The notes below the pieces were generated by a model, which was not told the origin of the DNA, made no database searches, and saw only the letters and a list, made by a program, of their open reading frames with translations. Of a DNA stretch of 64,000 nt, positions 1-64,000 are shown piece after piece. The stretch is taken from NCBI GenBank assembly GCA_964036045.1, contig OZ038378.1, forward strand, positions 93,930,001 to 93,994,000, in the 5' to 3' direction. Position 1 is the stretch's first letter, and every line of letters begins with the position of its first letter. The position numbers were made by a program, and so were the translations under genes. The DNA is from Eutreptiella sp. 'Long Island Sound 2002' (taxonomy: Eukaryota > Protista > Euglenida).

Positions 1-1250
1 CATCAGCATTGGGGGCTGTAAAGGGGAAGTGCTACTCAGCGTGCACAACGGACCATCAGCATTTGACGCAGCGGATGCCATGCAACCTCTTTGCCTCTCC
101 ACATCTGTGCTTCCAGGGGAAGAATTCAACCAAGGTGGAAATTGAGAGGTGCCTCCTTCCCCCGCTTCATGTTGTCTGATTGTGACCTTATCTCATCGCA
201 AAACTTGCTGTACTGCACCACGTACTTCATCAATATGGGGTGGACATTGCGTTTGCCATCTTGGGCCTGTGCTGTTTGTTTATTTTTTGGGTGGGACCAG
301 CCGAGTTCGATGTGTGGTGCCATTGCGGCATTGTACTTTGAGATGCAGCTTTGGTATTTTTTTGAGACAATCAGGGAGTTGCAAAATGAGGAATTTTTGC
401 GACATTACTTCGAGGGTGTGAGGTACCTGGCGATGCCCACACCACATGCGAGAGGGCATCCATGAATGGCTCTTTGCTGCCTCAGTAAGGGGCTGCTGGT
501 CCACCTGTGAGTTTGGGATCATATGCATTGTTGTGGCAAGGGTTTGCTACAGGGCTCCACATTGGTCTGCAAGGCTCTGTAGGGTCTGCAAGTTTTGCAC
601 GGGTCCAATTTTAGACTCTTGCAGGCTCTAGCGAAGCCTTCCACCCCTTGCAGAACCTTGCATAACTCTGAAATTCTCGTTGCTGACCCTTACATGAAGA
701 TGTAGCTTCAGGTTGGTGGCACGATGAAGGTTCCATGGCTACAAGAGGCGAAAAATGGGACCAACCACGGGAAAATGGCGGAAAGTACGGAAAAATGGAA
801 CCAACCATCGCAAAATGGGGAAGGTGAGGTACATCTTGCAACATTCACATGGCACAACACAAAAAAAAATACCACAACACGGCATGTGCATTGTAGCAAT
901 TGAAAAATGAACAACGGATCACGCACCACCACTCACCGCCGGAAAAATGGGAATTTGTGCCACTCACCGATACTCACCGCCTCGGCGGCTGGTGTGGATG
1001 GTTGGAAAATGGACATCACAACGATACTTCTAGTATAGCCATTGGTCATGGCAGCTCAGCTGGTCATGCCTACTTGCCTCATGACCTGCACATCCCAGGA
1101 TGCTTGTCTTCCATGGTTCAAGGTTGCCCTCCCACCAATGCTGTGCTTCACATGCATACTCTTGGGACACCCAAGGCCCCCTTGGCACATTCATGGTGAG
1201 CACTGGCGAAAGCGTCTCCATCAGCAAAGTGCTTTCTGGTGTTGTGGTCT
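1..1250 (-). pseudogene. Possible decayed MULE-like transposase remnant with introns
   Basis: Minus-strand fragments read KHFADGDAFASAH and PWNLHRATNL, resembling MULE D-G-D and C-x-x-H-x-x-N motifs. They are separated by GT-AG-like, CCCATTTT-rich segments and have many stops. Confidence 0.25.
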
Positions 1251-1361
1251 CTAATGATGGGACATTCAGACAAGCACTAGCGGTCCATCAGGCCTCAGGG
1301 TATGCTTATAGGCTGATTTATGTGTGTGTGTGTGTGACAACACTTGGGCATCCTGATGATC

Positions 1362-1552
1362 GCCCCAGCCAGGATTGGCGGGGAACTGCATCCACAAGGA
1401 CCTCAGGCACGAATGGCAAGGGACCGGCCCACGGCAGCCAGCAGCAGGCCCCAGCCAGGATTGGCGGGGAACTACACCCACAAGGACCTCGGCAAAAATT
1501 GCCGAGGGACCACCCCAACAACAGCAACAACATGCCCCAGCCAGGATTGGCG
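1362..1552. repeat. Tandem repeat, ~87-bp unit, about 2.3 copies
   Basis: GCCCCAGCCAGGATTGGCGG recurs three times about 87 bp apart, twice followed by GGAACT..CCACAAGGACCTC. Confidence 0.9.
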
Positions 1553-2649
1553 GTTAAAGTACAATGGAGGACGTGAGCCCGAGTGTATCAATGTGCCACT
1601 GTCACAGTCATCGTCACAGCCACAGTTTTTTGGCAGTTTTTTTTGGTAAATTTTTGTTACAAAATTTGTTGACTGAATCGTCAGAATCGGGCAGTGTCCG
1701 AGTGGGTAACATGTTGGACTGTGGAAATAGAGGTTGTGGGTTCAAACCCCAGTGCATTCATACGCATGTTGCTTTGCATTTTGTTCCAATATTCCTCAAA
1801 TTTTACCCGTCATCTCTCCAATTTCCCCCAATCTTCTCCAAAGTTCAGAAATTTTATGTAAATTTCTTTCCAAATGCGTTCATAAATCCCCCATTTTTGC
1901 CCATTTTCCTCCATTTTTCTCCATCTTCCCCCATTTCCCCCCATTTCCCCCCATATTTCTCCATTTCCCCCCATTTTTCTCATTTTTCTCATTTTTCCGA
2001 GCTCGGAAAACCCCATTCGGTGCATTGGTGAGTTCGGTGTCGGCTAGTGCGGATGGTTTATTTTCATTACCCAACCCCGGTCTTGAGCCAGTACCATCAT
2101 GTAATAGTTGATTGGAGTGTAATGCCAACACCTGTGCATAACCAACTCCCTGCATACATACCACAACACACTTCTCTTGCTGCCATTTTCTGGTCTGCAG
2201 AAATACATGGACGGTGTGTGGCAAGAAGAACCCACTCTGGTCCTCATCCCACTCTGGTCCCCATGGCACCTTGGAACCTTTGCTGCAACTAAGTGGCAAT
2301 TGTCAGGTGGGGTTACGACACACACACTCACCTTCACTTTGCACCACTTTTTTGACCATAAAGCCCCATACTTGCTGCACTTGCGCATGGTGGTGTGTAC
2401 CCCTCCCCCCGAGGCGTGACCAGAACCCCCTGTATTTTTTCACCACAAACCCCCCCTCCCAGAGAGATTTGTTTTGGTACGGTTGGGATCGGGAGGGTTT
2501 TGTGCAGCGGGGGGTTTGGGTGGGTTGTGGTAAGAATACGGTTCTTCTTGTTAAGGTGTGGGGCATTTTTTGGTGAGGATTGAGTTCTTTATTTGGCGAG
2601 GATTGGGTGGTAGTGGTGGTGCATTGTTTTTTATCCTTTAGGTACATGC

Positions 2650-3785
2650 GGGGGGGTTTTTTGGTATATTTTATTTGGGTTTTGGCAAAGTTTGCGTTGA
2701 TTTCTCCTCGAGAGGGGAGGGGTTATGGGGCCATTTTTGTTTGTCCCAATTGCCGAGATCCCGTGAAGGCAACGATTATGTAGGCACTTTGATTCCTCCC
2801 CACTGTGGGGACCCTGGGATGGCAAACGTTATGTAGCCACTTTCATTTGGCTCCATGTTGGAGCGCCCAAGATGGCACGGTTTGTGAAGCCACCCTCATT
2901 CCACTCCTACAGCCCCCAAGATGATAAGGGTCATGCACGAGGAATCCATCCAGCTAGGGTCATATGGCCACTCCGATTCCTCCTTTCTTGGGGACCCTCA
3001 GAAAGTAGGGTTGTGTAGCCATTTTGATTCCTAATGTGCCGCTCTTTTTGTGGGGCATCGATTAGCATGCACATCAAAATTGGGGTTGCGGGTTTGTGGA
3101 TGGCGCTACCGGGAATCCATGAAAGCATTTCGGATGAAGACACACTCATCCCCCTCAAGCCAACGATGTTCCTTTTACACCTTGGATGAGACAATCCTAC
3201 GTGTGCATCGCCCAAGCAATGGGGCATTCATTGTCTTCTTGGGGTTCCTAGTGTGGGGATGTTTGCAATAAGGATGGATGGTGTATGGATGTGTCCAACA
3301 CTCTAGATGTCATGCGGCCCCAATCCAAAACCACCACGGCAATAACGAACAGGGCTTCATGAGGTTGTGTTGTTGTGGCGTGTGTAGGATCATGCTCCAG
3401 TACCTTGTCATGTATGATTTTTAAATCCTTAAAATGTATTCCCTTCGACAATTTTTCCCGGAAGCAACCGTTTGGGCCTGAGGTATTCGGCACAACCGTT
3501 GGCAGTGTGGGTATTTTGCTTTGTAGTGGCAGCCATATCTTCCTACCCAAAGAGATGCTGGCACCGTGCCAAATCACTATGATCCCCACGAGCAACCAAA
3601 TTGTATTCCCAAAACCTTCGGACGAATGGAATGTTTTGTGTTGGATTCTTTTTGAGGGTAAGGATGCGCAAAGGCCATTGCTAATGCTAAGGGCTATGCA
3701 TCTTGACTCCGTGGCCGCGTTTGCTATGACTAGGGGATAGAGGACGACCGTAAGTACTTTTCATACGTTTGCCGTGCCCCCCTCA
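2650..3785 (-). mobile_element. Decayed non-LTR retrotransposon fragment (RT C-terminal part)
   Basis: Minus-strand KVLGIQFG at about 3595-3618 resembles RT domain 7. The region is heavily frameshifted and ends at the left TIR of element C. Confidence 0.35.
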
Positions 3786-4761
3786 CCTGGGGGTGCAAAG
3801 TTACCTCGGAAATCATAACTTAATCACGGGCCCAAAATGCCATTTTGGCGAAACAGTCTCTCAGGAGTGTGCACAGAAAACCAATTTGAAAAATGTTTGA
3901 CAGAAGCCATTCCACGGTACTGATAGCAATTTATTCTGGCGCTGGCAGTAGGACACGGGAGGATCAAGGCACTATGTCCAATTGTGTCGAAGGGGTGTTC
4001 CTGGCGGTGTTTCAAGGTGGCGCGGGGGTTGGATCAGGGTTATGTGCATACACACGGGTTTATCTCCTACCGAACAACGTCACACACATGTCCTGTGCGT
4101 ATTACGGTAGGGAATATTGCCCTCTAGGCAGGTGAAAAAGGAGGTGCTCATTGGCGCTCTCTGTTTCTTCCCATCCATAGGGCTCGTACCAAAGAGTCCA
4201 CCTAGTTGTGCATTACCTGGGGCGCATCTTTTGGTTTCCAGTGTTGCAATTAGTACCACACCAAGCTTCCCATTTTTGCTATGTCCTTTTACTCCCAGCA
4301 GTAGAACTACTATAGTGCAATACATGGTACTCAATACATGTCGTATGTACCGAAAACTATGGGCTATGCCCCTAGTGTACCCCGTATTACTCGGGTATAT
4401 GCCCTTTTAGTGGGGGACCCCGGGGGGGGGGGCGGCCGGGCCCGGTCCTTGTATGCGACCCCCCCCCCCGGGTTTTGAGAGATAGTGGGCTGGGGACATG
4501 GCGCCAACGGCGCCCCCTTTTTTCCGCATGGCGCCAACGGCGCCCCCCCTTTTTAGTGTGAGCGCCAGATTTCGCAAGACGAGGCGCTATACAAATGTCG
4601 TTTGTTGCGAGGTGCTTTGAGCGCGGATTGGCAAGACGGGGCGCTATACAAATAGTTTGTTGCCACCTGAAGATCCTGCACTCGGAGCAAAACCCCGGCC
4701 CGAGTGTAGCGCCAATTTCTTTCTGGGGCCAACACATTCGTTCAATCTTTCTTTCTCCTTC

Positions 4762-5240
4762 CCACGCTTTGTGGCGTGGCCCCTCGAGTTGGGGTTAGGG
4801 ACTCACAATCCACGCTTTGTTGCGTGGCCCCTCGAGTTGGGGTTAGGGACTCACAATCCACGCTTTGTTGTGTGGCCCCTCAAGTTGGGGTTAGGGACTC
4901 ACAATCCATGCTTTGTTGCGTGGCCCCTCGAGTTGGGGTTAGGGACTCACAATCCACGCTTCGTTCCGTGGCCCTTTGAGTTGGGGTTAGGGACTCACAA
5001 TCCACGCTTCGGTGTGGTCCCTCGAGTTGGGGTTAGGGACTCACAATCCACGCTTTTTTGCGTGGCCCCTCGAGTTGGGGTTAGGGACTCACAATCCACG
5101 CTTCGGTGTGTCCCTCGAGTTGGGGTTAGGGACTCACAATCCACGCTTTTTAGCGTGGCCCCTCGAGTTGGGGTTAGGGACTCACAATCCACGCTTTGTT
5201 GCGTGGCCCCTCGAGTTGGGGTTAGGGACTCACAATCCAT
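4762..5240. repeat. Tandem array, 46-48 bp unit x10, each unit containing GGGTTAGGG
   Basis: Unit CACGCTTTGTTGCGTGGCCCCTCGAGTTGGGGTTAGGGACTCACAATC; ten copies of GTTAGGGACTCACAATCC counted. Confidence 0.97.
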
Positions 5241-5570
5241 GCGACGTTTTTCCGCGTTTTTCCTCGCCAAAGTGCTCCATGGGGCGGTTCCCCTTGCAAA
5301 ATTTTTCAAAGGCCAGTATGGTGCCCAAACCCAAACTTGTGAGTGCCGAAACCTAAACCACAACCCAAGCAGTCGCCGCAGAGCGATGGGAGTAGGCACC
5401 CAGGAAAGTATTCGCTGTAGAGCGACGGTAGTAGGCACCATGCTGGTCTGCGCAACGATGAATAGCGTATTAATAGTACGTTGCTTTTCGTCGTTTGCGT
5501 GTCCCTTTGCAACAGTGTGCCCTGTGTTTGTTCCTTGCTTTGCTCCCTTTGTACAGTGCAGCGACACATC

Positions 5571-7634
5571 ATGGCGACTCTCAATCTTGAGAAGTCGCTA
5601 AAGCGAGGGAGTTGTGTTGTGTGCAACAAGAAGGGCTGCCACAAGGCATGTGTTACATGCCTTGTAGCCTACCACAACCACTGTGGACACGCTTGCCCCT
5701 CTGCAGCCCCCTCTTCACAACAGCCACCAGCACCTTCTCCAGACCCGCCGACCCCCCCTGCTCAACCTGAAGTCGGCCCTGTCCCACCTGCGGAGAATGA
5801 CCCACCTCTTGCCCCAGACTCTGCTTCCCATGCTGCCTGTGGTGGAAAATGTGGCCAGAAGGATGCCTCTTCTGGTCAATGCGGATGCACAGAGGAGATT
5901 TGTGGCTCTGGGTACCGTTTCAAGGGTCGGGTTTCAGGGGGTGAGAGGTTACAACATTTCACTTCGGTGAAGCACGAGGCATGGGTACATGCTCCTCCAC
6001 CCCAACCATCTATTTTTGGTAGCATTGAACGGTTTGTGGTAAAAGGGGTGGCACCCGACATTCCATCCGATGCTCAGCCGGAAGTTCCCGCCTCAGAGGA
6101 TGCGATCCTTCTGCCCCCTCCTCCTGATAGGCACCCCACTCCATGTGGTGGTTACATGCCGGAAGGTCACACACAACAGTCGGTGATACTCAACTTGCCT
6201 TTTTTTTTTTGGATGCACAACAATTGGCCGAAGGTACAATACCTTCGATCCCGCATGCTTGGCAGTTAGAACTTTGTGGTGTGCTCGACGAAGTTGAGAT
6301 TTTTCAACGTGAATTTCCCAGTGAGCCCTTTTTCATCTGCCATCGAGGCAACGACCGCCTAGAAGGCACGTTCTCTGTGTGTAGAATGGGTCGGGGTTCC
6401 GGCGCTTGCCCGGATATTGTTCAACTGCAGTACCGGTTGGCAATTGTAGTACAGAAGTCTGCCATTTATGCCAAACACCCGGAATGGAAGGTCATCCGAA
6501 AACGAGCTACCACGGGTGACAACATCACACCTGCAACAGCCGGTAGCTGCGCAGATGGCATTGATTGTGTAGCAGTGTGGAATGCCGGGTTGGATATGGC
6601 AAGTGCGGAACTACAAAGAGAGTTGCGTGCAATGGCTGTTGGAGGGGTCGGCATCTTCAGCCCATTCGGTGTTCCGATGGAAGTCGGCACAGTGGATGAT
6701 GCCGAGGAGATTCTCGATGACCCCGATGATCTCCCTCAGTGTGATGAGGAGGATCAGTTGGAGCAGACGTTCACTAATGACTCCATGATTTTCTTTGAGG
6801 GAAAACTGACTTCCAAACAGCAGGTTTTGAATGAACTCATTAACACACCCGCGGGCGCTGCTCCGCGGGACCGTCTCATGCGTGCTTTGCAGATGCCACG
6901 GCCAGGCAAGTTGCCCACATTGACCGTGACTCCCCAAGCGGAGAACATGCCTGTGGCGGTGACACATTTGCTGCTTGTGTGTGCTTCCACCAGGAGAAGC
7001 TCAAGTGGGGCATCTTTTCCCTTTGGGTTGTCAGTGATTCCTTAGGACACTCTGCCATGGACACACCCACATCTGAGATTGAGGGTGCGGCGCACTTGAC
7101 AGTCTATGGGCAGTTTATGCCCCTTGAGCGTTATGTCAGCGCAGGATTGCATCTTTGGCATGACCGTCTTCATGCACTCGCAACGTCGTTTCCCGGTACC
7201 TCTGTCTAGTTCATTCGTTTGCAGGTAAACGAGGATAGCAAATGGTATGCTCCAACTAGTCAGTTGGATGCCTTGTCAGAATTGTGTGCCCAATCCGCAC
7301 CTCAAAAGGTGCCTCCTCTTAAGTGTGAGCCTTATGAAGGCTTGTTTACTGCAGATCGTGGTGACAAAGGTTTCACCACTGACATTTCCCGCTCAGTGCA
7401 GTGCAAGATTTGCGAGGCAACAGTGCCACGCTTGTGCATGCTCACTCATGTGGATCAGCACCTTCTGCGGAAGGAGTGCGTCCAAGGTCAGGACGCCATT
7501 TCTTTGGCCACGGCTTGTGGGTTTTGTGACGACCGTGTCACTTGCTCCACGCAGGTCGTGATGCGGAACAAGCGGACACATGCCTTGGTCACCCTCATGG
7601 TCTCTGACTGTCCCAGTCGACCAGCTAAGACCCC
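5571..7634 (+). pseudogene. P-element/THAP9-related transposase-like gene with Cys/His zinc-binding modules (5' part, internally deleted)
   Basis: It has an N-terminal C-x2-C...C-x2-C...H-x2-C (PHD-like) module. GNDRLEGTFSVCR resembles the P-element QD-x-LE-x2-F-x3-R catalytic Glu region. It also has CKIC...HVDQHLL...CGFC. The reading continues in the inverted segment 10771->10244. Confidence 0.5.
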
Positions 7635-7878
7635 TGCGAGGGTTGTGATGATACGGGTGGGTCCAGGGCCACAAGCACACTGGCGTTTGATTTTGGGGAT
7701 ACAGATGACATGACAGTGGGGGCTTGGAGGAAATCAGGGTGCTCTGGGCAAGGATCAAATCGATAGAAAGTGGTGATTTGTTTCTGTCCGGACCAGTTAT
7801 TCTCAAATTTTAGCCTTCGCAAGGGGAAATCCAGGTTACCTAACCAAGAATTCTGCACAGAACAGCTGAAATCACATA

Positions 7879-9438
7879 TCATGGAAGTCTCAGCAAAATG
7901 TAACAGGCAAAATCATGAGAGTCGGGATCACACAGAAAAATGAATAGCACATCAGTGGTACAAGTGGCAGCACTGTAGCAATACCCCGTGGGAAACAGGC
8001 TCAAAACACACAAAACCCAAAAGGAAGCGAAATTTCGCGTCTCAAACCAAAATGTGCAAAAAACAATATTGAAAACAACAAATATCTCAAATGTGGCGAA
8101 ATTTCGCCACTCCAGCACTGCCAAGGCATTCTTCCCACTTCCCGGATCTCTACCAGCCCAATTGCAGTCTCTCACAAGGACACCAATGCTAAATGTAGGG
8201 GGGGGATACTCTTTCAACAACACCTTCAACCCCAAAAGTAGCTCCTTGCTTTTAGACTGCATGTCGTTCAATGGTCCATTCTGCGCCGCAACGGCAAATG
8301 CATCAAGTTTGGCCTGAACTCTTGGTAGAAAAGTGCCAGCATTAAGACACAGCGCCAGTATTGTCTTCTCCATATGGAGGAGCTTAACCTTTGTTGGTAC
8401 CGCACCCCCTTCCTTGAAATCGGTGTGTACTCTCTCAATCAGACAGATAATGGGCATAAAGTTGCGGTAAAGCATGGTGATCATATGCTTGTACGGGTGC
8501 CAAACCACGTAGATGAGGGGGAGGCTTGGCCAGTGCAACTGGAAGTCGCATGAAGTGTAACTCTGCCCATACAGGTATTTCAAGAGCTCATAGTGAATCT
8601 TCATATCCACACACAATGGTAAATCATGACGAGTTGCCTGCTGCACATGCCGGATTGTATGTATCAGTTTCAAGTGTTCCAGTTTGCTTCCACACCGTAG
8701 TTGAGACAGCATCATTGGTTGCCAACGGAGAGATACCACATTGTGCCGCACAATGTCGAGGGGGACTCTGACAAAGGTACGCTGAATCATGTCGGGAAGA
8801 GCATAAATCCGCCGAAACAGATCCGCATGACGAAGTTGTAAAGCATCAACACGTGCCCCAATTGTCCGAACGGCATCCAGTAGTGAGACATGACCCGGAA
8901 ATGGTGGTAGGGCTGGCAAATGTTACACGGTCACAGCTGTGCAATTTATGGAGTGGTCAGGATGCAGCAGGTCCACCCCATAATTCTTTTTCACCCAATT
9001 GTCATACCAGAGCCCCATCTGGTGGTTCTGCATGCTTTGCCAAAGCCAAGTTGCTTGTTCTCGTGCATTGGCAGTAAGTGAGGGCATAGCTGCATGCACA
9101 AGTCCTGTGGGAGCCAATAATCGGCGGGTCCTCCGGCTCAATGAAAGAGGCATTGGTACATCCTGGGACTGTGCATGAGGGGCTGCCATCTTTCTCAGAA
9201 GTCGCCGCAAGCATAGCAATTGATTGGAGAAAACAGTGTACCAACGGGGCTTCTTCCGTATTCCATGGGCAAACAGCAACCGTGTAAAGTCCTTCCGTGA
9301 ACGTCGATTTGTCCGCATTGCCAGGGCCCAGACGGCCAATAACCTTGCAGAGCCCCCGTCGGCAACATCCGTCATGAGGTCATCAACGTTCTGAAACTCA
9401 CGACTTGCCACAACCACCCTTAGGAGTGCCGGATCCAT
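7879..9438 (-). pseudogene. Element A DDE transposase (Academ/DUF6589-like), 3'-truncated
   Basis: Motifs WYDN, CVDMKIHY and IYVVWHPYKH are collinear with the ORFs at 18037-20166 and 26833-27537. There is one in-frame TAA at 8923-8925. Confidence 0.7.
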
Positions 9439-9593
9439 GTCCTGTGGTCACCTCAAAGCAAATACTCACATATTTGCCTCAGAACAGGGAACATACTGCA
9501 TGTCAAGATTGTCGGAATGTTCATAAAACTCATCAAAGGCACAAATTTCGGGACAAATGAAATCAATTTAGCACACAAATATACAAATACACA

Positions 9594-9613
9594 ATAAGGG
9601 TATCAATCCTAAG
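9594..9613 (-). mobile_element. Element A left TIR (inverted), flanked by the TTATC TSD
   Basis: The minus strand reads TTATC|CTTAGGATTGATACCCTTATTG. The right end at 14050 reads CAATTAAGGCCTCCTAAG|TTATC. Confidence 0.8.
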
Positions 9614-10243
9614 GATAAAACATGGAAACCGGAAATCTGGTACCCGGTCATCTAGTGCAGCGGTATGCATGGTGCATCGTCAAATTGTGGGCGTGGGTTC
9701 CGTGCCCAATACCGTCATCACCACCAGCAGGTGCATATCGCACCACGACATGGTCCCCCCACGGGGGGGGGCAACTACAACCGGTCCTGATGCGACACCC
9801 CCCCCCCCCAACCTATCTGTCAAATCTCGGGGGGGGGGGGGGGGGGGGGGGGCAGGGGGCAGTTTTGGGGGGGGGTCGGCTGGGGGTGTAGGGGGGGGGT
9901 TTTGGCCGTGGGGGGGGGGGGTTGCAAAGGTGGGGGGGCTTGCGCGCGACCCACTACTACCACATGCACACCTCGGGGGGGGTTGCGTGTCTGGGGGTTT
10001 AGGGGTACGGAGGTATCTATGCGATAATAGCTCTTTCTCGTCATTGCCGAGAAGAAAGTCTTAAGAGTCGCCGTGTTGCCCCTCTCCCCCCTCCCCCCTC
10101 CCCTCTTCCCCCTTCCCCCTTCCCTCTTGTTCCCCCACGCCCCCCGGTTAGTGTCTGAGAAAAATTCCTGAAACTTGGTTAGAGTTGGGGGTTAAAAGAA
10201 AAAATGGATGGACTTCTGCTTAGAGGTCCTTGAGAAGCTCCCC

Positions 10244-10771
10244 CTATGAGGACGAGGAGGAGGAGTCTCGGCGGGCGCCCTTCAAATGAAGCTGCCGTTG
10301 GGCTTCGCCCCGCCTCTTCTTGTTGCGCTTCCCGACGCTATTAAGCGGACGGGATCGCTCAGCCCCAGAGGTCGTTGCCTCTGACTCACTTGGGAGCGGG
10401 GGAGCAGGAGGCTTTGGCTGGGGCAAAGGCAGGGGAGGCAAGCTTGACGACGATGAAGCAACGTCGCCAGGTGCAGATGAGGCCGCTGCATCAAACTGAG
10501 CATCATCAGCCTGTGCGGGTGCATTGCCCTGATTTTTTTTCTTCCCCTTGTGAGGCACCCAATTCAGCACCGCCTCGTGCTCTGCCTCTGCAATGTCCAT
10601 CAAATCAGGGAGCCGTGCACTGTCATGCACATCTGCATAGTGCTGTGCCATGCAGTAAGACCAAACTTTCTTTGTGCATAGCGGACAGCGGACAGGATGA
10701 TTCGTGCACGGGCTGCTTGCAGATCTTTTTTGTCCTCTGAGGGCCCCGGTCAACGAAATCCGCACAGCCGG
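10244..10771 (-). pseudogene. C-terminal zinc-finger part of the P-like gene, displaced by the inversion
   Basis: PCTNHPVRCPLC..VWSYCMAQHYADVH joins in frame to the 7219-7634 segment when the inversion is reversed. Confidence 0.65.
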
Positions 10772-13358
10772 GGGAACAAGAAGGCCGCTGCGAAAACAGT
10801 CACTCTACCACATGCCGTCCAGAAGACAGTGGTGTTATCCCACAAGGTCCTGTGGGTGGATGTCAACCGCGAGCATGGGCCAATCCGGAAGGTCAGCGAG
10901 ACCAGACTAAAGCTGCCGTGGAGGATTTGGCAAGGGTACCTCCCGTGGGGATCATCAAGGGATTACTGGTCTGGCCTGACAATTGTATGTTACTGCATTG
11001 CTATTACACGTCTGTCGTTTGTGTACTGGCGTGGTGACCAATTTTTGTCTGTTATTGCCTCAGTGGGTAGCTTCTGGATCATTGGTGGTTAGCATGTTTT
11101 TTGTGCGGCGAGGAGACTGGCCAGTGAACGCGAGAAAAAGAATCTGGACCCTTTGAGATGGCCACTGGAGTTTGAGTGTATGGTTCTGAAGTGGGATACC
11201 CCCTTGCGCCAGAGGAGACGCCTAGCCGGCCACCAGCAAACAGCACAGCTATCAGGCACAGGAGCATGCATGAGTGAGAGGGCAGTGCTGCTGATTGAGA
11301 ACTTGGAGGAGCCTGAGAATGCTAATCTCAGTCTCACTGACGTGTGCCGCCAAATGTTGGAGGATGCTGGACTGACAGCTGATGAAGGAGGAAGCCCGGT
11401 GTGTGACTGTTGCTCTGATGCGCATTCCTGTCTTGAGCCTGAAAAAATTTGATGGTATGCCCTGTAGGATTCTCTGGCACGACGCTGGTTACCCTTGGCT
11501 AGAATGATGGACACAGCTGGCTACACAGCAATTGATGGAATACGCAATTTCGAGAACAGGAGCATCCCCTTGTCACTTGGATCATTCAAACCGTTGGAGG
11601 GGCTTATTGGACCATACCTTGCACAGTGTGCCAGATACATGGAGACTCCACGAGCTACTGTTGCACGCTTGGCTAAAGTGGCACGTGAATGTCAACGGGA
11701 AATGCGATGGGGCTAGATTGTTACGCATCCTGACTGTCTAGAGGAATTGGTTCACCCATCCCGCAGTATGTTGTGCAGGCATCCCGAATAGGACTATGAA
11801 ATCATCGAATTCAGCTGATAGTGGCGAAATTTCGCGTCTCAGGTGGAAACACGGTCTGGACACCCAGCTTTTCCCTACAACAGGAAATACATCCGACATT
11901 GCTACCCTACAGCGTCATATCAATGGGATTGGTGCATTGAAGTTCCGCTGTGCAGACTGGGTGTACACTCATGACATGCCTATGCCTCCCTGGGACTCTG
12001 TGTGCAAGGCCGAATTCTGGACATCCTCAAAATATGTAGACTTCAGGAGCCACCTCGCCAGACCTCGGAATTCCTTTGACCTTGCCAGCTCCGAAGGGAA
12101 TGTGGTTCACTTGCCAACAGTATTTGGTTCTGGTGCAGATGCTACTGGCGGTGAGTCCCCCTTTCAGCTTTGTCTTCTGAATCTTACTACCATTTTGAAT
12201 GCTACTGTCGTTGGGTTTCCGTTCATACTGGCTATCATTGAGGTTCCAAAGGGCTAGTCCATGGGTCTACCACCTCTTGTTGTGCGACATGTTTCAATGG
12301 GGAAACCACTGGTGGTTGCTGGTGAATTGGCGGATGTTCGAATCATCATAAGCCAGCTGCAGACTGACCTGGCTGAGGAGGGAGTGAATCAGGTGAGTGT
12401 CATGGTGTACAACACTGGCAGCCGCAGTCCCAATTTCACTATGATGCAATCAGTGATGACAATTGTCACGTTGACTCCAATTCCAAGGAAGGTACATTTC
12501 CCCCTGTGAATTGGTACCCCAAATCAGCCAAATTCGAAAAATGAAGCGAAATTTCGCCACTCCCGCCATTTTGCCCAATTTGCACCATCTGTTTAGCTGC
12601 CGATGTACGTTACGTTCAGTGAAGGCCCATTACCTAGTACCCTGTGTGCTGTGGCTGTTCAATGGGTGCTGCAGGTTCTGAAAGTCCCGATGAATCTTAC
12701 AAAACTGGGTGCTGGTGGGGTCTTCCTCTCCAAATTAGGCCGTTCAGCTTCGGTTGTATTTGGTTTCCTCAGAGTTGCGGATGATGAACTACCTAAAGAA
12801 ACTATTCAGCTCACAACTGGTACTTTAAGAGAGGCTGACTCTGTGGCGCCAATCTACGAGGAGTTTGTGTTGCCACAACTGGACAAGGGTGTGCCTATCG
12901 ACAGGACTGGAATGGCTTATGTACCTCATGACCTTGATGAGTAGGACCGCATGGATAGTAGGACGGACTTGGATGACAAGCCCAAGGGAAACCCAAAGCC
13001 GAAGGCATCTAAGCCAAGGCCCAAGAAGGGGGGAGCCAGCAATCCTTCCTATGTCGATGCAGGTGGCAGTGCCGAGCCCCAAGCAACGCCTACAAAAAGG
13101 GCTCGATCACCCTCTGTTGAGGCTCCAACGGCGCAAGATGATGAGCAGCAGACAGAGCAGACACAGCAGCAGAGTCAGCAATTGGTCACGCCGAACAAAG
13201 GCAATACACATCCACTGTTTGAGCCGAAAGGACAGTCACCGTCACCAGAGGGATTGGAGAACTTTGCGAATTTGGTGAGTGGTGGGACTGCACCAGGAGC
13301 CCAGCCACAACAGCAAGCTCAAAAAGGAACGTGTTTGGGGTACAAGCGACGATGGTGA
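10772..13358 (+). pseudogene. Element A cargo: ParB-like domain plus degenerate amino-MTase-like domain, spliced
   Basis: Segments EHGPIRKV, VEDLARVPP..LLVWPD, FWIIGG*HVFCAA, LKWDTPLRQRRRLAGHQQTAQ, LAIIEVPKG, FSEGP and LSKLGR align with the gene at 21189-24876. Putative introns end near 11843 and lie at about 12492-12597. Confidence 0.7.
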
Positions 13359-14050
13359 TTTGGTGTTGACTGCTATGATGAGACGATGGTGACTGCAGAA
13401 GGGCACCATCCTCTGAGCAGTCATCTTGAATTTTAATTCGTGTCCGACTTTATATGATTTGTTATTCTGACACGCCCTTTGTGGGTGTTGGCACATGGAA
13501 TTGCCTTTTGTAGGCAACATTTGGTAGTTTCTGTGATGCATGTTTGTGTATTGATTGCTTTTAAAGAGTTCCTTATGGTTCGAATCGTATTTCTGTGATA
13601 TTTTGTATCAATCTTGTACCGTGGCAAGCAGGCAATGCACTGACAGTATTTCATACCTCAACATACTGTATTTTGTATTTTACCAAATGTGGCGAAATTT
13701 CGCGTCTCATTGAGATTTCCTTAAAATGGGGGTGTTTTTCACCATACATCAGTGTACTGTTTCACAGTGTGTCATCTGTACACCACAGAACTCCTTCTGT
13801 GGACAATGCAATTTGTCCTTGAATGCTATTTCTTTGAATTTGCCTACCTGTTTTGCATGATTTGCAGTGTCCTCAATTGCAGGTAAAATGGTCCAATTGG
13901 ACGATATGAGGCATGATTTCAGCAAAAAATTTCATACGTTGTGCGCTGTGTGCAATTAGGGGGTAGTAATTCACCATTTTTTTCACCCCATGAATGGCCT
14001 TCATTTCGCAGACCCCCCCCACCCCCCCCGGGCAATTAAGGCCTCCTAAG
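10772..14050 (+). mobile_element. Element A right portion ending in TIR ...GGCCTCCTAAG
   Basis: The terminus is identical to that of element B (GGCCTCCTAAG at 26814-26824) and is followed by the TSD TTATC. Confidence 0.8.
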
Positions 14051-14649
14051 TTATCAATTTCTTCCCTAAAAAAAAACATTGTTTCGCGCCTCGTATGTCT
14101 CAAGTACAAGACTTCCCGGGTCATGGGCGACTCCCTAATTGGTATACAGCACCCCTCACGCACATTTCTTTGCATATCCCGCTGTTGTAGGCCTGCAGGA
14201 GAGTTTCCACAATGAGTCTACTGCTAGAAGTAGAACAGGTCACGGTGTCCATCAAGGCTCGCAACGTGGTGTTGCGCTCTACTGTTGCCCCATGGATTCT
14301 TACGTTGTGCAGCTTTATCCATTCATGTCATCACCCGATTGTTCCCTGTCTCCATTTTGCGTTGCACCACTTTGGTGTCATACCCCGGTGCGCTCAAGGA
14401 CACAGGCCTTGTCGATGTATGGTTCCCGTCTAATTGTACACATACTTGTCCTCTTGTGTTCTTATCAGCATACACCGAAGAATGTTGTCATGGGTACTTG
14501 TATGCCGTCCTCTGCATTAGCATCCTGTTTGGGAAATGTTGGGAAATACATCAATATCCACCCTGTTGGGGTATCGTCTACTGCTGGCAGTAGAATACAC
14601 GGCGATGGGCTGTGTCCTATCAATATGGCATATTACGGGTACATCTGTG

Positions 14650-15605
14650 AAACTCTGCCAACATGCGACACATACTGTATGCTGTTGTATCAGGTCTGGG
14701 CCCCCTAGCCACAAGGTCAGACTTGTTCTAATGCCGACAGCAGAAGTTCGCCTGACACTGTGGATTTGTGCGAGACACCCATGTCCTTCACCCCGCCTCT
14801 GGTGCCATTAACTTAGACATGTGGCGTAGTCTCCTTAACATGGAGACCCCCTATCAATCCGCCAAGGATCTATGTGGGGATGCTGTCGATGGCGGTCTTG
14901 GTGGATTTTTGCGTGCAGCTGCGCATCAACCCCAAGCCCCGCCGGCAGAACACTGTGAACAACTTCAAGGAGGAGTGGGGCGACCGAGGGCGGAAGCGGT
15001 GGCTACGGAGGTTGATGCCAACCATCTTCATGCTATAGTGTACGCTGCTTAAGCTTAGTCATCTGGATACTACCCGTGCAAGCCTGCCTCAACACACGTC
15101 AAGGGCTATCAAACGGGGTCGTGTTCAGCTTGCCGCTTGCAATTTGCTGTCAGGCCGTCAAGCGCCTATGGCGACATGGGTAGATATTAGGGAACAGGAG
15201 GTTCTACGGATGTTGCAACACAGGGGGGGGGGGGGGGGGGTGGCACTTGTTGCCAGGCTAGAGTAGTTCAGCAAAGCCCGGAACCCCAAAAACCCGGCCA
15301 GTGGGCGCGACACATCATGGTCAACAGTGGCAATGGCATTTCTACCTGCTGGTAGTTTTAGGGGACATTTTGTGGGGCACCCCACGCCTAACTTCCTATA
15401 TAGTGATGTTGCTCAGCATGTTATGCACCTACAAGATGCATGGGTGTCCTTTACGGCCTGGACAAAGCACCTTGTGCGTCAACACATGGGTTTCGAGGGG
15501 GTACGGTGCCCATTGGACCTTTGTCGCAAGGACGTTGAGGTTAGTCCGTGGTGCCGCTTAGCTATTAGGGATTTGCCTATCTCCGCAACCTTTGGGTTTC
15601 ACTAG
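14650..15605 (+). pseudogene. Element C transposase, 5' part (interrupted by element B)
   Basis: VALVARLE*FSK..STVAMAFLP..FVGHP parallels VVWVDN..TAIAVLHT..FLGHP of element B. It joins in frame across the ACTAG TSD to the ORF at 26833. Confidence 0.6.
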
Positions 15606-16608
15606 CTCATGAGGCCCATAGTGCCCCCTATCGTTTTAGCGAAAAAAGGGGTGATGGGTGGTGTTTTGCGTATGGTAAAATGGGGGTTCAAATTTACATT
15701 TTTTCATCAGGCTGGGCTCTGCAGAGCCCAGACCAGCCGTGTAAGCCATTTCTGGCCCCAATATTACACATCATAGACCTCTGGGCTCTTCAAAGCCCAG
15801 GTTACAAGTTATACCCTCTGTACCTACCCACGGTACAACACTTGGCACCTGTATACGGTGGTCAAGTGGCCACGCTACATGGCGCTGAGTTAAGTGGTAG
15901 ACTCTCGTTGACATTGTAACACATTCAATCTAAGCATTGTCCCCGGACAGGTCAGCAATAACAGTATTCAAGGATACAACTCCTACATATATTACCAGTG
16001 AGCAATGATCCAAGACGCTTACCACACCAGGCGTCACATATTCTAGATGGAAATGCCTAAACAAGGCTTATATTAGGATTTTTCAACAACCTGCCCTCTG
16101 CAGAGCCCAGAGTTCATAAATTTGCTGCTTGAGGGGTGCTTATTAGGGTCTCCCTGTTTGCTGGGCTCTGCAGAGCCCAGATCTTCACAACTTCCCATTT
16201 TGCCCCCTTTTGTGTGACATAATAGCGCTATGACACTCCGAAACTTATTCAACATGTGGTCTGGTAGTATTTTTTTCTATGCCTTTCTGCCGCGTTGCTG
16301 TTGTATCGTGTATTACAATTGTGCACCCATGGCATTGTGTAAGTATGACGTTCGCCATTCAGGAATACGCTGCAACAAGCCTTGGACTGTTTGCACGCAG
16401 TGTAGTCCAACATGGTCCAATCGGGTAGTGTTTCTATTGTTGTGGTCTGTCCGATACTATGGGATTTTTAGGACACATTGTTTGCAATATACCCTAATCT
16501 ATTGCAGTTGGTTTTATTCATACTGTGCAGTGCTCATACATTTACTATCTGGTCATACGTCCCGTATATTAAGTACATGTAACATGCTATCTTCCTTTTA
16601 CAACAGCC

Positions 16609-17352
16609 ATGGCTGATTTCCCACATGCTAGACGTACGGAGGTGGATCTACCGGGTTCTGGCCAGGATACTGAACGAGATGAGGCTGTAGGACCTGTACC
16701 CTTACCGGTCTCATCAACCAGTGGAACAGCAGCGCGTGCTGCAGGTACGCTCGCCTTGCAAGAGGCGATTATGTTTACGGGGTCAGCACCCCCATCCCCA
16801 CCGCGGCCACCAAAGCTTGTCCCCAAGGACCAGCCAACCCCACCAAAGGCCTCCCTCAATGACCCATTGACTCCAAAGACAATGGAGTTGCTGAGGGACA
16901 ACAGTGGTGACCAGGCACGATGGTTCGTGCAGTACATTTGGGGGCTTCGTGCACGGTTCCGTTTTGCATTGCGGAACCCAATGCGCAACCCCCTCGTCAC
17001 ATGGCAACAAGGGGATCGGATATGCCAATCCCATTTTCCGTCACGCCGCGACCAGCGGGCTGCATTGATCCTGGATACACTGAATCCAGAATCACGTCCC
17101 CCTGTTGAGTTGTCTCCCCATCCCCGTATCCCACCTCCTCGGCCACTTCCTCCCCCGGATGCCGACCAACCCACACTTACACAGATTGATCGGCACCCCT
17201 CCGATCGCCAGCACGTAAGGTCCCTTCCATTACCTGTGGAAGCAGACCGCACCGGTGGGCAGTCAAAATACAGCCTGTTGCCACCAGTGACTGTACCACA
17301 TCGCGGCAACCCCCCCCGCCCAGAGTCACAGTTCAGTAACCTCAAGTGGTAG
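16609..17352 (+). CDS. Element B accessory ORF or upstream exon (247 aa, Pro-rich, RICQSHF motif)
   Basis: Uninterrupted ATG ORF. RICQSHF recalls the THAP C-x2-HF motif, and a similar WICARHP occurs at about 14760 in element C. Confidence 0.45.
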   Translation: MADFPHARRTEVDLPGSGQDTERDEAVGPVPLPVSSTSGTAARAAGTLALQEAIMFTGSAPPSPPRPPKLVPKDQPTPPKASLNDPLTPKTMELLRDNSGDQARWFVQYIWGLRARFRFALRNPMRNPLVTWQQGDRICQSHFPSRRDQRAALILDTLNPESRPPVELSPHPRIPPPRPLPPPDADQPTLTQIDRHPSDRQHVRSLPLPVEADRTGGQSKYSLLPPVTVPHRGNPPRPESQFSNLKW

Positions 17353-18036
17353 GCGGTCAGTTAGCGCCCCGCTGCCCCTGTCTAATAATGCACTACCCCC
17401 AAGGAGTTCCCTCCTGCATCCCCCCCCGCGCACTTCTCTGTTGCCCACTGCCGCTTATGCGGACAACCGACATACCCCCAGGTACTCACTTTTGCCACAT
17501 GCGCATGTAGGATTGTCGCCGGATGTGGCTCCATCTGTCCCCCCACAACCATCTACTATCCCGGTAAAGAAGGATGGTCGGTATCGGTCACGGTGGTCAT
17601 TACTACGTGATATGCCCCCGGCCAAATACCGGAAAACTCTGTGATGCATTAAGTGGTTGGTCTACTCCCCAAATGGGTGGTATGCACCCCCAACTATCAT
17701 TTTTTGGGACCCTGGGCTGTGCAGAGCCCAGCTTGCGCCAAATGCTACTTTTACCCTTCTCAATTCTTTGCTTGTGGCACGTCCCTCCCTCTTTTTCCTC
17801 TGTCTATTACACGGCCCGCCATTACTGATTACGGGACGCTGGGCTCTGCAGAGCCCAGCACTCATAAACTTGGTACTTGAGGGGTGCTTATTGGGGTTTC
17901 TCTGTTGGCTGGGCTCTGCAGAGCCCAGACCTTCACCACTTCCTGTTTTGCCCCCTCTTGTGTGCTAGTCTACGCCTCTAGTTACCTGTTCTGGTCACCA
18001 CCTTTTCCTGTTGTCCACCCAGATTGTCTTATCACT

Positions 18037-20166
18037 ATGGCACCGGTTTCTATGTCGTTGCATGTCAGCTACATGCGGTCTCTTTGTAAGACAGAATGGC
18101 GCACTGGTCGCCAAAAGATTTTGTCGGCTGTGCGCCATGGTGTGGCAAAGGAATCCATAAGATTCTGTGCGGGTCTACGTGTCAACAAGCGGACCCGCAT
18201 AACTATCGACCGCATTTGCAAGGTGTTGGCACGAAAACAATGGCCGCGTTGGCTAACTAATTTTTCCAAGGAGGCCTATTATGTATGGCTGGGGATGCGT
18301 CGCATGGCCTTGCCACAAGCGGCCGTCCCCAGTGGTGAGAGCACCATTGCTGTAATGCGGGCAGACAGCCGCAAGCTGGTGCACGCTGGTATCACCAAGC
18401 CATCCCGGTTGTCTATTGCAGACCAGGGGGCATTACAGTTCCGGAAACTGTGGCGTAGCATTGTTCGCCGTGATATTGTGGTGTGGGTGGACAACTAGTG
18501 GCATGCCCAGCTTCGGGCCAATCCGGTGAAACCCAATGTCTATCTAGATGTGACTGCCATAGCGGTGTTGCACACAACCCCCCTTCCTTATTTTCTTGGC
18601 CACCCGAGTGACCTAGTGGACCGGGTGGACACAGTGGCCGTGGCAGTTGTTCAACAGCACAGAGGAATGTTGAAGATGTGCACTGATATGTGCAATACAC
18701 CCATTTCTCGGAGAACCATCCGTGCCCCCCTCGATGTTGCCCGGGAGGCTGGTAGACAGCAACTCTTTTGGAAACCATTCGGCATATATGAGTCCCGTAC
18801 AGGTGAGAACCAAGACCTCTTGGATCTCCTTGATATGCTACGCACTACCCAACGGCATTGTCAAAAACCTATGGCATTGCTCGTTGATTGCAACGTCCAC
18901 TACCGGGTGCTCAAATTTTTGTACTCTAGAGCAACCATTGACTGGAATTTTCCGGATTGGTTGCGGGGTATCTCGTTGATTTACGGCGTCTGGCACCCCT
19001 ACAAACATGTTTGCAATATCATTTGGCGTAAATTCTTTCCTCTGTTTTCGTACATCACCGCTCCCGTGTTTGGGGCCGGTGCGCGCATATATAACCATCC
19101 CAAACTCATTGTAATAGAGAAAACCATCGCTGCCCTCCTTCTCTCAGCCCCGGACATACGGGCACAACTTTGGCAGAAAATTACCCTATTTGAGGGACGC
19201 GCCAACCAAGCAGCCCTAAACACACAGGATGGGTTGCGCATCCTTCGGGGCCTTGAATCCCTCCTGAATTATTACCTCCCAGGCATCTTTGTAGTAGGAC
19301 ACTTAGTGCACAATTGCACTTGGGCTGGGCGCGCCGACGGGACTGGTATAGTGGCCACGTGTGTACTTGAGCACTGCGTGGGTCTGCTTGTTGACCTAGC
19401 CGGTCCAGCTGCAGCAAAAATGGACTATGTCCGTACCATATGTTGTGCAGTTCTGTACAATACACAATGGCACGACGACACGCCTGGTGCTGCCCATGTG
19501 GAGGGATGTTGTGAGGCCCTGCTTGCAAAATTGCGGGCACGGTGCAAGCAACACCCCGACAAGCACACGGCGGATGAGGCTGTTGACCTATTCCGCACCA
19601 TGCCCCCCCGTCAGGAGGCACGTGCAACGGAGTCCCTCTCCGAAAGAGTGTGTGTTGAGGTGCGCGACAGGGTATGGGCACTCATGCGTGGTGCAGGACG
19701 GGGGGAGCATCCAACTGTGCGATGGTCCTCGGGTCCAGTTAGTGTGGTTGAGGCAGAAAGAGACACAACGTACGTGTTCCCCGAAAAGGGAACCGGGGGT
19801 ACCCTAACAGTTGTGTTCATGAAATCTATTCTAAAGCGCTTTCTGCTCACCCTAGTAGGTGGACAAGGGCTCCGCGATGATGCCATGGCTTACATACGTC
19901 AACATATCCCACTTAGGCCACATGTGAACCGCCGCGAGGCCCGGGCAGCTGTAGAAACAGTTGGGTTCATACCAATTGCAATGGAGCACATTATCCCCCT
20001 AGTGCCAAATGCAATGTCAATTGATCATGTGCGTGCCCCCCCTCAGGATGGCGTACCTGTGATCCGGGCGAGGGATGCTGTAGATGTTGATGCCCTGTCT
20101 GATGGCCCTGTACCTGTTGTGCTCAGTGAGGAGTTGCGTGAATTTGATTTGATAGATTCGGACTAA
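18037..20166 (+). pseudogene. Element B DDE transposase (Academ/DUF6589-like), one in-frame TAG
   Basis: ORFs 17884-18498 and 18526-20166 are in the same frame. Motifs are WVDN, LLVDCNVHY, LIYGVWHPYKH and HVEGCCE. Confidence 0.75.
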
Positions 20167-20610
20167 TCACGGGGGGGTGGCAATGCAGACCCCCCCCCCC
20201 CCCAAGACAGGCCAATCTGTTGTGTACAGGCCCCTTATTGCTGTACCCAAGAGTCTGGGCTCTGCAGAGCCCAGCTTCCTCCGCCACTGAGTTTTTAGGG
20301 GTTGTTATACTGGTTTTTGACACTCTAGGCTCTGCAGAGCCCAGCCGGTCCCCACTGTCTGATATGTACCCGTATCTCGTCATTTTCAGTCGCTTTCATG
20401 TTGCTTTCATAGGCTCAGACTGATCATCGAGGGGGGTGGCAATGCAACCCCCCCCCCCCCATACAGGCAAATTTGATTTTTACACCCCTGCTATCACTGT
20501 ACCCCTAGTCCTTGGGCTCTGCAGAGGCCAGCTTTGCCTGACACTGAGTTTTAAGGGGTAGTATTACTGGTTGTTGTTACTCTGGGCTCTGCAGAGCCCA
20601 GCCTGTCACC
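20166..20610. repeat. Direct repeat, ~258-bp unit x2, each with a palindrome pair
   Basis: GGGGGGTGGCAATGCA-polyC-...GGGCTCTGCAGAGCCC...GGCTCTGCAGAGCCC occurs twice. Confidence 0.85.
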
Positions 20611-21188
20611 ACTGCCTTATATTTACTTCCATCTGGTCATTTGCTGTTCCTTTCTCAGGGCTGGGCCAGTCCTGGACCATGCCATCTTCGTGCTTTGATC
20701 TGTGCACACATCTCCATTCTTTCGTATTGTAGTGTGCACCCGCTGCGTCAGCCTGTGTGACCCTCGAAGAGGTGTGCCTGGCACTGCTGTACTCACTGTT
20801 ACGATTATTGGAGTTAAATTGCCACAAGCAGGTTTGGCTGTGGTGTTGCAGGCCATTTGCACAGGCCCAATTTCCAGCTGGTTCATACCTGTGTCAACGA
20901 GGGACGTTTTAGTAGGCCTGTTTGACGTTGTGACCATCAATGTGCCCTGGACATTGTACTTGAGATGCCTCTGCAGTGATTTGCTGTTTTGAAGACAATT
21001 TTGGCTATTTCAACCCATGTGGGTCCCAATTCGAATGCTTTGATCCGACTAATTTGCTGTCCAAATCTGCCATTTGCCACCATTGATGCTTTGAACTGTG
21101 TGATTGTTGTGCGGCTTTTGGTGACTTGATTTGTTCTATAAAGTCCGTGTGTTTTTGGACCATGTGTGACATACCAAACGAAGTTGCC

Positions 21189-24100
21189 ATGGATGGCAAC
21201 ACCGCTGAGATACCAGCGATGGACACACTGTAAGCCGAGAAAGTGGACGCACTGCAATCAGAGCCCTCCATAGAGGATGATGTACAGGGCAGCACTGTTG
21301 CTGGGGCCAACCAGGCCAGTCAATCTCCCTCGCAAGTGGTGAACAAGGGTCGTGTCGCAAGGAAGATGGGCAGTATCAAGGACTCCTCAACCGTACTGGC
21401 CATTCAAAACTACGTGGAGGTGCGGAGAGCGAAGGTGCCGCGCAAGGAACTGAAGATTGACAGGTGCATGGAGTATGGCCAATCCAGGATCATTGATTGG
21501 GACCACGTGGCGGAGGTGAAGGAGGACCTACTGGCAAACCCCCCCGATGGCCGACTGCAGCTTCTGGTTTGGGACGACAAAGGTATGGGATTGTTGCGAC
21601 GCAACTCGATCAACGTAATTGGCTACATGGCCTGCCCTGTGTGACCTGCCATGCTGTTGTATTCAGTGGGAGCCCTGTGGGTGATTGGAGGCCAACACGG
21701 CGTTGCGGCGTGTGATGAAATTTGCAAGGATGTGACAGCAAGGATGGGCGAGGTCGAGGATTGGATGACTAACTTTGACGTGCGCATCATCAAGTTTGAT
21801 ACATCCGTCGAGATCAGGCGAAAGTTGGCCGGACAACACAATAGGGCGCAGCACAGTGGGCGTGAGAGCAGTGTACCCCAACTGTTGAACAATTTCCTAC
21901 AACTGGCGGCTGAGGACACACAATGCAAGAAGACATTTGTCACCTTGATGTGTGAGGCAATCGTGGAGGCGGGGCTGACTGCGAAATCCGGCAACACGGA
22001 GACAATTGTCAAGCAAATGAGGCCAGCTGCCCATATGGCCCTGACCCGTGGTGCCACTTTCACGGACGCACTCGGCAAGATGCTGGAACGCAAGCAGGTG
22101 ATTGCCCTTTACACAATGCGATGCTTTGCTGGAATGCAACCCGACAATTTGTGGCGCGTATGCAACTACATGGCCTCGCCGAAGAGTACAGTACCGGGCT
22201 TCCAGAAGCTGGCAAAGGAGCTCCGCGCTGGGGAATTGTGGTGGTATCACTTTGGTCATCCCGACATGCCAGTTGAGCGCATCCACCCGTCACGACGTAT
22301 GCTGTTGCTTTGTAAGCCCCTGCCTTTTGTTGTGATCGGGCCGCTGCGACAGGGAGCCTGGATGAAGTGTAATGACCGATTTCAGTGTGACAGTTTGGGT
22401 CTGCTGGGCTCTGCAGAGCCCAGGATCCGCTGGGTTGCCAGTTAGTTGACTGCATGCAAGCTTGCAAAGAGACGCTGGATGTGTTGGATTGTCCGAACTT
22501 CCGCAACTCTACTCATGATCACGGGTGCACTCTTGCCTAATGATGTCCAAGCCCCCCCCCCCCCCCGGGAGAACCCCTAATTCACCATTTTGGTCATGCT
22601 AGGCTCTGCAGAGCCCAGATGGAGGGAGTTGACCAATTTCACACGCCATATTACCATCTGGAGAGTTCTGGGCTCTGCAGAGCCCAGGATCCCCTGGGAT
22701 GCCAATTTACTGCATGTACAGAGACGCTTGATCTGTTGGATTGTCCGAACTCCCGCAACTTCAGTCTTGATGACCGGTGCACTGTTGCCTAATGATACCC
22801 AAGCCCCCCCCCCCCCCGACACCCCCCAATTCACCATTTTGGTCATGCTGGGCTGTGCAGAGCCCAGATGGAGGGAGCTGACCAATTTCAGACGCCATAT
22901 TACCATCTGGAGAGTTCTGGGCTCTGCAGAGCCCAGGATCCCCTGGGATGCCAGTGGACTGCATGTACAGAGACGCTGGATCTGTTTGATTGTCCGAACT
23001 TCCGCAACTTCACTCCCGATTACCGTTGCACTGTTGCCTAATGATGTCCAAGCCCCCCCCCCCCCCCGGGACACCCCCTAATTCACCATTTTCGTCATGC
23101 TAGGCTCTCCAGATCCCAGATGGAGGGAGTTGACCAAATTTCAGACGCCATATTACCATTTAGAGAGTTCTGGGCTCCGCAGAGCCCAGGATCCCCTGGG
23201 ATGCCAATTGACTGCATGTACAGAGACGCTGGACTTGTTGAAGCTTCCTTGACGCTGGACCTGTTGACCGCTGCGCCCTGGCCTATTGATGTCCCACGAA
23301 CCCCCCCCCCCCCCCGGGCCAGCCCTTAAATTGCTAATTTAGTCATGCTGGGCTCTGCAGAGCCCAGATGAACCACAGTGACCAATTTCAGCCTTCATGG
23401 TACCAATTTGACAGTGCTGGGCTCTGCAGAGCCCAGGATCCAACAAAATGCAAATTTACGCTTTGCCGGATCTCTGTGACTTCGTGGATCGCCCTCCTGC
23501 CCTCCTCTATGGCTCCTGTACACACAGGCACAAAGACTGAAGTGGCTCGCATCTCAAAGAAGTTTAGTCACCGTCTGGCGAATTTTGGTGCATGGCAAGG
23601 GAGCTGGGAGTACAGCGAGAGCACGCCCTGGCCACCGCTCCAGGCACTGTTGAAGGCAGGTCTGTGGGTCAGCGATCGAGGAGAAGTCGAAGCCCATCGC
23701 AGACTGCTTGTGAGACCAGTGTTGAACCCAGCTGTTGAGGTGTCTGGTGGCGAGGTGGCAAAGGTCAATGTTGGCAAGGGGTCACAATCTGGAGAAATTT
23801 GGGCGTACGATGGATCGGTGACCGCAGTCCCAAATGAGATCAAAATGCCGAAGTACAATCTCGTCATTGTTGAAGTCCCGCGGCCCGGAGGGTGGATCCC
23901 TGGTGCGCAGATCGTGTGTGTGCTGTCTCAAGGGGTACTTGGCACCTTTCATGGACACCATGGGGATTTGGTCGCTGTGGAACAACACTTGCGGTCGCAA
24001 TTGGAAGATTTGTACCCAACGGCTTTGCGCATGGCTGTGTTCCACCTGGGGCGCCGAGAGGAGCCATATTTGTTTGAGCAGTCAACCTTGTTGCTGGTGA

Positions 24101-24876
24101 AGACCCATGGGATGGGCCCTGGAGTGCCGCACTTCCTCACACAAAAGTCGTTCACTGAAGGTCCGTGGCTGGGTCTGGCTATTTTGTGGTGGTTGGTGAA
24201 TTGGCTGGAGGACCCCAACGAAGACTCGGACGACACGCACATGGATGGTGATGCATCGCGCTGCCTGTGGGCACTGTACTATGGCCGCCGCCCCGACGTG
24301 ATCAGTCTGGGCTGTATTCACTTGCCTATCCCGTTAAATTGCGCATGGGGTGTACTATCCGATGGTCCCTACAATGCAGCTGATGTGGTCAACCTGCTGA
24401 AGACGAGCGTCCGGAAAGGGGACACGGAGGAGGATGTTGAGTGGCGGAGTGTCACGCAGTGGGCAAGCACCGGGCAGCCGCTGTTCCGGTAGGAGTCCCC
24501 TGACCAGGCAGCAGGCGCGGACATGAGTGAGTCAGAAGTCGAGGAGGTGCCGGATCCGCAAACTCCCAAGCCGAAGGGGAGAAACACCGAAAAGCAGCGG
24601 CAGAAAGAGCATGGGAAGGCGGAGCGCGAGTCGCGGAAGCAAGAGGAGGCACGGGAGAAGCAACGTAAGAAGGAGGAGAAGGAGAAGGAGAAAAAGGCAA
24701 GAGAGGACGAACGAGCAAATCGTAAGAGGAAAGAAGAGGAGGATACGTTGGCAACGGCAGCCGTTGGGGTGTCCCCATCGCAGAAAAAAAGGGCAGTTGA
24801 GGGCCTGCAGGCCACCGTGCAACAAGGTGTCCGGGTTGGCTTGTCCAAGAGCAACGGCAAGAGCAACGGCAAGTGA
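21189..24876 (+). pseudogene. Element B cargo: ParB-like domain, helical region, degenerate amino-MTase-like domain and K/E-rich tail, spliced
   Basis: ParB-like motifs are GQSRIIDWDHV, VIGGQHGVAA and LAGQHN. A GT-AG intron at 21583-21666 restores the frame (DDK-V-GALW). MTase-like motifs are YNLVIVEVP, TEGP..LWWLVNWL and LYYGR. In-frame stops lie near 21231 and at 24490-24492. Confidence 0.75.
22404..23436. repeat. Tandem array, ~249-bp unit x4, probably intronic in the element B cargo gene, two palindromes per unit
   Basis: Unit starts at 22599, 22848, 23100 and 23348 are spaced 249, 252 and 248 bp apart. Confidence 0.92.
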
Positions 24877-26829
24877 CTGGAGGCCCCACATAACGCTGGA
24901 TCATGACTGTCGCTGGACCATACCGGACATACAACCACAGACACGTCCGTGTTACTGTGCTGGTTTTGTGAGCGCCTGATGTGACTGGGCCTGTCCTGTG
25001 CAGTCCCAAGTGGTTGTGGGACAGTGAAGGATGTGCCTGTTTGACGCTGTACGTGTTTGTGGCTGATTTTGACGCTCATTTTTTTAATTTGCACTGAGCT
25101 GGGCTCCACAGAGCTCAGCTTGCCAGATTTGCTTGATTTGCCCCCGAGTATGAACAATTTTATACTGCTGGGCTCTGCAGAGCCCAGCATGTTGTTTCAG
25201 GCCAATTTGCATGCCTCCTGCTGGTACGCAGTGCTGCTCCCATCTCAACAGTGTCCCTGTGTCCCTGTGTGAATTTGGTTGTATCAGCACAACATTGTGC
25301 TCTGGCATTTCTTTTGGTACGTCCCTCGTTGACACAGTGTGCCAATTGTCGAGTTTTCTCACAATTGTGGTCCATATACGGTGCCAGGTTTGTGTGTATG
25401 AGCCCCAGATGATTCAATTCTTGCTATTTTTTTACCAGTCCATGCCTTTGCAAAGTCCAGATGCCTTTTGTAACCCCGATTTGGTCCTGACATGTTCTGT
25501 TACCCGTGCCTGGGCCCTGCAGAGCTCAGCTGAACGTGTCTGTCATTTCGAATTTACCAGGTATGCCCTGAGTCCAATTTCAAGTCAGTAGTTTGGGCAC
25601 ATGTTTGCTTTTTATCGCTGAGCCCTGTTTTATTCCTCGCTGTCATGTATGCTCAATTGCATTGATCTGTTGGGCCTGTGTCTTTTCATTTCTCCAGCGG
25701 TTGACGGTGCGTATGCTGGACAGTGGCCTGACACTGTCTACTGTGCGATGCTTAATTTTTTGATGCCTTTTGTGGCAGGTTTTTGTTGGTGTCGGCCATT
25801 AAACGATAGTTCAACATTTGCTCGGAACTTAGAAGGGGGAACAGTCTTTGTGTGGCCAGGTGTTAGTAGGTGCTTGTGAATCACATTTGGGGACACATCA
25901 GTCCGAGTCAATACAGCATCCAACTTTGTTGTTCCGGCGGACCTCCTAGAGCGCACATAACGGTTTTTACAACTTCTGTGCCTTGTTTTGTGTGTGTTCG
26001 TGCCTTAGACTCGTCAACTAGTGTGTACAGCTTCCATGCCTTGTGTATGACTGGTGCTCTAGTGGTCTATCGCTTATTGGGCTGAGATTTTTTTCGGTGG
26101 GGGGGGGGGCGGGGGGGGGGTATAGTCCGATGCCTATTGTAGCCATTACTACACTGGTGGTCTGGCTTGTTTATCGATAGCGTAATTCATGGGTGCTTTG
26201 TGATGTTTGTATTGAGCTGGGCTCTGCAGAGCCCAGCCAGTAGGAATTCCCTATTTAACGCCCTGTTACTACCTGTTTGCCTGTACACTGTTGTGTCGGT
26301 GTACCACCCTGTACTATTACCCCTGTTTTTAGTGAATTTCATGTATCTGGGCTCTGTAGAGCCCAGCCTTTCAGAAATGCTGCCTTGCACCCTCCTTTTG
26401 TACAGGTGCTGTTCTCTGCCGTGATAGGTGGCACCTTCTTCACAGGCGGTGCATGTACGGTCATGATTGCCGTTACAATACCACGGGTGCTAGAAGAACC
26501 GCAGCACATGCCTTTGCCACCTACGTGCTCCATTTGTGATATCAGAGTGTGAAACATAGTTTTATGGTGCGACTGGTCCATTTTCGGTATTTCAGACCTC
26601 CAAAACTGGAAAAAACAGTCGCTGCGCTTGTATGCTGTGAGGGCCCAAAATGGTGCCTTTTGGCTGCTTCGCACCCCTAAATTGCGTGTCGTTCCTCCTC
26701 CCCATAAACCCAGGCTGGGAACAACACCTCCGTTACGCTTGGCTATGCAGCACAGAGGCTAGGCTCTGTGCAGGACATGAATTTTTTTTGAAAAAACGAT
26801 AGGGGGCACATTGGGCCTCCTAAGACTAG

Positions 26830-28904
26830 GGCATGTATGGTGTATTTCAGTTGGCTACCAATTGTTCGGCACCAGTCTTACTGATGGTATGCGACATCAC
26901 CATGTACTACAGCTACTTGAAAGTGTTGTCTAGTTACTGGATGCAGCCACTTCCATTGCGCGATGTGTATGGCTCCGTTTTCCCCTTGTTCGGTATCTGG
27001 CATCCATATACGTTATGTGTTGATTACACGTACAATGCTTCCCTTCCATTCATGTTGGCACTTGAATTCGAAGGGTTCCCTCAAAACTCAGCGGCAAGAC
27101 AGCTGTATGCATATTCTTCCCTTATTGTTAAGGAGCGTCTTCTTTTGGCTATTCACCTGTCCATACCAAGTACACGTGCTCATTTACGTTCTACTGCTGG
27201 CAGCAAAACACTTGAACATAAGTTGTTAGCAAGGCTATACCATCTTGTCTTCCAATATGCCCTAGCCGTACTTTGTTTTGTTATTATGGTGTGCGATTGT
27301 TCGTGGTACCACCGTACACTAGGTACCATTGAAGTAGCTAGGCGGTGCTTGCAGGTTTCTCTTTACTTGCTTCGGAAATTGACCCCACAGCACAGAGATG
27401 GTGGTTACAAGCGAGCTTTGCACTTAGCACTACGAAAGTGGTCCCCATACCGCTCTTTCTTTCCCGCCTTTGCCTTCGTGCAGGAGAATGAGGCCCAAGC
27501 CACGCCAATCCGCCCCGATTCCTTTGATTTACAGTGAGACCTCTTTGATGCATGATACTTGAATGTTGAATATATTTCTTGCAACCCTTTAGTGGCATGC
27601 ACGGTTTGGGGTGTCCCACAGTAAGGGGGTGCATAGTAAGGTGTCCTAATGTGAACCTGCCTTACTATGGAGCACTTTTTGTGGGAGATGGTGTATCACT
27701 CCCTATACCCCCTCAATTCGGGTGTGACGAATGCGGTTTGACCCACGTGACATCGTATCAAAACCACAAAGGGGGCAAAAGTCGGGGAAAAACCATTATG
27801 ATCAAGCTGGTATATGACCCCCTTACTGTGGGACACCCCATAGGACTAGTCGGCCACACACAATGGGGTGGGGAGGTAGTCCTCACCTGCCATAGCCATA
27901 AGACAGTCCTGAGTTGCATTGGCCTACAAGAGGCTCGAAAGGCCGTCACACGGAGAAGTAGGTGCGAAATGTGAAACGACGCGAAACGACCACCTCACCC
28001 CCTGAGATGGTGATGCGAAACGCGAAAGGGTCGAAATAGCCTCACAGGCTTGGGCACCCTGTGGGGCACCCTCTTTGGTGCGGGCCATGCCAAAGAGGTT
28101 TCTGTACTATCAATGGGCCCCCTTGGAACGGCGAGGCCCTGTGGTCCCGTTTGGCAGGGGCATTGGGCGAGGACACCAGCATTACCAGCGTTGGTGACTG
28201 CCCATTGTTTTGGTTACCTTACGCCACCACCAGCCCGGTACTCGGAAGTTCGTACGAGTCGGTACGAGTTGTGAGCATGCATCTTACACCGTTGCTAGCA
28301 TGCATTCACGCCGGTACTGTGACAGTTGTAAAAAAGATGGCCGCTGGGCCGCGGCCGGGTGCCCAGGCTCCCGATACCCTGCAGGGTACTATGGAGTGGC
28401 TGAAGGACCCTGTTTTTCCACCTTGTTTCAAGACCCAACTGGCGGATGCAACCTTCCTATATGCTGCATACCGTTCGTTGGAGGTGTTTTTCTTTTAGTG
28501 AGATAATCCCGCCAAATTCAGCTTAGATTTGATGGATCTCACGAGGTGGCCGAGTTGCTGTGCACCCTGCGTTCCGCGAGTTCAAGCAGCGGTTCATTAA
28601 CTTCTGTGCCCATTTTGGGTATACACGCCCACACCCCTTCCCCGCTGACGGGGATGCTTTGGGGGATTACCCCCTCCTCCCCCCCCCGGACGCACCGGCA
28701 AGGGGAGCACTCCCTATCCCTCCCCAAGGTGTACCCGGGCCTATTGCGGCAGAGCCTGCACCACGGAACCCTGTGGGTCCTATTTTGGATGGTGATGATG
28801 CCACCAGCACTGATGCTTCATCATGTGATGCATCGAGCTTGACGTGTGCCATTGTGGAGAGTGAAATCTCGAACCTTGTTCGTAGTGTGACTGTTATTGA
28901 CTAG
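26830..28904 (+). pseudogene. Element C transposase, 3' part
   Basis: LLMVCDITMYYSYLK and FPLFGIWHPY are homologous to the A and B transposases. The more distal part is decayed and interrupted by a MITE. Confidence 0.65.
27607..27840. mobile_element. MITE-like element, ~22-bp TIRs
   Basis: TGGGGTGTCCCACAGTAAGGGG is inverted as CCCCTTACTGTGGGACACCCCA; no clear TSD. Confidence 0.7.
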
Positions 28905-31900
28905 CCCCATTGTTTCAGCCCCACTGTGCCAGCAGTACAAAACCACCACCGTGCTAAGTCCCCCCCATATCCAGTGCCGGTGTGCCCCGCTTTTGTGTGT
29001 TATGTGCATGGAGGTTGCCGAGTGTTTTACTGGCCACATTTCAAGGTACTTCACGTAACTGCAATGTACGCCAATGTCTGTCGCGTAGTGTGACGTCCCT
29101 TTCATACACACCCGTTCGGCTTGGAGGGATTATGTGTCTCGCAGAAAGTGATTGCTTGATGTTCTACTATCAGCAACAAAATGTGCTTCGAAGTCACAAG
29201 CAGGAAGAAGAGTTCCGGCTCTGAGCTGTAGGTTCCTGCCTTGGTTATGAGTCTTTTAAAACGTCCTTGAGCGAAACGCTGCAGGCCTGGTTTGCAGCAC
29301 AAGCCATAAAGACTATGACATTTCCATTCTTGGAAGCAGCGACAGGGGCCGCCGTCTGTGGATATAGGTGATGCATGGAAGCTTGAATCCTTGAATCGCC
29401 ACGGTCCACCCACGTCGGAAAGAGGCCAAGTGACTGAATGAAGGAATGTGCCAAAACATAGTATGTTCACTGCCAAATTTGCCTGTAACGTAGGCCCTTT
29501 TGGCCTTTTTTTTGGATTTTGGATTTCTCTTCGCATCTTTCCATGGGACCTTTTGTAGCTCGATTGTTTTTTACGATGGCAGTTGCTCGTAGGCGTGCGC
29601 AAGATACGGGACCGCTTGCAGAAGCACCCCCCCCCCCCCAGCGCCCCTAGAGACTGCCCCTGCCCCAGCCGTTCCGTTGCCTGATCCTGCCGCAGTCCTT
29701 TCCGAGGACGACGTTGAGGAAGTGCGCATCGGTGCACCGCCGGACCTTGGCCGTGGCACAGGACAAGACCCGGATGCGGAGCCAGCAAGCGATGACTATG
29801 AGGAGGACGAGGACGAGGATCATGGCGACGAGCAGGAGACATACCATGGAGGTGAAGAGACAGGGGGCGCAACGCAGCATTGGACAGACGAAGAGCACGA
29901 AGCGGCACTGACAGAGGTCCGCAAGTGGATTGCATGGCAGGGGTACATACCACTGAAGCAGCTCATGTGGTGTGGAACGCGATGCCGTGGATTGTCACGT
30001 CCGTTAAGCAGCAGAGACTGGACAAGATCCGGGCAAGCCTCCGACTCAAAAGCCTGGTCGCACAAGTTTAGACGTGCTTACTTGATGTGCACGGTATTTG
30101 CGGGTGCAATGGAGCTATGTCGTTTGCCTTTGACTACTGACGGTAGAAATCAATTCCGAATTGTGTGTTGCTAATGGGAGGTAGCCAGCAAGTGGCTGCT
30201 GCCAATTGTTTTGGAGAAAGTAAAAAGATGCGCCTTGTTTGTCCACAAACTCCACGTACTTCACCATTGTGGGTCAACACATTTTTGCCGTGGTGCGCGA
30301 GCTCTTCAACCAGAAGACGGCACCACTGGCAAAGGAGGGGGATTAGTTGGGTGAAGGAGACCGGCCAAAGGCCTACTCACAGACCCAGGCCGTCGTGATG
30401 AAACTTGAACCCTCCACGCCGTGTTGATCATGGTAGGAGGCCTCCACCAGCGCGCCCTGCGGAGTCATGAGGAGACCATCTTCAGCGAGATCCATGGAAG
30501 CCTAGCAGAAGTATGCCAGCAAAGAGGAGGGCAATGCCCGAAAAAGGTTACACTCAATGGAGATGAGATCTGGAGCATCATTCAAGATCGAAGTTCGGAG
30601 TACAAGGACTGTGAGACACCGGAGAAAATGGTAAGTTGTACTGCCAATTGTAGAAAGTTTCATGGCACCCTATGTGTTGTATGCACTCTGCAGCGATGTG
30701 AGCCTCGGTATTGAGCCGGAAATATGCATTTCCATGATTGTTGTCACAGCAAGGGCGGGCAGTGGCGGGGAGTCGCAAACTTTGTTGGCATGATGTATGG
30801 CTATCCCGATATGGTGCCGGCAATTGAAAAATTCGACGACTGAAGGGTCTTGGGTCCAGCACCGTTCAACGAGTGTGCCGCGGACATGCAGTAGTAGTAC
30901 GGCAAGGAGTTCATGACGTGCTTGACGGATCCGTTGACGAAAAAGGTCACGCTGAGCACGGTGAACCGTCAATGAAAGGAGTTGCGCCAAGAGTAGGGGA
31001 TCTACACGCATGTATACCACTCAGACTTGTTGATTCAAGACTTCCAACGTATGTCATGCACGGTCCGAGGGCAATCTGCTTTCTTGCACACCGTTTTTAC
31101 TGCTAGCAGTAGAACTCATTTCCGAACAATCTTTCCGACAGGTTCGATGCGACAGGCCTGGTGCATACAAACGCAGGTGCCTTTTACTGCTAGCAGTAGA
31201 ACACTGTGTCCAATTGGAACCGTGGTGTCTTATTTTCCTAGGCACTGAGAGCACAGTGAAACGTCTAATGGCTTGGAACGACCGGGTGTGGCGTTGGGGA
31301 CTGCGAGCACGAGCAGCAGCACTTTGGAGAGTGGAGCGATTGCAATTGAAGGCAAAGGATTAACTGAAGGCCAAGTTCTGGACCCAAGGAGCACAACACC
31401 AGTTGATGAAGCGTCTGATGGCAGACATGATTGCACAAGGTACTATGAGCACGGATGCCGCACATGATAGATTGGTCGAGGTGGTGGTGAACAACAAGAT
31501 GCGGGCACTGCGATATTGCAAGGACAAGATGGGAGCTGTGAGTGCTGCCCCCCTTGTATGCATTGAGTTTGATGGACACGATTCGTGTGGTGCTGGGTGG
31601 TAAGTTCGGGGCCGATGAGACCCCTTGCATTGTGTATGGACCAAATGCAAGGGAGGAGGCAGCATCCCTACATGAGAGGCACTTTCTACCGGGAAGGTGG
31701 TAGAAGACCGAGATGGCGGTGTACAGTACAGTGCAACCGGACATGGGTGCAAAGGCCAGTTGGACTAAGTTCACATGCAGTGTTCCGTATAGCGTGTTGC
31801 TCCAACCCAAGAATTTCATCCCGCGTCCTCCAGACATGGTTCTGAATTCCCCGGTGACCTAGATTAAAGTCAATATGGTTAATTTTAATTTTTAGTATAT

Positions 31901-32149
31901 GAACCAGTTAATACATTAATCTCGTAAATATTAAGAGGTTAGCGTTCCATCTTTTTGATTGGGTCATGAGTACCGATTTTTCCATGCACATTTGAGGACC
32001 CATAAGGGGTGTTACGTGGTATATTGTTGCACAACGGTATAGTAGAGAGGTTCCAATGTTGTGTTGGTGGGTGTCTTGGACACCCCCCCCTCCGGTTGCC
32101 CGCATTCCCCCCCACTCCACACCACCATGTTCCCTTGTATAGCTCTTGT

Positions 32150-33580
32150 TATCCCTTTCTTTCGGGACACCCGTACCGAGCGTAAGATGACGCTCGTGCG
32201 CTTGAGTGGGGCCAAGAGTTTGCGGGACCCTTTGGTCTCCCGACTCCTTGGTCAGTGGGTGGCTTCATCTCCCTTGGCCCGGGCCCGATGGTCCGAGGCC
32301 ACGGAGGTGGGCTACCCCTCCCTTATTGGCGACAAGCAAAAGGAGGCGGTGAAGCAATTGCCTGCCACCTCTTCCCGGCCCCGGACCTCATCGGCCTCCT
32401 CATGGACTTCAACGTCCCCAAGCTTGGCTTCCGGCACGTGTCGGAGTATATGAGGCGCCGGGGGTCGGCCTACGCGGCCGCAACGGGCCTCCCGTTCCCC
32501 CGCTCCATCCCCACTTGGGATACGTTCACTTACACGTGGATGGAGTTGGTCACCACCCTTGACCTACGGCCACCCGTGTCCATCCCGGATCCCCCGGCGA
32601 GTGTGCGCTCTTGGGCGCTACCCTCATGGGCTTGGTACGTCCAATCACGTCCATCGCTAGTGGACACTATCGATTGGACAAGGCTCCTCACCTTCATAGT
32701 GCGTGGGGATGCGTACCCGTGCGCCGGTGGTAGTTGGACCCAACTCTCCATTGGGCTCCTCAACCACGGCGCACGGGGCCACACACCCGCGTACTTGTGG
32801 GTGATAGGGATGGCCATGTGCGGGGATACGGACATGGCGGCACTAGCAACCATATGGGCCGACAACTTGAAGGTTTGTGGCCCATTCGTTGTTTGTTAAT
32901 TTTTGCGCTTTTTTGTGTTGATTTCTCAAGGTTAATTTCTAGATTTCGGTTAATATTAACGCCGATCAAAAAAGTAATTTAATATGAATCTCGAGAAATT
33001 AATGCAAATATTAATCCATTCCTTTTTTGTAGGTGTTGCAGTCCATACAAGACTGCAAGAAGTTCTACTGGGTGTCCCCCTCGGTGCCAAGCGGGTTGGT
33101 CATCGGGGGGAGACCAACCCTTCGTGCGGCTCCTCAATTTACAATATGGGGGTGTGGGACAAGGTTGCGGCGGCATGGGTCAACATGGTGACCCGGCGCA
33201 CCTTGGATCGTGAGGAGGCGGCCCGCCTCCGCTACAAGGAGACCGGCCGTAGCTTGGAGAATCGGGGATGCATAGGGGATCCACACATTGTGGTTGACCG
33301 GTGTGTGGTCTTCCTATGCATCCTCCATTGTTGCATGGCCATAGGCCGGCTCCAAGTGGCGTTCATCGAGACACGCCTCGTGGATCTCCCCAAGGAGAAC
33401 GTCAACGCCGTGCAACGGGTCCTCTACCGGCCCCGCACGGGTGTGAAGTCGGGTGCGTCGCCGTGACCCGACGGGGAGGAGGCCCGTGCGTTGTTCCTCG
33501 TGTGGGAGGAAACTGGTCCGTTGTTGGACTACGTCCCGGAGGATGGTGAATGGCAAGCCGTCATCACATGTACCACCGGT
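32150..33580 (+). pseudogene. CMC-type transposase with AT-rich GT-AG intron (32873-33032)
   Basis: Motifs are IVRGDA..SWTQLSIGLLN..LWVIGMAMCG, LCILHCCMAIG and PDGEEAR, which fit a CMC/RAG1-like D..H..E layout. One TGA lies at about 33464. Confidence 0.55.
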
Positions 33581-33589
33581 GCCCAGCAC

Positions 33590-33953
33590 AGAACATTGAA
33601 AGAGAGACCAATATTGTCCGGTTACCGGTGGCCCTTTTAGGAAATCTGTACCGACGTGCATGCGATATGCTTCGGTCCGTCGCTTGGAAGTTTTCGAAAA
33701 CCCTTGGAAAGATGCTCGGAAGTTTTGGCAGCCAGATCGGCCCCCCAAAACGCAACCGATATCGGTAGGAATGTTCCATGGGCTTCCCAGCCGACCGTGC
33801 CGGGGGAGCTCGGAAGAAATTTTGGCTGGGACTTCCGAGATCAACCCTGCAATATGAGTCCCATTTGCTGAGCATGAATGCTGAGCATCCCCAAATATCC
33901 TGAGCAATATGCTTAGCATTTTCCTGCCATTTTTTACCTTCTATGCTGTGCGT
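33590..33953. mobile_element. Possible ~360-bp insertion with 8-bp direct repeat CCCAGCAC
   Basis: CCCAGCAC occurs at 33582-33589 and 33954-33961, with weak terminal inverted similarity (GCACAG..ATWGAA.G). Confidence 0.35.
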
Positions 33954-34167
33954 CCCAGCACCATGTGTGGCCATGTTCAAAGCCAACAATGCAGCCCCCG
34001 TGTGTTTTGCTTGTGCACGCTCGCTTTTGTGTTCCGATGGATATTTGCGGGGAGTTGCTTAGGTTTTTGAGATTAATATTGATAGTCGCCTCTACTAATA
34101 AGCAATATATTAATTGATTTTTCGGTCCAAAATATTAAGTTCCAGAAATCGACTCGGGTGATGAAAA

Positions 34168-34473
34168 ATGAAATTTTTTTGGTTTTTTTGCACCTGTGTC
34201 GCTCCAAAGATGGCGCAAGTGGAGCAGCGGCTGGAAGTAGCAGCTGCTCCCGCAGCTCCGCCAGCCCCAGCTCCACCTCCGCCGCCTCCACCGCCCGCAC
34301 GCCCATCGGAGGAGTCAAGCGAAGACTCTCTCGGTAGGCCGAAAAAGGAGAAGAGGGAGAAGAAGAAGAAGAAGAGGGAGAAGAGGGAGAGGAGAGAGAG
34401 GGAGAGGAGCCAGGGGGAGGTACAGGCTAGCGGGGGGGGGGGGTTAAGGACGAGGGAGAGGGGGAAGTGGTGA
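34168..34473 (+). CDS. Second ORF of the CMC element (Pro-rich, K/E/R-rich low complexity)
   Basis: MAQVEQRLE..PPPPP..KKEKREKKKKK follows an AT-rich spacer and has no recognisable domain. Confidence 0.35.
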   Translation: MKFFWFFCTCVAPKMAQVEQRLEVAAAPAAPPAPAPPPPPPPPARPSEESSEDSLGRPKKEKREKKKKKREKRERRERERSQGEVQASGGGGLRTRERGKW

Positions 34474-35752
34474 CGGACAAGGGGAACGGGGACGGGGAGG
34501 AGGGGGAGGGAGTTGAGGTTTTTGACCCCCCCCCCTCCCCCCCCCACGCTCCCCCAGTGGCTCCTCAAAGCGGCGGGCCCCCAGACGGCCGCCGCTCGGA
34601 AGGCGGGGGCGATCAGCTGGTGAGACCAGGTGCTGGAGCCCAGATGTGCAGGGGATCAACCCGTTTTATCCCCCCACGCACATGGCCACATGACAATCAC
34701 GTGGCTTTTCCGGAGGTTAATCCGGTGTTTGATTCGGCGAAAGGAGGGGGAACATAGAGGCACCTCGGGTAAGTTTGCCTCCAAGGGGGGGTTTGGGTCT
34801 GGAAACCCCTCCCTGCTGCCCCCCTAGCCCCCATGCCCCAGGCCACCAGTGTGGGCAGTTTGCCCGGATCGAATTTGTTGTATGACCGCCGCGCCGTCCA
34901 TTTTGGGACGGCGCACTACCAGGTGGTGCTACAGCATTGGACCCAGCCGGGTCAAGCAGTGGCGGCAAGGCAAGGCCGTGGTGTTCGGGGTCGACTGGGG
35001 CAGTGCCCTCGCCCTGCCCCGACCCATTTATGATCTTGCCTCATCCCCGGCTCGTGCACGGCGAAGGCGGCCGCGGTATCCGCGAACGTGGCCAAGCCGG
35101 CGGCCCAATCGGCATCAGCGGCCAGCGCGAGAGCCCCCGAGGTGGCCCCCACCGCAGCGTCTCACTTCCGAGATGCCATGGGGGCAGTACAGGAAGCAAG
35201 CACCAACGCTACGTTTGAGGTATGGTGCTTGTTTGTTTTGCTTAATTTCTAGGCCGCCAGCATTAATTTCTCGAGATTAATTTTCAGTTTTTGAACCGCC
35301 GCTCGAAACATTGAAAGTTAAGGGTTAGTATGAAAGTCAAAAAATTAAAAAAGTCGCTGAATAAATTAATTCTCATTTCTGTTCTTTTTTTTATGTCTGT
35401 AGGTCATAGACGTCGTGGGCAACGCGACGCATGCTAGGCCCTTCCGGGTGGTCTGCGCGACGCTGAGGGATCCCAGGAAGTACCCCTGGGGTACCTCCAC
35501 CGCATCGTGGCCCAAGACCTGCCGTTGGGCCTTGCTCTCTTGCGCGGTCTGCATGACTGGGAGACCTCGGGTGTGCTTAGCGGCGTTTGGGTGACGTCGG
35601 GTCACTTTCAGCGATGAGTGGGCTCGGATGTAGCAGGTGGGGTATGCGGGGGGGGGGGGTGAGGGGTTGCGGGGGAGCATGGGAGGGGGTGGGGTGAGCG
35701 ACGAGGAGGAGGGGGGGGGGCAGGGGGGGGCGTCCACCACCACCGCGCCAAC

Positions 35753-36135
35753 CCCCCCCCCCTGAGCCAAGCCGCAACCCAACCCCCCCCGACCCCCCTC
35801 AAAAAAACGAAAGGAACAGTTCGCCTTCGAGTCCGACTCGGAGAGAGACGGCGATGCCCCGTAACAAAAAGCTCAAACCCCCCCCACCACCTCCCCCGCA
35901 CGGCCTACGGAGGCCGTCTCCGCCCCCAAACCCACCAACCCCCCCCCCCCCCCTGAGCCAAGCCGCAACCCAACCCCCCCCAACCCCCCTCAAAAAAACG
36001 AAAGGAACAGTTCGCCTTCGAGTCCGACTCGGAGAGAGACGGCGATGCCCCGTAACAAAAAGCTCAAACCCCCCCACCACCTCCCCCGCACGGCCTACGG
36101 AGGCCGTCTCCGCCCCCAAACCCACCAACCCCCCC
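35753..36135. repeat. Near-identical tandem duplication, ~192-bp unit x2
   Basis: CTGAGCCAAGCCGCAACCC...AACGAAAGGAACAGTTCGCCTTCGAGTCCGACTCGGAGAGAGACGGCGATGCCCCG...CCCACCAACC is repeated. Confidence 0.93.
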
Positions 36136-39100
36136 CCCCCCCCCGACCGCCACCGCCCCCCCCCCCCCGACCAACACCAACACCCCCAATGGTGCCGAGA
36201 AGAAGGACGACCGTCCCGAGGATCCGATCGTCGGGACGGTCATCCACGTACCCTACCCCACCGTGGTAGAGAGGGGCACCTTCCATGGTATCCACGGACG
36301 GAAGTATGGTGCTGTTTGGTTGGAATACCCAGGCGGCACCACCCTCTACGAGGCGGCCCGGCCCCTCCTCTTCCCCACCCCCGAGGAGGGCGAGCGGTCC
36401 GGGACGAGGCCCGGTCGGGCAAGAAAAAGCCCAAACCCCCCGCCTCCACAACCGAAGAGACTAACCCCCCGATCCCGAACCCTACCACCGAACCCACGAA
36501 CCCTACTAACTCCACTAACCCCCCATCCGGACCTGCGAAGATGTGGGACCCCACTAGGGGCTCCCATGCGGTATCAGGGCCCGCATGGGGACCCAATGGG
36601 CCACAATGGCCATGCACAACATTCATGAACACACACGTAATGCATTACGTGTCATGTTGTGCAATTGTTAGGAGGGTTAATATTTGGGGAATAGAGTTAA
36701 TATTTGTGAGATTAATATTAATGCTGGTGACTTTTTAATTTTTAACTTTTCAAATATGAATCCAAAAATCAAAAATGAAAATCAAAGCCGACAACCATTT
36801 GAACATTTTGAAACAACCAGATGGGTAGGACACCTGCACCAACCGCTGGGGGAAAATGACACCAAAGCCCGCAAGGCACCCCATGGGGGGTCATAATTTT
36901 CACGACAAACGCCTAACCCCCCTTCAAAAAATGCAAGCTTGACATTAACGTTTTAATTTTTGGCCGGATATTGACTATATTGGGTTTAATCTAGGTCACT
37001 AGGGTTACCTATGGCGCACCTCAATGTTCTGCTGGTGGTATGAACGTCTGGTCCCATCGATGAATGTGCAGCAGATCGAGCACAGGCCATGTTGTTGGTG
37101 TTTCTTGTGTCCTACGGCCCTGCACAACCAATTTTGCAGATACTGTCGACCCTTCTAGTGTACTTTGTGCGGTGGACCATCCGCTTCTGGTGTTGCACCG
37201 GCCTATCTCCGAAATGCATGCAAACGGTCGTGTCGAATGACGTGAGCATGGCGCAAAACGCACCGCCTCCAAATCTTGAAGGTGAGTTGTCGTTATTTGC
37301 CAGTGGGACCCCGATTACCCTGGCTGCGGTGAAGGCCGTGGTGAAGCGCTTCGTGGAGAGAACGAAACAGGGAAAGAAAATCGATACGCAAGTGATGAGG
37401 CAGGATGCCAAAGCACTCTGCCAGGGCAGCCAGTACACTACAGGTAGTCGGCAAGAGGACCACTACATCATCCCAGCTGTCACGTCTTATAGAGAGCCCT
37501 TTTCACCTGCTTGCCCCGGATGAGAACCCTCGGCATGACATGATAGGGCCAATTTCTGCTAGTACTCCAAAGAGTAAGGTGTCACAGCCCAAGGCCGGCC
37601 CCCCAGCCAAGCCGTGTGCCATCGCCTCTCAGTCTGCTCATGTTCCAAAGGCCACAACTGTAGGTGGAGAGGTTCAGCGAAATACCCGCGGAGTGAAGAG
37701 GCCAAGGCCCCCCGTTACTACGCAAGAGGAAGCACAGACAAGCCCGGCAACACGCTCGAGCAGTTCCACGTCTGGGACCACCAAGAACCCTACTCACAGG
37801 ACATGCTGAAGTTTTTCGAGAACAAGGGGGGTAAGAGGAAGAAGAGGTGATCACAGAGTCTTATGCATGCTGGTGTTCTCCTGTTGGCAATAAAGCCCCC
37901 CCCCCCCCCCAGTGGATAGTGGTTGCTGCCTGGCACGGCGATCCGTTTGTGCCTTGTGTGTGGGGCAAACAGCACTGCTTTGCACTTGGCCCTTGCTCCC
38001 TGTCACTGTGCAGCTGTGCTCTACTGCTGGTAGTAAAACAAAATTTGTTTGTGCTCGTCACTTCCGTTACCCGGTTTGCAGCACCCCCACATGCGGACTG
38101 CCCTTGATGTGCCCGAGCTGCCAGGCTTATTTCCGACGCTGCAACTTTCATGTTGTGGTCAATTCTACTACTCACAGTAGTACCCTCATGTTGCTATCCT
38201 TCAGCATCTGCATTCACTTATAAGCCACACATCGTGCCGCTTGCACCAGACAGCAGTCCTGCTTGCTGGTGGTATTGCATTGTCTGTTGGTGTGCACTTG
38301 CACTGTGATGCATTCCCTTTGTTACTCAAGTCACGGCGTCCATAGGTCTTTGGTGAAGAAAGGTCTCGTATCTGGTTTGTGTGGTGCGGGTTCTACTGCT
38401 TGCGCAAAATAGATAGGTGCCGTCTTATAACAAAGTGGTATCAAAGTTGCAGCTACATTCGCTTTTTATGAGGAGACACTGTTGTGCATGTCTGCCTTCC
38501 ACTTTTCTTTGCGACGTCAACATACCAAGTTATGTGTCTACGCCTTGCAACAACGCCTTTTCCGATTACCATTTCCCCACACATTCATGTTTTCCACCCT
38601 ATACAGGCGAGTTCTACTGTGGGCAGTAGAACGAGTTGGCGTCGGAGACGTGGTTTTAGCAGGGGTGCTGTGAAGCTTAAAATTGATTTTCGGGTCCGTG
38701 CACATTCTTGAGATTTTAATACGAAAAAGGGGGTGTCTACGGTGCCCCCAAACCACCGTTTAATAAGTTACCCCGGGCAGTGTATCTTCGCACCCCCAAG
38801 CGCCACACCCCCATAGGGTAGCACGGGACCACGCTGGGTTCATTTCAGACGCCTATACCCCCGCTTTATCCCTTCCTTCACCCTCATCTAGTGCCAAAGG
38901 ATAGTTGTACATCCTTTTCTGACACTTGCTTGTTTCTTTCACTATTGGCTACATGGTTGTCATATGTTGTTTCATATCGTTATCCTTGCATTTTAGCTTT
39001 TTTGTTTGTATTGTCAGCAACATTGTAGCATGTCTTTTGCATGTTTTGGTACTTACAGTTTCTTAGGTTTTGTGTTGGGTCTTTCTTTGTGTGTGGTAGG

Positions 39101-39299
39101 GTTGTCCAAGTGTTTGGGGCAGTTTGACCGGGTTTTGGGGATGAGAACAAGAATAGGGGGGGGGGGGGGGCAATTCGGTTTTTTTAAGGATCGGGGGATT
39201 CTTCCTTTGCAAGAATTTGGTTTTCCTTGTAAGAAATGGGTTTTTGTGATAGGGGGGTGTTTTGGCAATGTTGTGGGAGTTTATGTAAGTTTTGGGGGG

Positions 39300-39790
39300 T
39301 TTGCTTGTCAACTTTGTTTCGGAAAAAAATACCTTTGGGAGAGGAAGGGGGGCGAGACCAACGACAACACATCACAGGGACCGAGGCCGAGAGGAAGTGC
39401 AGACCGCATGGTAATGCGTGGCCATGAAGGGGAACCACAAGAATGAAATGCAAAGTACAAACGAGGAGACCAAGGAGCCCTGAAGGAGAAACAAGCACGG
39501 GATGGAATGGTACCCAACGAGATCGCAAAAAGATGGTGCAAAAGCAAAGGCCACCAGAAACCATCAAGGGGAGAAGTGCATGAGGAACCCCACAAGGGGA
39601 CAACAACAGACTTGTAGCTCGGGGGCATGCCGCGATGCACAACGGCGGCACCAGGCTTCCTTGCGTAGCGCAGACTGCAACATGGTCACGAGGAGAAGCA
39701 TGCCCTGGCGTTCGATGTGTCTAAGGCCTTCGACCGTGCCCCCCATTGGACCTTGGCCCTGCTCACCCCTCTGGACGGCATCCGAAAATT
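39300..39790 (+). mobile_element. Non-LTR retrotransposon RT fragment (domains 2-3)
   Basis: AFDVSKAFDRAPH at about 39708-39746 is a canonical RT domain 3 motif. Confidence 0.6.
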
Positions 39791-42450
39791 GCTAGAGTTC
39801 CGAAACACCCAAGACTCCAGCCAGGTACCGAAGGCCAGCGCTGCAGCCGCCATCCATTGGGGAAATGTGGACATGACCTCGTGGTATGTTTTGTAGGACC
39901 GTGATACCAACAGTGCATGCAGCGGCGCCCGTTCAAAGGCCGGCTGAAGGTGACCCAGTAGGCCATCAAAGAGATTCCACGGGAAAGCTGCCGGGCTTTG
40001 CCCGCACGCAAGCAAAAGGGCGTATGTTCCCGAAGGAAGGAGTACGTTGCCCTCCGCCGATCCCCTGGTGGTAGCTGCATGGTTCTTGTGAGGCAATGAT
40101 TCCTCCGGACGTATCCATCTTCTCCTAGAACTATCATGTCCTCCAGTAGCAGCTTGCCCTTTGCCGGACCTCTTGGCGAGGTAGAGCGCACCACCGCAGA
40201 GAGCCGTCGTAGGTCACTGGGGAGCACCACCGCCATCAAGGACACCGTCCACTTGCTTCCATGCCCCTGCTGTGACATGAGCTCCATGGCGCTGTTTTCG
40301 AGCGGTGGATCCGCCGTGCACTCCTCCACCTTCGCACAAAGCGACGGCGCCACTTCCACGTCGCCTTTACATGTGATGTGCATATGACCTGTGTCTTCCT
40401 CACAAAAGATGCAGGAGATTGCCGGGAACACCCGGTGAGGGACCTTCGGCCGCCATTGCCGCATGGTCTGCATGGTGGGGAGACGACCGTCTCTCGCACG
40501 TAGCATGTCTCCATGTGCGGAGCCATGGTGTACCGCTTCAGGGGCACGACTTCACAGCCGCTAGCCAACGGCGTGTGGGTCAGGAAGGCACACCTTGCTT
40601 CACGCTATGAGGGGGGAAAAACAAAGGCAACTTGTTGTGGATAAACAAGTATTGAAGGGGTGCATATGGATTCCGAATGCCCGATAGAGTGGCCCAATCT
40701 ACGTTACTTCGGTGTCATCCCATGGCAAGGGAACGAAGGAGTTGAGGAGGAACCACTGCATCAAACAAGCCTCCAGCAGTGCGCCAATGGAGTCGGTGAA
40801 CGCAAGCGGTGGGCCTCCACACGGTAGTGTGGACGATGAGCAAGGAGGAAGGATACACCTCCAGTTCAAAAATTGCGGTAAAGGTACATAAGACAATGAA
40901 GCCAAAGAAACACGAGACTATTAGAAGCAGAACAAGGAAAATTACAAAGCACACATCACAAGACGGCAGGAATGGAGGCAGGCCCAAAGGCAAGTCCCGC
41001 AAGGTAGTACAACATACCACAAGTAGCGTGCATCCGCACGGATGTGAGGAGGAAGGACATGCATGAGGCGGCAAAGAGGCGGCGAAGGTTGGACAAAACC
41101 ACAATCATAGGGACAAATCGAAGGGGGGTAGCGAGCCAATGGGCCATCCTAGGGAAGTGCGGAGTGAAACGGGAATGACTAGGGTGCTAGATAACAAGCA
41201 AAAGCAAGCTGCACCGAAGGGGAAGCAGATCAAGAGTACAACATGCACAACACCCACCAATCGCAAAAGTGGCGGCAAGGCACGCGCGCACAGCGGAGCT
41301 AGTAGCATGCAGGAAGTTGAGGCAATGGAGCAACGAAGTTGAGCAAGGTGAGGGGCAACGTAACATCGGGCGAAACAGAGGGAACCAAGCAGAGGTGGCG
41401 TACGCGAACGTGACCACGTAGTGCGAAGAGAAGCAGGTGCATATCAAGATAGTGCCCGGATGGATAAGACCAATGAGAATGCTTGCGGAGACACGCATGT
41501 GCGGAGGAGATGGCAGATGAGGTCAAGCGGCAATGAAGGAGTGCAACACAACCAGAGCCCACGAGACCAAACAAGGAGAGGAGACACATATGATAGGCAA
41601 GAAGGGGTCCAAAGCCATAGAGCCACAAGGCTAAGGGGACGGCGAGCGCATGGCCAGGCGGAAGAACTGACAACGGTGTGAAAGAGGGGAAGGCATAGCG
41701 GGTGTGTATGAGCAGAGGAAGTGGAACAAGATCAAGGGGGAGGAAAATGCATGTAGATGAAATAGGTACACTGAAGACAAGCGACAAAGGAAGATGCATT
41801 ATGTGTGGCCCAAGAACAACGTGTCAGGATGTGTGGTGGTACAAGAGAGTGCATCCGAAGGGCGGAGGACGGGAACAAGGAAGTAGAGTGCCGCTCAGAG
41901 TGGAATGAGGCCTTAGACATATAACACGAATGTACTCGTGCAGGATCATGCACGAGTGCAAGATACAAGTAGAGCCAAAGCTAGTGTCAACTTCTACCAT
42001 AAGTCGAAGGCGTCGTCACGGTAGCATGGTACTGCGTAGGGTAGCAGTAAGGACGGAGATGGGGGGACCATACATCGCGTGAAAAGGGCCCCAGTCACCT
42101 AGATAAGCAGCTTTATGGGGCATGTGGCATAGGGGAGTGGGAGGGATGGTCACCCCCAAAATACGTCCTTCTTCCCGGACACTAAAAGCAGGCATCCCAA
42201 GCTTGAAGATACCTATCTTCATACTACTCACGGGCCACCTCGTAATCCCGTGAGCCTTGCACTCAAGGTCTCCCTACTCGTCCTTTTAGTTGTTTCCGTT
42301 CATGCTTGCGAGCCCATACTTCCGTTTGAGGGGTTCTTCCTCGCCAACTTCGCATTGCTCACCGTGCACCAGCTTGGAGGGGGGCAGGGGAATCCCTATA
42401 CGTCTTCCCACAGGGGGTCATGGTTCACACGTGCTGCCTTTTTTGGGCCA
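39790..42450 (-). mobile_element. Non-LTR retrotransposon 3' fragment (RT domain 7 to C-terminal zinc knuckle), opposite strand
   Basis: EGRILGVTI lies at about 42150 and SCIFCEEDTGHMHITC at about 40370-40420. Confidence 0.45.
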
Positions 42451-43429
42451 TAGTTCTGGGGACTGCCTACCATGTGGGTTTAGTGTTGCTACACAGGTCA
42501 TTGCTCTTGGAGCTACATTTGGATCTCCTTCCTCTTGTGGTTCGAGTTGTGGAGTTTTGTAGATGTTCAGGCGACTATCTTTGCGATCCGGCATGCCTCG
42601 TTGTTGTTGTTGCCACGGCCCAGGGATTTGGGGATTTTTGATGGGACGGCGCAGGGTGGGGTCGGTAAAGTGGGTTTTTTTTTGCTAAAACGCCGGGATT
42701 TCACGGCACGTATCTCTTGCAAAGGGTGCCCTGGTGTTTTTTTTTTGCGGGGGGCAGGGGCATGGTGGCCCTTCGAGAAACACAATGCAGTGAAACGGGG
42801 AGTTATGCGTTCATGGGTGAGCCGAAGTTCACCAACACACAGCTGGAAGTATGCACAACCCTACTACGGTTGCGAACGCACTGCATAAGGGTGCACCACT
42901 AGCCTGAAGTGGGTCACAATACAAAAGCGTTGGTGCATTTGCTGTGGTTTGAGGCAAGTGCAAAGAGATTTATGATACCTTGGGGGCAAAACAAAATATG
43001 AAGGGTGCCGCTACTACATTTAACTTCATTAAAAAGGGGGCAGAAAAACTAAAAAGAAAAAGACCACATATAGAGGACAAGAGCAGAAAAAACGTGCACA
43101 CAAACTTCGGTATATGGCGGAATAATGATTTGGTCAGTTTGAAGACGGTAGAACCTGAAGTTGTCCTAAAGTAAATCAATTTAGCTAATTTTAGAAGCCC
43201 ACATGAAAATTGTGCCTTTCCGCACTTGTGTTCCTCTTGTGGCTGCCGCCTGCAAGGGAGCATGGAGTAGAAAAAGAGGAGAGAAGAGTGGGAACAGTGA
43301 TGTTTACATTGCACGATGGCATTGCTGGCAAAATTCGCCGACACAGACTGTTATCCTGTGTAGTGTGATGTGCAATAGAGTGCCGTGTGGTGTGTGGTGG
43401 CCGAGTGTAGTGAAATTCGTTGCCACGTT

Positions 43430-45330
43430 GTATTAGTGGGCCAATGAAGATGATGGTTGTAATGGACGAGTGGCTATGAGATGGATGTGCTTAGGAAAGG
43501 AGGATGAATGTTGTGGGTGGGCGGAAAGCTGCAGATGGTAAAATGTTAGCAGTGAGGAGGTCGATGGAGGGTTGAGTATGCGTGCTAGGTTACAGGGGGA
43601 TGGGGGGTAAGATCAGTGGCGTAGGTTGCTGGGTGGTTGAATGTAAATTAGCGGATGGTGTTAGACCTAGTGGGGGGAAATGAGATGAGCGACTTTGAGG
43701 TGATCGAGTGGATGTGGAGGGTGGTGTAGTTGTTGGACATGAAGCAGAGGTAAGTGCACGGAGGAGCTGGAAAAAAGTAGGTGATGTGGGGTGGGGGTCT
43801 AAGGGTAGGTGTTGAAGTTGTAGTGTCGCAGGTTTGCATGGGCGCTTGGGGAGGGCCGTGGGTTATTTTTTGTAGGCGTGTTTGTTTTGAGGCGTGGGTT
43901 GTAACAGTTTCGGGAAGTGGAGAGGGTAGGGGGTGGGTAGTTGATGTGCTGTAGATGGAGTTAAATTCATTCCAAGGGTTGTGCGCGGACGTTGCACGAA
44001 TTTTTTGAATATTCGGAATCGGGTTATCTCAGAGCGATTCCTTGATGTTGTATAATGTATTGTGTAGTGGTTTGTGTTGTTGTTTGAAAGTGAGATCCAG
44101 GTTGGTATGGTTGTGGTGGTAAGTGACGTCTTTATGTGGGCTGCGGAGTACGTTGTTGAGTGAATTTGAAATGAGGCTGCGGATGAAGTTGCGTTTGTCC
44201 GGTAATGGAGCGGTTGTCCACCATGATGGCATTGTTGGTTTAACGGGGGGATCTAGGTATAGATCAGTAAGGCTTGGAGTTTGGCCGTAGAGGAGCATGT
44301 AGAGACAAAAGTGATGGGGTCAAGTGGGTGATGTGTGTGGCAGTTGGGGCAAAGGTGGTTGTTGAGGATGCAATGGGGTTTGTAACCTTTGCAACAGCAA
44401 AGACCGTTCATCCGTTTGAAGTTGAACGTAGAAAACCATGAGACTTTGAGAAAAAAATTTCTTGCCTAGGCAAAGATGGATGTTGTTGTGGTTATGTGAC
44501 GGCAGTTTATGTTTGGTTGTTATTTTGTTGGAAGCGGCGGTTGAGTTTGAACAAGGATCATTGATGTGGAGGGAAGAATATGGAGGAGAAGGTGGAGGGA
44601 CAACGATTTGAAGATACACTCGGCTGCGTCGTTGCTGCCGATTTTGGTGGCATGACCTTTTATCCAAGTGAACACAAATGTGAAGTTATTGAAGTGTTGG
44701 AGTAGGTGGCATATGAGGTTGTACCGAAGCGTGAAGGAATTGCAATCGGAAAACAAGGGGGGTTTGTTCAGTTGTTGGAAATAGTGGAGTGTGGTGCATA
44801 GAGACAAGATGTCTATGGCGAAGATGATGTTTTGTTTCTAGGAGGGGAGATCATGGAACAGGAGAGTTGTGATGATGGCATAGATTTCTGCGGGATCCTT
44901 TAATTGGGGAGATGGTGGCAAGGATGGTATGATGATTGGCGATCGATGATTGCTGCTAGGCTGGATGGTTTGGGAGAAGTAGGATCGTGTGATCCGTTGG
45001 TGCAGATGATGTTGTGTTGCTGAAATTGTTGGACGGAGTGGTAGAGGCCAAGACAACCCAAATAGTTAGGATGAACGTCATTCGGACGTAGCAGTTTGTG
45101 TTTGGAAGTAAAGATGAGGCATAGATTAGTGGCTGGAAGGGAGGGAAGAGATTGCGGTTCAAAAAGCATGTGAGCTAGAGAAAGAAAGGTGGATGCAGTG
45201 GTGGTTGGTCTAGTTGGGAGTTGAAAGTTGTGAGAGCTTGTTATTGGGCAACTGGCGTCATAGAATTGAACGATGGATGTTCCGGGATCGCATGTGGGAA
45301 GGAAATGCGTGGATGTATGGAAGGAGCCTT
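43430..45330 (-). mobile_element. Decayed non-LTR retrotransposon fragment with RNase H domain
   Basis: FTFVFTWIKGHATKIGSNDAAE matches the RNase H W-x-KGH...GN-x2-AD motif. The region has strong strand asymmetry. Confidence 0.6.
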
Positions 45331-45334
45331 CTAT

Positions 45335-45943
45335 GGTGGTGTGAATTATTTTTCTTTAAAGAGAAGACAAAAATAATTCTAGAAAAGTTTTCATAAAAAA
45401 AGTCAAATATTTGAAAAATAACGCCGCATAATGAAAATTTTCATCTTCGATTTAAAGACTTTTCAAAGTAATAGCAAAGGATTTCCACCCAAAAAATACG
45501 GTATAAATTGAATCAAAAATCCTTTTAGAAGAATAAGACAAATTCCTAATTATCTCACGCAAAAAAAATAAAAAAAAATAAAACATCTTAATATTAAAAC
45601 CATAGAAGATGAAATTTATGCTATAACAAATCAAGTTTTAATGAGTCAAAAATTTTGTATATTCTAATCGTGAAATACCGCAATCATCCAATAAAGAAAG
45701 ACCTTTTCCCTCAAACTTTTACAATACATCAAATGCCCAATATAATGAGAATGTAACATTTTTAAGGTAGTATTTCGTTTCGACGAACGGACATTTGGTG
45801 AAGCTTTATTGAAAAGATGTTTGGTGATTTTGTTTTTTTTCTTCATTAAAAGTCTCAAAAGGTCTTTGTCGTAAAAAGAGCAAGAATATTTTGAAATTGT
45901 ACAAAATTTATGATAAATTCCTTAGTTATAAGCAATAGGATAT
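45335..45943 (-). pseudogene. NUPT part 2: continuation of the atpB group II intron maturase-like ORF (domain X and beyond)
   Basis: The region is AT-rich. It joins part 1 across TAGGATAT to read AIKLYPIAYN*GIYHK(F)C, resembling the domain X consensus LNPIIRGWANY. Confidence 0.75.
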
Positions 45944-47517
45944 GAGGATTGTGTATAGCGACCAAATTGGCTATCAGACATCAGACATTATCCTTTTGTG
46001 GACCGTCATTACCCAAAGCATGAACCCGCTAACCCCAGCCCCTGTCATTATGCACTACATGAGACCCCCCCCCCCTCTAAGACCCACATTCGACGTTCCA
46101 ATGGAAGATGACCCCCCCACACACACATACTCTTCAGATTCCCCCCCTCCCCCCTCGCCCCTTGGCCCTGTACATTCTTCCATCCCCCAGTCTTGGGTGC
46201 TTTCATGCACCCCCCCCCCCTGAAAACAAGTGTCTAGGAAAGTATGGAAACCCACTGTTTGATTCAATTTCATTCCCAACCCATTGATAGAACATGTAAA
46301 AGCCATGCCGAGAGCATGCACATTGACACTTGTGTGCCAACCATGGCGTTCGCACACCGGTTGGCATACCACAACAGCATAGCCATGCACCAATCTGAGC
46401 CTTGGTGTTGTGTCATGCTATGCTTGCGCGCCTGTGCGAAGAGGGGAAATTTCTCGGACCCCCCCCCCCTCGCTGAACAAACTTGGTGGGACTACCATCA
46501 CCCATGTGTTGCTTGTAGGCTTGGCCTTGGCGTTGTCCTTGAAAGTGTACATCAATTCGTATGTGACTCTTATATTCTTGGCTGTGTGTGTGCTTTGCTT
46601 TCTTTTGTGCACCCTGACTTGGGCACCACCCCCCTCCTGCCCAAGGAAAACCCCCTCCCCCTTTAAGCCGTAGGAATGGATCGAATTTGTGGGTGGGCTC
46701 TCTGACAGTGCATTAATTGCAATCTGATTCATCTCGGCCTTCGATCTTCTCACCGCTGGCTTCTTCAGCCTACAGTCATTGTGCGCCATGCACACTGGGC
46801 AGCCTACGGGCGTGGCAGTCTCCCACTGAGTAACGTGGTTTTAGACTCAACAAATCCTCGCTACGTGTCAAATCGGGTAGCATAGTCATTTGTGGGATCA
46901 TCGTAGCACTAGACAACTCTGAAAGTATAGGCCACGCAAAATGCACACGGTAAACTTTGTTAGGATAAAATGGCCTCCGCCCTACGTTCTATAAGAGAAC
47001 GGGCGGAGTCCTCTAGTTAAGCTTGCTTGCTTGGTAGGAGGTTTGTCTAACCTCTTGAGAGGTAGTCCCTAAGAACGGTATGATACGTCGAGGGGCTATT
47101 TGACTGGCCATTATGGCAAACGTCCCGTTTGTTATTGTCACAGGTGGGGCAGGGCAAGGTTGATTGATGCACAAGTCCCCCAGCCAAAAAAGGGGGCGCT
47201 GATCGCACCCAAATACAACTTGAACCCCACGGGGCGCTGCCATAGTGGCCCAAGTGGCGCAGAATATGATAAAAGACCCCTAATGGGGTGCAGATCACAG
47301 CCCCTTCGTATTACGCACAGTTAGCACGACGCTCCAAGCCCTGTTCGGGGAAACACGTAGTGGCGTCAACTGTCAAGCCAGGGTTGTAGTGGATCCGTGT
47401 TCTCTCTTGCAATTCTACAGGAGGGCCTATTGGCCCTAAAGACCTTATTGGACAACCCAAGTTAGTGTGTGTAGGTCATAGCCCCACCGCTCCTTATCAA
47501 TTTCATAGGTCCCCCCC

Positions 47518-48318
47518 TTGTGCCTCATTGTGCTTCAGTGTGCATCAGTGTGCATCAGTGTGCTTCACTGTGCATCAATGTGCATCGGTGTGCATCAATG
47601 TGCTTCAGTGTGCATCACCGTGCATCCGTGTGCTTCCGTGTGCATTAGTGTGCATTACTGTGCATCACTGTGCAGCAGTGTGTTTCAGTGTGCATCAGTG
47701 TGCATCACTGTGCCTCAGTGTGCATTAATGTGTCTCAGTGTGCATCATGAGTGTGTTTCAGTGTGCGGTGTGTTGCAGTGTGCATCGGTGTTTTTCAGTG
47801 TGCATCAGTGTGCTTCAATGTGCATGAATGTGCATGATTGTGCATTAGTGTGCATCACTATGCATCACAGTGCATCACCGTGCATCAGTGTGCATCAATG
47901 TGCATCAGTTTGCATCAGTGTTTTTCGGTGTGCACCAATGTGTTTCAATGTGCATCAGTGTGTTTCAATGTGCATCAGTGTGATTCAATGTGCATGAATG
48001 TGCATCATTGTGCATTAGTGTGCATCACTATGCATCACGGTGCATCACTGTGCATCAGTGTGCATCAATGTGCATCAGTGTGCATCAGTGTGCATCACTG
48101 TGCATCACTCTGCATCACTGTGCATCAGTGTGCATCGCTCTCCATCACTCTGCATCACTGTGCATTACTGTGCATGAGTGTGCATCAGTCTGCATCAGTG
48201 TGCATCAATATGCTTCGTTGTGCTTCGGATTGTTCCAGTGTGCATCAGTGTGTTTCTTTGTGCATCACTGTGCATCACTGTGCATCAATGTGTTTCACTG
48301 TGCATCAGTGTGTTTTAG
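47518..48318. repeat. 10-bp minisatellite (GTGCATCA[G/C/A]T)n
   Basis: Directly visible; the Cys/His-rich ORFs in this interval are translation artefacts. Confidence 0.97.
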
Positions 48319-51313
48319 TGTGGGGTATAGGAATTATCGTGTGGGGTATAGAGGGCACGCGATGATTTCCTGAGTTGTGTAGACCCTTCAAGGAATCATC
48401 GCCTGGGGTATAGGAATCATCGTTTGGGGTATAGGAATCATCGCTTGGGGTATAGAGGGCATGCGATGATTCCCTGAGGGGTGTAGACCCCTCTGGGAAT
48501 CATGGCATGGGGTATAGGAATCATCGCGTTGGGTACAGAGGGCAGGCGATGATTCCCTAGGGGGTGTAGGCCCTTCACGGAATCGTCCCGTGCGGTATAG
48601 AGGGCACGCGATGATTTTCTCAGGGGTGTAGACCCCTCAGGGAATCATCGCGTGGGGTATAGGAATCATCGTGTTTGGTATAGAGGGCACGCCATGATTC
48701 CCTTAGGGGTGTAGACCCCTTAGGGAATCATGGCGTTGGGTATATAAATCATCGCGTTGGGTATAGAGGGCACATGATGATTCCCTTAGGGGTGTAGACC
48801 CCTCAGGGTATCATCGTTTGGGGTATAGGAATCATCGTGTGGGGTATAGAGGGCACGCGATGATTTCTTGAGGTGTGTAGACCCTTCAAGGAATCATCGC
48901 GTGGGGTTTAGGAATCATCGCGTGGGGTATAGGAATCATCGCGTGGGGTATAGGAGTCATCGCTTGGGGTATGGAGGGCAGGCGATGATTCCCTGAGGGG
49001 TATAGACCCCTCAAGGAATCATCGCCTGGGGTATAGGAATGATCGTGTTTGGTATAGAGGGCAGGCGATGATTCCCTAAGGGGTGTACACCCTTCAAGGA
49101 ATCATCGCGTGCGGTATAGAGGGCACGCAATGATTTTCTCAAGGGTGTAGACCCCGCAGGGAGTCAACGCGTCTCATAGAGGGCACGCGATGAGTCCTTG
49201 ATCGGTGTAGACCCCTCAGGGAATGATCGTGTGGGATATAGGAATCATCGTGTGGCGTATAAAGGGCACGCGACCGTTTCCTATGGGGTCTAGACCCCTT
49301 AGGGAATCATGGCGTGGGGTATGGAGGGCACGCGATGATTCCCCGAGGGGTTTAGACCCCTCAAGTAATCATGACGTCCAGTATAGGAATCATCGCCTGG
49401 GGTATAGAGGGCACGCGATGATTCCTTGACGGGTGCAGACCCTGAGGGAATCATCGTGTGGGGTTTAGGAATCATCGCGTGGGTTATAGATTGCACGAGA
49501 TGATCCCCTCACTGGTGTAGACCCCTCATGGAATCATCGCATGGGGTCCAGGAATCATCGCATCGGGTAGAGAGGGCACGCGATGAATCCCTGACTGGCA
49601 TTACCCCTAAGGAAATCATGGCGTGGGGTATAGAAGGCACGTGATGATTCCCTAAGGGGAGTAAACCCCTCAGGGAATTCTGGTGTGGGGTATAGGAATC
49701 AGCACGTCGGGTATAGAGGGCACCCGATGATTCCCCGAAGGGTGTAGACCCCTTAGGGAATCATCGGGTGGGGTATAGGAATCATCGCGTGGGGTATAGA
49801 GGGCACGCGATGTTTCAATGAGGGGTGTAGATCCCGCAGAGAATCATGGCGTGGGGTACGGGAATCATCGCGTGGGGTATAGAGGGCACGCGATGATTCC
49901 TTGAGGGGTGTAGACCCCTAAGGGAATCATCGCGTGTGGTATAGAGGGTACGCGATGATTCCTTGAGGGGTATAGACCTTTCAAGGAATCACGGCTTGGG
50001 GTATAGGAATTATCGCGTGGGGTATAGAGGGACCGCGATGATTCCCTCAGGGGTGTAGACACCTCAGGGAATCATCGCGTGGGGTATAGAGGGCAGAAGA
50101 TTTTCCGAGGGCTGTCGACCCCTCGGGGAATCATGGCGTCGGGTATAGGAATCCTCGGTTGGGGTACGGAGGGCACGCGACGATTCCCCCCGGGGTGTAG
50201 ACCCTTCTGGAAATCACCGCGTGGGGTATAGGGATCATCGCGTGGGGTATAGAGGGCAGGCGATGAATCTTGAGGGGTGTACACCCCTCAGGGAATCATG
50301 GTGTGGGGGATAGGAATCATCGCGTGGGGTATAGAGGGCACGCAGTGATTCCGTGAGGGGTGTAGACCCTGCGGGAATCATTGTGTGGGGTATAGGAATC
50401 ATCGCGTGGGGTTCGAGGGCACGCGATGAATCTTTGAGGGGTGTACACCCCTCAGGGAATCATTGCGTGGGGTATAGGAATCATCTCGTGGGGTATAGAT
50501 GGCACGCGATGATTCTCTAAGGGGTGTAGACCCCCCTAGGAATCACTGCGTGGGTTATAGAGGGCACGCAATGATTCCTTGAGGGATGTATACCATTCAA
50601 GGAATCATCGCGTGGGGTATAGAGGGCACGCGATGATTCCTTGAGGGGTGTAGACCCATGAGGGAATCATCGCTTGGGGTATAGGAATCGTTGCGTGGGG
50701 TATAGGAATCATAGAGGGCACGCGATGATTTCCTGTGGGGGTAGACATCTCCGGAGATCATCGTGTGGGGTATAGGAATCATCTCGTGGGGTATAGAGGG
50801 CAAGCGATGTTTCAATGAGGGGTGTAGACCCCCCAAGGAATCATCGCCTGGGATATAGAGGGCACACGATGATTCCTTGTGGGATGTAGATCCCTCAATG
50901 AATCATCGCATGGGGTATAGAGGGCACGCGATGATTCCCCCGAGGGGTGTAGAACGTTCGGGGAATCATCATGTGGGGTATAGAGGGCATGCGATGATTC
51001 CCTCAGGGGTGTAGACCCCTGAGGGAATCATGGTGTGGGGTATAGAGGCCACACGATGATTCCCTGAGGGTGTAGACCCCTCACGGAATCATCGCTTTGG
51101 GTATAGAGGGCAGACGATGATTCCCTGAGGTTTGTAGACCCCTGAAGGAATCGCTGCTTGGGGTATACACTAGTCTAGAGGGGATGTGATGACTCCCTGA
51201 GGGGTGTAGACTACTCAAGAAATCATCGCTTGGGGTGTGCACTAGTCTGGAGGGGATGCGGTAATTCCTTGAGGGGTGTAGACCCCCCAGGGAATCATCA
51301 CTTGGGGTATACA
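48319..51313. repeat. Hairpin satellite: ~64-bp palindromic subunit interspersed with a 21-bp subunit
   Basis: GGGGTATAGAGGGCACGCGATGATTCCCTGAGGGG-TGTAGA-CCCCTCAGGGAATCATCGCGT alternates with GGGGTATAGGAATCATCGCGT over 3 kb. Confidence 0.97.
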
Positions 51314-53635
51314 CTTGGGGACCTATGGGGACCTTTGGGGACCTATGGGGGCCGACGCCCACCTATGGGGACTCGTGGGGGCCTATGGGGGCCTATGGGG
51401 ACCTATGGGGACCTATGGGGACCTATCGGCACCTATGGGGACCTATGGGGTCCTTTGGGGACCTATGGGGACTTTTGGGGACCTACTGGGACGTATGGGG
51501 TCCTATGGGGACGTAGGGGCACGTTTGGGGGCCTTTGGGGACCAATGGGGACATATGAGGACCTTTGGGGACCTCTGGGTACCTATGGGGGCCTATGGGG
51601 ACCTATGGGCACCTATGGGGACCTATTTGGACCTATGGGGCCCTATGGGGACCTATGGGCACCTATGGCGACCTATGGGGACCTATGAGGGCCTTTGGGG
51701 ACCTATGGGGACCTATGGGGGCCGATGGGGACCTATTGGGTCTTTTGGGGACCTACGGGCCCCTTTGGGGACCTATGGGGACCTTTGCGGACCTATGGGG
51801 ACCTATGGGGAACTTTGGGGGCCTATGAGGACCTATGGGGACCTATGGGGGCCTATGGGGACCTATCGGGTCTTTTGGGGACCTATGGGGACCGATGCGG
51901 GCCTATGGGGACCTATCCGGTCTTTTGGGGACCTATGGGGACCTTTGGGGACCTGTGGGGACCCATGGGGACTTGTGGGGACCTATGGGGACCTATGAGG
52001 ACCTATGGGGGCTTATGGGGACCTAGGGGCACCTATGGGGCCCTTTAGGGACCTATGGGGACATTTGAGGACCTATGAGGACGTTTGGGGACCTATGGGG
52101 ACCTATGGGGGCCTATGGGGACCTATGCGGACCTTTGGGGACCTATGGGGGCCTATGGGGGCCTCTGCGGACCTATGGGGCCCTATGGGGGCCTATTGGC
52201 ACCTTTGGGGACGTATGGGGGCCCATAGGGGCCTATTGTCACCTATGGGGACCTATGGGAACCTTTGGGGGCGTATGGCGACCCATGGGGGCCGACGGGA
52301 CCTATGGCCACCTATGGCCACCTATGGCCACCTATGGCCAACTCTTGGGACCTTTGGGGACCTATGGGGACTTGTGGGGGCCTATGGGGACCTATAGGCA
52401 CCTTTGGGGACCTATGGGGACCAATGGGGACCCTTGGCACCTTTGGGAGCCTATGGGGGCCTATGGGGGCGTATTGGCACCTATGTACGCCCTGTGAATG
52501 GAACTTTTGAATGAGTACGTTCACTTTGTTCATTTTTTGCCCGTTTTGCCCGTGGTACCTTGTCTTTGTGCCCGTTTGCTACGCTTACTTCGCCAAAAAA
52601 TCATAAAAATTCAGAAGACGCGGATTGTAACTCGATTTTGGCCTACTTCAGGCTAAATTCGCAAAAAAAAATTAGCGTCGCATTCAGATTCGCATCTTGG
52701 TGCACATTCACATTCGCGCAAACTTCATGCGAATTTGGCAACTTCGCGCAAATTTCGCGCCAATCCGCCAAATTCACCCGAATTTCGCCAATTTTCGCGC
52801 AAATTCGCTTTCTCATTCCATTAAGGGCCGTTCACAAAGGGTGCATATGGGGGCCTATGGGGAACCATGGGCACCTTTGGGGACCTATGGGGACCTTTGG
52901 GGACCTATGGAGGTGTATGGGGGCGCACGGGGGACTATTGGCACCTTTGGGGACCTATGAGGACCTATGGGGGTCTAGGGGCACCTATGGGGATCTATGG
53001 GTACCTTTGGGGACCTTTGGGGGCCTATGCGGGCCTGTGGTGACTTGTGGGGGGCTATGGGGACCTATGGGGGCCTATGGGGACCTATGGGGACCTATGG
53101 GGTCCTTTGGGGACCTTGGGGAACCTATGGGACCTATGGGGGCTTGTGGGGGCCTATGGGGGCTTGTGGGGACCTATGGGAGCCTATGGGGACTCGTAGG
53201 CATCTATGGGGACCTTTGGGGACCCATTGGCACCTCTGGGCACCTTTGGCGGCCTACAGGCACCTATGGGGGCCTATGGGGAGCTATGGGGACCTGTCGG
53301 GGCCTGTGGGGACCTATGGGGACCCATGGGGCCCTATCGGGGCCTACCAGGACCTATGGGGGCCTATGGGGGCCTATGGAGACCTATGGGGGCGTATGGG
53401 GACCCGTGGGGGCCTAGGGGGACCTATGCCTACCTGTTGGGACCTATGGGCACCTATGGGGACCTATAGGAACCTATGGGTGCCTATGGGGGCCTGTGGG
53501 GACCTATGGGGGCATTTGGGAACGCATTGGCATCTATGGGGACCTTTGGGGACCCATTGGCACCTATGGGCACCTATAGGGACCTATAGGAACCTATGGG
53601 CACCTATGGGGGCCTTTGGGCACCTATGAGGGCCC
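51314..53635. repeat. 10-bp satellite (GGGGACCTAT)n, interrupted by a MITE
   Basis: Directly visible; it resumes briefly at about 54005-54050. Confidence 0.97.
52486..52845. mobile_element. 360-bp MITE-like element with TATG flanking duplication
   Basis: The left end TACGCCCTGTGAATGGAACTT..GAATGAG matches the reverse complement of the right end TGCACCCTTTGTGAACGGCCCTT..GAATGAG. The interior is rich in AAATTCGC. Confidence 0.7.
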
Positions 53636-53706
53636 AGGGGTTGCCATAAGGACGCTCAGCCTTTTTTTTTTTTACTAAGGCAGCCACTCTTTGATGTTTG
53701 GTGGCT

Positions 53707-53953
53707 ACCCACCAACCGCCATCGGTTACCCACCAACCGCCATCGGTTGCACACCAACCGCCATCGGTTACCCACCAACCGCCATCAATTACCCACCAAC
53801 CGCCATCGGTTACCCACCAACCGCCATCGGTTACCCACCAACCGCCATCGGTTACCCACCAACCGCCATCGGTTACCCACCAACCGCCATCGGTTACACA
53901 CCAACCGCCATCGGTTACCCACCAACCGCCATCAGTTACCCACCGGCCGCCAT
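53707..53953. repeat. 21-bp tandem repeat x~12
   Basis: Unit ACCCACCAACCGCCATCGGTT. Confidence 0.97.
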
Positions 53954-54212
53954 CATAGGGCGTATTGGACACTCTGAGTTTTTTTTTTTAATTATGGCAA
54001 CCCCTGTGGGGGCCCATGGGGACCTATCGGGACCTATGGGGACCTATAGGGTGGGGGGCATCATCTTTTTGCACCCCCATCTTGCCACCAACCCCCGCCC
54101 CCCTCCTCCAAGCATCAGATCTATATCAGACATATCACACATCTTGTTGTATACCCTGCAAAAACAACATGCCATATCAGACATCACACATCAGACTTTA
54201 TACGCAATCCTG

Positions 54213-54677
54213 TAGGATATAGTTTAATAGCCTTTGTTTTACAACCAAAATTTGAATTATTTCTTATGAAGTTTACCTTGCTTTGAAAGTTCTAATAATT
54301 TGTAAAATTTGGCACGCAATAAAGTTTAGACTCTTTTTGAATCTTGAAATTCCATCCAAAAAACCAAACCCTTCAACACTTGAAGTTTATAAAAAAGAAA
54401 CCCGATGGAACTTGAAACCTACTTTTTTGAAAAAGAAATAACTTCGTTAAAAATTTGCTTCTCATCATCTTGCGGTTTTAACAAAAATGAACTAGAAAAT
54501 AAAAAAATTGCTCCTAAACCACCTATTTGACTTACTTCAAAGGTGGCTTTATAAACCAAATGATCCGTAATTTTAATTTCTTTTTCACCTTTTAATGTTT
54601 AGTAAATTTTAAGACTTTTTCCCAAATCAAAAAGTAAACTAGAAAGTATGAATTTAAGCTCAAAAGTTACACCGCAC
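54213..54677 (-). pseudogene. NUPT: 5' part of the atpB group II intron with maturase-like ORF remnant
   Basis: It begins GTGCG after atpB codon 52 (+1 nt). It contains a frameshifted EGF.FLGWNFKI segment (RT domain 7 of group II maturases). Confidence 0.75.
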
Positions 54678-54834
54678 AAACTACACCAATACTTTCACCG
54701 GATTCTAAAGCACTTTTTACAACTGAAGAATTATAGATACTGAGCATATTTCTTGGGGAAATTGATATTCCCATAACATGTCCTACAATTTGTTTAATTA
54801 CTCTAGTATTCGCAGTTACAGTAGATGCTATCAT
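54678..54834 (-). pseudogene. atpB: NUPT: plastid ATP synthase beta subunit exon 1
   Basis: MIASTVTANTRVIKQIVGHVMGISISPRNMLSIYNSSVV..ESGESIGVV is a decayed version of the AtpB N-terminus (QIIGPV.D..F....PNIYN.L.V). Confidence 0.8.
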
Positions 54835-54873
54835 AAAAGAAATAATGATTATTGTATTATAAAATTAGTATCT

Positions 54874-55497
54874 TTAAAGAGGGCCTGAAATGCCTTGCTT
54901 ACTAATCATTCAAAAATGAGCTAGCATAAAAGTAGCCGTCAATAGAGGTAAAACAAAAGTATGTTAACTATAAAAACGAGTTAAAGTTGACTGACCTACG
55001 CTTACACTTCCACGTAAAAGCTCAACTATACGAGAGCCTACAACAAGAATTCTATTACGAACACCTGTCACAATCTTAACTGCCCAATAACCAATTTGAT
55101 CGCACGGTAGAGAATAACCAGTAACACCAAAAAAAAAACAGTAAGTGAAGCAAGTACAACTCGAGGCCCAGTAAGTTCAAGTGGCTTCTTAAAACCACCA
55201 ATTAAATCAACTCGACGAACATGAAGAATGATCATTAAAGCCATCATGTTTGCCGACCATCTATATATATTACGAATTAGCCAACCGAAATTTACATCAT
55301 TCATAATATGCTGAACTGATGCAAACACTCTAGTCACAATACGACGATAATAAAAAGTCACAGCAAAACCAGTTGCTACTTGAATAACAAAACATGTAAA
55401 AGTAATTCCTCCCAAACAACAAAAAATATTCACGTGCGGCGGAACATATTTACTACCAACATCATCTGCAACAGCTTGAATTTCTAAACGCTCTTCA
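54874..55497 (-). pseudogene. petB: NUPT: plastid cytochrome b6 exon 2
   Basis: It reads [25 protein letters not shown]..., [26 protein letters not shown] and KQGISGPL*, with frameshifts and stops. The 624-nt length fits petB minus a short exon 1. Confidence 0.95.
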
Positions 55498-55620
55498 GTT
55501 AGGTAAGATAATTCTATAACTTGTTTACAAAACAGATTGTGAAGCTTTAACGTCATTCTGCTGCTAGAAAAATGATTCACTTAAAATAATCTCTAAAATC
55601 GCATTAAAAAGTTTTACAAG
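55498..55620 (-). other. NUPT: 3' end of the petB group II intron
   Basis: AT-rich sequence ending ...TTACCTAAC immediately before the petB Phe/Glu codons, matching the group II AY 3' boundary. Confidence 0.65.
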
Positions 55621-56961
55621 TTTGTCCTCTAAATATTTTCAAACCAACGCACAACTAATTGACTCCCTTATGAGCACCTGACCCTCTATTCCCTCATTAG
55701 CTCCACAACCACAGAGGCTTTGTTTACCACCCTACTACCTAACTCGAACTCCACCAAAGCTCTAAGATTCGAGAACACTAATCTTTACCTCCTTCACATT
55801 TCACAGAGGGAGTAAGGGTCCGAAGAAAGGTTGTGGTTGCGATCGTATAGTGCCATGGGAGTGGAAGTTCGGGGGTGAAGGATGTTGTTGACAGGTTTTT
55901 CAATTTTATGTCCCTTGTTGAGATAATAATGAAGTCGTTTCTCAGCTTATTTTGTTTTCTTTTGATTCCTTTTGTTGAGAGAGCGTTGTAGAGCTTTGGC
56001 ATCTTTGGGTGAGAGGGAGTTGAAAGAAGGTGCAGTGAAGACTTGTTGGAGGACGTCCTTTTCACGCTTTGTGGCCTTCATGGGAGGGAATTTTATAGGA
56101 GTTGGCGAGAGAAGATAGGATGTTGTTGGTGAGGCCCGCAATGGCCTTTGTGGTTGTGGTGAGCAAGGAGGTTGAATTAGAATGGGCCCACTAGTTGACT
56201 GGGGCAAGTGAGTTAACGATTTTTTTCATGTTTCATTTTTTTAGAGGGCAGTGGTACATTTCAACGTGTGGCATATGGTAAATCTTGAGTGGACTGGTAG
56301 GGATATTAATGGTGGAGGTAACGGGGTGGTGGTCGGTGATGGAAATGGTTATGTTGATGAAGGTGTTTCGGGGGTTGAATGTTGAGATGAATGAATGGAA
56401 GGCAAGGATGGGGTCGATTGTAGACTAGGGGTTGGTGAGCTTTTTGCTTTTTGGTTTGGGCCATTGGCGTGAATGAGGGTTTTGTATGCGGTAAAGATCA
56501 TTGAGGTTGGGTATAGTGTCACCGTTGGTGGGGTAGAGTTGGGTCTGGAGCCGAGGCCAGGGTTTAGGGTGTTTGGTGTTGTCGCAATCCAGTGGAGTTT
56601 GTAAGTGAGCTCGCCAACAAGAGGTGACAACGTTCGTTCAGTTGCAGTTGAGTGATGATGTGGGCGAGTTTTTGTTGATGAGAGACGATGTGTGTTTTGG
56701 AAATATTGAGCCGCGGAAACGATTGTGCCCAGGTAAGGTGACGTCTATGCTTGTTATGCAACCGTGAAGGATGGTTTGTTTGGTTCGGATGCATTAGCGA
56801 GCGACGTAGTTTGGGACGATAATTGCAGTGCCGTTGTACTTCTCTATGGCGTAGTTGTCGTAGACTGTACGGTTCAGGGTTGGGTGTAAGTTAATGGTTC
56901 GCAGGAATTCTTGGAGGCGTTGTATGCTAGTGCCTGTGCTAAAGTGCTGGAGCATTGTGGC

Positions 56962-57480
56962 CACGGGGGGTGCCCCCGCACAGGGCCCAAAATGGTTATG
57001 CGGAACAACGGTTTTTGTGGGTGCCGGAGGTGCTGGGTATTTTGTTTCAGGCATACAGCAGGGGAAAAATTTTTGCGACAACCCTATGTGTCTATACTCA
57101 AAGTACTCAGAATTTTGTGGAGAATTCAAAATTGGATGAAAAACACGCAAAAGGAATTTGACCCCGACCCAACCTCCGGCTTGGACCTTGGTCGACGGCA
57201 GCTTGAGTTGATGGGCAAATTTTTCTTGAATATTTTTCTTACGCCAATCGTGTGTATTCAAAAAGATAAGCTTGTCTTGGTAATCATTTTTAGGTTTGTA
57301 TGTTGGGGTACCCACCCCCCCCCCCCCCTCTGCCCCGGGGAGCCCGGCGGCTGACCGTCCAACCGGCCGACCCCTAATGTTTGCGTCAACCAAGCCCCCC
57401 CCCTCCCCCCCCGCGCTTTCATCCCCCACAACGGTTGCACACCCCTTGGGGTCACACATTGGCTGGGAACAGCCCCCGTG
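56962..57480. mobile_element. ~520-bp insertion with CACGGGGG/CCCCCGTG termini
   Basis: 8-bp terminal inverted repeat and a composition break against the flanking LINE. The flanks ATTGTGGC and ATTGGC are only partly duplicated. Confidence 0.45.
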
Positions 57481-58275
57481 ATTGGCTTCAATGTTGTGAA
57501 TATTTTTTGCAATCTTATGGGTGGTTAATGTTGGGGTAGTTTTGGACAAAATAGGGTGGTCGGGCGTTGGAGGTGAAGTATTTGACGGGGATTTGACGGT
57601 ACGTGGTGGGGGGATCTAGTGGTTGTTACCACGGGAGGGGGTAGGATGAGCGCTTTTGTGTGGTGGTGTTATGGGGATTGTCATTGTTGGCTTTTGTGTG
57701 TTTGTGAGGGTGAATGGAGATGTGTTGTGGGGAAATGGGTGGTTGATGGGGTGTGTGGGGGGATATGTGAAGTTGAGGATGAGGGGGTGTTGCTGAAAAA
57801 ACTGACATCATCAATGTAGTTGAGATTTGTCGAAGCTCAGACGGGGCCGATTGATAGGTGCAAGGGCAAGAATCACCCGTTTCCGGTGCATTACCGGTGC
57901 ACTATCTAGAAAAATGGGCAACATAGGAAAAGTGGGGGAAAATGGGGGTGAATGGGCTAATTTCTTTGTTCTTTGTGGAAAAACGGGGGAAACATGCACG
58001 TGAAAGCTCTAAAAATGCACTTTTTGACTGGTCATTTGGGGGGGGGGGTAGGGTCATCCAATGAGTAATGTAGTCGAGGCAAAATGGGGGAAAATGGGGG
58101 AAAATGGGAGAATTTCTTCATATTTTGCTTCAAAATGGACGAGCTTTGAATGTCAAACCTGCAATGCTAGTGCTTTTTTTTTTTCCCTGTACGTGCAAGC
58201 ATTATACCTAGGTTAGTAAGCCTCCTTGGTCTTCTCCTTGTCCAGTTTTCCCTTTCTTTTTTTGTCCCCAACACC

Positions 58276-59259
58276 ATGGAGGACGTGCATGTTTTTGAGG
58301 GCGTCACAACCGTTGGCAGTGATAATCATCCCAACATCTCCTTAATTTTTCGAGAGTATCTGAAGCCCCTCCTCCCCAACGCCCACCACCAGAGGTGTGT
58401 GGCACACATCCTCAACCTTGTGGGTGGAGACCTGCTTTCGTCTCAAATCTTGGCAGCTGTTCACAAATTGCAAACTTTGGTGAGAAGTTTCATTAAAGGG
58501 AAGCCGAGATAAAGAATGGTGCCACAAATGCCCAAATGATTGAGACACAGCAGATGTTACAGAAAGATTTCTGCACGCTCAGTTTGAAACTCGCTTTTTT
58601 GGTCAATCGTGGGCAGCCCATTTTTGACCTGATCCATGATGTCCAAGTTGCTCTGGCGCCCACATGGCGAAATTCTGGTGCACCACTGCGACCACAAATG
58701 CATAGAGTGTACAACCAACTGCTGAAATTACGTGATGCACTAGAGGATCGCACAACACATGGGAATTTGGTGGACCAGGTGCTTGAAGCTAAGCTACCGC
58801 CAAGGTTTTAATGTTGCACTCACTGCAGCTGCAAATAAGGTGAGCAAACACCTGCAACTTCTGCCCTTTGCAAAGAGTGCCAGAGTCTTGGATTGTAGGT
58901 AGCGTGCTGTCCTAGGGTCCGAGGTGGAGATGGGCAGTCAAATTGAGACATATGACTGCCTCTTCCGCAAAGGGGAGTGTAGTGATGCCTTGCGGGCTGA
59001 ATGGGACGTGTACTGGAAGCTCCCCGCAATTGCGTCCATAGCAAATTTCCGTATTCTGGACTGGTGGGAGGGTATGTCAAAGACCCTCCCCCTATTGTAT
59101 TCCGTGGCACGCTGTGCATTGGCAGTCCCCGCCACTTCATGTGACGTGGAGTGTTGCTTCTCGTCCTTGAAGTGGGTCAGGGATGAGCGGCCGCGCCGGA
59201 TGAAGTGTGAGACGCACCGTGCAGCAGTGATGCTGCGTTACAATGGCAGTCTACAATAG
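58276..59259 (+). pseudogene. hAT transposase (catalytic core and dimerisation domain)
   Basis: Motifs are GSDNHPN, RCVAHILNL (C-x2-H) and LDWWEG..LPLLYSVARCALAVPATSCDVECCFSSL (Dimer_Tnp_hAT), with stops and frameshifts. Confidence 0.88.
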
Positions 59260-62200
59260 TTTATTTTGCACCAACTTGTAGATCAAAGGTTGTAAATGTA
59301 ACATGGTGTTGTTGCATGTGCTCCTCCTTGTTTCTGGCCCTCTGTTTCAACCCGCTCCCCCCATTTCCCCCCATTTCCCCCCATTTTCCCCCATTTTCCT
59401 CCATTTTTCCTGTTTTCCCATTTTTCTCCGGGTGCATTAGCGGGTGCATTACGTCCCCCCCTGGCCGGGTCATTCTCCTCCCTATAGGTGCAGAGTTGAG
59501 GTTGAGGACCTTTCCATGGCATCGCATTCAAACAGAGGAGATTATTGATGGCCTGGCGGCTAATTCTCCGTCTCGATGGCTGGCTTTGGAAATGTCAAAG
59601 CAAACGTCCTCGATCGGAAAGGTTGTTCCTTTGGGAGCATTGAGGGTGGTGGGTTCACATGTGTTGTGCGTGGGTGGGTGGTGGAATAGGTGAGTGTGAG
59701 CTGGATGTGTGTGAGTGGTGGGTGTTTGAAGGTGCAATATAGTGCATTGAAGGAGAACTTGATCGTTCGTTGAGCAAATAATGAGCGCCAAGCTGAGCGC
59801 GTCGACCGTTCTCGTACTCGGGTGTGATTCCAAGTGTGTTGATGGTGGATTGAATCGGATAATTGGAGGGAGAAGCCGACTGAATCGGTGGGTTTGAGTT
59901 GAAGTAGAAAGGGAAGTAGCGTGTGTAGTAATGCAGATTCGGATGTTACGAAAATAAGCGAAGGGAAACACTGGACGATGTGTGTCATATACAAAAAAAA
60001 GCGCCGCAGCTGTGAAGCAATTGAGGAATGGGAGATCATCAATGCGTGCGTAATAAGCAGAAGACGGGTATCGAAACGATATGGCAATGTGTCAGGTTGT
60101 GGGAACGGGAAAGGGAGATACTTTGAATGGTTGTGAGTTTTTAGGCGGAGAACAAGGAAGTTATTCACGAACTTTCCAACATGATGGTACAAATGGGTGG
60201 GGGGATGGGTAAGCAACCAAATCGGGTCTCGAAAAACGAAATGTATAGCCCGTTGAGTGTGGTTTTTGTGTGTTATCGAGAGGTGACTGATTTGTTTACG
60301 ACTCTCGGAGTGTAATGACAAGGAAAGGGTGGAGCATACATCCGAGCCCTGATTTTGGAGATCATGAGCAAGGGTGAGAAGTCAAAGGACTGCAAGTAGA
60401 AGCATCATTGGGCGAGCAAGCAATGTGAGATTACATGCATGACAGGGAGAGAAATGCTAAATTGGATTGCTGACATTGAAAAATTGGAAATGGATTGATT
60501 CGGGTTCGAAAATGTAGATCGCGAAGGGGCGGAAGTGGAAGTGCAGAAGAAGGGAGGTTGATTTGATTAAGATGCAGTGCCGAGGCAACCTGCGGAAGTG
60601 TGGTTGGGTCAAAGACCTAGAGGAGTGGGTGTTGGAGTGGCCTAGAACATTGGTGTTAGTTGGCTTTTGTTCGATATTTATCGCGAGGTGGCTTGGGCAA
60701 TGCATTGTTATTGGCACCCCGATCTTGACCGATGGTTTTGATTATTTCCCAATCGTCAACCATTCGATTTGGAGCTTGCACGTTTGTTTTGAATCATGAG
60801 TTGTTGTTGTTGGATGTTGACATTTTTTCCTTGATTAAATGTGATGTGATCAACTTGTTGGCTGTGTGCTAGGACTGGTGATCCGGAATGGGCGTAGGTA
60901 CTTTCGTAAGAGTTGCTAGTGCCAATGGACTTGGAAGAAAAGTTGAGAGGCACAATTTTCTCTATTTCTCCAAAAATGGCTGCCACTTTGGTGAGATGGT
61001 GTCGGCCGTAGCTTCAAGGACAATTGCTTTGTCGCAATTGAGAATATGGTTTTTGATTGGATTGGTGGAGGTGTTTTGGAGGCGGGGGTTCGGGGTGTAA
61101 TCGCCATCAAGATAAAGCATTTTCAATCCCGCATCCCATAGGGTTTGGTTGAGCCAATGAATTCGGCTTAACTCACAGGTGGAATTTGAAGGAATTTAAT
61201 TGGCATCAAAGTGAAAGATAACGGAGTATTTAGTGCGGATCATGGCATGTAGTAGACATTCATGCAAGCCATGGACATTGGCGGGCTTGTTCATTTATTC
61301 AAGGGGCTCAATGGGTGGATTTCCCTTCCTTTGCACCGCAATGAAAGAATTATAGTGTGTGGATGTGGCGAAGGGAAAGGTGAATAGGCTTGGATATTGT
61401 GAGGTGATCGGATGAGATTTTTGAAGAACTGAAGCACGCTCATCGATTTCATCCGGGTGACATTCTATGTCGAAACGGAAATATTCCTCTTCTTCATTTT
61501 CACTGGGAAATTTGAGAATTGGTGATGGTCATTTGTGAAAAGCGGCACGTTGAAAATCGGCCGTGGAAGAGGCAAAGGTTTGGGTGTCGGAGAGCTTGCC
61601 TTGCAACAGTTTATTGAGAAATCGTAGGCGCTCTTGCGACTTCCATCTTTTAGGAGCCGTTTTTGGACGTCCACTCTTAAAAAGGTAGAGTCCGTGTCCA
61701 GGGAGTGGAAGTCCGGTCTTTTCAAATTGAAGGTGGTGGAAGAATCGGTTGTTAAAATCATGATTCCCGTTGAGTTGTTAAAGGAAGCTTCACGAAGGGT
61801 GGGGGCGGATTCGTTGATTTGGTCCATGACGAAAGGTATGAAAGTATGGAGGAATTCTAGGTATGAGAGGTAACGCAAGAATTTTTGGAATATCGGGCGA
61901 TAGTCCCATACCGAGGCATCGGCGGGTTGGAGGCTTGCGTCAAGCACCGGCAAGAAAATTGTCCCTTTGAGATAGGTTCCTTTGTCAGCACATTCTTTGA
62001 TTGCTTCGTATGGTGGTAGTGTTAGTGTTAGTGTGATAGTCTAATGTTTGATTGTAGGTGTTGTTTAGGGCGTCCCGGTCGAAAATATCAGTGCAAAATA
62101 GGGTTGCGACAAAGGATTTGGTTGTTGAAGTGAGTAAAACGGAGGCAAGTAGTTTCTTGATCAAATCCATCTCCACTTGATATGTATTTTGCATTTTCAA

Positions 62201-64000
62201 GTGCGGAGGCGCTTTTCAGCGTGGAGGTGTCGTACAGGTAGGAGTTTACTGGACCGAATACGTGTTGGCTGTCATTCGTAAAAATGCCAACTTCAAAACC
62301 ATCGGTTATTTCCCATTGTTTGGCAAGTATGTGCGGTGGGTATGAGTGTTGGCGTTTTTTTTGGAGAAAACTTGGGTGGTGTTGAAGTTTTCAACTTTGT
62401 AGATGGTGGGTGCTTGGTTGGATTCAAGTCGTTGACAAAGTGAAGTTTTGGTGGCGGGGGTGGGGTGGGGTGGGGCGTTGGATTGGAAAATTTTCTTTTG
62501 GTGGGTGTTGGGTTAGTAATAGAGGTGGCTTCGGTAGGCAAATCCTTTGAATTAGTTGAGACGGATCCAGGCGGATCGGAGTGTGGAAAGGAGTCCCTTG
62601 TCTTTTTGGTGCTAGTACCATTGTTAGTCGGAGGAGCATCGTTTTGAGGTGGTTTGTGAGATGAACTGGATCTTGGCTCCTTGTCTTGAGACCTTTTGAT
62701 CCATTTGGGTGACGGCTTTGGTGAAGGTTTTGGCGAGTTTCGAGATTTGGGGCCATGTTTTTTTTTGGCGTACTCAGAAGGCTTTCATTCTTGAGATCCA
62801 CCGGCGAATCGTCCTCTGGGATGACTTGACTTTGTCAACGTCGAGAAATTTGGTGACTTCTTCGAGCTTGACCTTTCTCGGCAGTGGCTTTTTGTCCATT
62901 TTTCTAGACGTTCAACTCTGTCTCTCACGTGACGGTCTTTGACTGCACTTCTATCGGTTCGGTCTTTTTGATTTGATTTTCCCATCTCTTTGATGAAATC
63001 AGGAACACAATTTCAGACTGAATTGGGATCTCCGTATTTTGCAGTCGTAGTCAATGGGTTTGTCAGACCGTGTAGAAAGAAGAAATGGATGTCAAAATTC
63101 GGGAATTTAAATAAAACGCGGCTTTTATATTTTCACAGCTTGAAGGCTAACCGCACACCTTCGCTATGATTGGCCACACACAGCCCTTGTGTGTTGGTCA
63201 TTCTCCCTTCTCCACAGCTTGGAGCTGTGTAGGTCAGAAGGTTGAGCCACTCTTTTTTTTGCACCTGGTGGTCTCCCTTCTCCTCCGCACTTTGTGCATT
63301 GCAGGGCACACCGGAACCTGATGATGAAGAACCACCCGGATCTAGGTGGAAGTGATTACGTCGCCACCAAAGTGAACGAGGCCAAGACTGTGTTGCTGCC
63401 CCAGGAGCAGCAGAAGTGATCAGCCAAAGCCCTACCTTGGAGTGCAGATTTTGTGGAAGATTGGACATGAGCTGAGTTTGCAGTCAGCTGGCATGTGTTG
63501 TGCCGCACTGACACAGGGGCTGCTCTGTCTGGGCAGGCAAATGTGGGGCAGCATTCGTGAAAATCCTGGAGTACCATTGGACCTCAAGTGGGTTCAGTGA
63601 GCAGCCTCTGCACACTAAGTAGAGACGGATGGGTTGCAGGGAAAGGGAAAGAGCTGCTTGGGGAGTCAAGGGATTATGACGTGGTGGTGCAAGAATTTTC
63701 TGAGTTATTCTTGAAAACAGCTTTCTTCTGGCCTTTGGCCAGGAATTCATGCTTCTTTTTTAAGCAGGCCAAAGGGCGGAAGGGGCCACGTAGGCCATAA
63801 CATGGGCATATCCCGGCTCAAAGTTCATCAGTGTTTCGAGTCTGTGGTTAAGATCTTGGGGATTGCTTGGAAATCCTCCAATGCAAGGGGAAAGACACAG
63901 CTGACTGCCCTGAGTCGCCTCAGTGTCTCCCCCAATAGCCGGTGGTGGTCTCCCGTGCTTACTGATTGCGGAGCAAGTCCTGCCTGTCCTGTCGTGCACA

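Follow-up and report, generated by a model that had tools for sequence, protein, structure and literature searches.

PAG3, known from giant Plavaka (and other) DNA transposons of red algae, is an accessory protein with a ParB domain (Petroll et al. 2025, bioRxiv 10.1101/2025.02.11.637652 / Curr Biol). It fuses ParB to a 2OG-dependent oxygenase, its carriers are Plavaka/EnSpm, Mutator or Zisupton elements, and its genes adjoin tandem arrays of inverted repeats, with binding of the protein to its own element proposed by the authors (bioRxiv 10.1101/2025.02.11.637652). Sola1-1_Ec32 of Ectocarpus carries, on the opposite strand, an accessory gene for a ParB-DNA methyltransferase (ParB-MTase; 1104 aa, with an MTase domain), self-binding again being proposed, and ParB-MTase proteins of green-algal elements are mentioned there by citation (PMC12477816). 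The arrangement described here resembles these 2025 reports from red and brown algae, and hence is not a new kind of system. A preliminary description of the locus had known of no eukaryotic transposon with such an arrangement, a claim that PAG3 and the Ectocarpus Sola1 protein overturn.

Other eukaryotic transposons encode non-catalytic proteins that bind repeated motifs of their own element, as do TnpA of En/Spm (CACTA) and the Myb-like second protein of PIF/Harbinger. Both are required to pair the ends of the element, to regulate it or to counter silencing; in TnpA the recognised motifs form inverted pairs. Subterminal repeats of hAT, CACTA, P and Mutator elements are bound by the transposase, and transposase-binding repeats are usually subterminal.

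A nest of related cut-and-paste transposons

The window, which is the whole stretch of 64,000 nucleotides that was analysed, contains a nest of related eukaryotic cut-and-paste DNA transposons. Element B (15606-26824, + strand, 11,219 bp) is a complete transposon with 32-bp terminal inverted repeats (TIRs) and shares 95-97% identity with the copies of L001, L006 and L007. All 4 of the 4 copies have a 5-bp target-site duplication (TSD); in the window copy ACTAG precedes the left TIR (15601-15605 and 15606-15637, + strand), which has two substitutions relative to the consensus CTTAGGAGGCCCATAGTGCCCCCTATCGTTTT, and follows the right TIR (26793-26824, then 26825-26829, - strand). The TIRs and TSDs show cut-and-paste-type mobility. 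Together with an 84-bp GT-AG intron in the cargo gene, they bear out the preliminary description of these elements as eukaryotic transposons. Throughout the family the TIRs begin CTTAGG(A/C)GGCC, the termini are CTTAGG...CCTAAG and the target duplications are 5 bp long. At least 83 near-identical copies of the element are present in one assembly, and relatives occur in many metagenomes.

Element B is inserted within the transposase gene of element C, whose frame reads through across the junction. Element C is a remnant with transposase fragments only (14817-15602 and 26830-27534). Its left remnant (14216-15605, + strand) includes C palindromes at 14216-14235 and 14576-14595 and ends at the B insertion point; the distal fragment (26830-27534, + strand) resumes the frame that B interrupted and reads WHPYTL where the family has WHPYKH. 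We looked for the outer boundaries of C and did not find them, and profile HMMs run on the six-frame translation detected neither cargo nor ORF3. The preliminary claim that three elements each carry a transposase and a homologous cargo gene thus holds for A and B and fails for C.

Element A is a decayed and rearranged copy. Its left block (7629-9607, - strand) holds a transposase pseudogene (~7882-9447) with an in-frame stop, recognised by tblastn and HMM matches and reversed in blastn alignment to L002:815-4180. The right block (10732-14050, + strand) holds a ParB-like pseudogene, remnants of ORF3 (11742-12941) and three A palindromes; it closes with the right terminal repeat (...GGCCTCCTAAG, last base 14050). 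The transposase block is inverted relative to the cargo block; the second A copy (L002:494-7460) has the canonical order, transposase followed by cargo on the same strand. A complete 4.3-kb relative, element D (L002:8678-12997), is flanked by the TSD ACTTT and retains the terminal repeats at its two ends, the transposase and ORF3; a ParB-like gene is missing, though six palindromes are kept.

The core genes of the family are a presumed transposase of ~700 aa and ORF3, and in longer members (A, B and relatives elsewhere) a ParB-like gene of ~300 aa lies between them. The putative DDE-type transposase of B (18052-20166, + strand; 706 aa in the intact copies P0206 and P0210) is broken in the window by a stop at 18496-18498, within the conserved WVDNW motif. 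It is homologous to that of A (~31% identity), with the conserved motifs WVDNW ... LLVDxNIH ... WHPYKH ... IEK, and acidic residues in WVDNW, LLVDxNIH and IEK form a DDE-like pattern. It matched no known family, including Pfam Tnp2, Plavaka and KDZ. The H(3)H motif (WHPYKH) and the 5-bp TSD agree with the CMCT clade (EnSpm/CACTA, Mirage, Chapaev, Transib, Plavaka), but the conserved C(2)C was absent and the termini are CTTAGG...CCTAAG, which leaves the protein outside that clade as defined. An AlphaFold2 (AF2) model of the putative transposase was poor (pLDDT 42) and its Foldseek matches were not meaningful; residues 1-90 were modelled as helical, with pLDDT ~60-87, mostly near 80.

ORF1 of element B (16609-17352, + strand) is a putative gene for a proline-rich protein of 247 aa with no homolog recognised. 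ORF3 (23509-24873, + strand), a conserved family gene whose product has an acidic and then lysine-rich tail, contains one stop in the window (24490-24492), is intact in the L006 copy and shows no enzymatic homology that could be recognised. PAG3 too is accompanied by accessory genes of unknown function. Unlike the transposases of PAG3 carriers, the one described here has no detectable relation to Pfam transposase families, and its elements combine CTTAGG termini with a 5-bp TSD.

The accessory gene and its predicted fold

In element B the ParB-like gene has two exons on the + strand, the first (21243-21582) encoding the first half of a ParB/Srx N-domain and the second (21667-22445) the GGQH motif, the RRKLAGQHNRAQH motif and a helical domain. 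The position of the intron between them (21583-21666) is backed by homologs. Conservation stops near 22305, short of a palindrome at 22404-22423. The homologous cargo gene of A (~25% identity) is a pseudogene (~10733-11773) whose GGQH motif contains a stop; among A, B and C, cargo was found in these two elements only. Full-length homologs have 277-333 aa (~300 aa for the window protein) and no extra domain.

We assigned the fold on P0268, a homolog 27% identical to the window protein, and not on the window protein itself; P0268 is tied to the B cargo by phmmer (E 1.5e-8) and by BLASTP with exon 1 (E 2e-7 to 8e-12). The AF2 model, computed from a 27-sequence alignment with P0268 as first sequence, had a pLDDT of 88.6. 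Its top Foldseek matches in the PDB were Noc, ParB, KorB and sulfiredoxin (probability 1.0, E down to 6e-5, ~240 columns), and the top 24 matches, which include Noc 7ng0/7nfu, ParB 7bnk/6sdk/6t1f and KorB 8qa8/8qa9, had probabilities of 0.97-1.0. Six helices, which may include a helix-turn-helix DNA-binding domain like that of ParB clamps, follow the N-domain in the model, and the alignments span ~240 columns of NTD+DBD constructs at TM-scores of only 0.35-0.56. By predicted structure, the cargo protein belongs to the ParB superfamily, with a ParB/Srx N-domain and a helical domain in the fold of ParB, Noc and KorB, as the preliminary term "ParB-like" had supposed. Searches of Pfam (ParBc) and NCBIfam with the window ORFs, P0023, P0058, P0268, P0277, P0278 and P0280 gave no match, even with E allowed up to 10, and a PDB sequence-profile search also gave none.

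At the loop equivalent to box II, the family has the motif G-G/S-Q-H-x-x-A (GGQH) in place of GERRxRA, and none of the aligned members (20 or more) has the CTP-binding arginines. Because GGQH replaces these arginines, a CTP-driven sliding clamp is not expected. We searched the ORFs of element B and of its relatives and detected no ParA partner, no ATPase and no Pfam domain of any kind. In its predicted fold and top Foldseek matches, the protein would be akin to KorB (with its OB sites on plasmid RK2), ParB (parS) and Noc (NBS). It differs from them in its eukaryotic host, in having GGQH for the CTP-binding arginine motif, in lacking a ParA or KorA partner and any HMM-level sequence similarity that could be detected, and in that a C-terminal dimerisation domain is not evident.

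The cargo had also been described as MTase-like. This finds no support, since the ParB N-domain and the helical domain fully account for the ~300 aa. The likeness to Sola1-1_Ec32 is that a ParB-like domain protein is an accessory gene of a eukaryotic transposon; the window elements differ from it in having no MTase, and from PAG3 in that the window protein is ParB-like only, with neither a fused 2OG oxygenase nor an MTase. The predicted ParB fold, and the published algal transposon proteins in which ParB is fused to MTase or 2OG-oxygenase domains, would suit a ParB-MTase-type cargo that would load at parS-like sites and either partition the element or modify it chemically, in the style of ParABS or phage ParB-MTases. 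We find such a cargo hardly credible here, as the protein has no MTase or other enzymatic domain by Pfam or NCBIfam, ORF3 offers no enzymatic homology, the element has no ParA and the GERRxRA arginines are lost. The MTase part of this explanation is already largely refuted.

Subfamily-specific palindromes

Each subfamily has its own perfect palindrome of 18-20 bp, at intergenic and subterminal sites. The A-type palindrome GTGGCGAAATTTCGCCAC has one exact copy (8093-8110), located where comparison with L002 shows a deletion junction, and 2-mismatch copies at 11821, 12543 and 13689. The B-type palindrome CTGGGCTCTGCAGAGCCCAG has 23 sites with at most 2 mismatches, all within 15712-26366 and together occupying all intergenic regions of B. 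Two C-type palindromes TTTTACTGCTAGCAGTAGAA with 1 mismatch lie 87 bp apart at 31095-31201 (31095 and 31182), and 2-mismatch copies occur at 14216 and 14576; the C type stands on both flanks of B because B sits inside the C transposase gene. Of the palindromes first listed, those of A and B were recovered, while the exact C 20-mer is absent from the window, its nearest match having 1 mismatch.

With shuffled sequence, the expected number of matches was 0 for every type, and perfect palindromes of at least 16 bp number 18 in the window (13 of them B-type), against ~1 expected (64000 x 4^-8, an estimate for random sequence). The palindromes are real and lie far above chance. No type was found outside its own element in the window and ~130 kb of related loci, which upholds the earlier statement that the palindromes are element-specific. 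Types A, B, C, D and F share one genome, and this coexistence argues against a host factor as the binder.

Family palindromes are typically paired at a fixed distance of ~69 bp. In B there are 8 pairs, 69-70 bp apart, with the spacer fixed at 49-50 bp; identity among them is 92-96% inside the palindromes but drops to 33-41% across the spacers and 30-37% across flanking sequence, so the spacer sequence is near random despite its fixed length. Each gene has sites on both sides, ~90-200 bp before its start and 3-100 bp beyond its stop, and the first and last sites are subterminal (at 106 and 458 bp from the two ends of B, and ~220 bp in D). We consider it quite improbable that they are cis-acting nucleic-acid structures, whether promoter or terminator modules, sources of small-RNA hairpins or recombination hot spots bracketing gene cassettes. 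Such structures would fit the flanking of each gene, the tandem amplification of palindrome-bearing units and the position of the palindrome at 8093-8110, right where the window copy of A has its deletion and inversion junction. However, a signal for host machinery should not vary among five subfamilies of one genome, and a loopless perfect dyad with strict spacing and a random spacer fits dimeric protein binding better than RNA hairpins.

The palindromes also keep to the ParB-like gene. In 5 of 5 independent ParB-bearing subfamilies (A at 11821, B at 22404, L011, L012 and L014) one overlaps the 3' end of this gene or lies within ~50 bp of it. In L011 it is 3 bp past the stop and is followed by at least 9 sites with 68-69 bp pairs. 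Beyond A and B, ParB-like genes of three other metagenomes have their own palindromes beside or across the 3' end. Directly 3' of the B gene is the largest tandem array of B (22468-23441, 249 bp x 3.9), with one B palindrome pair per unit. Bacterial parS and sopC classically adjoin parB, and the placement here matches. Going by the published description, element B resembles the PAG3 case in that its ParB-like gene (21243-22445) lies inside an element bounded by TIRs and TSDs and is followed by an array; the difference is that the palindromes here extend over all intergenic regions, form ~69-bp pairs and occur also in a ParB-less relative. With KorB-OB, ParB-parS and Noc-NBS, the locus shares many palindromes of 13-20 bp across the replicon or element, including promoter-proximal ones, a site adjoining the gene, and a site specificity that varies between related systems.

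The transposase remains a rival binder because the complete element D has palindromes and no ParB-like gene. The transposase itself would then bind them through its helical N-terminal region (residues 1-90), and the ParB-like protein would be an optional accessory with another role, for example a chromatin- or nucleotide-dependent one, or would bind elsewhere. Palindromes occur in every transposase-bearing subfamily, including D and the transposase-only E contigs, they are subterminal at both ends, and their type goes with the transposase subfamily no less closely than with ParB. Yet a transposase would not typically have sites that are 20-bp perfect palindromes in fixed pairs, found in every internal intergenic region and multiplied just behind the ParB gene. 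The motif common to the cleavage ends of A, B and D is CTTAGGAGGCC and not the palindrome, which differs among the three, and the ParB-only contigs L011, L012 and L014 have palindromes hugging the ParB gene. We regard the transposase as a possible, if somewhat unlikely, binder.

The short contigs of subfamily E have palindromes around the transposase gene and no ParB on the same contig; an E-type ParB locus exists elsewhere. Like complete D, they have palindromes without a ParB-like gene, which counts against a ParB-like binder. So do the subterminal first and last sites, the missing CTP-binding arginines, the lack of a ParA partner and the negative sequence-profile searches, which leave the ParB assignment to the predicted structure of P0268. 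Pairwise identities among the ParB-like proteins are star-like (23-30%), so a co-phylogeny test of cargo against palindrome has no power on these sequences.

A possible self-recognition module

We put at about even the chance that the palindromes are operator-like sites in a nested element family, bound by a dimeric, element-encoded and subfamily-specific protein, most likely the ParB-like protein where present. From the sequences we infer only that cargo and palindrome may form a cognate pair. The ParB-like protein would bind the palindromes of its own subfamily, like KorB on RK2 operators or En/Spm TnpA on subterminal motifs; once bound, it may label the element as "self" and form bridges between paired sites. 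Marking and bridging could then regulate element genes, counteract silencing or bring the ends together for transposition. TnpA and the PIF/Harbinger Myb-like protein would be its closest functional analogues among eukaryotic transposons, although their folds are unrelated to it and their motifs are ~12 bp long and subterminal only.

A wider version of this proposal appears unlikely to us. In it, the family would be a previously unclassified eukaryotic DNA transposon superfamily with a plasmid-like, KorB-style operator network, in which a ParB-fold protein that stands alone and needs no CTP binds palindrome pairs private to its subfamily throughout the element. Each subfamily would be its own "specificity group", A, B, C, D and F would coexist without cross-regulation, and ParB-less members such as D would parasitise the protein of a relative with almost the same palindrome (B).

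Independent of the ParB question, a transposase outside known families, with a 5-bp TSD and CTTAGG termini, merits formal classification. If the ParB-like protein does bind the palindromes, a compact and tractable bacterial-type DNA-binding module (~300 aa, no fused enzyme, sharply defined sites) would be at work in a eukaryotic transposon. It would then be possible to test whether, as proposed in 2025, the transposons of algae recognise their own DNA and manage it, and the diversification of protein-site specificity among subfamilies within one nucleus would be open to study.

Structure of B and of the elements around it

Element B (15606-26824) is a genuine cut-and-paste transposon, as judged from its 32-bp terminal inverted repeats (CTTAGGAGGCCCATAGTGCCCCCTATCGTTTT) and from the 5-bp direct duplication flanking all four copies: ACTAG in the window, and AGAAG, ATCAG and TTTAT at the related loci L001, L006 and L007, respectively. 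The L001 copy, on a multi-megabase ENA contig, aligned to positions 15604-26825 of the window with 95-96% identity. In the window copy the transposase gene has a premature stop (18496-18498) and the reading frames of the ParB-like cargo gene are open; the L006 and L007 copies show the reverse of this pattern. Protein clusters at ≥90% identity comprised at least 83 transposase and at least 99 cargo sequences, those listed coming mostly from one assembly, ERZ25074135.

B is inserted within C, another family member, which is why C-type palindromes flank B on both sides. With B and one copy of the duplication removed, the two parts of the C transposase join in one reading frame (...RCPLDL... continuing into ...FGIWHPYTL...). 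Profile HMMs applied to the six-frame translation placed its fragments at 14817-15602 and 26830-27534. C is a remnant only. Neither cargo nor ORF3 was detected in it by tblastn or by profile HMMs run on the translation in six frames, and its outer ends were not located by looking for inverted repeats or the terminal motif. The preliminary description, which gave A, B and C each a transposase and a cargo gene, thus holds for A and B and fails for the cargo of C. Positions 31851-32454 and 33566-33825 had matches at unrelated positions of L001 (84% identity) and L002 (72%), indicating that other repeat families occupy part of the region earlier assigned to C.

A second copy of A (L002:494 to about 7460) carries transposase, cargo and ORF3 in that order on a single strand. 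The window copy departs from this layout: its transposase block (7629-9607) lies in inverted orientation with respect to its cargo block (10732-14050), and both genes contain stop codons. The right end of A, at 14050, has the terminal motif CTTAGGAGGCC common to B, followed by TTAATTGCCCG. A C2H2-like CPLC...H....H motif occurs in a 173-aa ORF (10244-10765, minus strand) in the unique segment between the two blocks.

Three features are evidence of a eukaryotic source: the cargo gene is spliced, a reverse-transcriptase element lies nearby, and transposon copies crowd multi-Mb contigs. Searches for rRNA, tRNA and other Rfam families gave no match, nor did a search for a dinoflagellate spliced-leader relic. 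The 62/83-bp units of a ~3-kb satellite (48320-51315) each combine the palindrome GAGGGGTGTA(G/C)ACCCCTC, perfect over 20 bp at 50271 and 50435, with an inverted repeat (GGAATCATCGCGTG...CACGCGATGATTCC); the HMMs for ParB and the transposase matched nothing close to this satellite. Arrays of 10-bp units with strong GC skew (TGTGCATCAG, TGGGGACCTA; 79-117 copies each) occupy 47519-48312, 51316-52485 and 52846-53628. Other tandem repeats are found at 4762-5239 (48 bp x 10), 53706-53954 (21 bp x 12) and 35752-36143 (191 bp x 2, 99% identical), the last overlapping the start of a proline-rich ORF (35854-36738). C or G homopolymer runs of 12-18 are frequent window-wide (e.g. 14012-14030, 15221-15241, 26100-26120, 35938-35955), inside and outside the elements and also in the related loci.

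Palindromes within and across subfamilies

All three palindrome types reported from the window are real: with chance expectation taken as the matches in shuffled sequence, we obtained 0 matches for each of the A, B and C types. A-type sites comprise one exact site at 8093 and 2-mismatch copies at 11821, 12543 and 13689. For the C type, no exact copy of the palindrome as earlier given occurs in the window; TTTTACTGCTAGCAGTAGAA, at 31095 and 31182, comes closest, and positions 14216 and 14576 have copies with 2 mismatches. The B type has 23 sites (≤2 mismatches) between 15712 and 26366 and accounts for 13 of the 18 perfect palindromes of ≥16 bp in the window. A deletion of ~1.4 kb in the window copy of A (8093-8112 versus L002:2340-3712) has a junction that coincides with an A-type palindrome, which suggests a palindrome-associated rearrangement.

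B sites occupy every intergenic region of the element (5' of ORF1, the transposase, ParB and ORF3), lie near both ends, and are included in a tandem array (249 bp x 3.9) immediately 3' of the ParB gene. In eight pairs the B sites are spaced by 69-70 bp. Comparison of the pairs with one another gave identities of 92-96% for the palindromes, 33-41% for the spacers and 30-37% for the flanks; the length of the spacer is invariant at 49-50 bp. This is a signature of selection acting both on the sites and on the distance between them. In the four copies of B, all B-type sites fall within the element and none was found in the flanks, which agrees with the proposal that each element has a palindrome type of its own.

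The same rule extended to further subfamilies. D (L002:8678-12997) is a complete 4.3-kb member with both terminal repeats and the duplication ACTTT, inserted ~1.2 kb past the end of the A-type copy. It encodes transposase and ORF3 only, with the N-terminal part of ORF3 read in one ORF with the transposase C-terminus, and no ParB-like gene was found in it. Its site, TTGGGCACTGCAGTGCCCAA, differs from that of B at 4 of 20 positions; the copy at L002:10487 falls inside the transposase ORF, possibly marking an intron. The E site, CTGGGCGCGATCGCGCCCAG, belongs to the P0095 protein cluster found in many metagenomes and occurs as a pair 68 bp apart; at L014 an E-type core precedes a ParB gene and recurs at the gene's end. 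L011 has at least nine sites of AGACCCGAAATTTCGGGTCT, the first 3 bp after the ParB stop, with pairs 68-69 bp apart, and at L012 TTTCGCATATGCGAAA flanks the ParB gene on both sides. L013, a diverged B-like copy examined for palindrome drift, proved fragmented and to have lost its sites; subfamily F was found there, with a transposase at 19330-20113 (minus strand) and with TGGGCGAAATTTCGCCCA at 20393, followed 73 bp downstream, at 20466, by a degenerate copy (span 20393-20481). The F site combines the core of A and L011 (CGAAATTTCG) with the arms of B, D and E (TGGGC...GCCCA).

Proteins encoded by the elements

An 84-bp GT-AG intron divides the B cargo gene into exon 1 (21243-21582) and exon 2 (21667-22445). 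The splice site is supported because full-length relatives match exon 1 with their N-termini (E 2e-7 to 8e-12), exon 1 ending precisely at the ...LVW motif of these relatives, and exon 2 resumes with ...GGQH.... A relative, P0280 (L012:555-1388), was called as a protein whose frame seemingly runs through an intron placed as in B (...VWNNVGMKLF... versus ...VWDDKGMGLL...), which hints that the intron position is conserved, in a host with 40% GC.

Exhaustive phmmer searches collected 66 relatives of the cargo, among them full-length proteins (277-333 aa) from other metagenomes, and a narrower ParB alignment in the metagenome scan yielded one new locus. Pfam, NCBIfam and PDB-sequence searches returned no match for the cargo or any relative tested. 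An AF2 model of the family (27-sequence alignment, P0268 first) reached a pLDDT of 88.6, and Foldseek matched it to Noc, ParB, KorB and sulfiredoxin (probability 1.0, E as low as 6e-5); the ~240 aligned columns span the N-domain and the helical domain. The predicted structure thus supports the earlier view of the cargo as ParB-like. The suggestion that it is also MTase-like was rejected, as there is no trace of an MTase domain and no space for a further domain. Throughout the family the ParB arginine box GERRxRA is replaced by GGQHxxA, and CTP-clamp behaviour is therefore not predicted.

The putative transposase is ~700 aa long (706 aa in the intact P0206) with conserved WVDNW, LLVDxNIH, WHPYKH and IEK motifs. 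Its label is inferred from conservation, acidic motifs and the TIR/TSD structure of the elements. No family match was obtained for it in Pfam, NCBIfam and PDB sequence searches with all element proteins and distant homologs; its AF2 model was poor (pLDDT 42), and the Foldseek search on that model gave noise. Kojima (PMC12730594) described H(3)H and C(2)C motifs as features of the CMCT clade. The protein here shares the H(3)H motif but lacks C(2)C, and the termini are not CA..TG. ORF3, a third conserved gene 3' of the cargo, is present in B (23509-24873), as remnants in A, at L011 (E 3e-10) and in D (E 9e-10), and had no match in Pfam, NCBIfam or PDB sequence searches.

Candidate readers of the palindromes and relation to known elements

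Several palindrome types coexist in one genome, which makes a host factor unlikely as their reader and calls for an element-encoded, subfamily-specific protein. Proteins of the ParB fold family bind palindromes as dimers. Here the site abuts the 3' end of the ParB gene in 5/5 ParB-bearing subfamilies, matching the classical parB-parS arrangement, and the largest array lies just 3' of the gene. Against the ParB-like protein stands the complete, ParB-less D, which keeps six sites and has the outermost ones some 220 bp in from its two ends. The D sites imply either that the transposase (or ORF3) is the reader or that D borrows the ParB-like protein of B. Co-phylogeny with the palindromes cannot decide the reader, since pairwise ParB identities among subfamilies are uniformly 23-30% (a star-like tree). 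We put the chances of the ParB-like protein binding the palindromes at about even and consider binding by the transposase less likely.

The feature is real and well structured, and its earlier reading was partly correct. The general arrangement is already published, in red-algal Plavaka elements with the accessory genes PAG1-3 (Petroll et al. 2025, bioRxiv 10.1101/2025.02.11.637652). By description, the elements here differ from these in having a stand-alone ParB-fold protein without an enzymatic domain, a transposase of unclassified family with 5-bp TSDs, a ParB-less relative that keeps its sites, and paired, subfamily-private palindromes that form an element-wide network.

Follow-up and report, generated by a model that had tools for sequence, protein, structure and literature searches.

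A DNA transposon with terminal inverted repeats (TIRs), belonging to a probably aquatic eukaryote and situated in the 64-kb stretch of DNA analyzed here (the window), carries next to its transposase-like gene an accessory gene whose product, with a probability of about one half, recognizes palindromes of its own element by means of a divergent ParB/Srx-type front and has a C-terminal domain that provides a second activity, non-catalytic or of another kind. The N-terminal module, together with the helical middle region of the protein, would recognize these palindromes as ParB recognizes parS; the accessory protein would thereby coat or mark its own transposon, serving either to assemble or retain the transposition substrate or as a shield of the element against silencing by the host. 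A second activity would come from the C-terminal alpha/beta domain, and the acidic and Lys-rich tail that follows it may give chromatin or nuclear targeting.

The carrier is a cut-and-paste TIR transposon: terminal inverted repeats, target duplication, many copies and a transposase-like gene are all present (Table 1), and the preliminary description of this DNA was right to place the gene on a genuine eukaryotic transposon. Homology between this copy, assigned to family B, and two copies on other contigs of the same assembly (L001 and L006; 95–96% identity) ends exactly at 15606 and 26824; these two are the full-length copies at that level of identity, and partial ones occur as well. The element termini, with TIRs of ~40 bp, are identical in other copies, and target duplications of 5 bp flank three copies (ACTAG here, ATCGA on both sides of L001, and TTTCC/TTGCC around L006). 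More than 100 copies are present in one eukaryotic assembly; clusters of 99 and 118 members were found, with ~60 further clusters. The transposase-like gene matched nothing in Pfam or NCBIfam; ten other long ORFs in the 64-kb window had no Pfam match, and the window contains no tRNA and no Rfam match. Diverged paralogs of the transposase-like gene (34–39% identity) stand beside other ParB-like genes, one in the window (7879–9438, minus strand) and one in L005 (4512–5703). The accessory gene and the transposase-like gene travel together in three or more diverged element families, among them A, B and C (L005); the proteins of A and C differ slightly less from each other than from those of B.

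The gene model, which is based on sequence, conserved splice sites and matching phases, comprises three coding exons and a Lys/Glu-rich tail. The ATG and the GT donor of exon 1 are conserved in six copies, and intron 1, through which ORF P0095 reads, has the same position in the relatives L002 and L003. The splice sites of intron 2 are largely conserved in five other copies (acceptor in five of five; GT donor altered in L008). Exons 2 and 3 are considered to encode a single protein because their equivalents in L003 share one ORF (P0208). Intact copies encode a protein of ~730 residues, and in P0001 and P0003 the ORF is uninterrupted across the position of the TAG that severs the tail in the present copy; a Lys/Glu-rich ORF occupies 24523–24876 of the window, and similar tails are found in L002 and L003. 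The accessory gene is under purifying selection along its whole length: among six copies dN/dS was calculated for each exon and for the tail (Table 1), with an intron divergence of ~10%, and relatives at 20–35% identity retain the same conserved blocks. The gene is maintained by selection, as the preliminary description had supposed, and is not in random decay. Diverged relatives were found in the window, in the same genome and in three environmental samples. The one designated copy A is a pseudogene, one of its in-frame stops falling inside the GGQH box; its kinship with B, proposed earlier, is borne out by tblastn (~25% identity), and the strings quoted from it, LAIIEVPKG, EGP and LGAGGVFLSKLGR, are found in ORFs 11796–12257 and 12603–12944.

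Table 1. Features of the family B element, its accessory gene and a paralog in the window.
Feature	Position	Strand	Remarks
Family B copy, ~11.2-kb TIR DNA transposon	15606–26824	+	Collinear with L001 and L006
Left terminal inverted repeat	15606–15647	+	Pair I10; 42 nt, 83% complementary to 26783–26824
Right terminal inverted repeat	26783–26824	-	Pairs with 15606–15647
Target-site duplication ACTAG	15601–15605 (left), 26825–26829 (right)		Read directly from the sequence
Transposase-like gene	17884–20166	+	ORFs 17884–18498 and 18526–20166
16-bp palindrome GGGCTCTGCAGAGCCC, 20 copies (≤1 mismatch)	span 15714–26364		All within element B
Further tandem array, 257 bp x 1.8	20161–20626		Four palindromes; between transposase-like and accessory genes
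Exon 1, first half of ParB-looking domain	21366–21582	+	ATG at 21366; dN/dS 0.46
Intron 1	21583–21666	+	84 nt, in frame, contains TGA; GT..AG
Exon 2, GGQHG box, AGQHNRAQH block and helical middle region	21667–22296	+	dN/dS 0.34
Intron 2	22297–23527	+	Houses palindrome array; exon 2/exon 3 phases match
Tandem array in intron 2, 249 bp x 3.9	22468–23441		Unit of two 16-bp palindromes (spacing ~69 bp) plus a poly-C run
Exon 3, predicted C-terminal alpha/beta domain	23528–24489	+	The ‘methylase’ of the preliminary description; dN/dS 0.33
Premature TAG	24490–24492	+	This copy only; CAG in L001, L006 and L007
Acidic, then Lys/Glu-rich tail	24493–24876	+	Severed here by the TAG; dN/dS 0.31
Copy A, decayed accessory-gene paralog	10894–12941	+	In an older, different element family; tblastn 22–25% identity; in-frame stops

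All copies of the 16-bp palindrome in the window lie inside the element (20 of 20, with none outside; 0 expected), and L001 has 22 copies of its 12-nt core. Tandem arrays of the palindrome are found in the intron of the accessory gene and in its flanks. The family A palindrome, GCGAAATTTCGC, occurs at 8027, 8096, 11824, 12546 and 13692; families A and C (L005) have related palindromes of their own, with the core CGAAATTTCG and the same ~70-bp pairing. In each of the three families a perfect palindrome peculiar to that family is present many times, often paired ~70 bp apart. To judge from the sequence, these clustered parS-like palindromes look like the cognate sites of the accessory protein, for which they are candidates. 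Many TIR elements have subterminal or internal binding sites for their transposase, and the palindromes could equally well be such sites, the accessory protein then having a separate role as an anti-silencing factor, chromatin factor or regulator. Palindromes do lie near both ends of the element (15714, 16163, 26219 and 26349), and in A, B and C the co-variation with the palindromes is as good for the transposase-like proteins as for the accessory proteins; however, most copies are far from the ends, arrayed in the accessory intron and just upstream of the gene, the layout is the one reported for red algae beside their ParB-like PAG3 genes, and a perfect 16-bp palindrome is what a classical ParB site looks like. 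Assignment of the palindromes to the transposase is possible but, on balance, unlikely.

The exon 3 domain had been described as a degenerate beta-class amino-methyltransferase, and the motif strings quoted in its favor are all present in plus-strand ORFs at the place given, YNLVIVEVP, EGP, WWLVNWL and LYYGR in ORF 23368–24492. The E-V-P common to A and B is real and recurs in distant relatives, in all of which the position of motif IV, (D/N/S)-P-P-(Y/F/W), reads [D/E/H]-[V/I]-P-[R/K/V]; in 11 real PF01555 members the P and Y of motif IV are invariant. Two further motifs did not hold up: ‘EGP’ is EGL in most family B copies and absent in L002, and the supposedly eroded FxGxG is a variable acidic linker, wholly different in L002, missing in L003 and devoid of conserved glycines, such that no motif I SAM loop was found after the motif X helix in family B, L002 or L003. 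Two other readings of the alignment, as Toprim (from G-E-x-x-D following a strand) or as PD-(D/E)xK (from the E-V-P-K/R motif), were dropped, the second motif being absent in both cases.

Membership of the beta class found no support in profile searches either. No PF01555 match was obtained with exon 3, P0003 or L002 (E-values up to 1–10), nor any in NCBIfam; when 1.84 billion proteins were searched with an HMM, the 70 matches were all family members and none a methylase, and no relative with intact methylase motifs that might represent an intermediate was among them; a word search with the C-terminal part of L002 returned nothing. Comparison by hhalign with a shallow, home-made profile of the 11 real PF01555 members gave a probability of 0.6%, with a single segment of 29 columns that lies in the expected alphaD-beta5 register and scores 19.5, against 13–14 for cross-controls. 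Structure prediction gave a mixed answer: the AF2 model of exon 3 has a moderately confident alpha/beta core (beta-alpha-beta-alpha-hairpin, residues 88–191; pLDDT 70–88 over approximately residues 90–170), but its mean pLDDT is 51, the region expected to hold motifs X and I is below 50, and Foldseek matches are all non-significant (0 at E ≤ 0.001; best E 0.05–0.3, TM ~0.2), with nothing informative among viral structures. Methylase ancestry may nevertheless hold, because the best PDB matches, though weak, are mostly SAM-methyltransferase folds, including METTL3-METTL14 and M.HhaI. METTL14, the dead partner of METTL3, is a dead MT-A70 methylase in which EPPL replaces DPPW; it may be an analogous case of a methylase fold retained as a scaffold, but METTL14 is plainly MT-A70 by sequence and the exon 3 domain is not.

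The proposal that a ParB domain is fused here to a beta-class (N6_N4) methyltransferase that is catalytically dead or has been repurposed, the whole being derived from the active ParB-methylase accessory proteins of algal transposons, draws on these fold matches and on the hhalign register, and also on the order of strands and helices in the confident model core (beta, helix, beta, helix, hairpin), which agrees with beta4-alphaD-beta5-alphaE-beta6/7 of class I methylases, on the location of [D/E]-V-P where motif IV is expected, and on the existence of ParB-methylase fusions in algal transposons (PMC12477816). Set against the non-significant scores, the low confidence of the model, the missing motifs and the lack of a motif-intact intermediate, it is rather doubtful. 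As far as its sequence goes, the domain is without any hallmark of a SAM-dependent amino-methyltransferase and, if descended from a methylase, would no longer bind SAM in the usual way. Its identification as a methylase is unproven, and the case is a warning not to name a domain a dead methylase on the order of its motifs alone.

The ParB fold proposed for the N-terminal module fared better in the order of its motifs than in database searches. The strings on which it was based are again present (GQSRIIDWDHV in ORF 21243–21644; IGGQHGVAA and AGQHN in ORF 21651–22445), and GGQHG and AG(Q/E)HN(R/K)xQH are retained in the three lineages B, L002 and L003. The succession of strand, helix, ‘PPxG’, strand, GGQHG helix, strand and N-containing helix fits the ParB/Srx core over ~110 residues. 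The (I/L)GGQHG box occupies the place of GERR/DGQHR with Gly where Arg is expected; the DGQHR-like box reads GGQHG and therefore lacks the usual arginine, which ParB, Srx and DndB use. Sequence or profile searches of Pfam, NCBIfam and the PDB with each exon and with relatives returned no match, ParB/Srx (PF02195, DGQHR/DndB) included. The separate exons also scored a probability of <0.5% by hhalign against seven P1-type ParBs, a shallow, home-made profile whose members are not the closest conceivable comparators; the non-significant segment that aligns exon 2 with real ParBs lies just beyond the GSRRR box of the latter, which is the register expected. A scan of metagenomes with the exon 2 profile found nothing, exons 2 and 3 had no tblastn match (E ≤ 10) in 50,697 phage records, and AF2 reached a pLDDT of only 36.5, too low to be used, on the ParB part of the intron read-through ORF (P0095:128–385). 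With the exons taken separately, neither a ParB nor a Rossmann-methylase match was significant, which for these exons is formally the outcome that the preliminary description had set as refuting it; as a whole, that description is supported in part.

These negative sequence, profile and profile-profile tests of the separate exons, together with the missing key arginine, fit a protein made of undescribed folds in which short motifs resemble ParB by coincidence. Such a coincidence is distinctly unlikely, in that the order of strands, helices and box agrees with the ParB/Srx core over ~110 residues, the exon 2 segment lies in the expected register, and palindromic sites are present. A divergent ParB/Srx-type module is the reading preferred here, and the likeness to bacterial ParB-parS and to phage and plasmid ParB proteins (PF02195; DGQHR/DndB) extends from the core motif order and the placement of the G-G-Q-H box to the clustering of 16-bp perfect palindromes as candidate sites. 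The accessory gene differs from those systems in showing no significant sequence match, in the replacement of the box Arg by Gly, in having no ParA partner, and in being a eukaryotic, intron-bearing gene inside a transposon.

Closer parallels come from algal transposons. Accessory proteins that combine ParB with an N6_N4 DNA methyltransferase are known from Sola1-1_Ec32 of Ectocarpus (PMC12477816) and from green algae (Iyer et al., 2011, cited in PMC12477816); they share with the family B protein a ParB-like front followed by a second domain, an algal or protist DNA transposon as carrier, and the idea of binding and marking their own element, but their PF01555 domain is recognizable, whereas family B has no Pfam match, no DPPY and no FxGxG. 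In red algae, Plavaka (EnSpm/CACTA), MuDR and other elements carry PAG3, a ParB-like accessory protein; its N-terminus is weakly ParB-like (HHpred E 0.29), its second domain is hard to assign, and its genes adjoin tandem inverted-repeat arrays, for which self-binding to the element has been proposed (Petroll et al., 2025, bioRxiv 10.1101/2025.02.11.637652). Compared by description only, the family B gene is like PAG3 in standing beside a transposase in a large DNA transposon with inverted-repeat arrays; it differs in the 5-bp duplication and other termini of its element, in the absence of PAG1 and PAG2, in the location of the array inside its own intron, and in an oxygenase assignment that is unsupported for B, and no named red-algal protein was among the family matches. 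Orthology with PAG3, the second domain being a 2-oxoglutarate/Fe(II) oxygenase that oxidizes bases of its own element, is very improbable: the layout of ParB-like front, second domain and adjoining inverted-repeat arrays in a DNA transposon is shared and FHGH..D in family B and L002 approximates an HxD box, but the His is unconserved (relatives have G-E-x-x-D there), the confident core is alpha/beta and not the double-stranded beta-helix (jelly-roll) expected of an HxD...H enzyme, no oxygenase is among the top Foldseek matches, the target duplication is 5 bp as against 2 bp in Plavaka, and even in the published work the oxygenase call is weak (HHpred E 0.016). The accessory gene resembles the ParB-like accessory proteins that adjoin inverted-repeat arrays in algal transposons, and is regarded here as a variant of that type.

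A more far-reaching form of the preferred reading is a long shot: the transposon might possess a ParB-parS-like system of its own, in which the protein loads at family-specific 16-bp palindromes and spreads across the element, its C-terminal part being a methylase-derived, SAM-blind reader of DNA or chromatin. If this is true, such a system would keep the element from being silenced or retain its DNA after excision, and a private pairing of site and protein would have arisen in every element family. To our knowledge, very few self-recognizing accessory proteins of transposons are understood, the anti-silencing factors of VANDAL elements being the main example. The family is invisible to Pfam, NCBIfam and HMMER over 1.84 billion proteins, and it still calls for a structure. 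The locus provides a compact, testable case, with a conserved protein and a simple 16-bp palindrome present at ~20 copies per element, and the different palindromes of its sister families amount to a natural specificity-swap experiment.

The claim that the ParB-like gene is carried by a eukaryotic transposon is confirmed by several features of element B. Two further copies (L001 and L006), from other, megabase-scale contigs of the same assembly (ENA ERZ25074135), align to window positions 15611–26825 at 95–96% identity and homology stops there; the element ends in inverted repeats of ~40 bp, 5-bp duplications flank the copies (ACTAG in the window, ATCGA in L001, TTTCC/TTGCC in L006), and a transposase-like gene is present, diverged paralogs of which adjoin the other ParB-like genes. 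Word searches returned ~60 clusters per protein half (two with 99 and 118 members), and all matches except one came from this assembly. The transposase-like gene had no match in Pfam or NCBIfam, and the 5-bp duplication is at odds with the Plavaka/EnSpm elements of red algae, which duplicate 2 bp. Only 9 bp past the right end of element B begins another transposase-like ORF, the third and also diverged, which contains a WHPY block (26833–27537, plus strand); element B therefore appears to have integrated into a different element whose superfamily is related. Another B copy (L007) has as neighbours a transposase gene of the DDE_1 (pogo-like) type and a gene for a reverse transcriptase, after which comes a 2OG-FeII_Oxy_2 (AlkB-like) ORF; mobile elements of diverse kinds are densely packed in this genome.

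All motifs quoted in the preliminary description are present in four plus-strand ORFs at 21189–24876, and those of the paralog in copy A were located in ORFs 11796–12257 and 12603–12944; the two copies are matched by tblastn at ~25% identity. A consistent gene model was obtained by reading the window DNA alongside five other copies. Splice signals are intact in most of the six, L008 and L009 each showing a single change, and the window copy lacks the tail because a stop codon stands in place of CAG.

Coordinates of the accessory gene, the transposase-like gene and the mobile-element genes of L007
Feature	Position	Strand	Remarks
Transposase-like gene	17884–20166		upstream of accessory gene
Start codon ATG	21366	+	intact in 6/6 copies
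Exon 1	21366–21582	+	
Intron 1	21583–21666	+	84 nt, in-frame, GT-AG, TGA inside
Exon 2	21667–22296	+	
Intron 2	22297–23527	+	phases match on both flanks
Exon 3	23528–24489	+	
TAG in window copy	24490–24492	+	CAG in L001, L006, L007
Lys/Glu-rich tail	ends at TGA 24874–24876	+	
L007 mobile-element genes	371–2209, 15873–18632, 19586–20008		

In a distant relative (L003), one ORF (P0208) spans the equivalents of exon 3 and of the end of exon 2, and therefore both halves make up one protein. The dN/dS ratios among six B copies, whose introns diverge by ~10%, are 0.46 for exon 1, 0.34 for exon 2, 0.33 for exon 3 and 0.31 for the tail; as copies decay neutrally once inserted, such ratios indicate that the active lineage is under purifying selection, and that this holds for each half of the protein, in agreement with the earlier suggestion of selection rather than random decay.

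Each exon was searched on its own, and the N-terminal domain was represented by P0095, a naturally occurring ORF in which intron 1 is read through. Over the ~110 N-terminal residues of the protein the ParB/Srx order can be seen by eye: a strand, a helix ending N-P-P-x-G, a strand, the (I/L)GGQHG box and helix, a strand, and a helix with AG(Q/E)HN(R/K)xQH, blocks common to family B, L003 and a second distant relative, L002. The GGQHG box is nearest to the DGQHR form of the DndB branch; Gly occupies the position expected to be Arg. Pfam, NCBIfam and PDB profile searches with this part were empty, and hhalign against seven phage ParBs gave a probability below 0.5%, although the exon 2 segment aligned in the register expected, immediately downstream of their G-S-R-R-R box. 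(No contig resembled human sequence. In one phage locus, L021, a flank contains the beginning of a Shiga-toxin gene; this was left out of the analysis.) Fold prediction reached a pLDDT of just 36.5, too low for a usable model. Of the proposed ParB fold, the motif order and shared blocks stand; the profile comparisons are without significance, and a ParB reading is plausible but unproven.

Membership of exon 3 in the PF01555 methylase family is not supported. Pfam search gave no PF01555 match, and in hhalign a set of 11 genuine members (YhdJ of E. coli plus ten enzymes from phages) was matched at a probability of 0.6%, with cross-controls scoring slightly lower. The motif IV position reads [D/E/H]-[V/I]-P-[R/K/V], EGL replaces the quoted EGP in most B copies, and where an eroded FxGxG was supposed there is an acidic linker, different in L002 and missing from L003. 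At the level of fold there is a weak hint. An AlphaFold model of exon 3 from 14 diverse rows (mean pLDDT 50.8) has a strand-helix-strand-helix-hairpin core at residues 88–191, with about residues 90–170 at pLDDT 70–88 and the last 125 residues below 50. Foldseek found no PDB match at E ≤ 0.001; the best matches (E 0.05–0.3, probability up to 0.84, ~100–150 columns aligned) were mostly class I SAM-methyltransferase folds (spermidine synthase, METTL3-METTL14, M.HhaI, GidB, TrmI), so that a methylase-like Rossmann core is possible but unproven. Alba-like proteins were also among these weak matches. An oxygenase reading of the domain is unsupported, because a His/Asp triad is not conserved and the core is alpha/beta.

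Beyond family B, relatives of the accessory protein share 20–35% identity. They include copy A, a pseudogene with a stop within the GGQH box, family C of the same genome (L005, P0214/P0216), and L003, L004, P0210 and P0212. The sole word-search relative from outside the assembly, L002 (Logan SRR20314591; bioRxiv 10.1101/2023.02.24.528798), was recovered from a metagenome of a brackish sea-surface microlayer, which hints at a home for the protein family in aquatic protists or algae. An exon 3 profile HMM searched against 1.84 billion representative proteins gave just 70 matches, every one a family member or a repeat; methylases and named families were absent. A 455-residue protein of exon 3 plus tail (P0142, in the cluster of P0003) lies on a 1586-nt contig from a JGI/IMG sample, and therefore the source organism, or one very near to it, is also represented in an environmental data set.

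Elsewhere in the window, ORFs in and around element A (7219–7713, plus strand; 10244–10765, minus strand) have zinc-finger-like Cys-x2-Cys ... His-x3/4-His motifs and a Ser/Pro-rich tail; they could represent additional accessory genes, or exons, of that element. Unlike the first 40 kb, positions 40000–64000 have a GC skew that is strongly positive, up to 0.41, and contain two AT-rich blocks (44–46 kb, GC 0.39; 54–56 kb, GC 0.36); six long ORFs checked in this region had no Pfam match. A different 12-nt palindrome, GGGTGTACACCC, has three copies in 1.4 kb (49081, 50275, 50439) and could be the private site of yet another element.

The layout of the gene agrees with an emerging class of algal transposon proteins. 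In PAG3, an accessory protein of red-algal transposons, the N-terminus resembles ParB weakly (HHpred E 0.29) and an oxygenase domain was assigned tentatively (E 0.016); inverted-repeat tandem arrays adjoin its gene, and the authors suggest self-binding (Petroll et al., bioRxiv 10.1101/2025.02.11.637652). In Ectocarpus, a ParB+methylase accessory protein is reported in a Sola1 element, and similar proteins in green and red algae are cited (PMC12477816). The present gene differs in its element type and in lacking a recognisable second domain.

Element B carries arrays of its own. With at most 1 mismatch allowed, the 64-kb window contains 20 copies of the 16-bp perfect palindrome GGGCTCTGCAGAGCCC; every one of them is within the element, against 0 expected. 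Frequently paired at 69–70 bp spacing, the palindromes make up a 257-bp tandem array ahead of the accessory gene and a 249-bp × 3.9 array within intron 2, and also occur near both element ends and 5′ of the transposase-like gene. The 12-nt core is found 22 times in L001. Family A instead has GCGAAATTTCGC (five copies, one pair at 69 bp) and family C has CCGAAATTTCGG (nine copies, pairs at 70–71 bp); A and C proteins are slightly nearer each other than either is to B. The intron array differs in length among copies, L001 having an extra ~1.3 kb (8165–9438) relative to the window copy. A run of 12–15 C adjoins the palindrome pair in every 249-bp unit (22540–23320) and is also present in the 257-bp array (20161–20626). 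Such an arrangement would be expected of an element-encoded, site-specific DNA-binding protein, and would fit the accessory protein or the transposase alike. The family-specific palindrome arrays are the most useful finding, as with them a ParB-parS-like model of self-recognition becomes directly testable.
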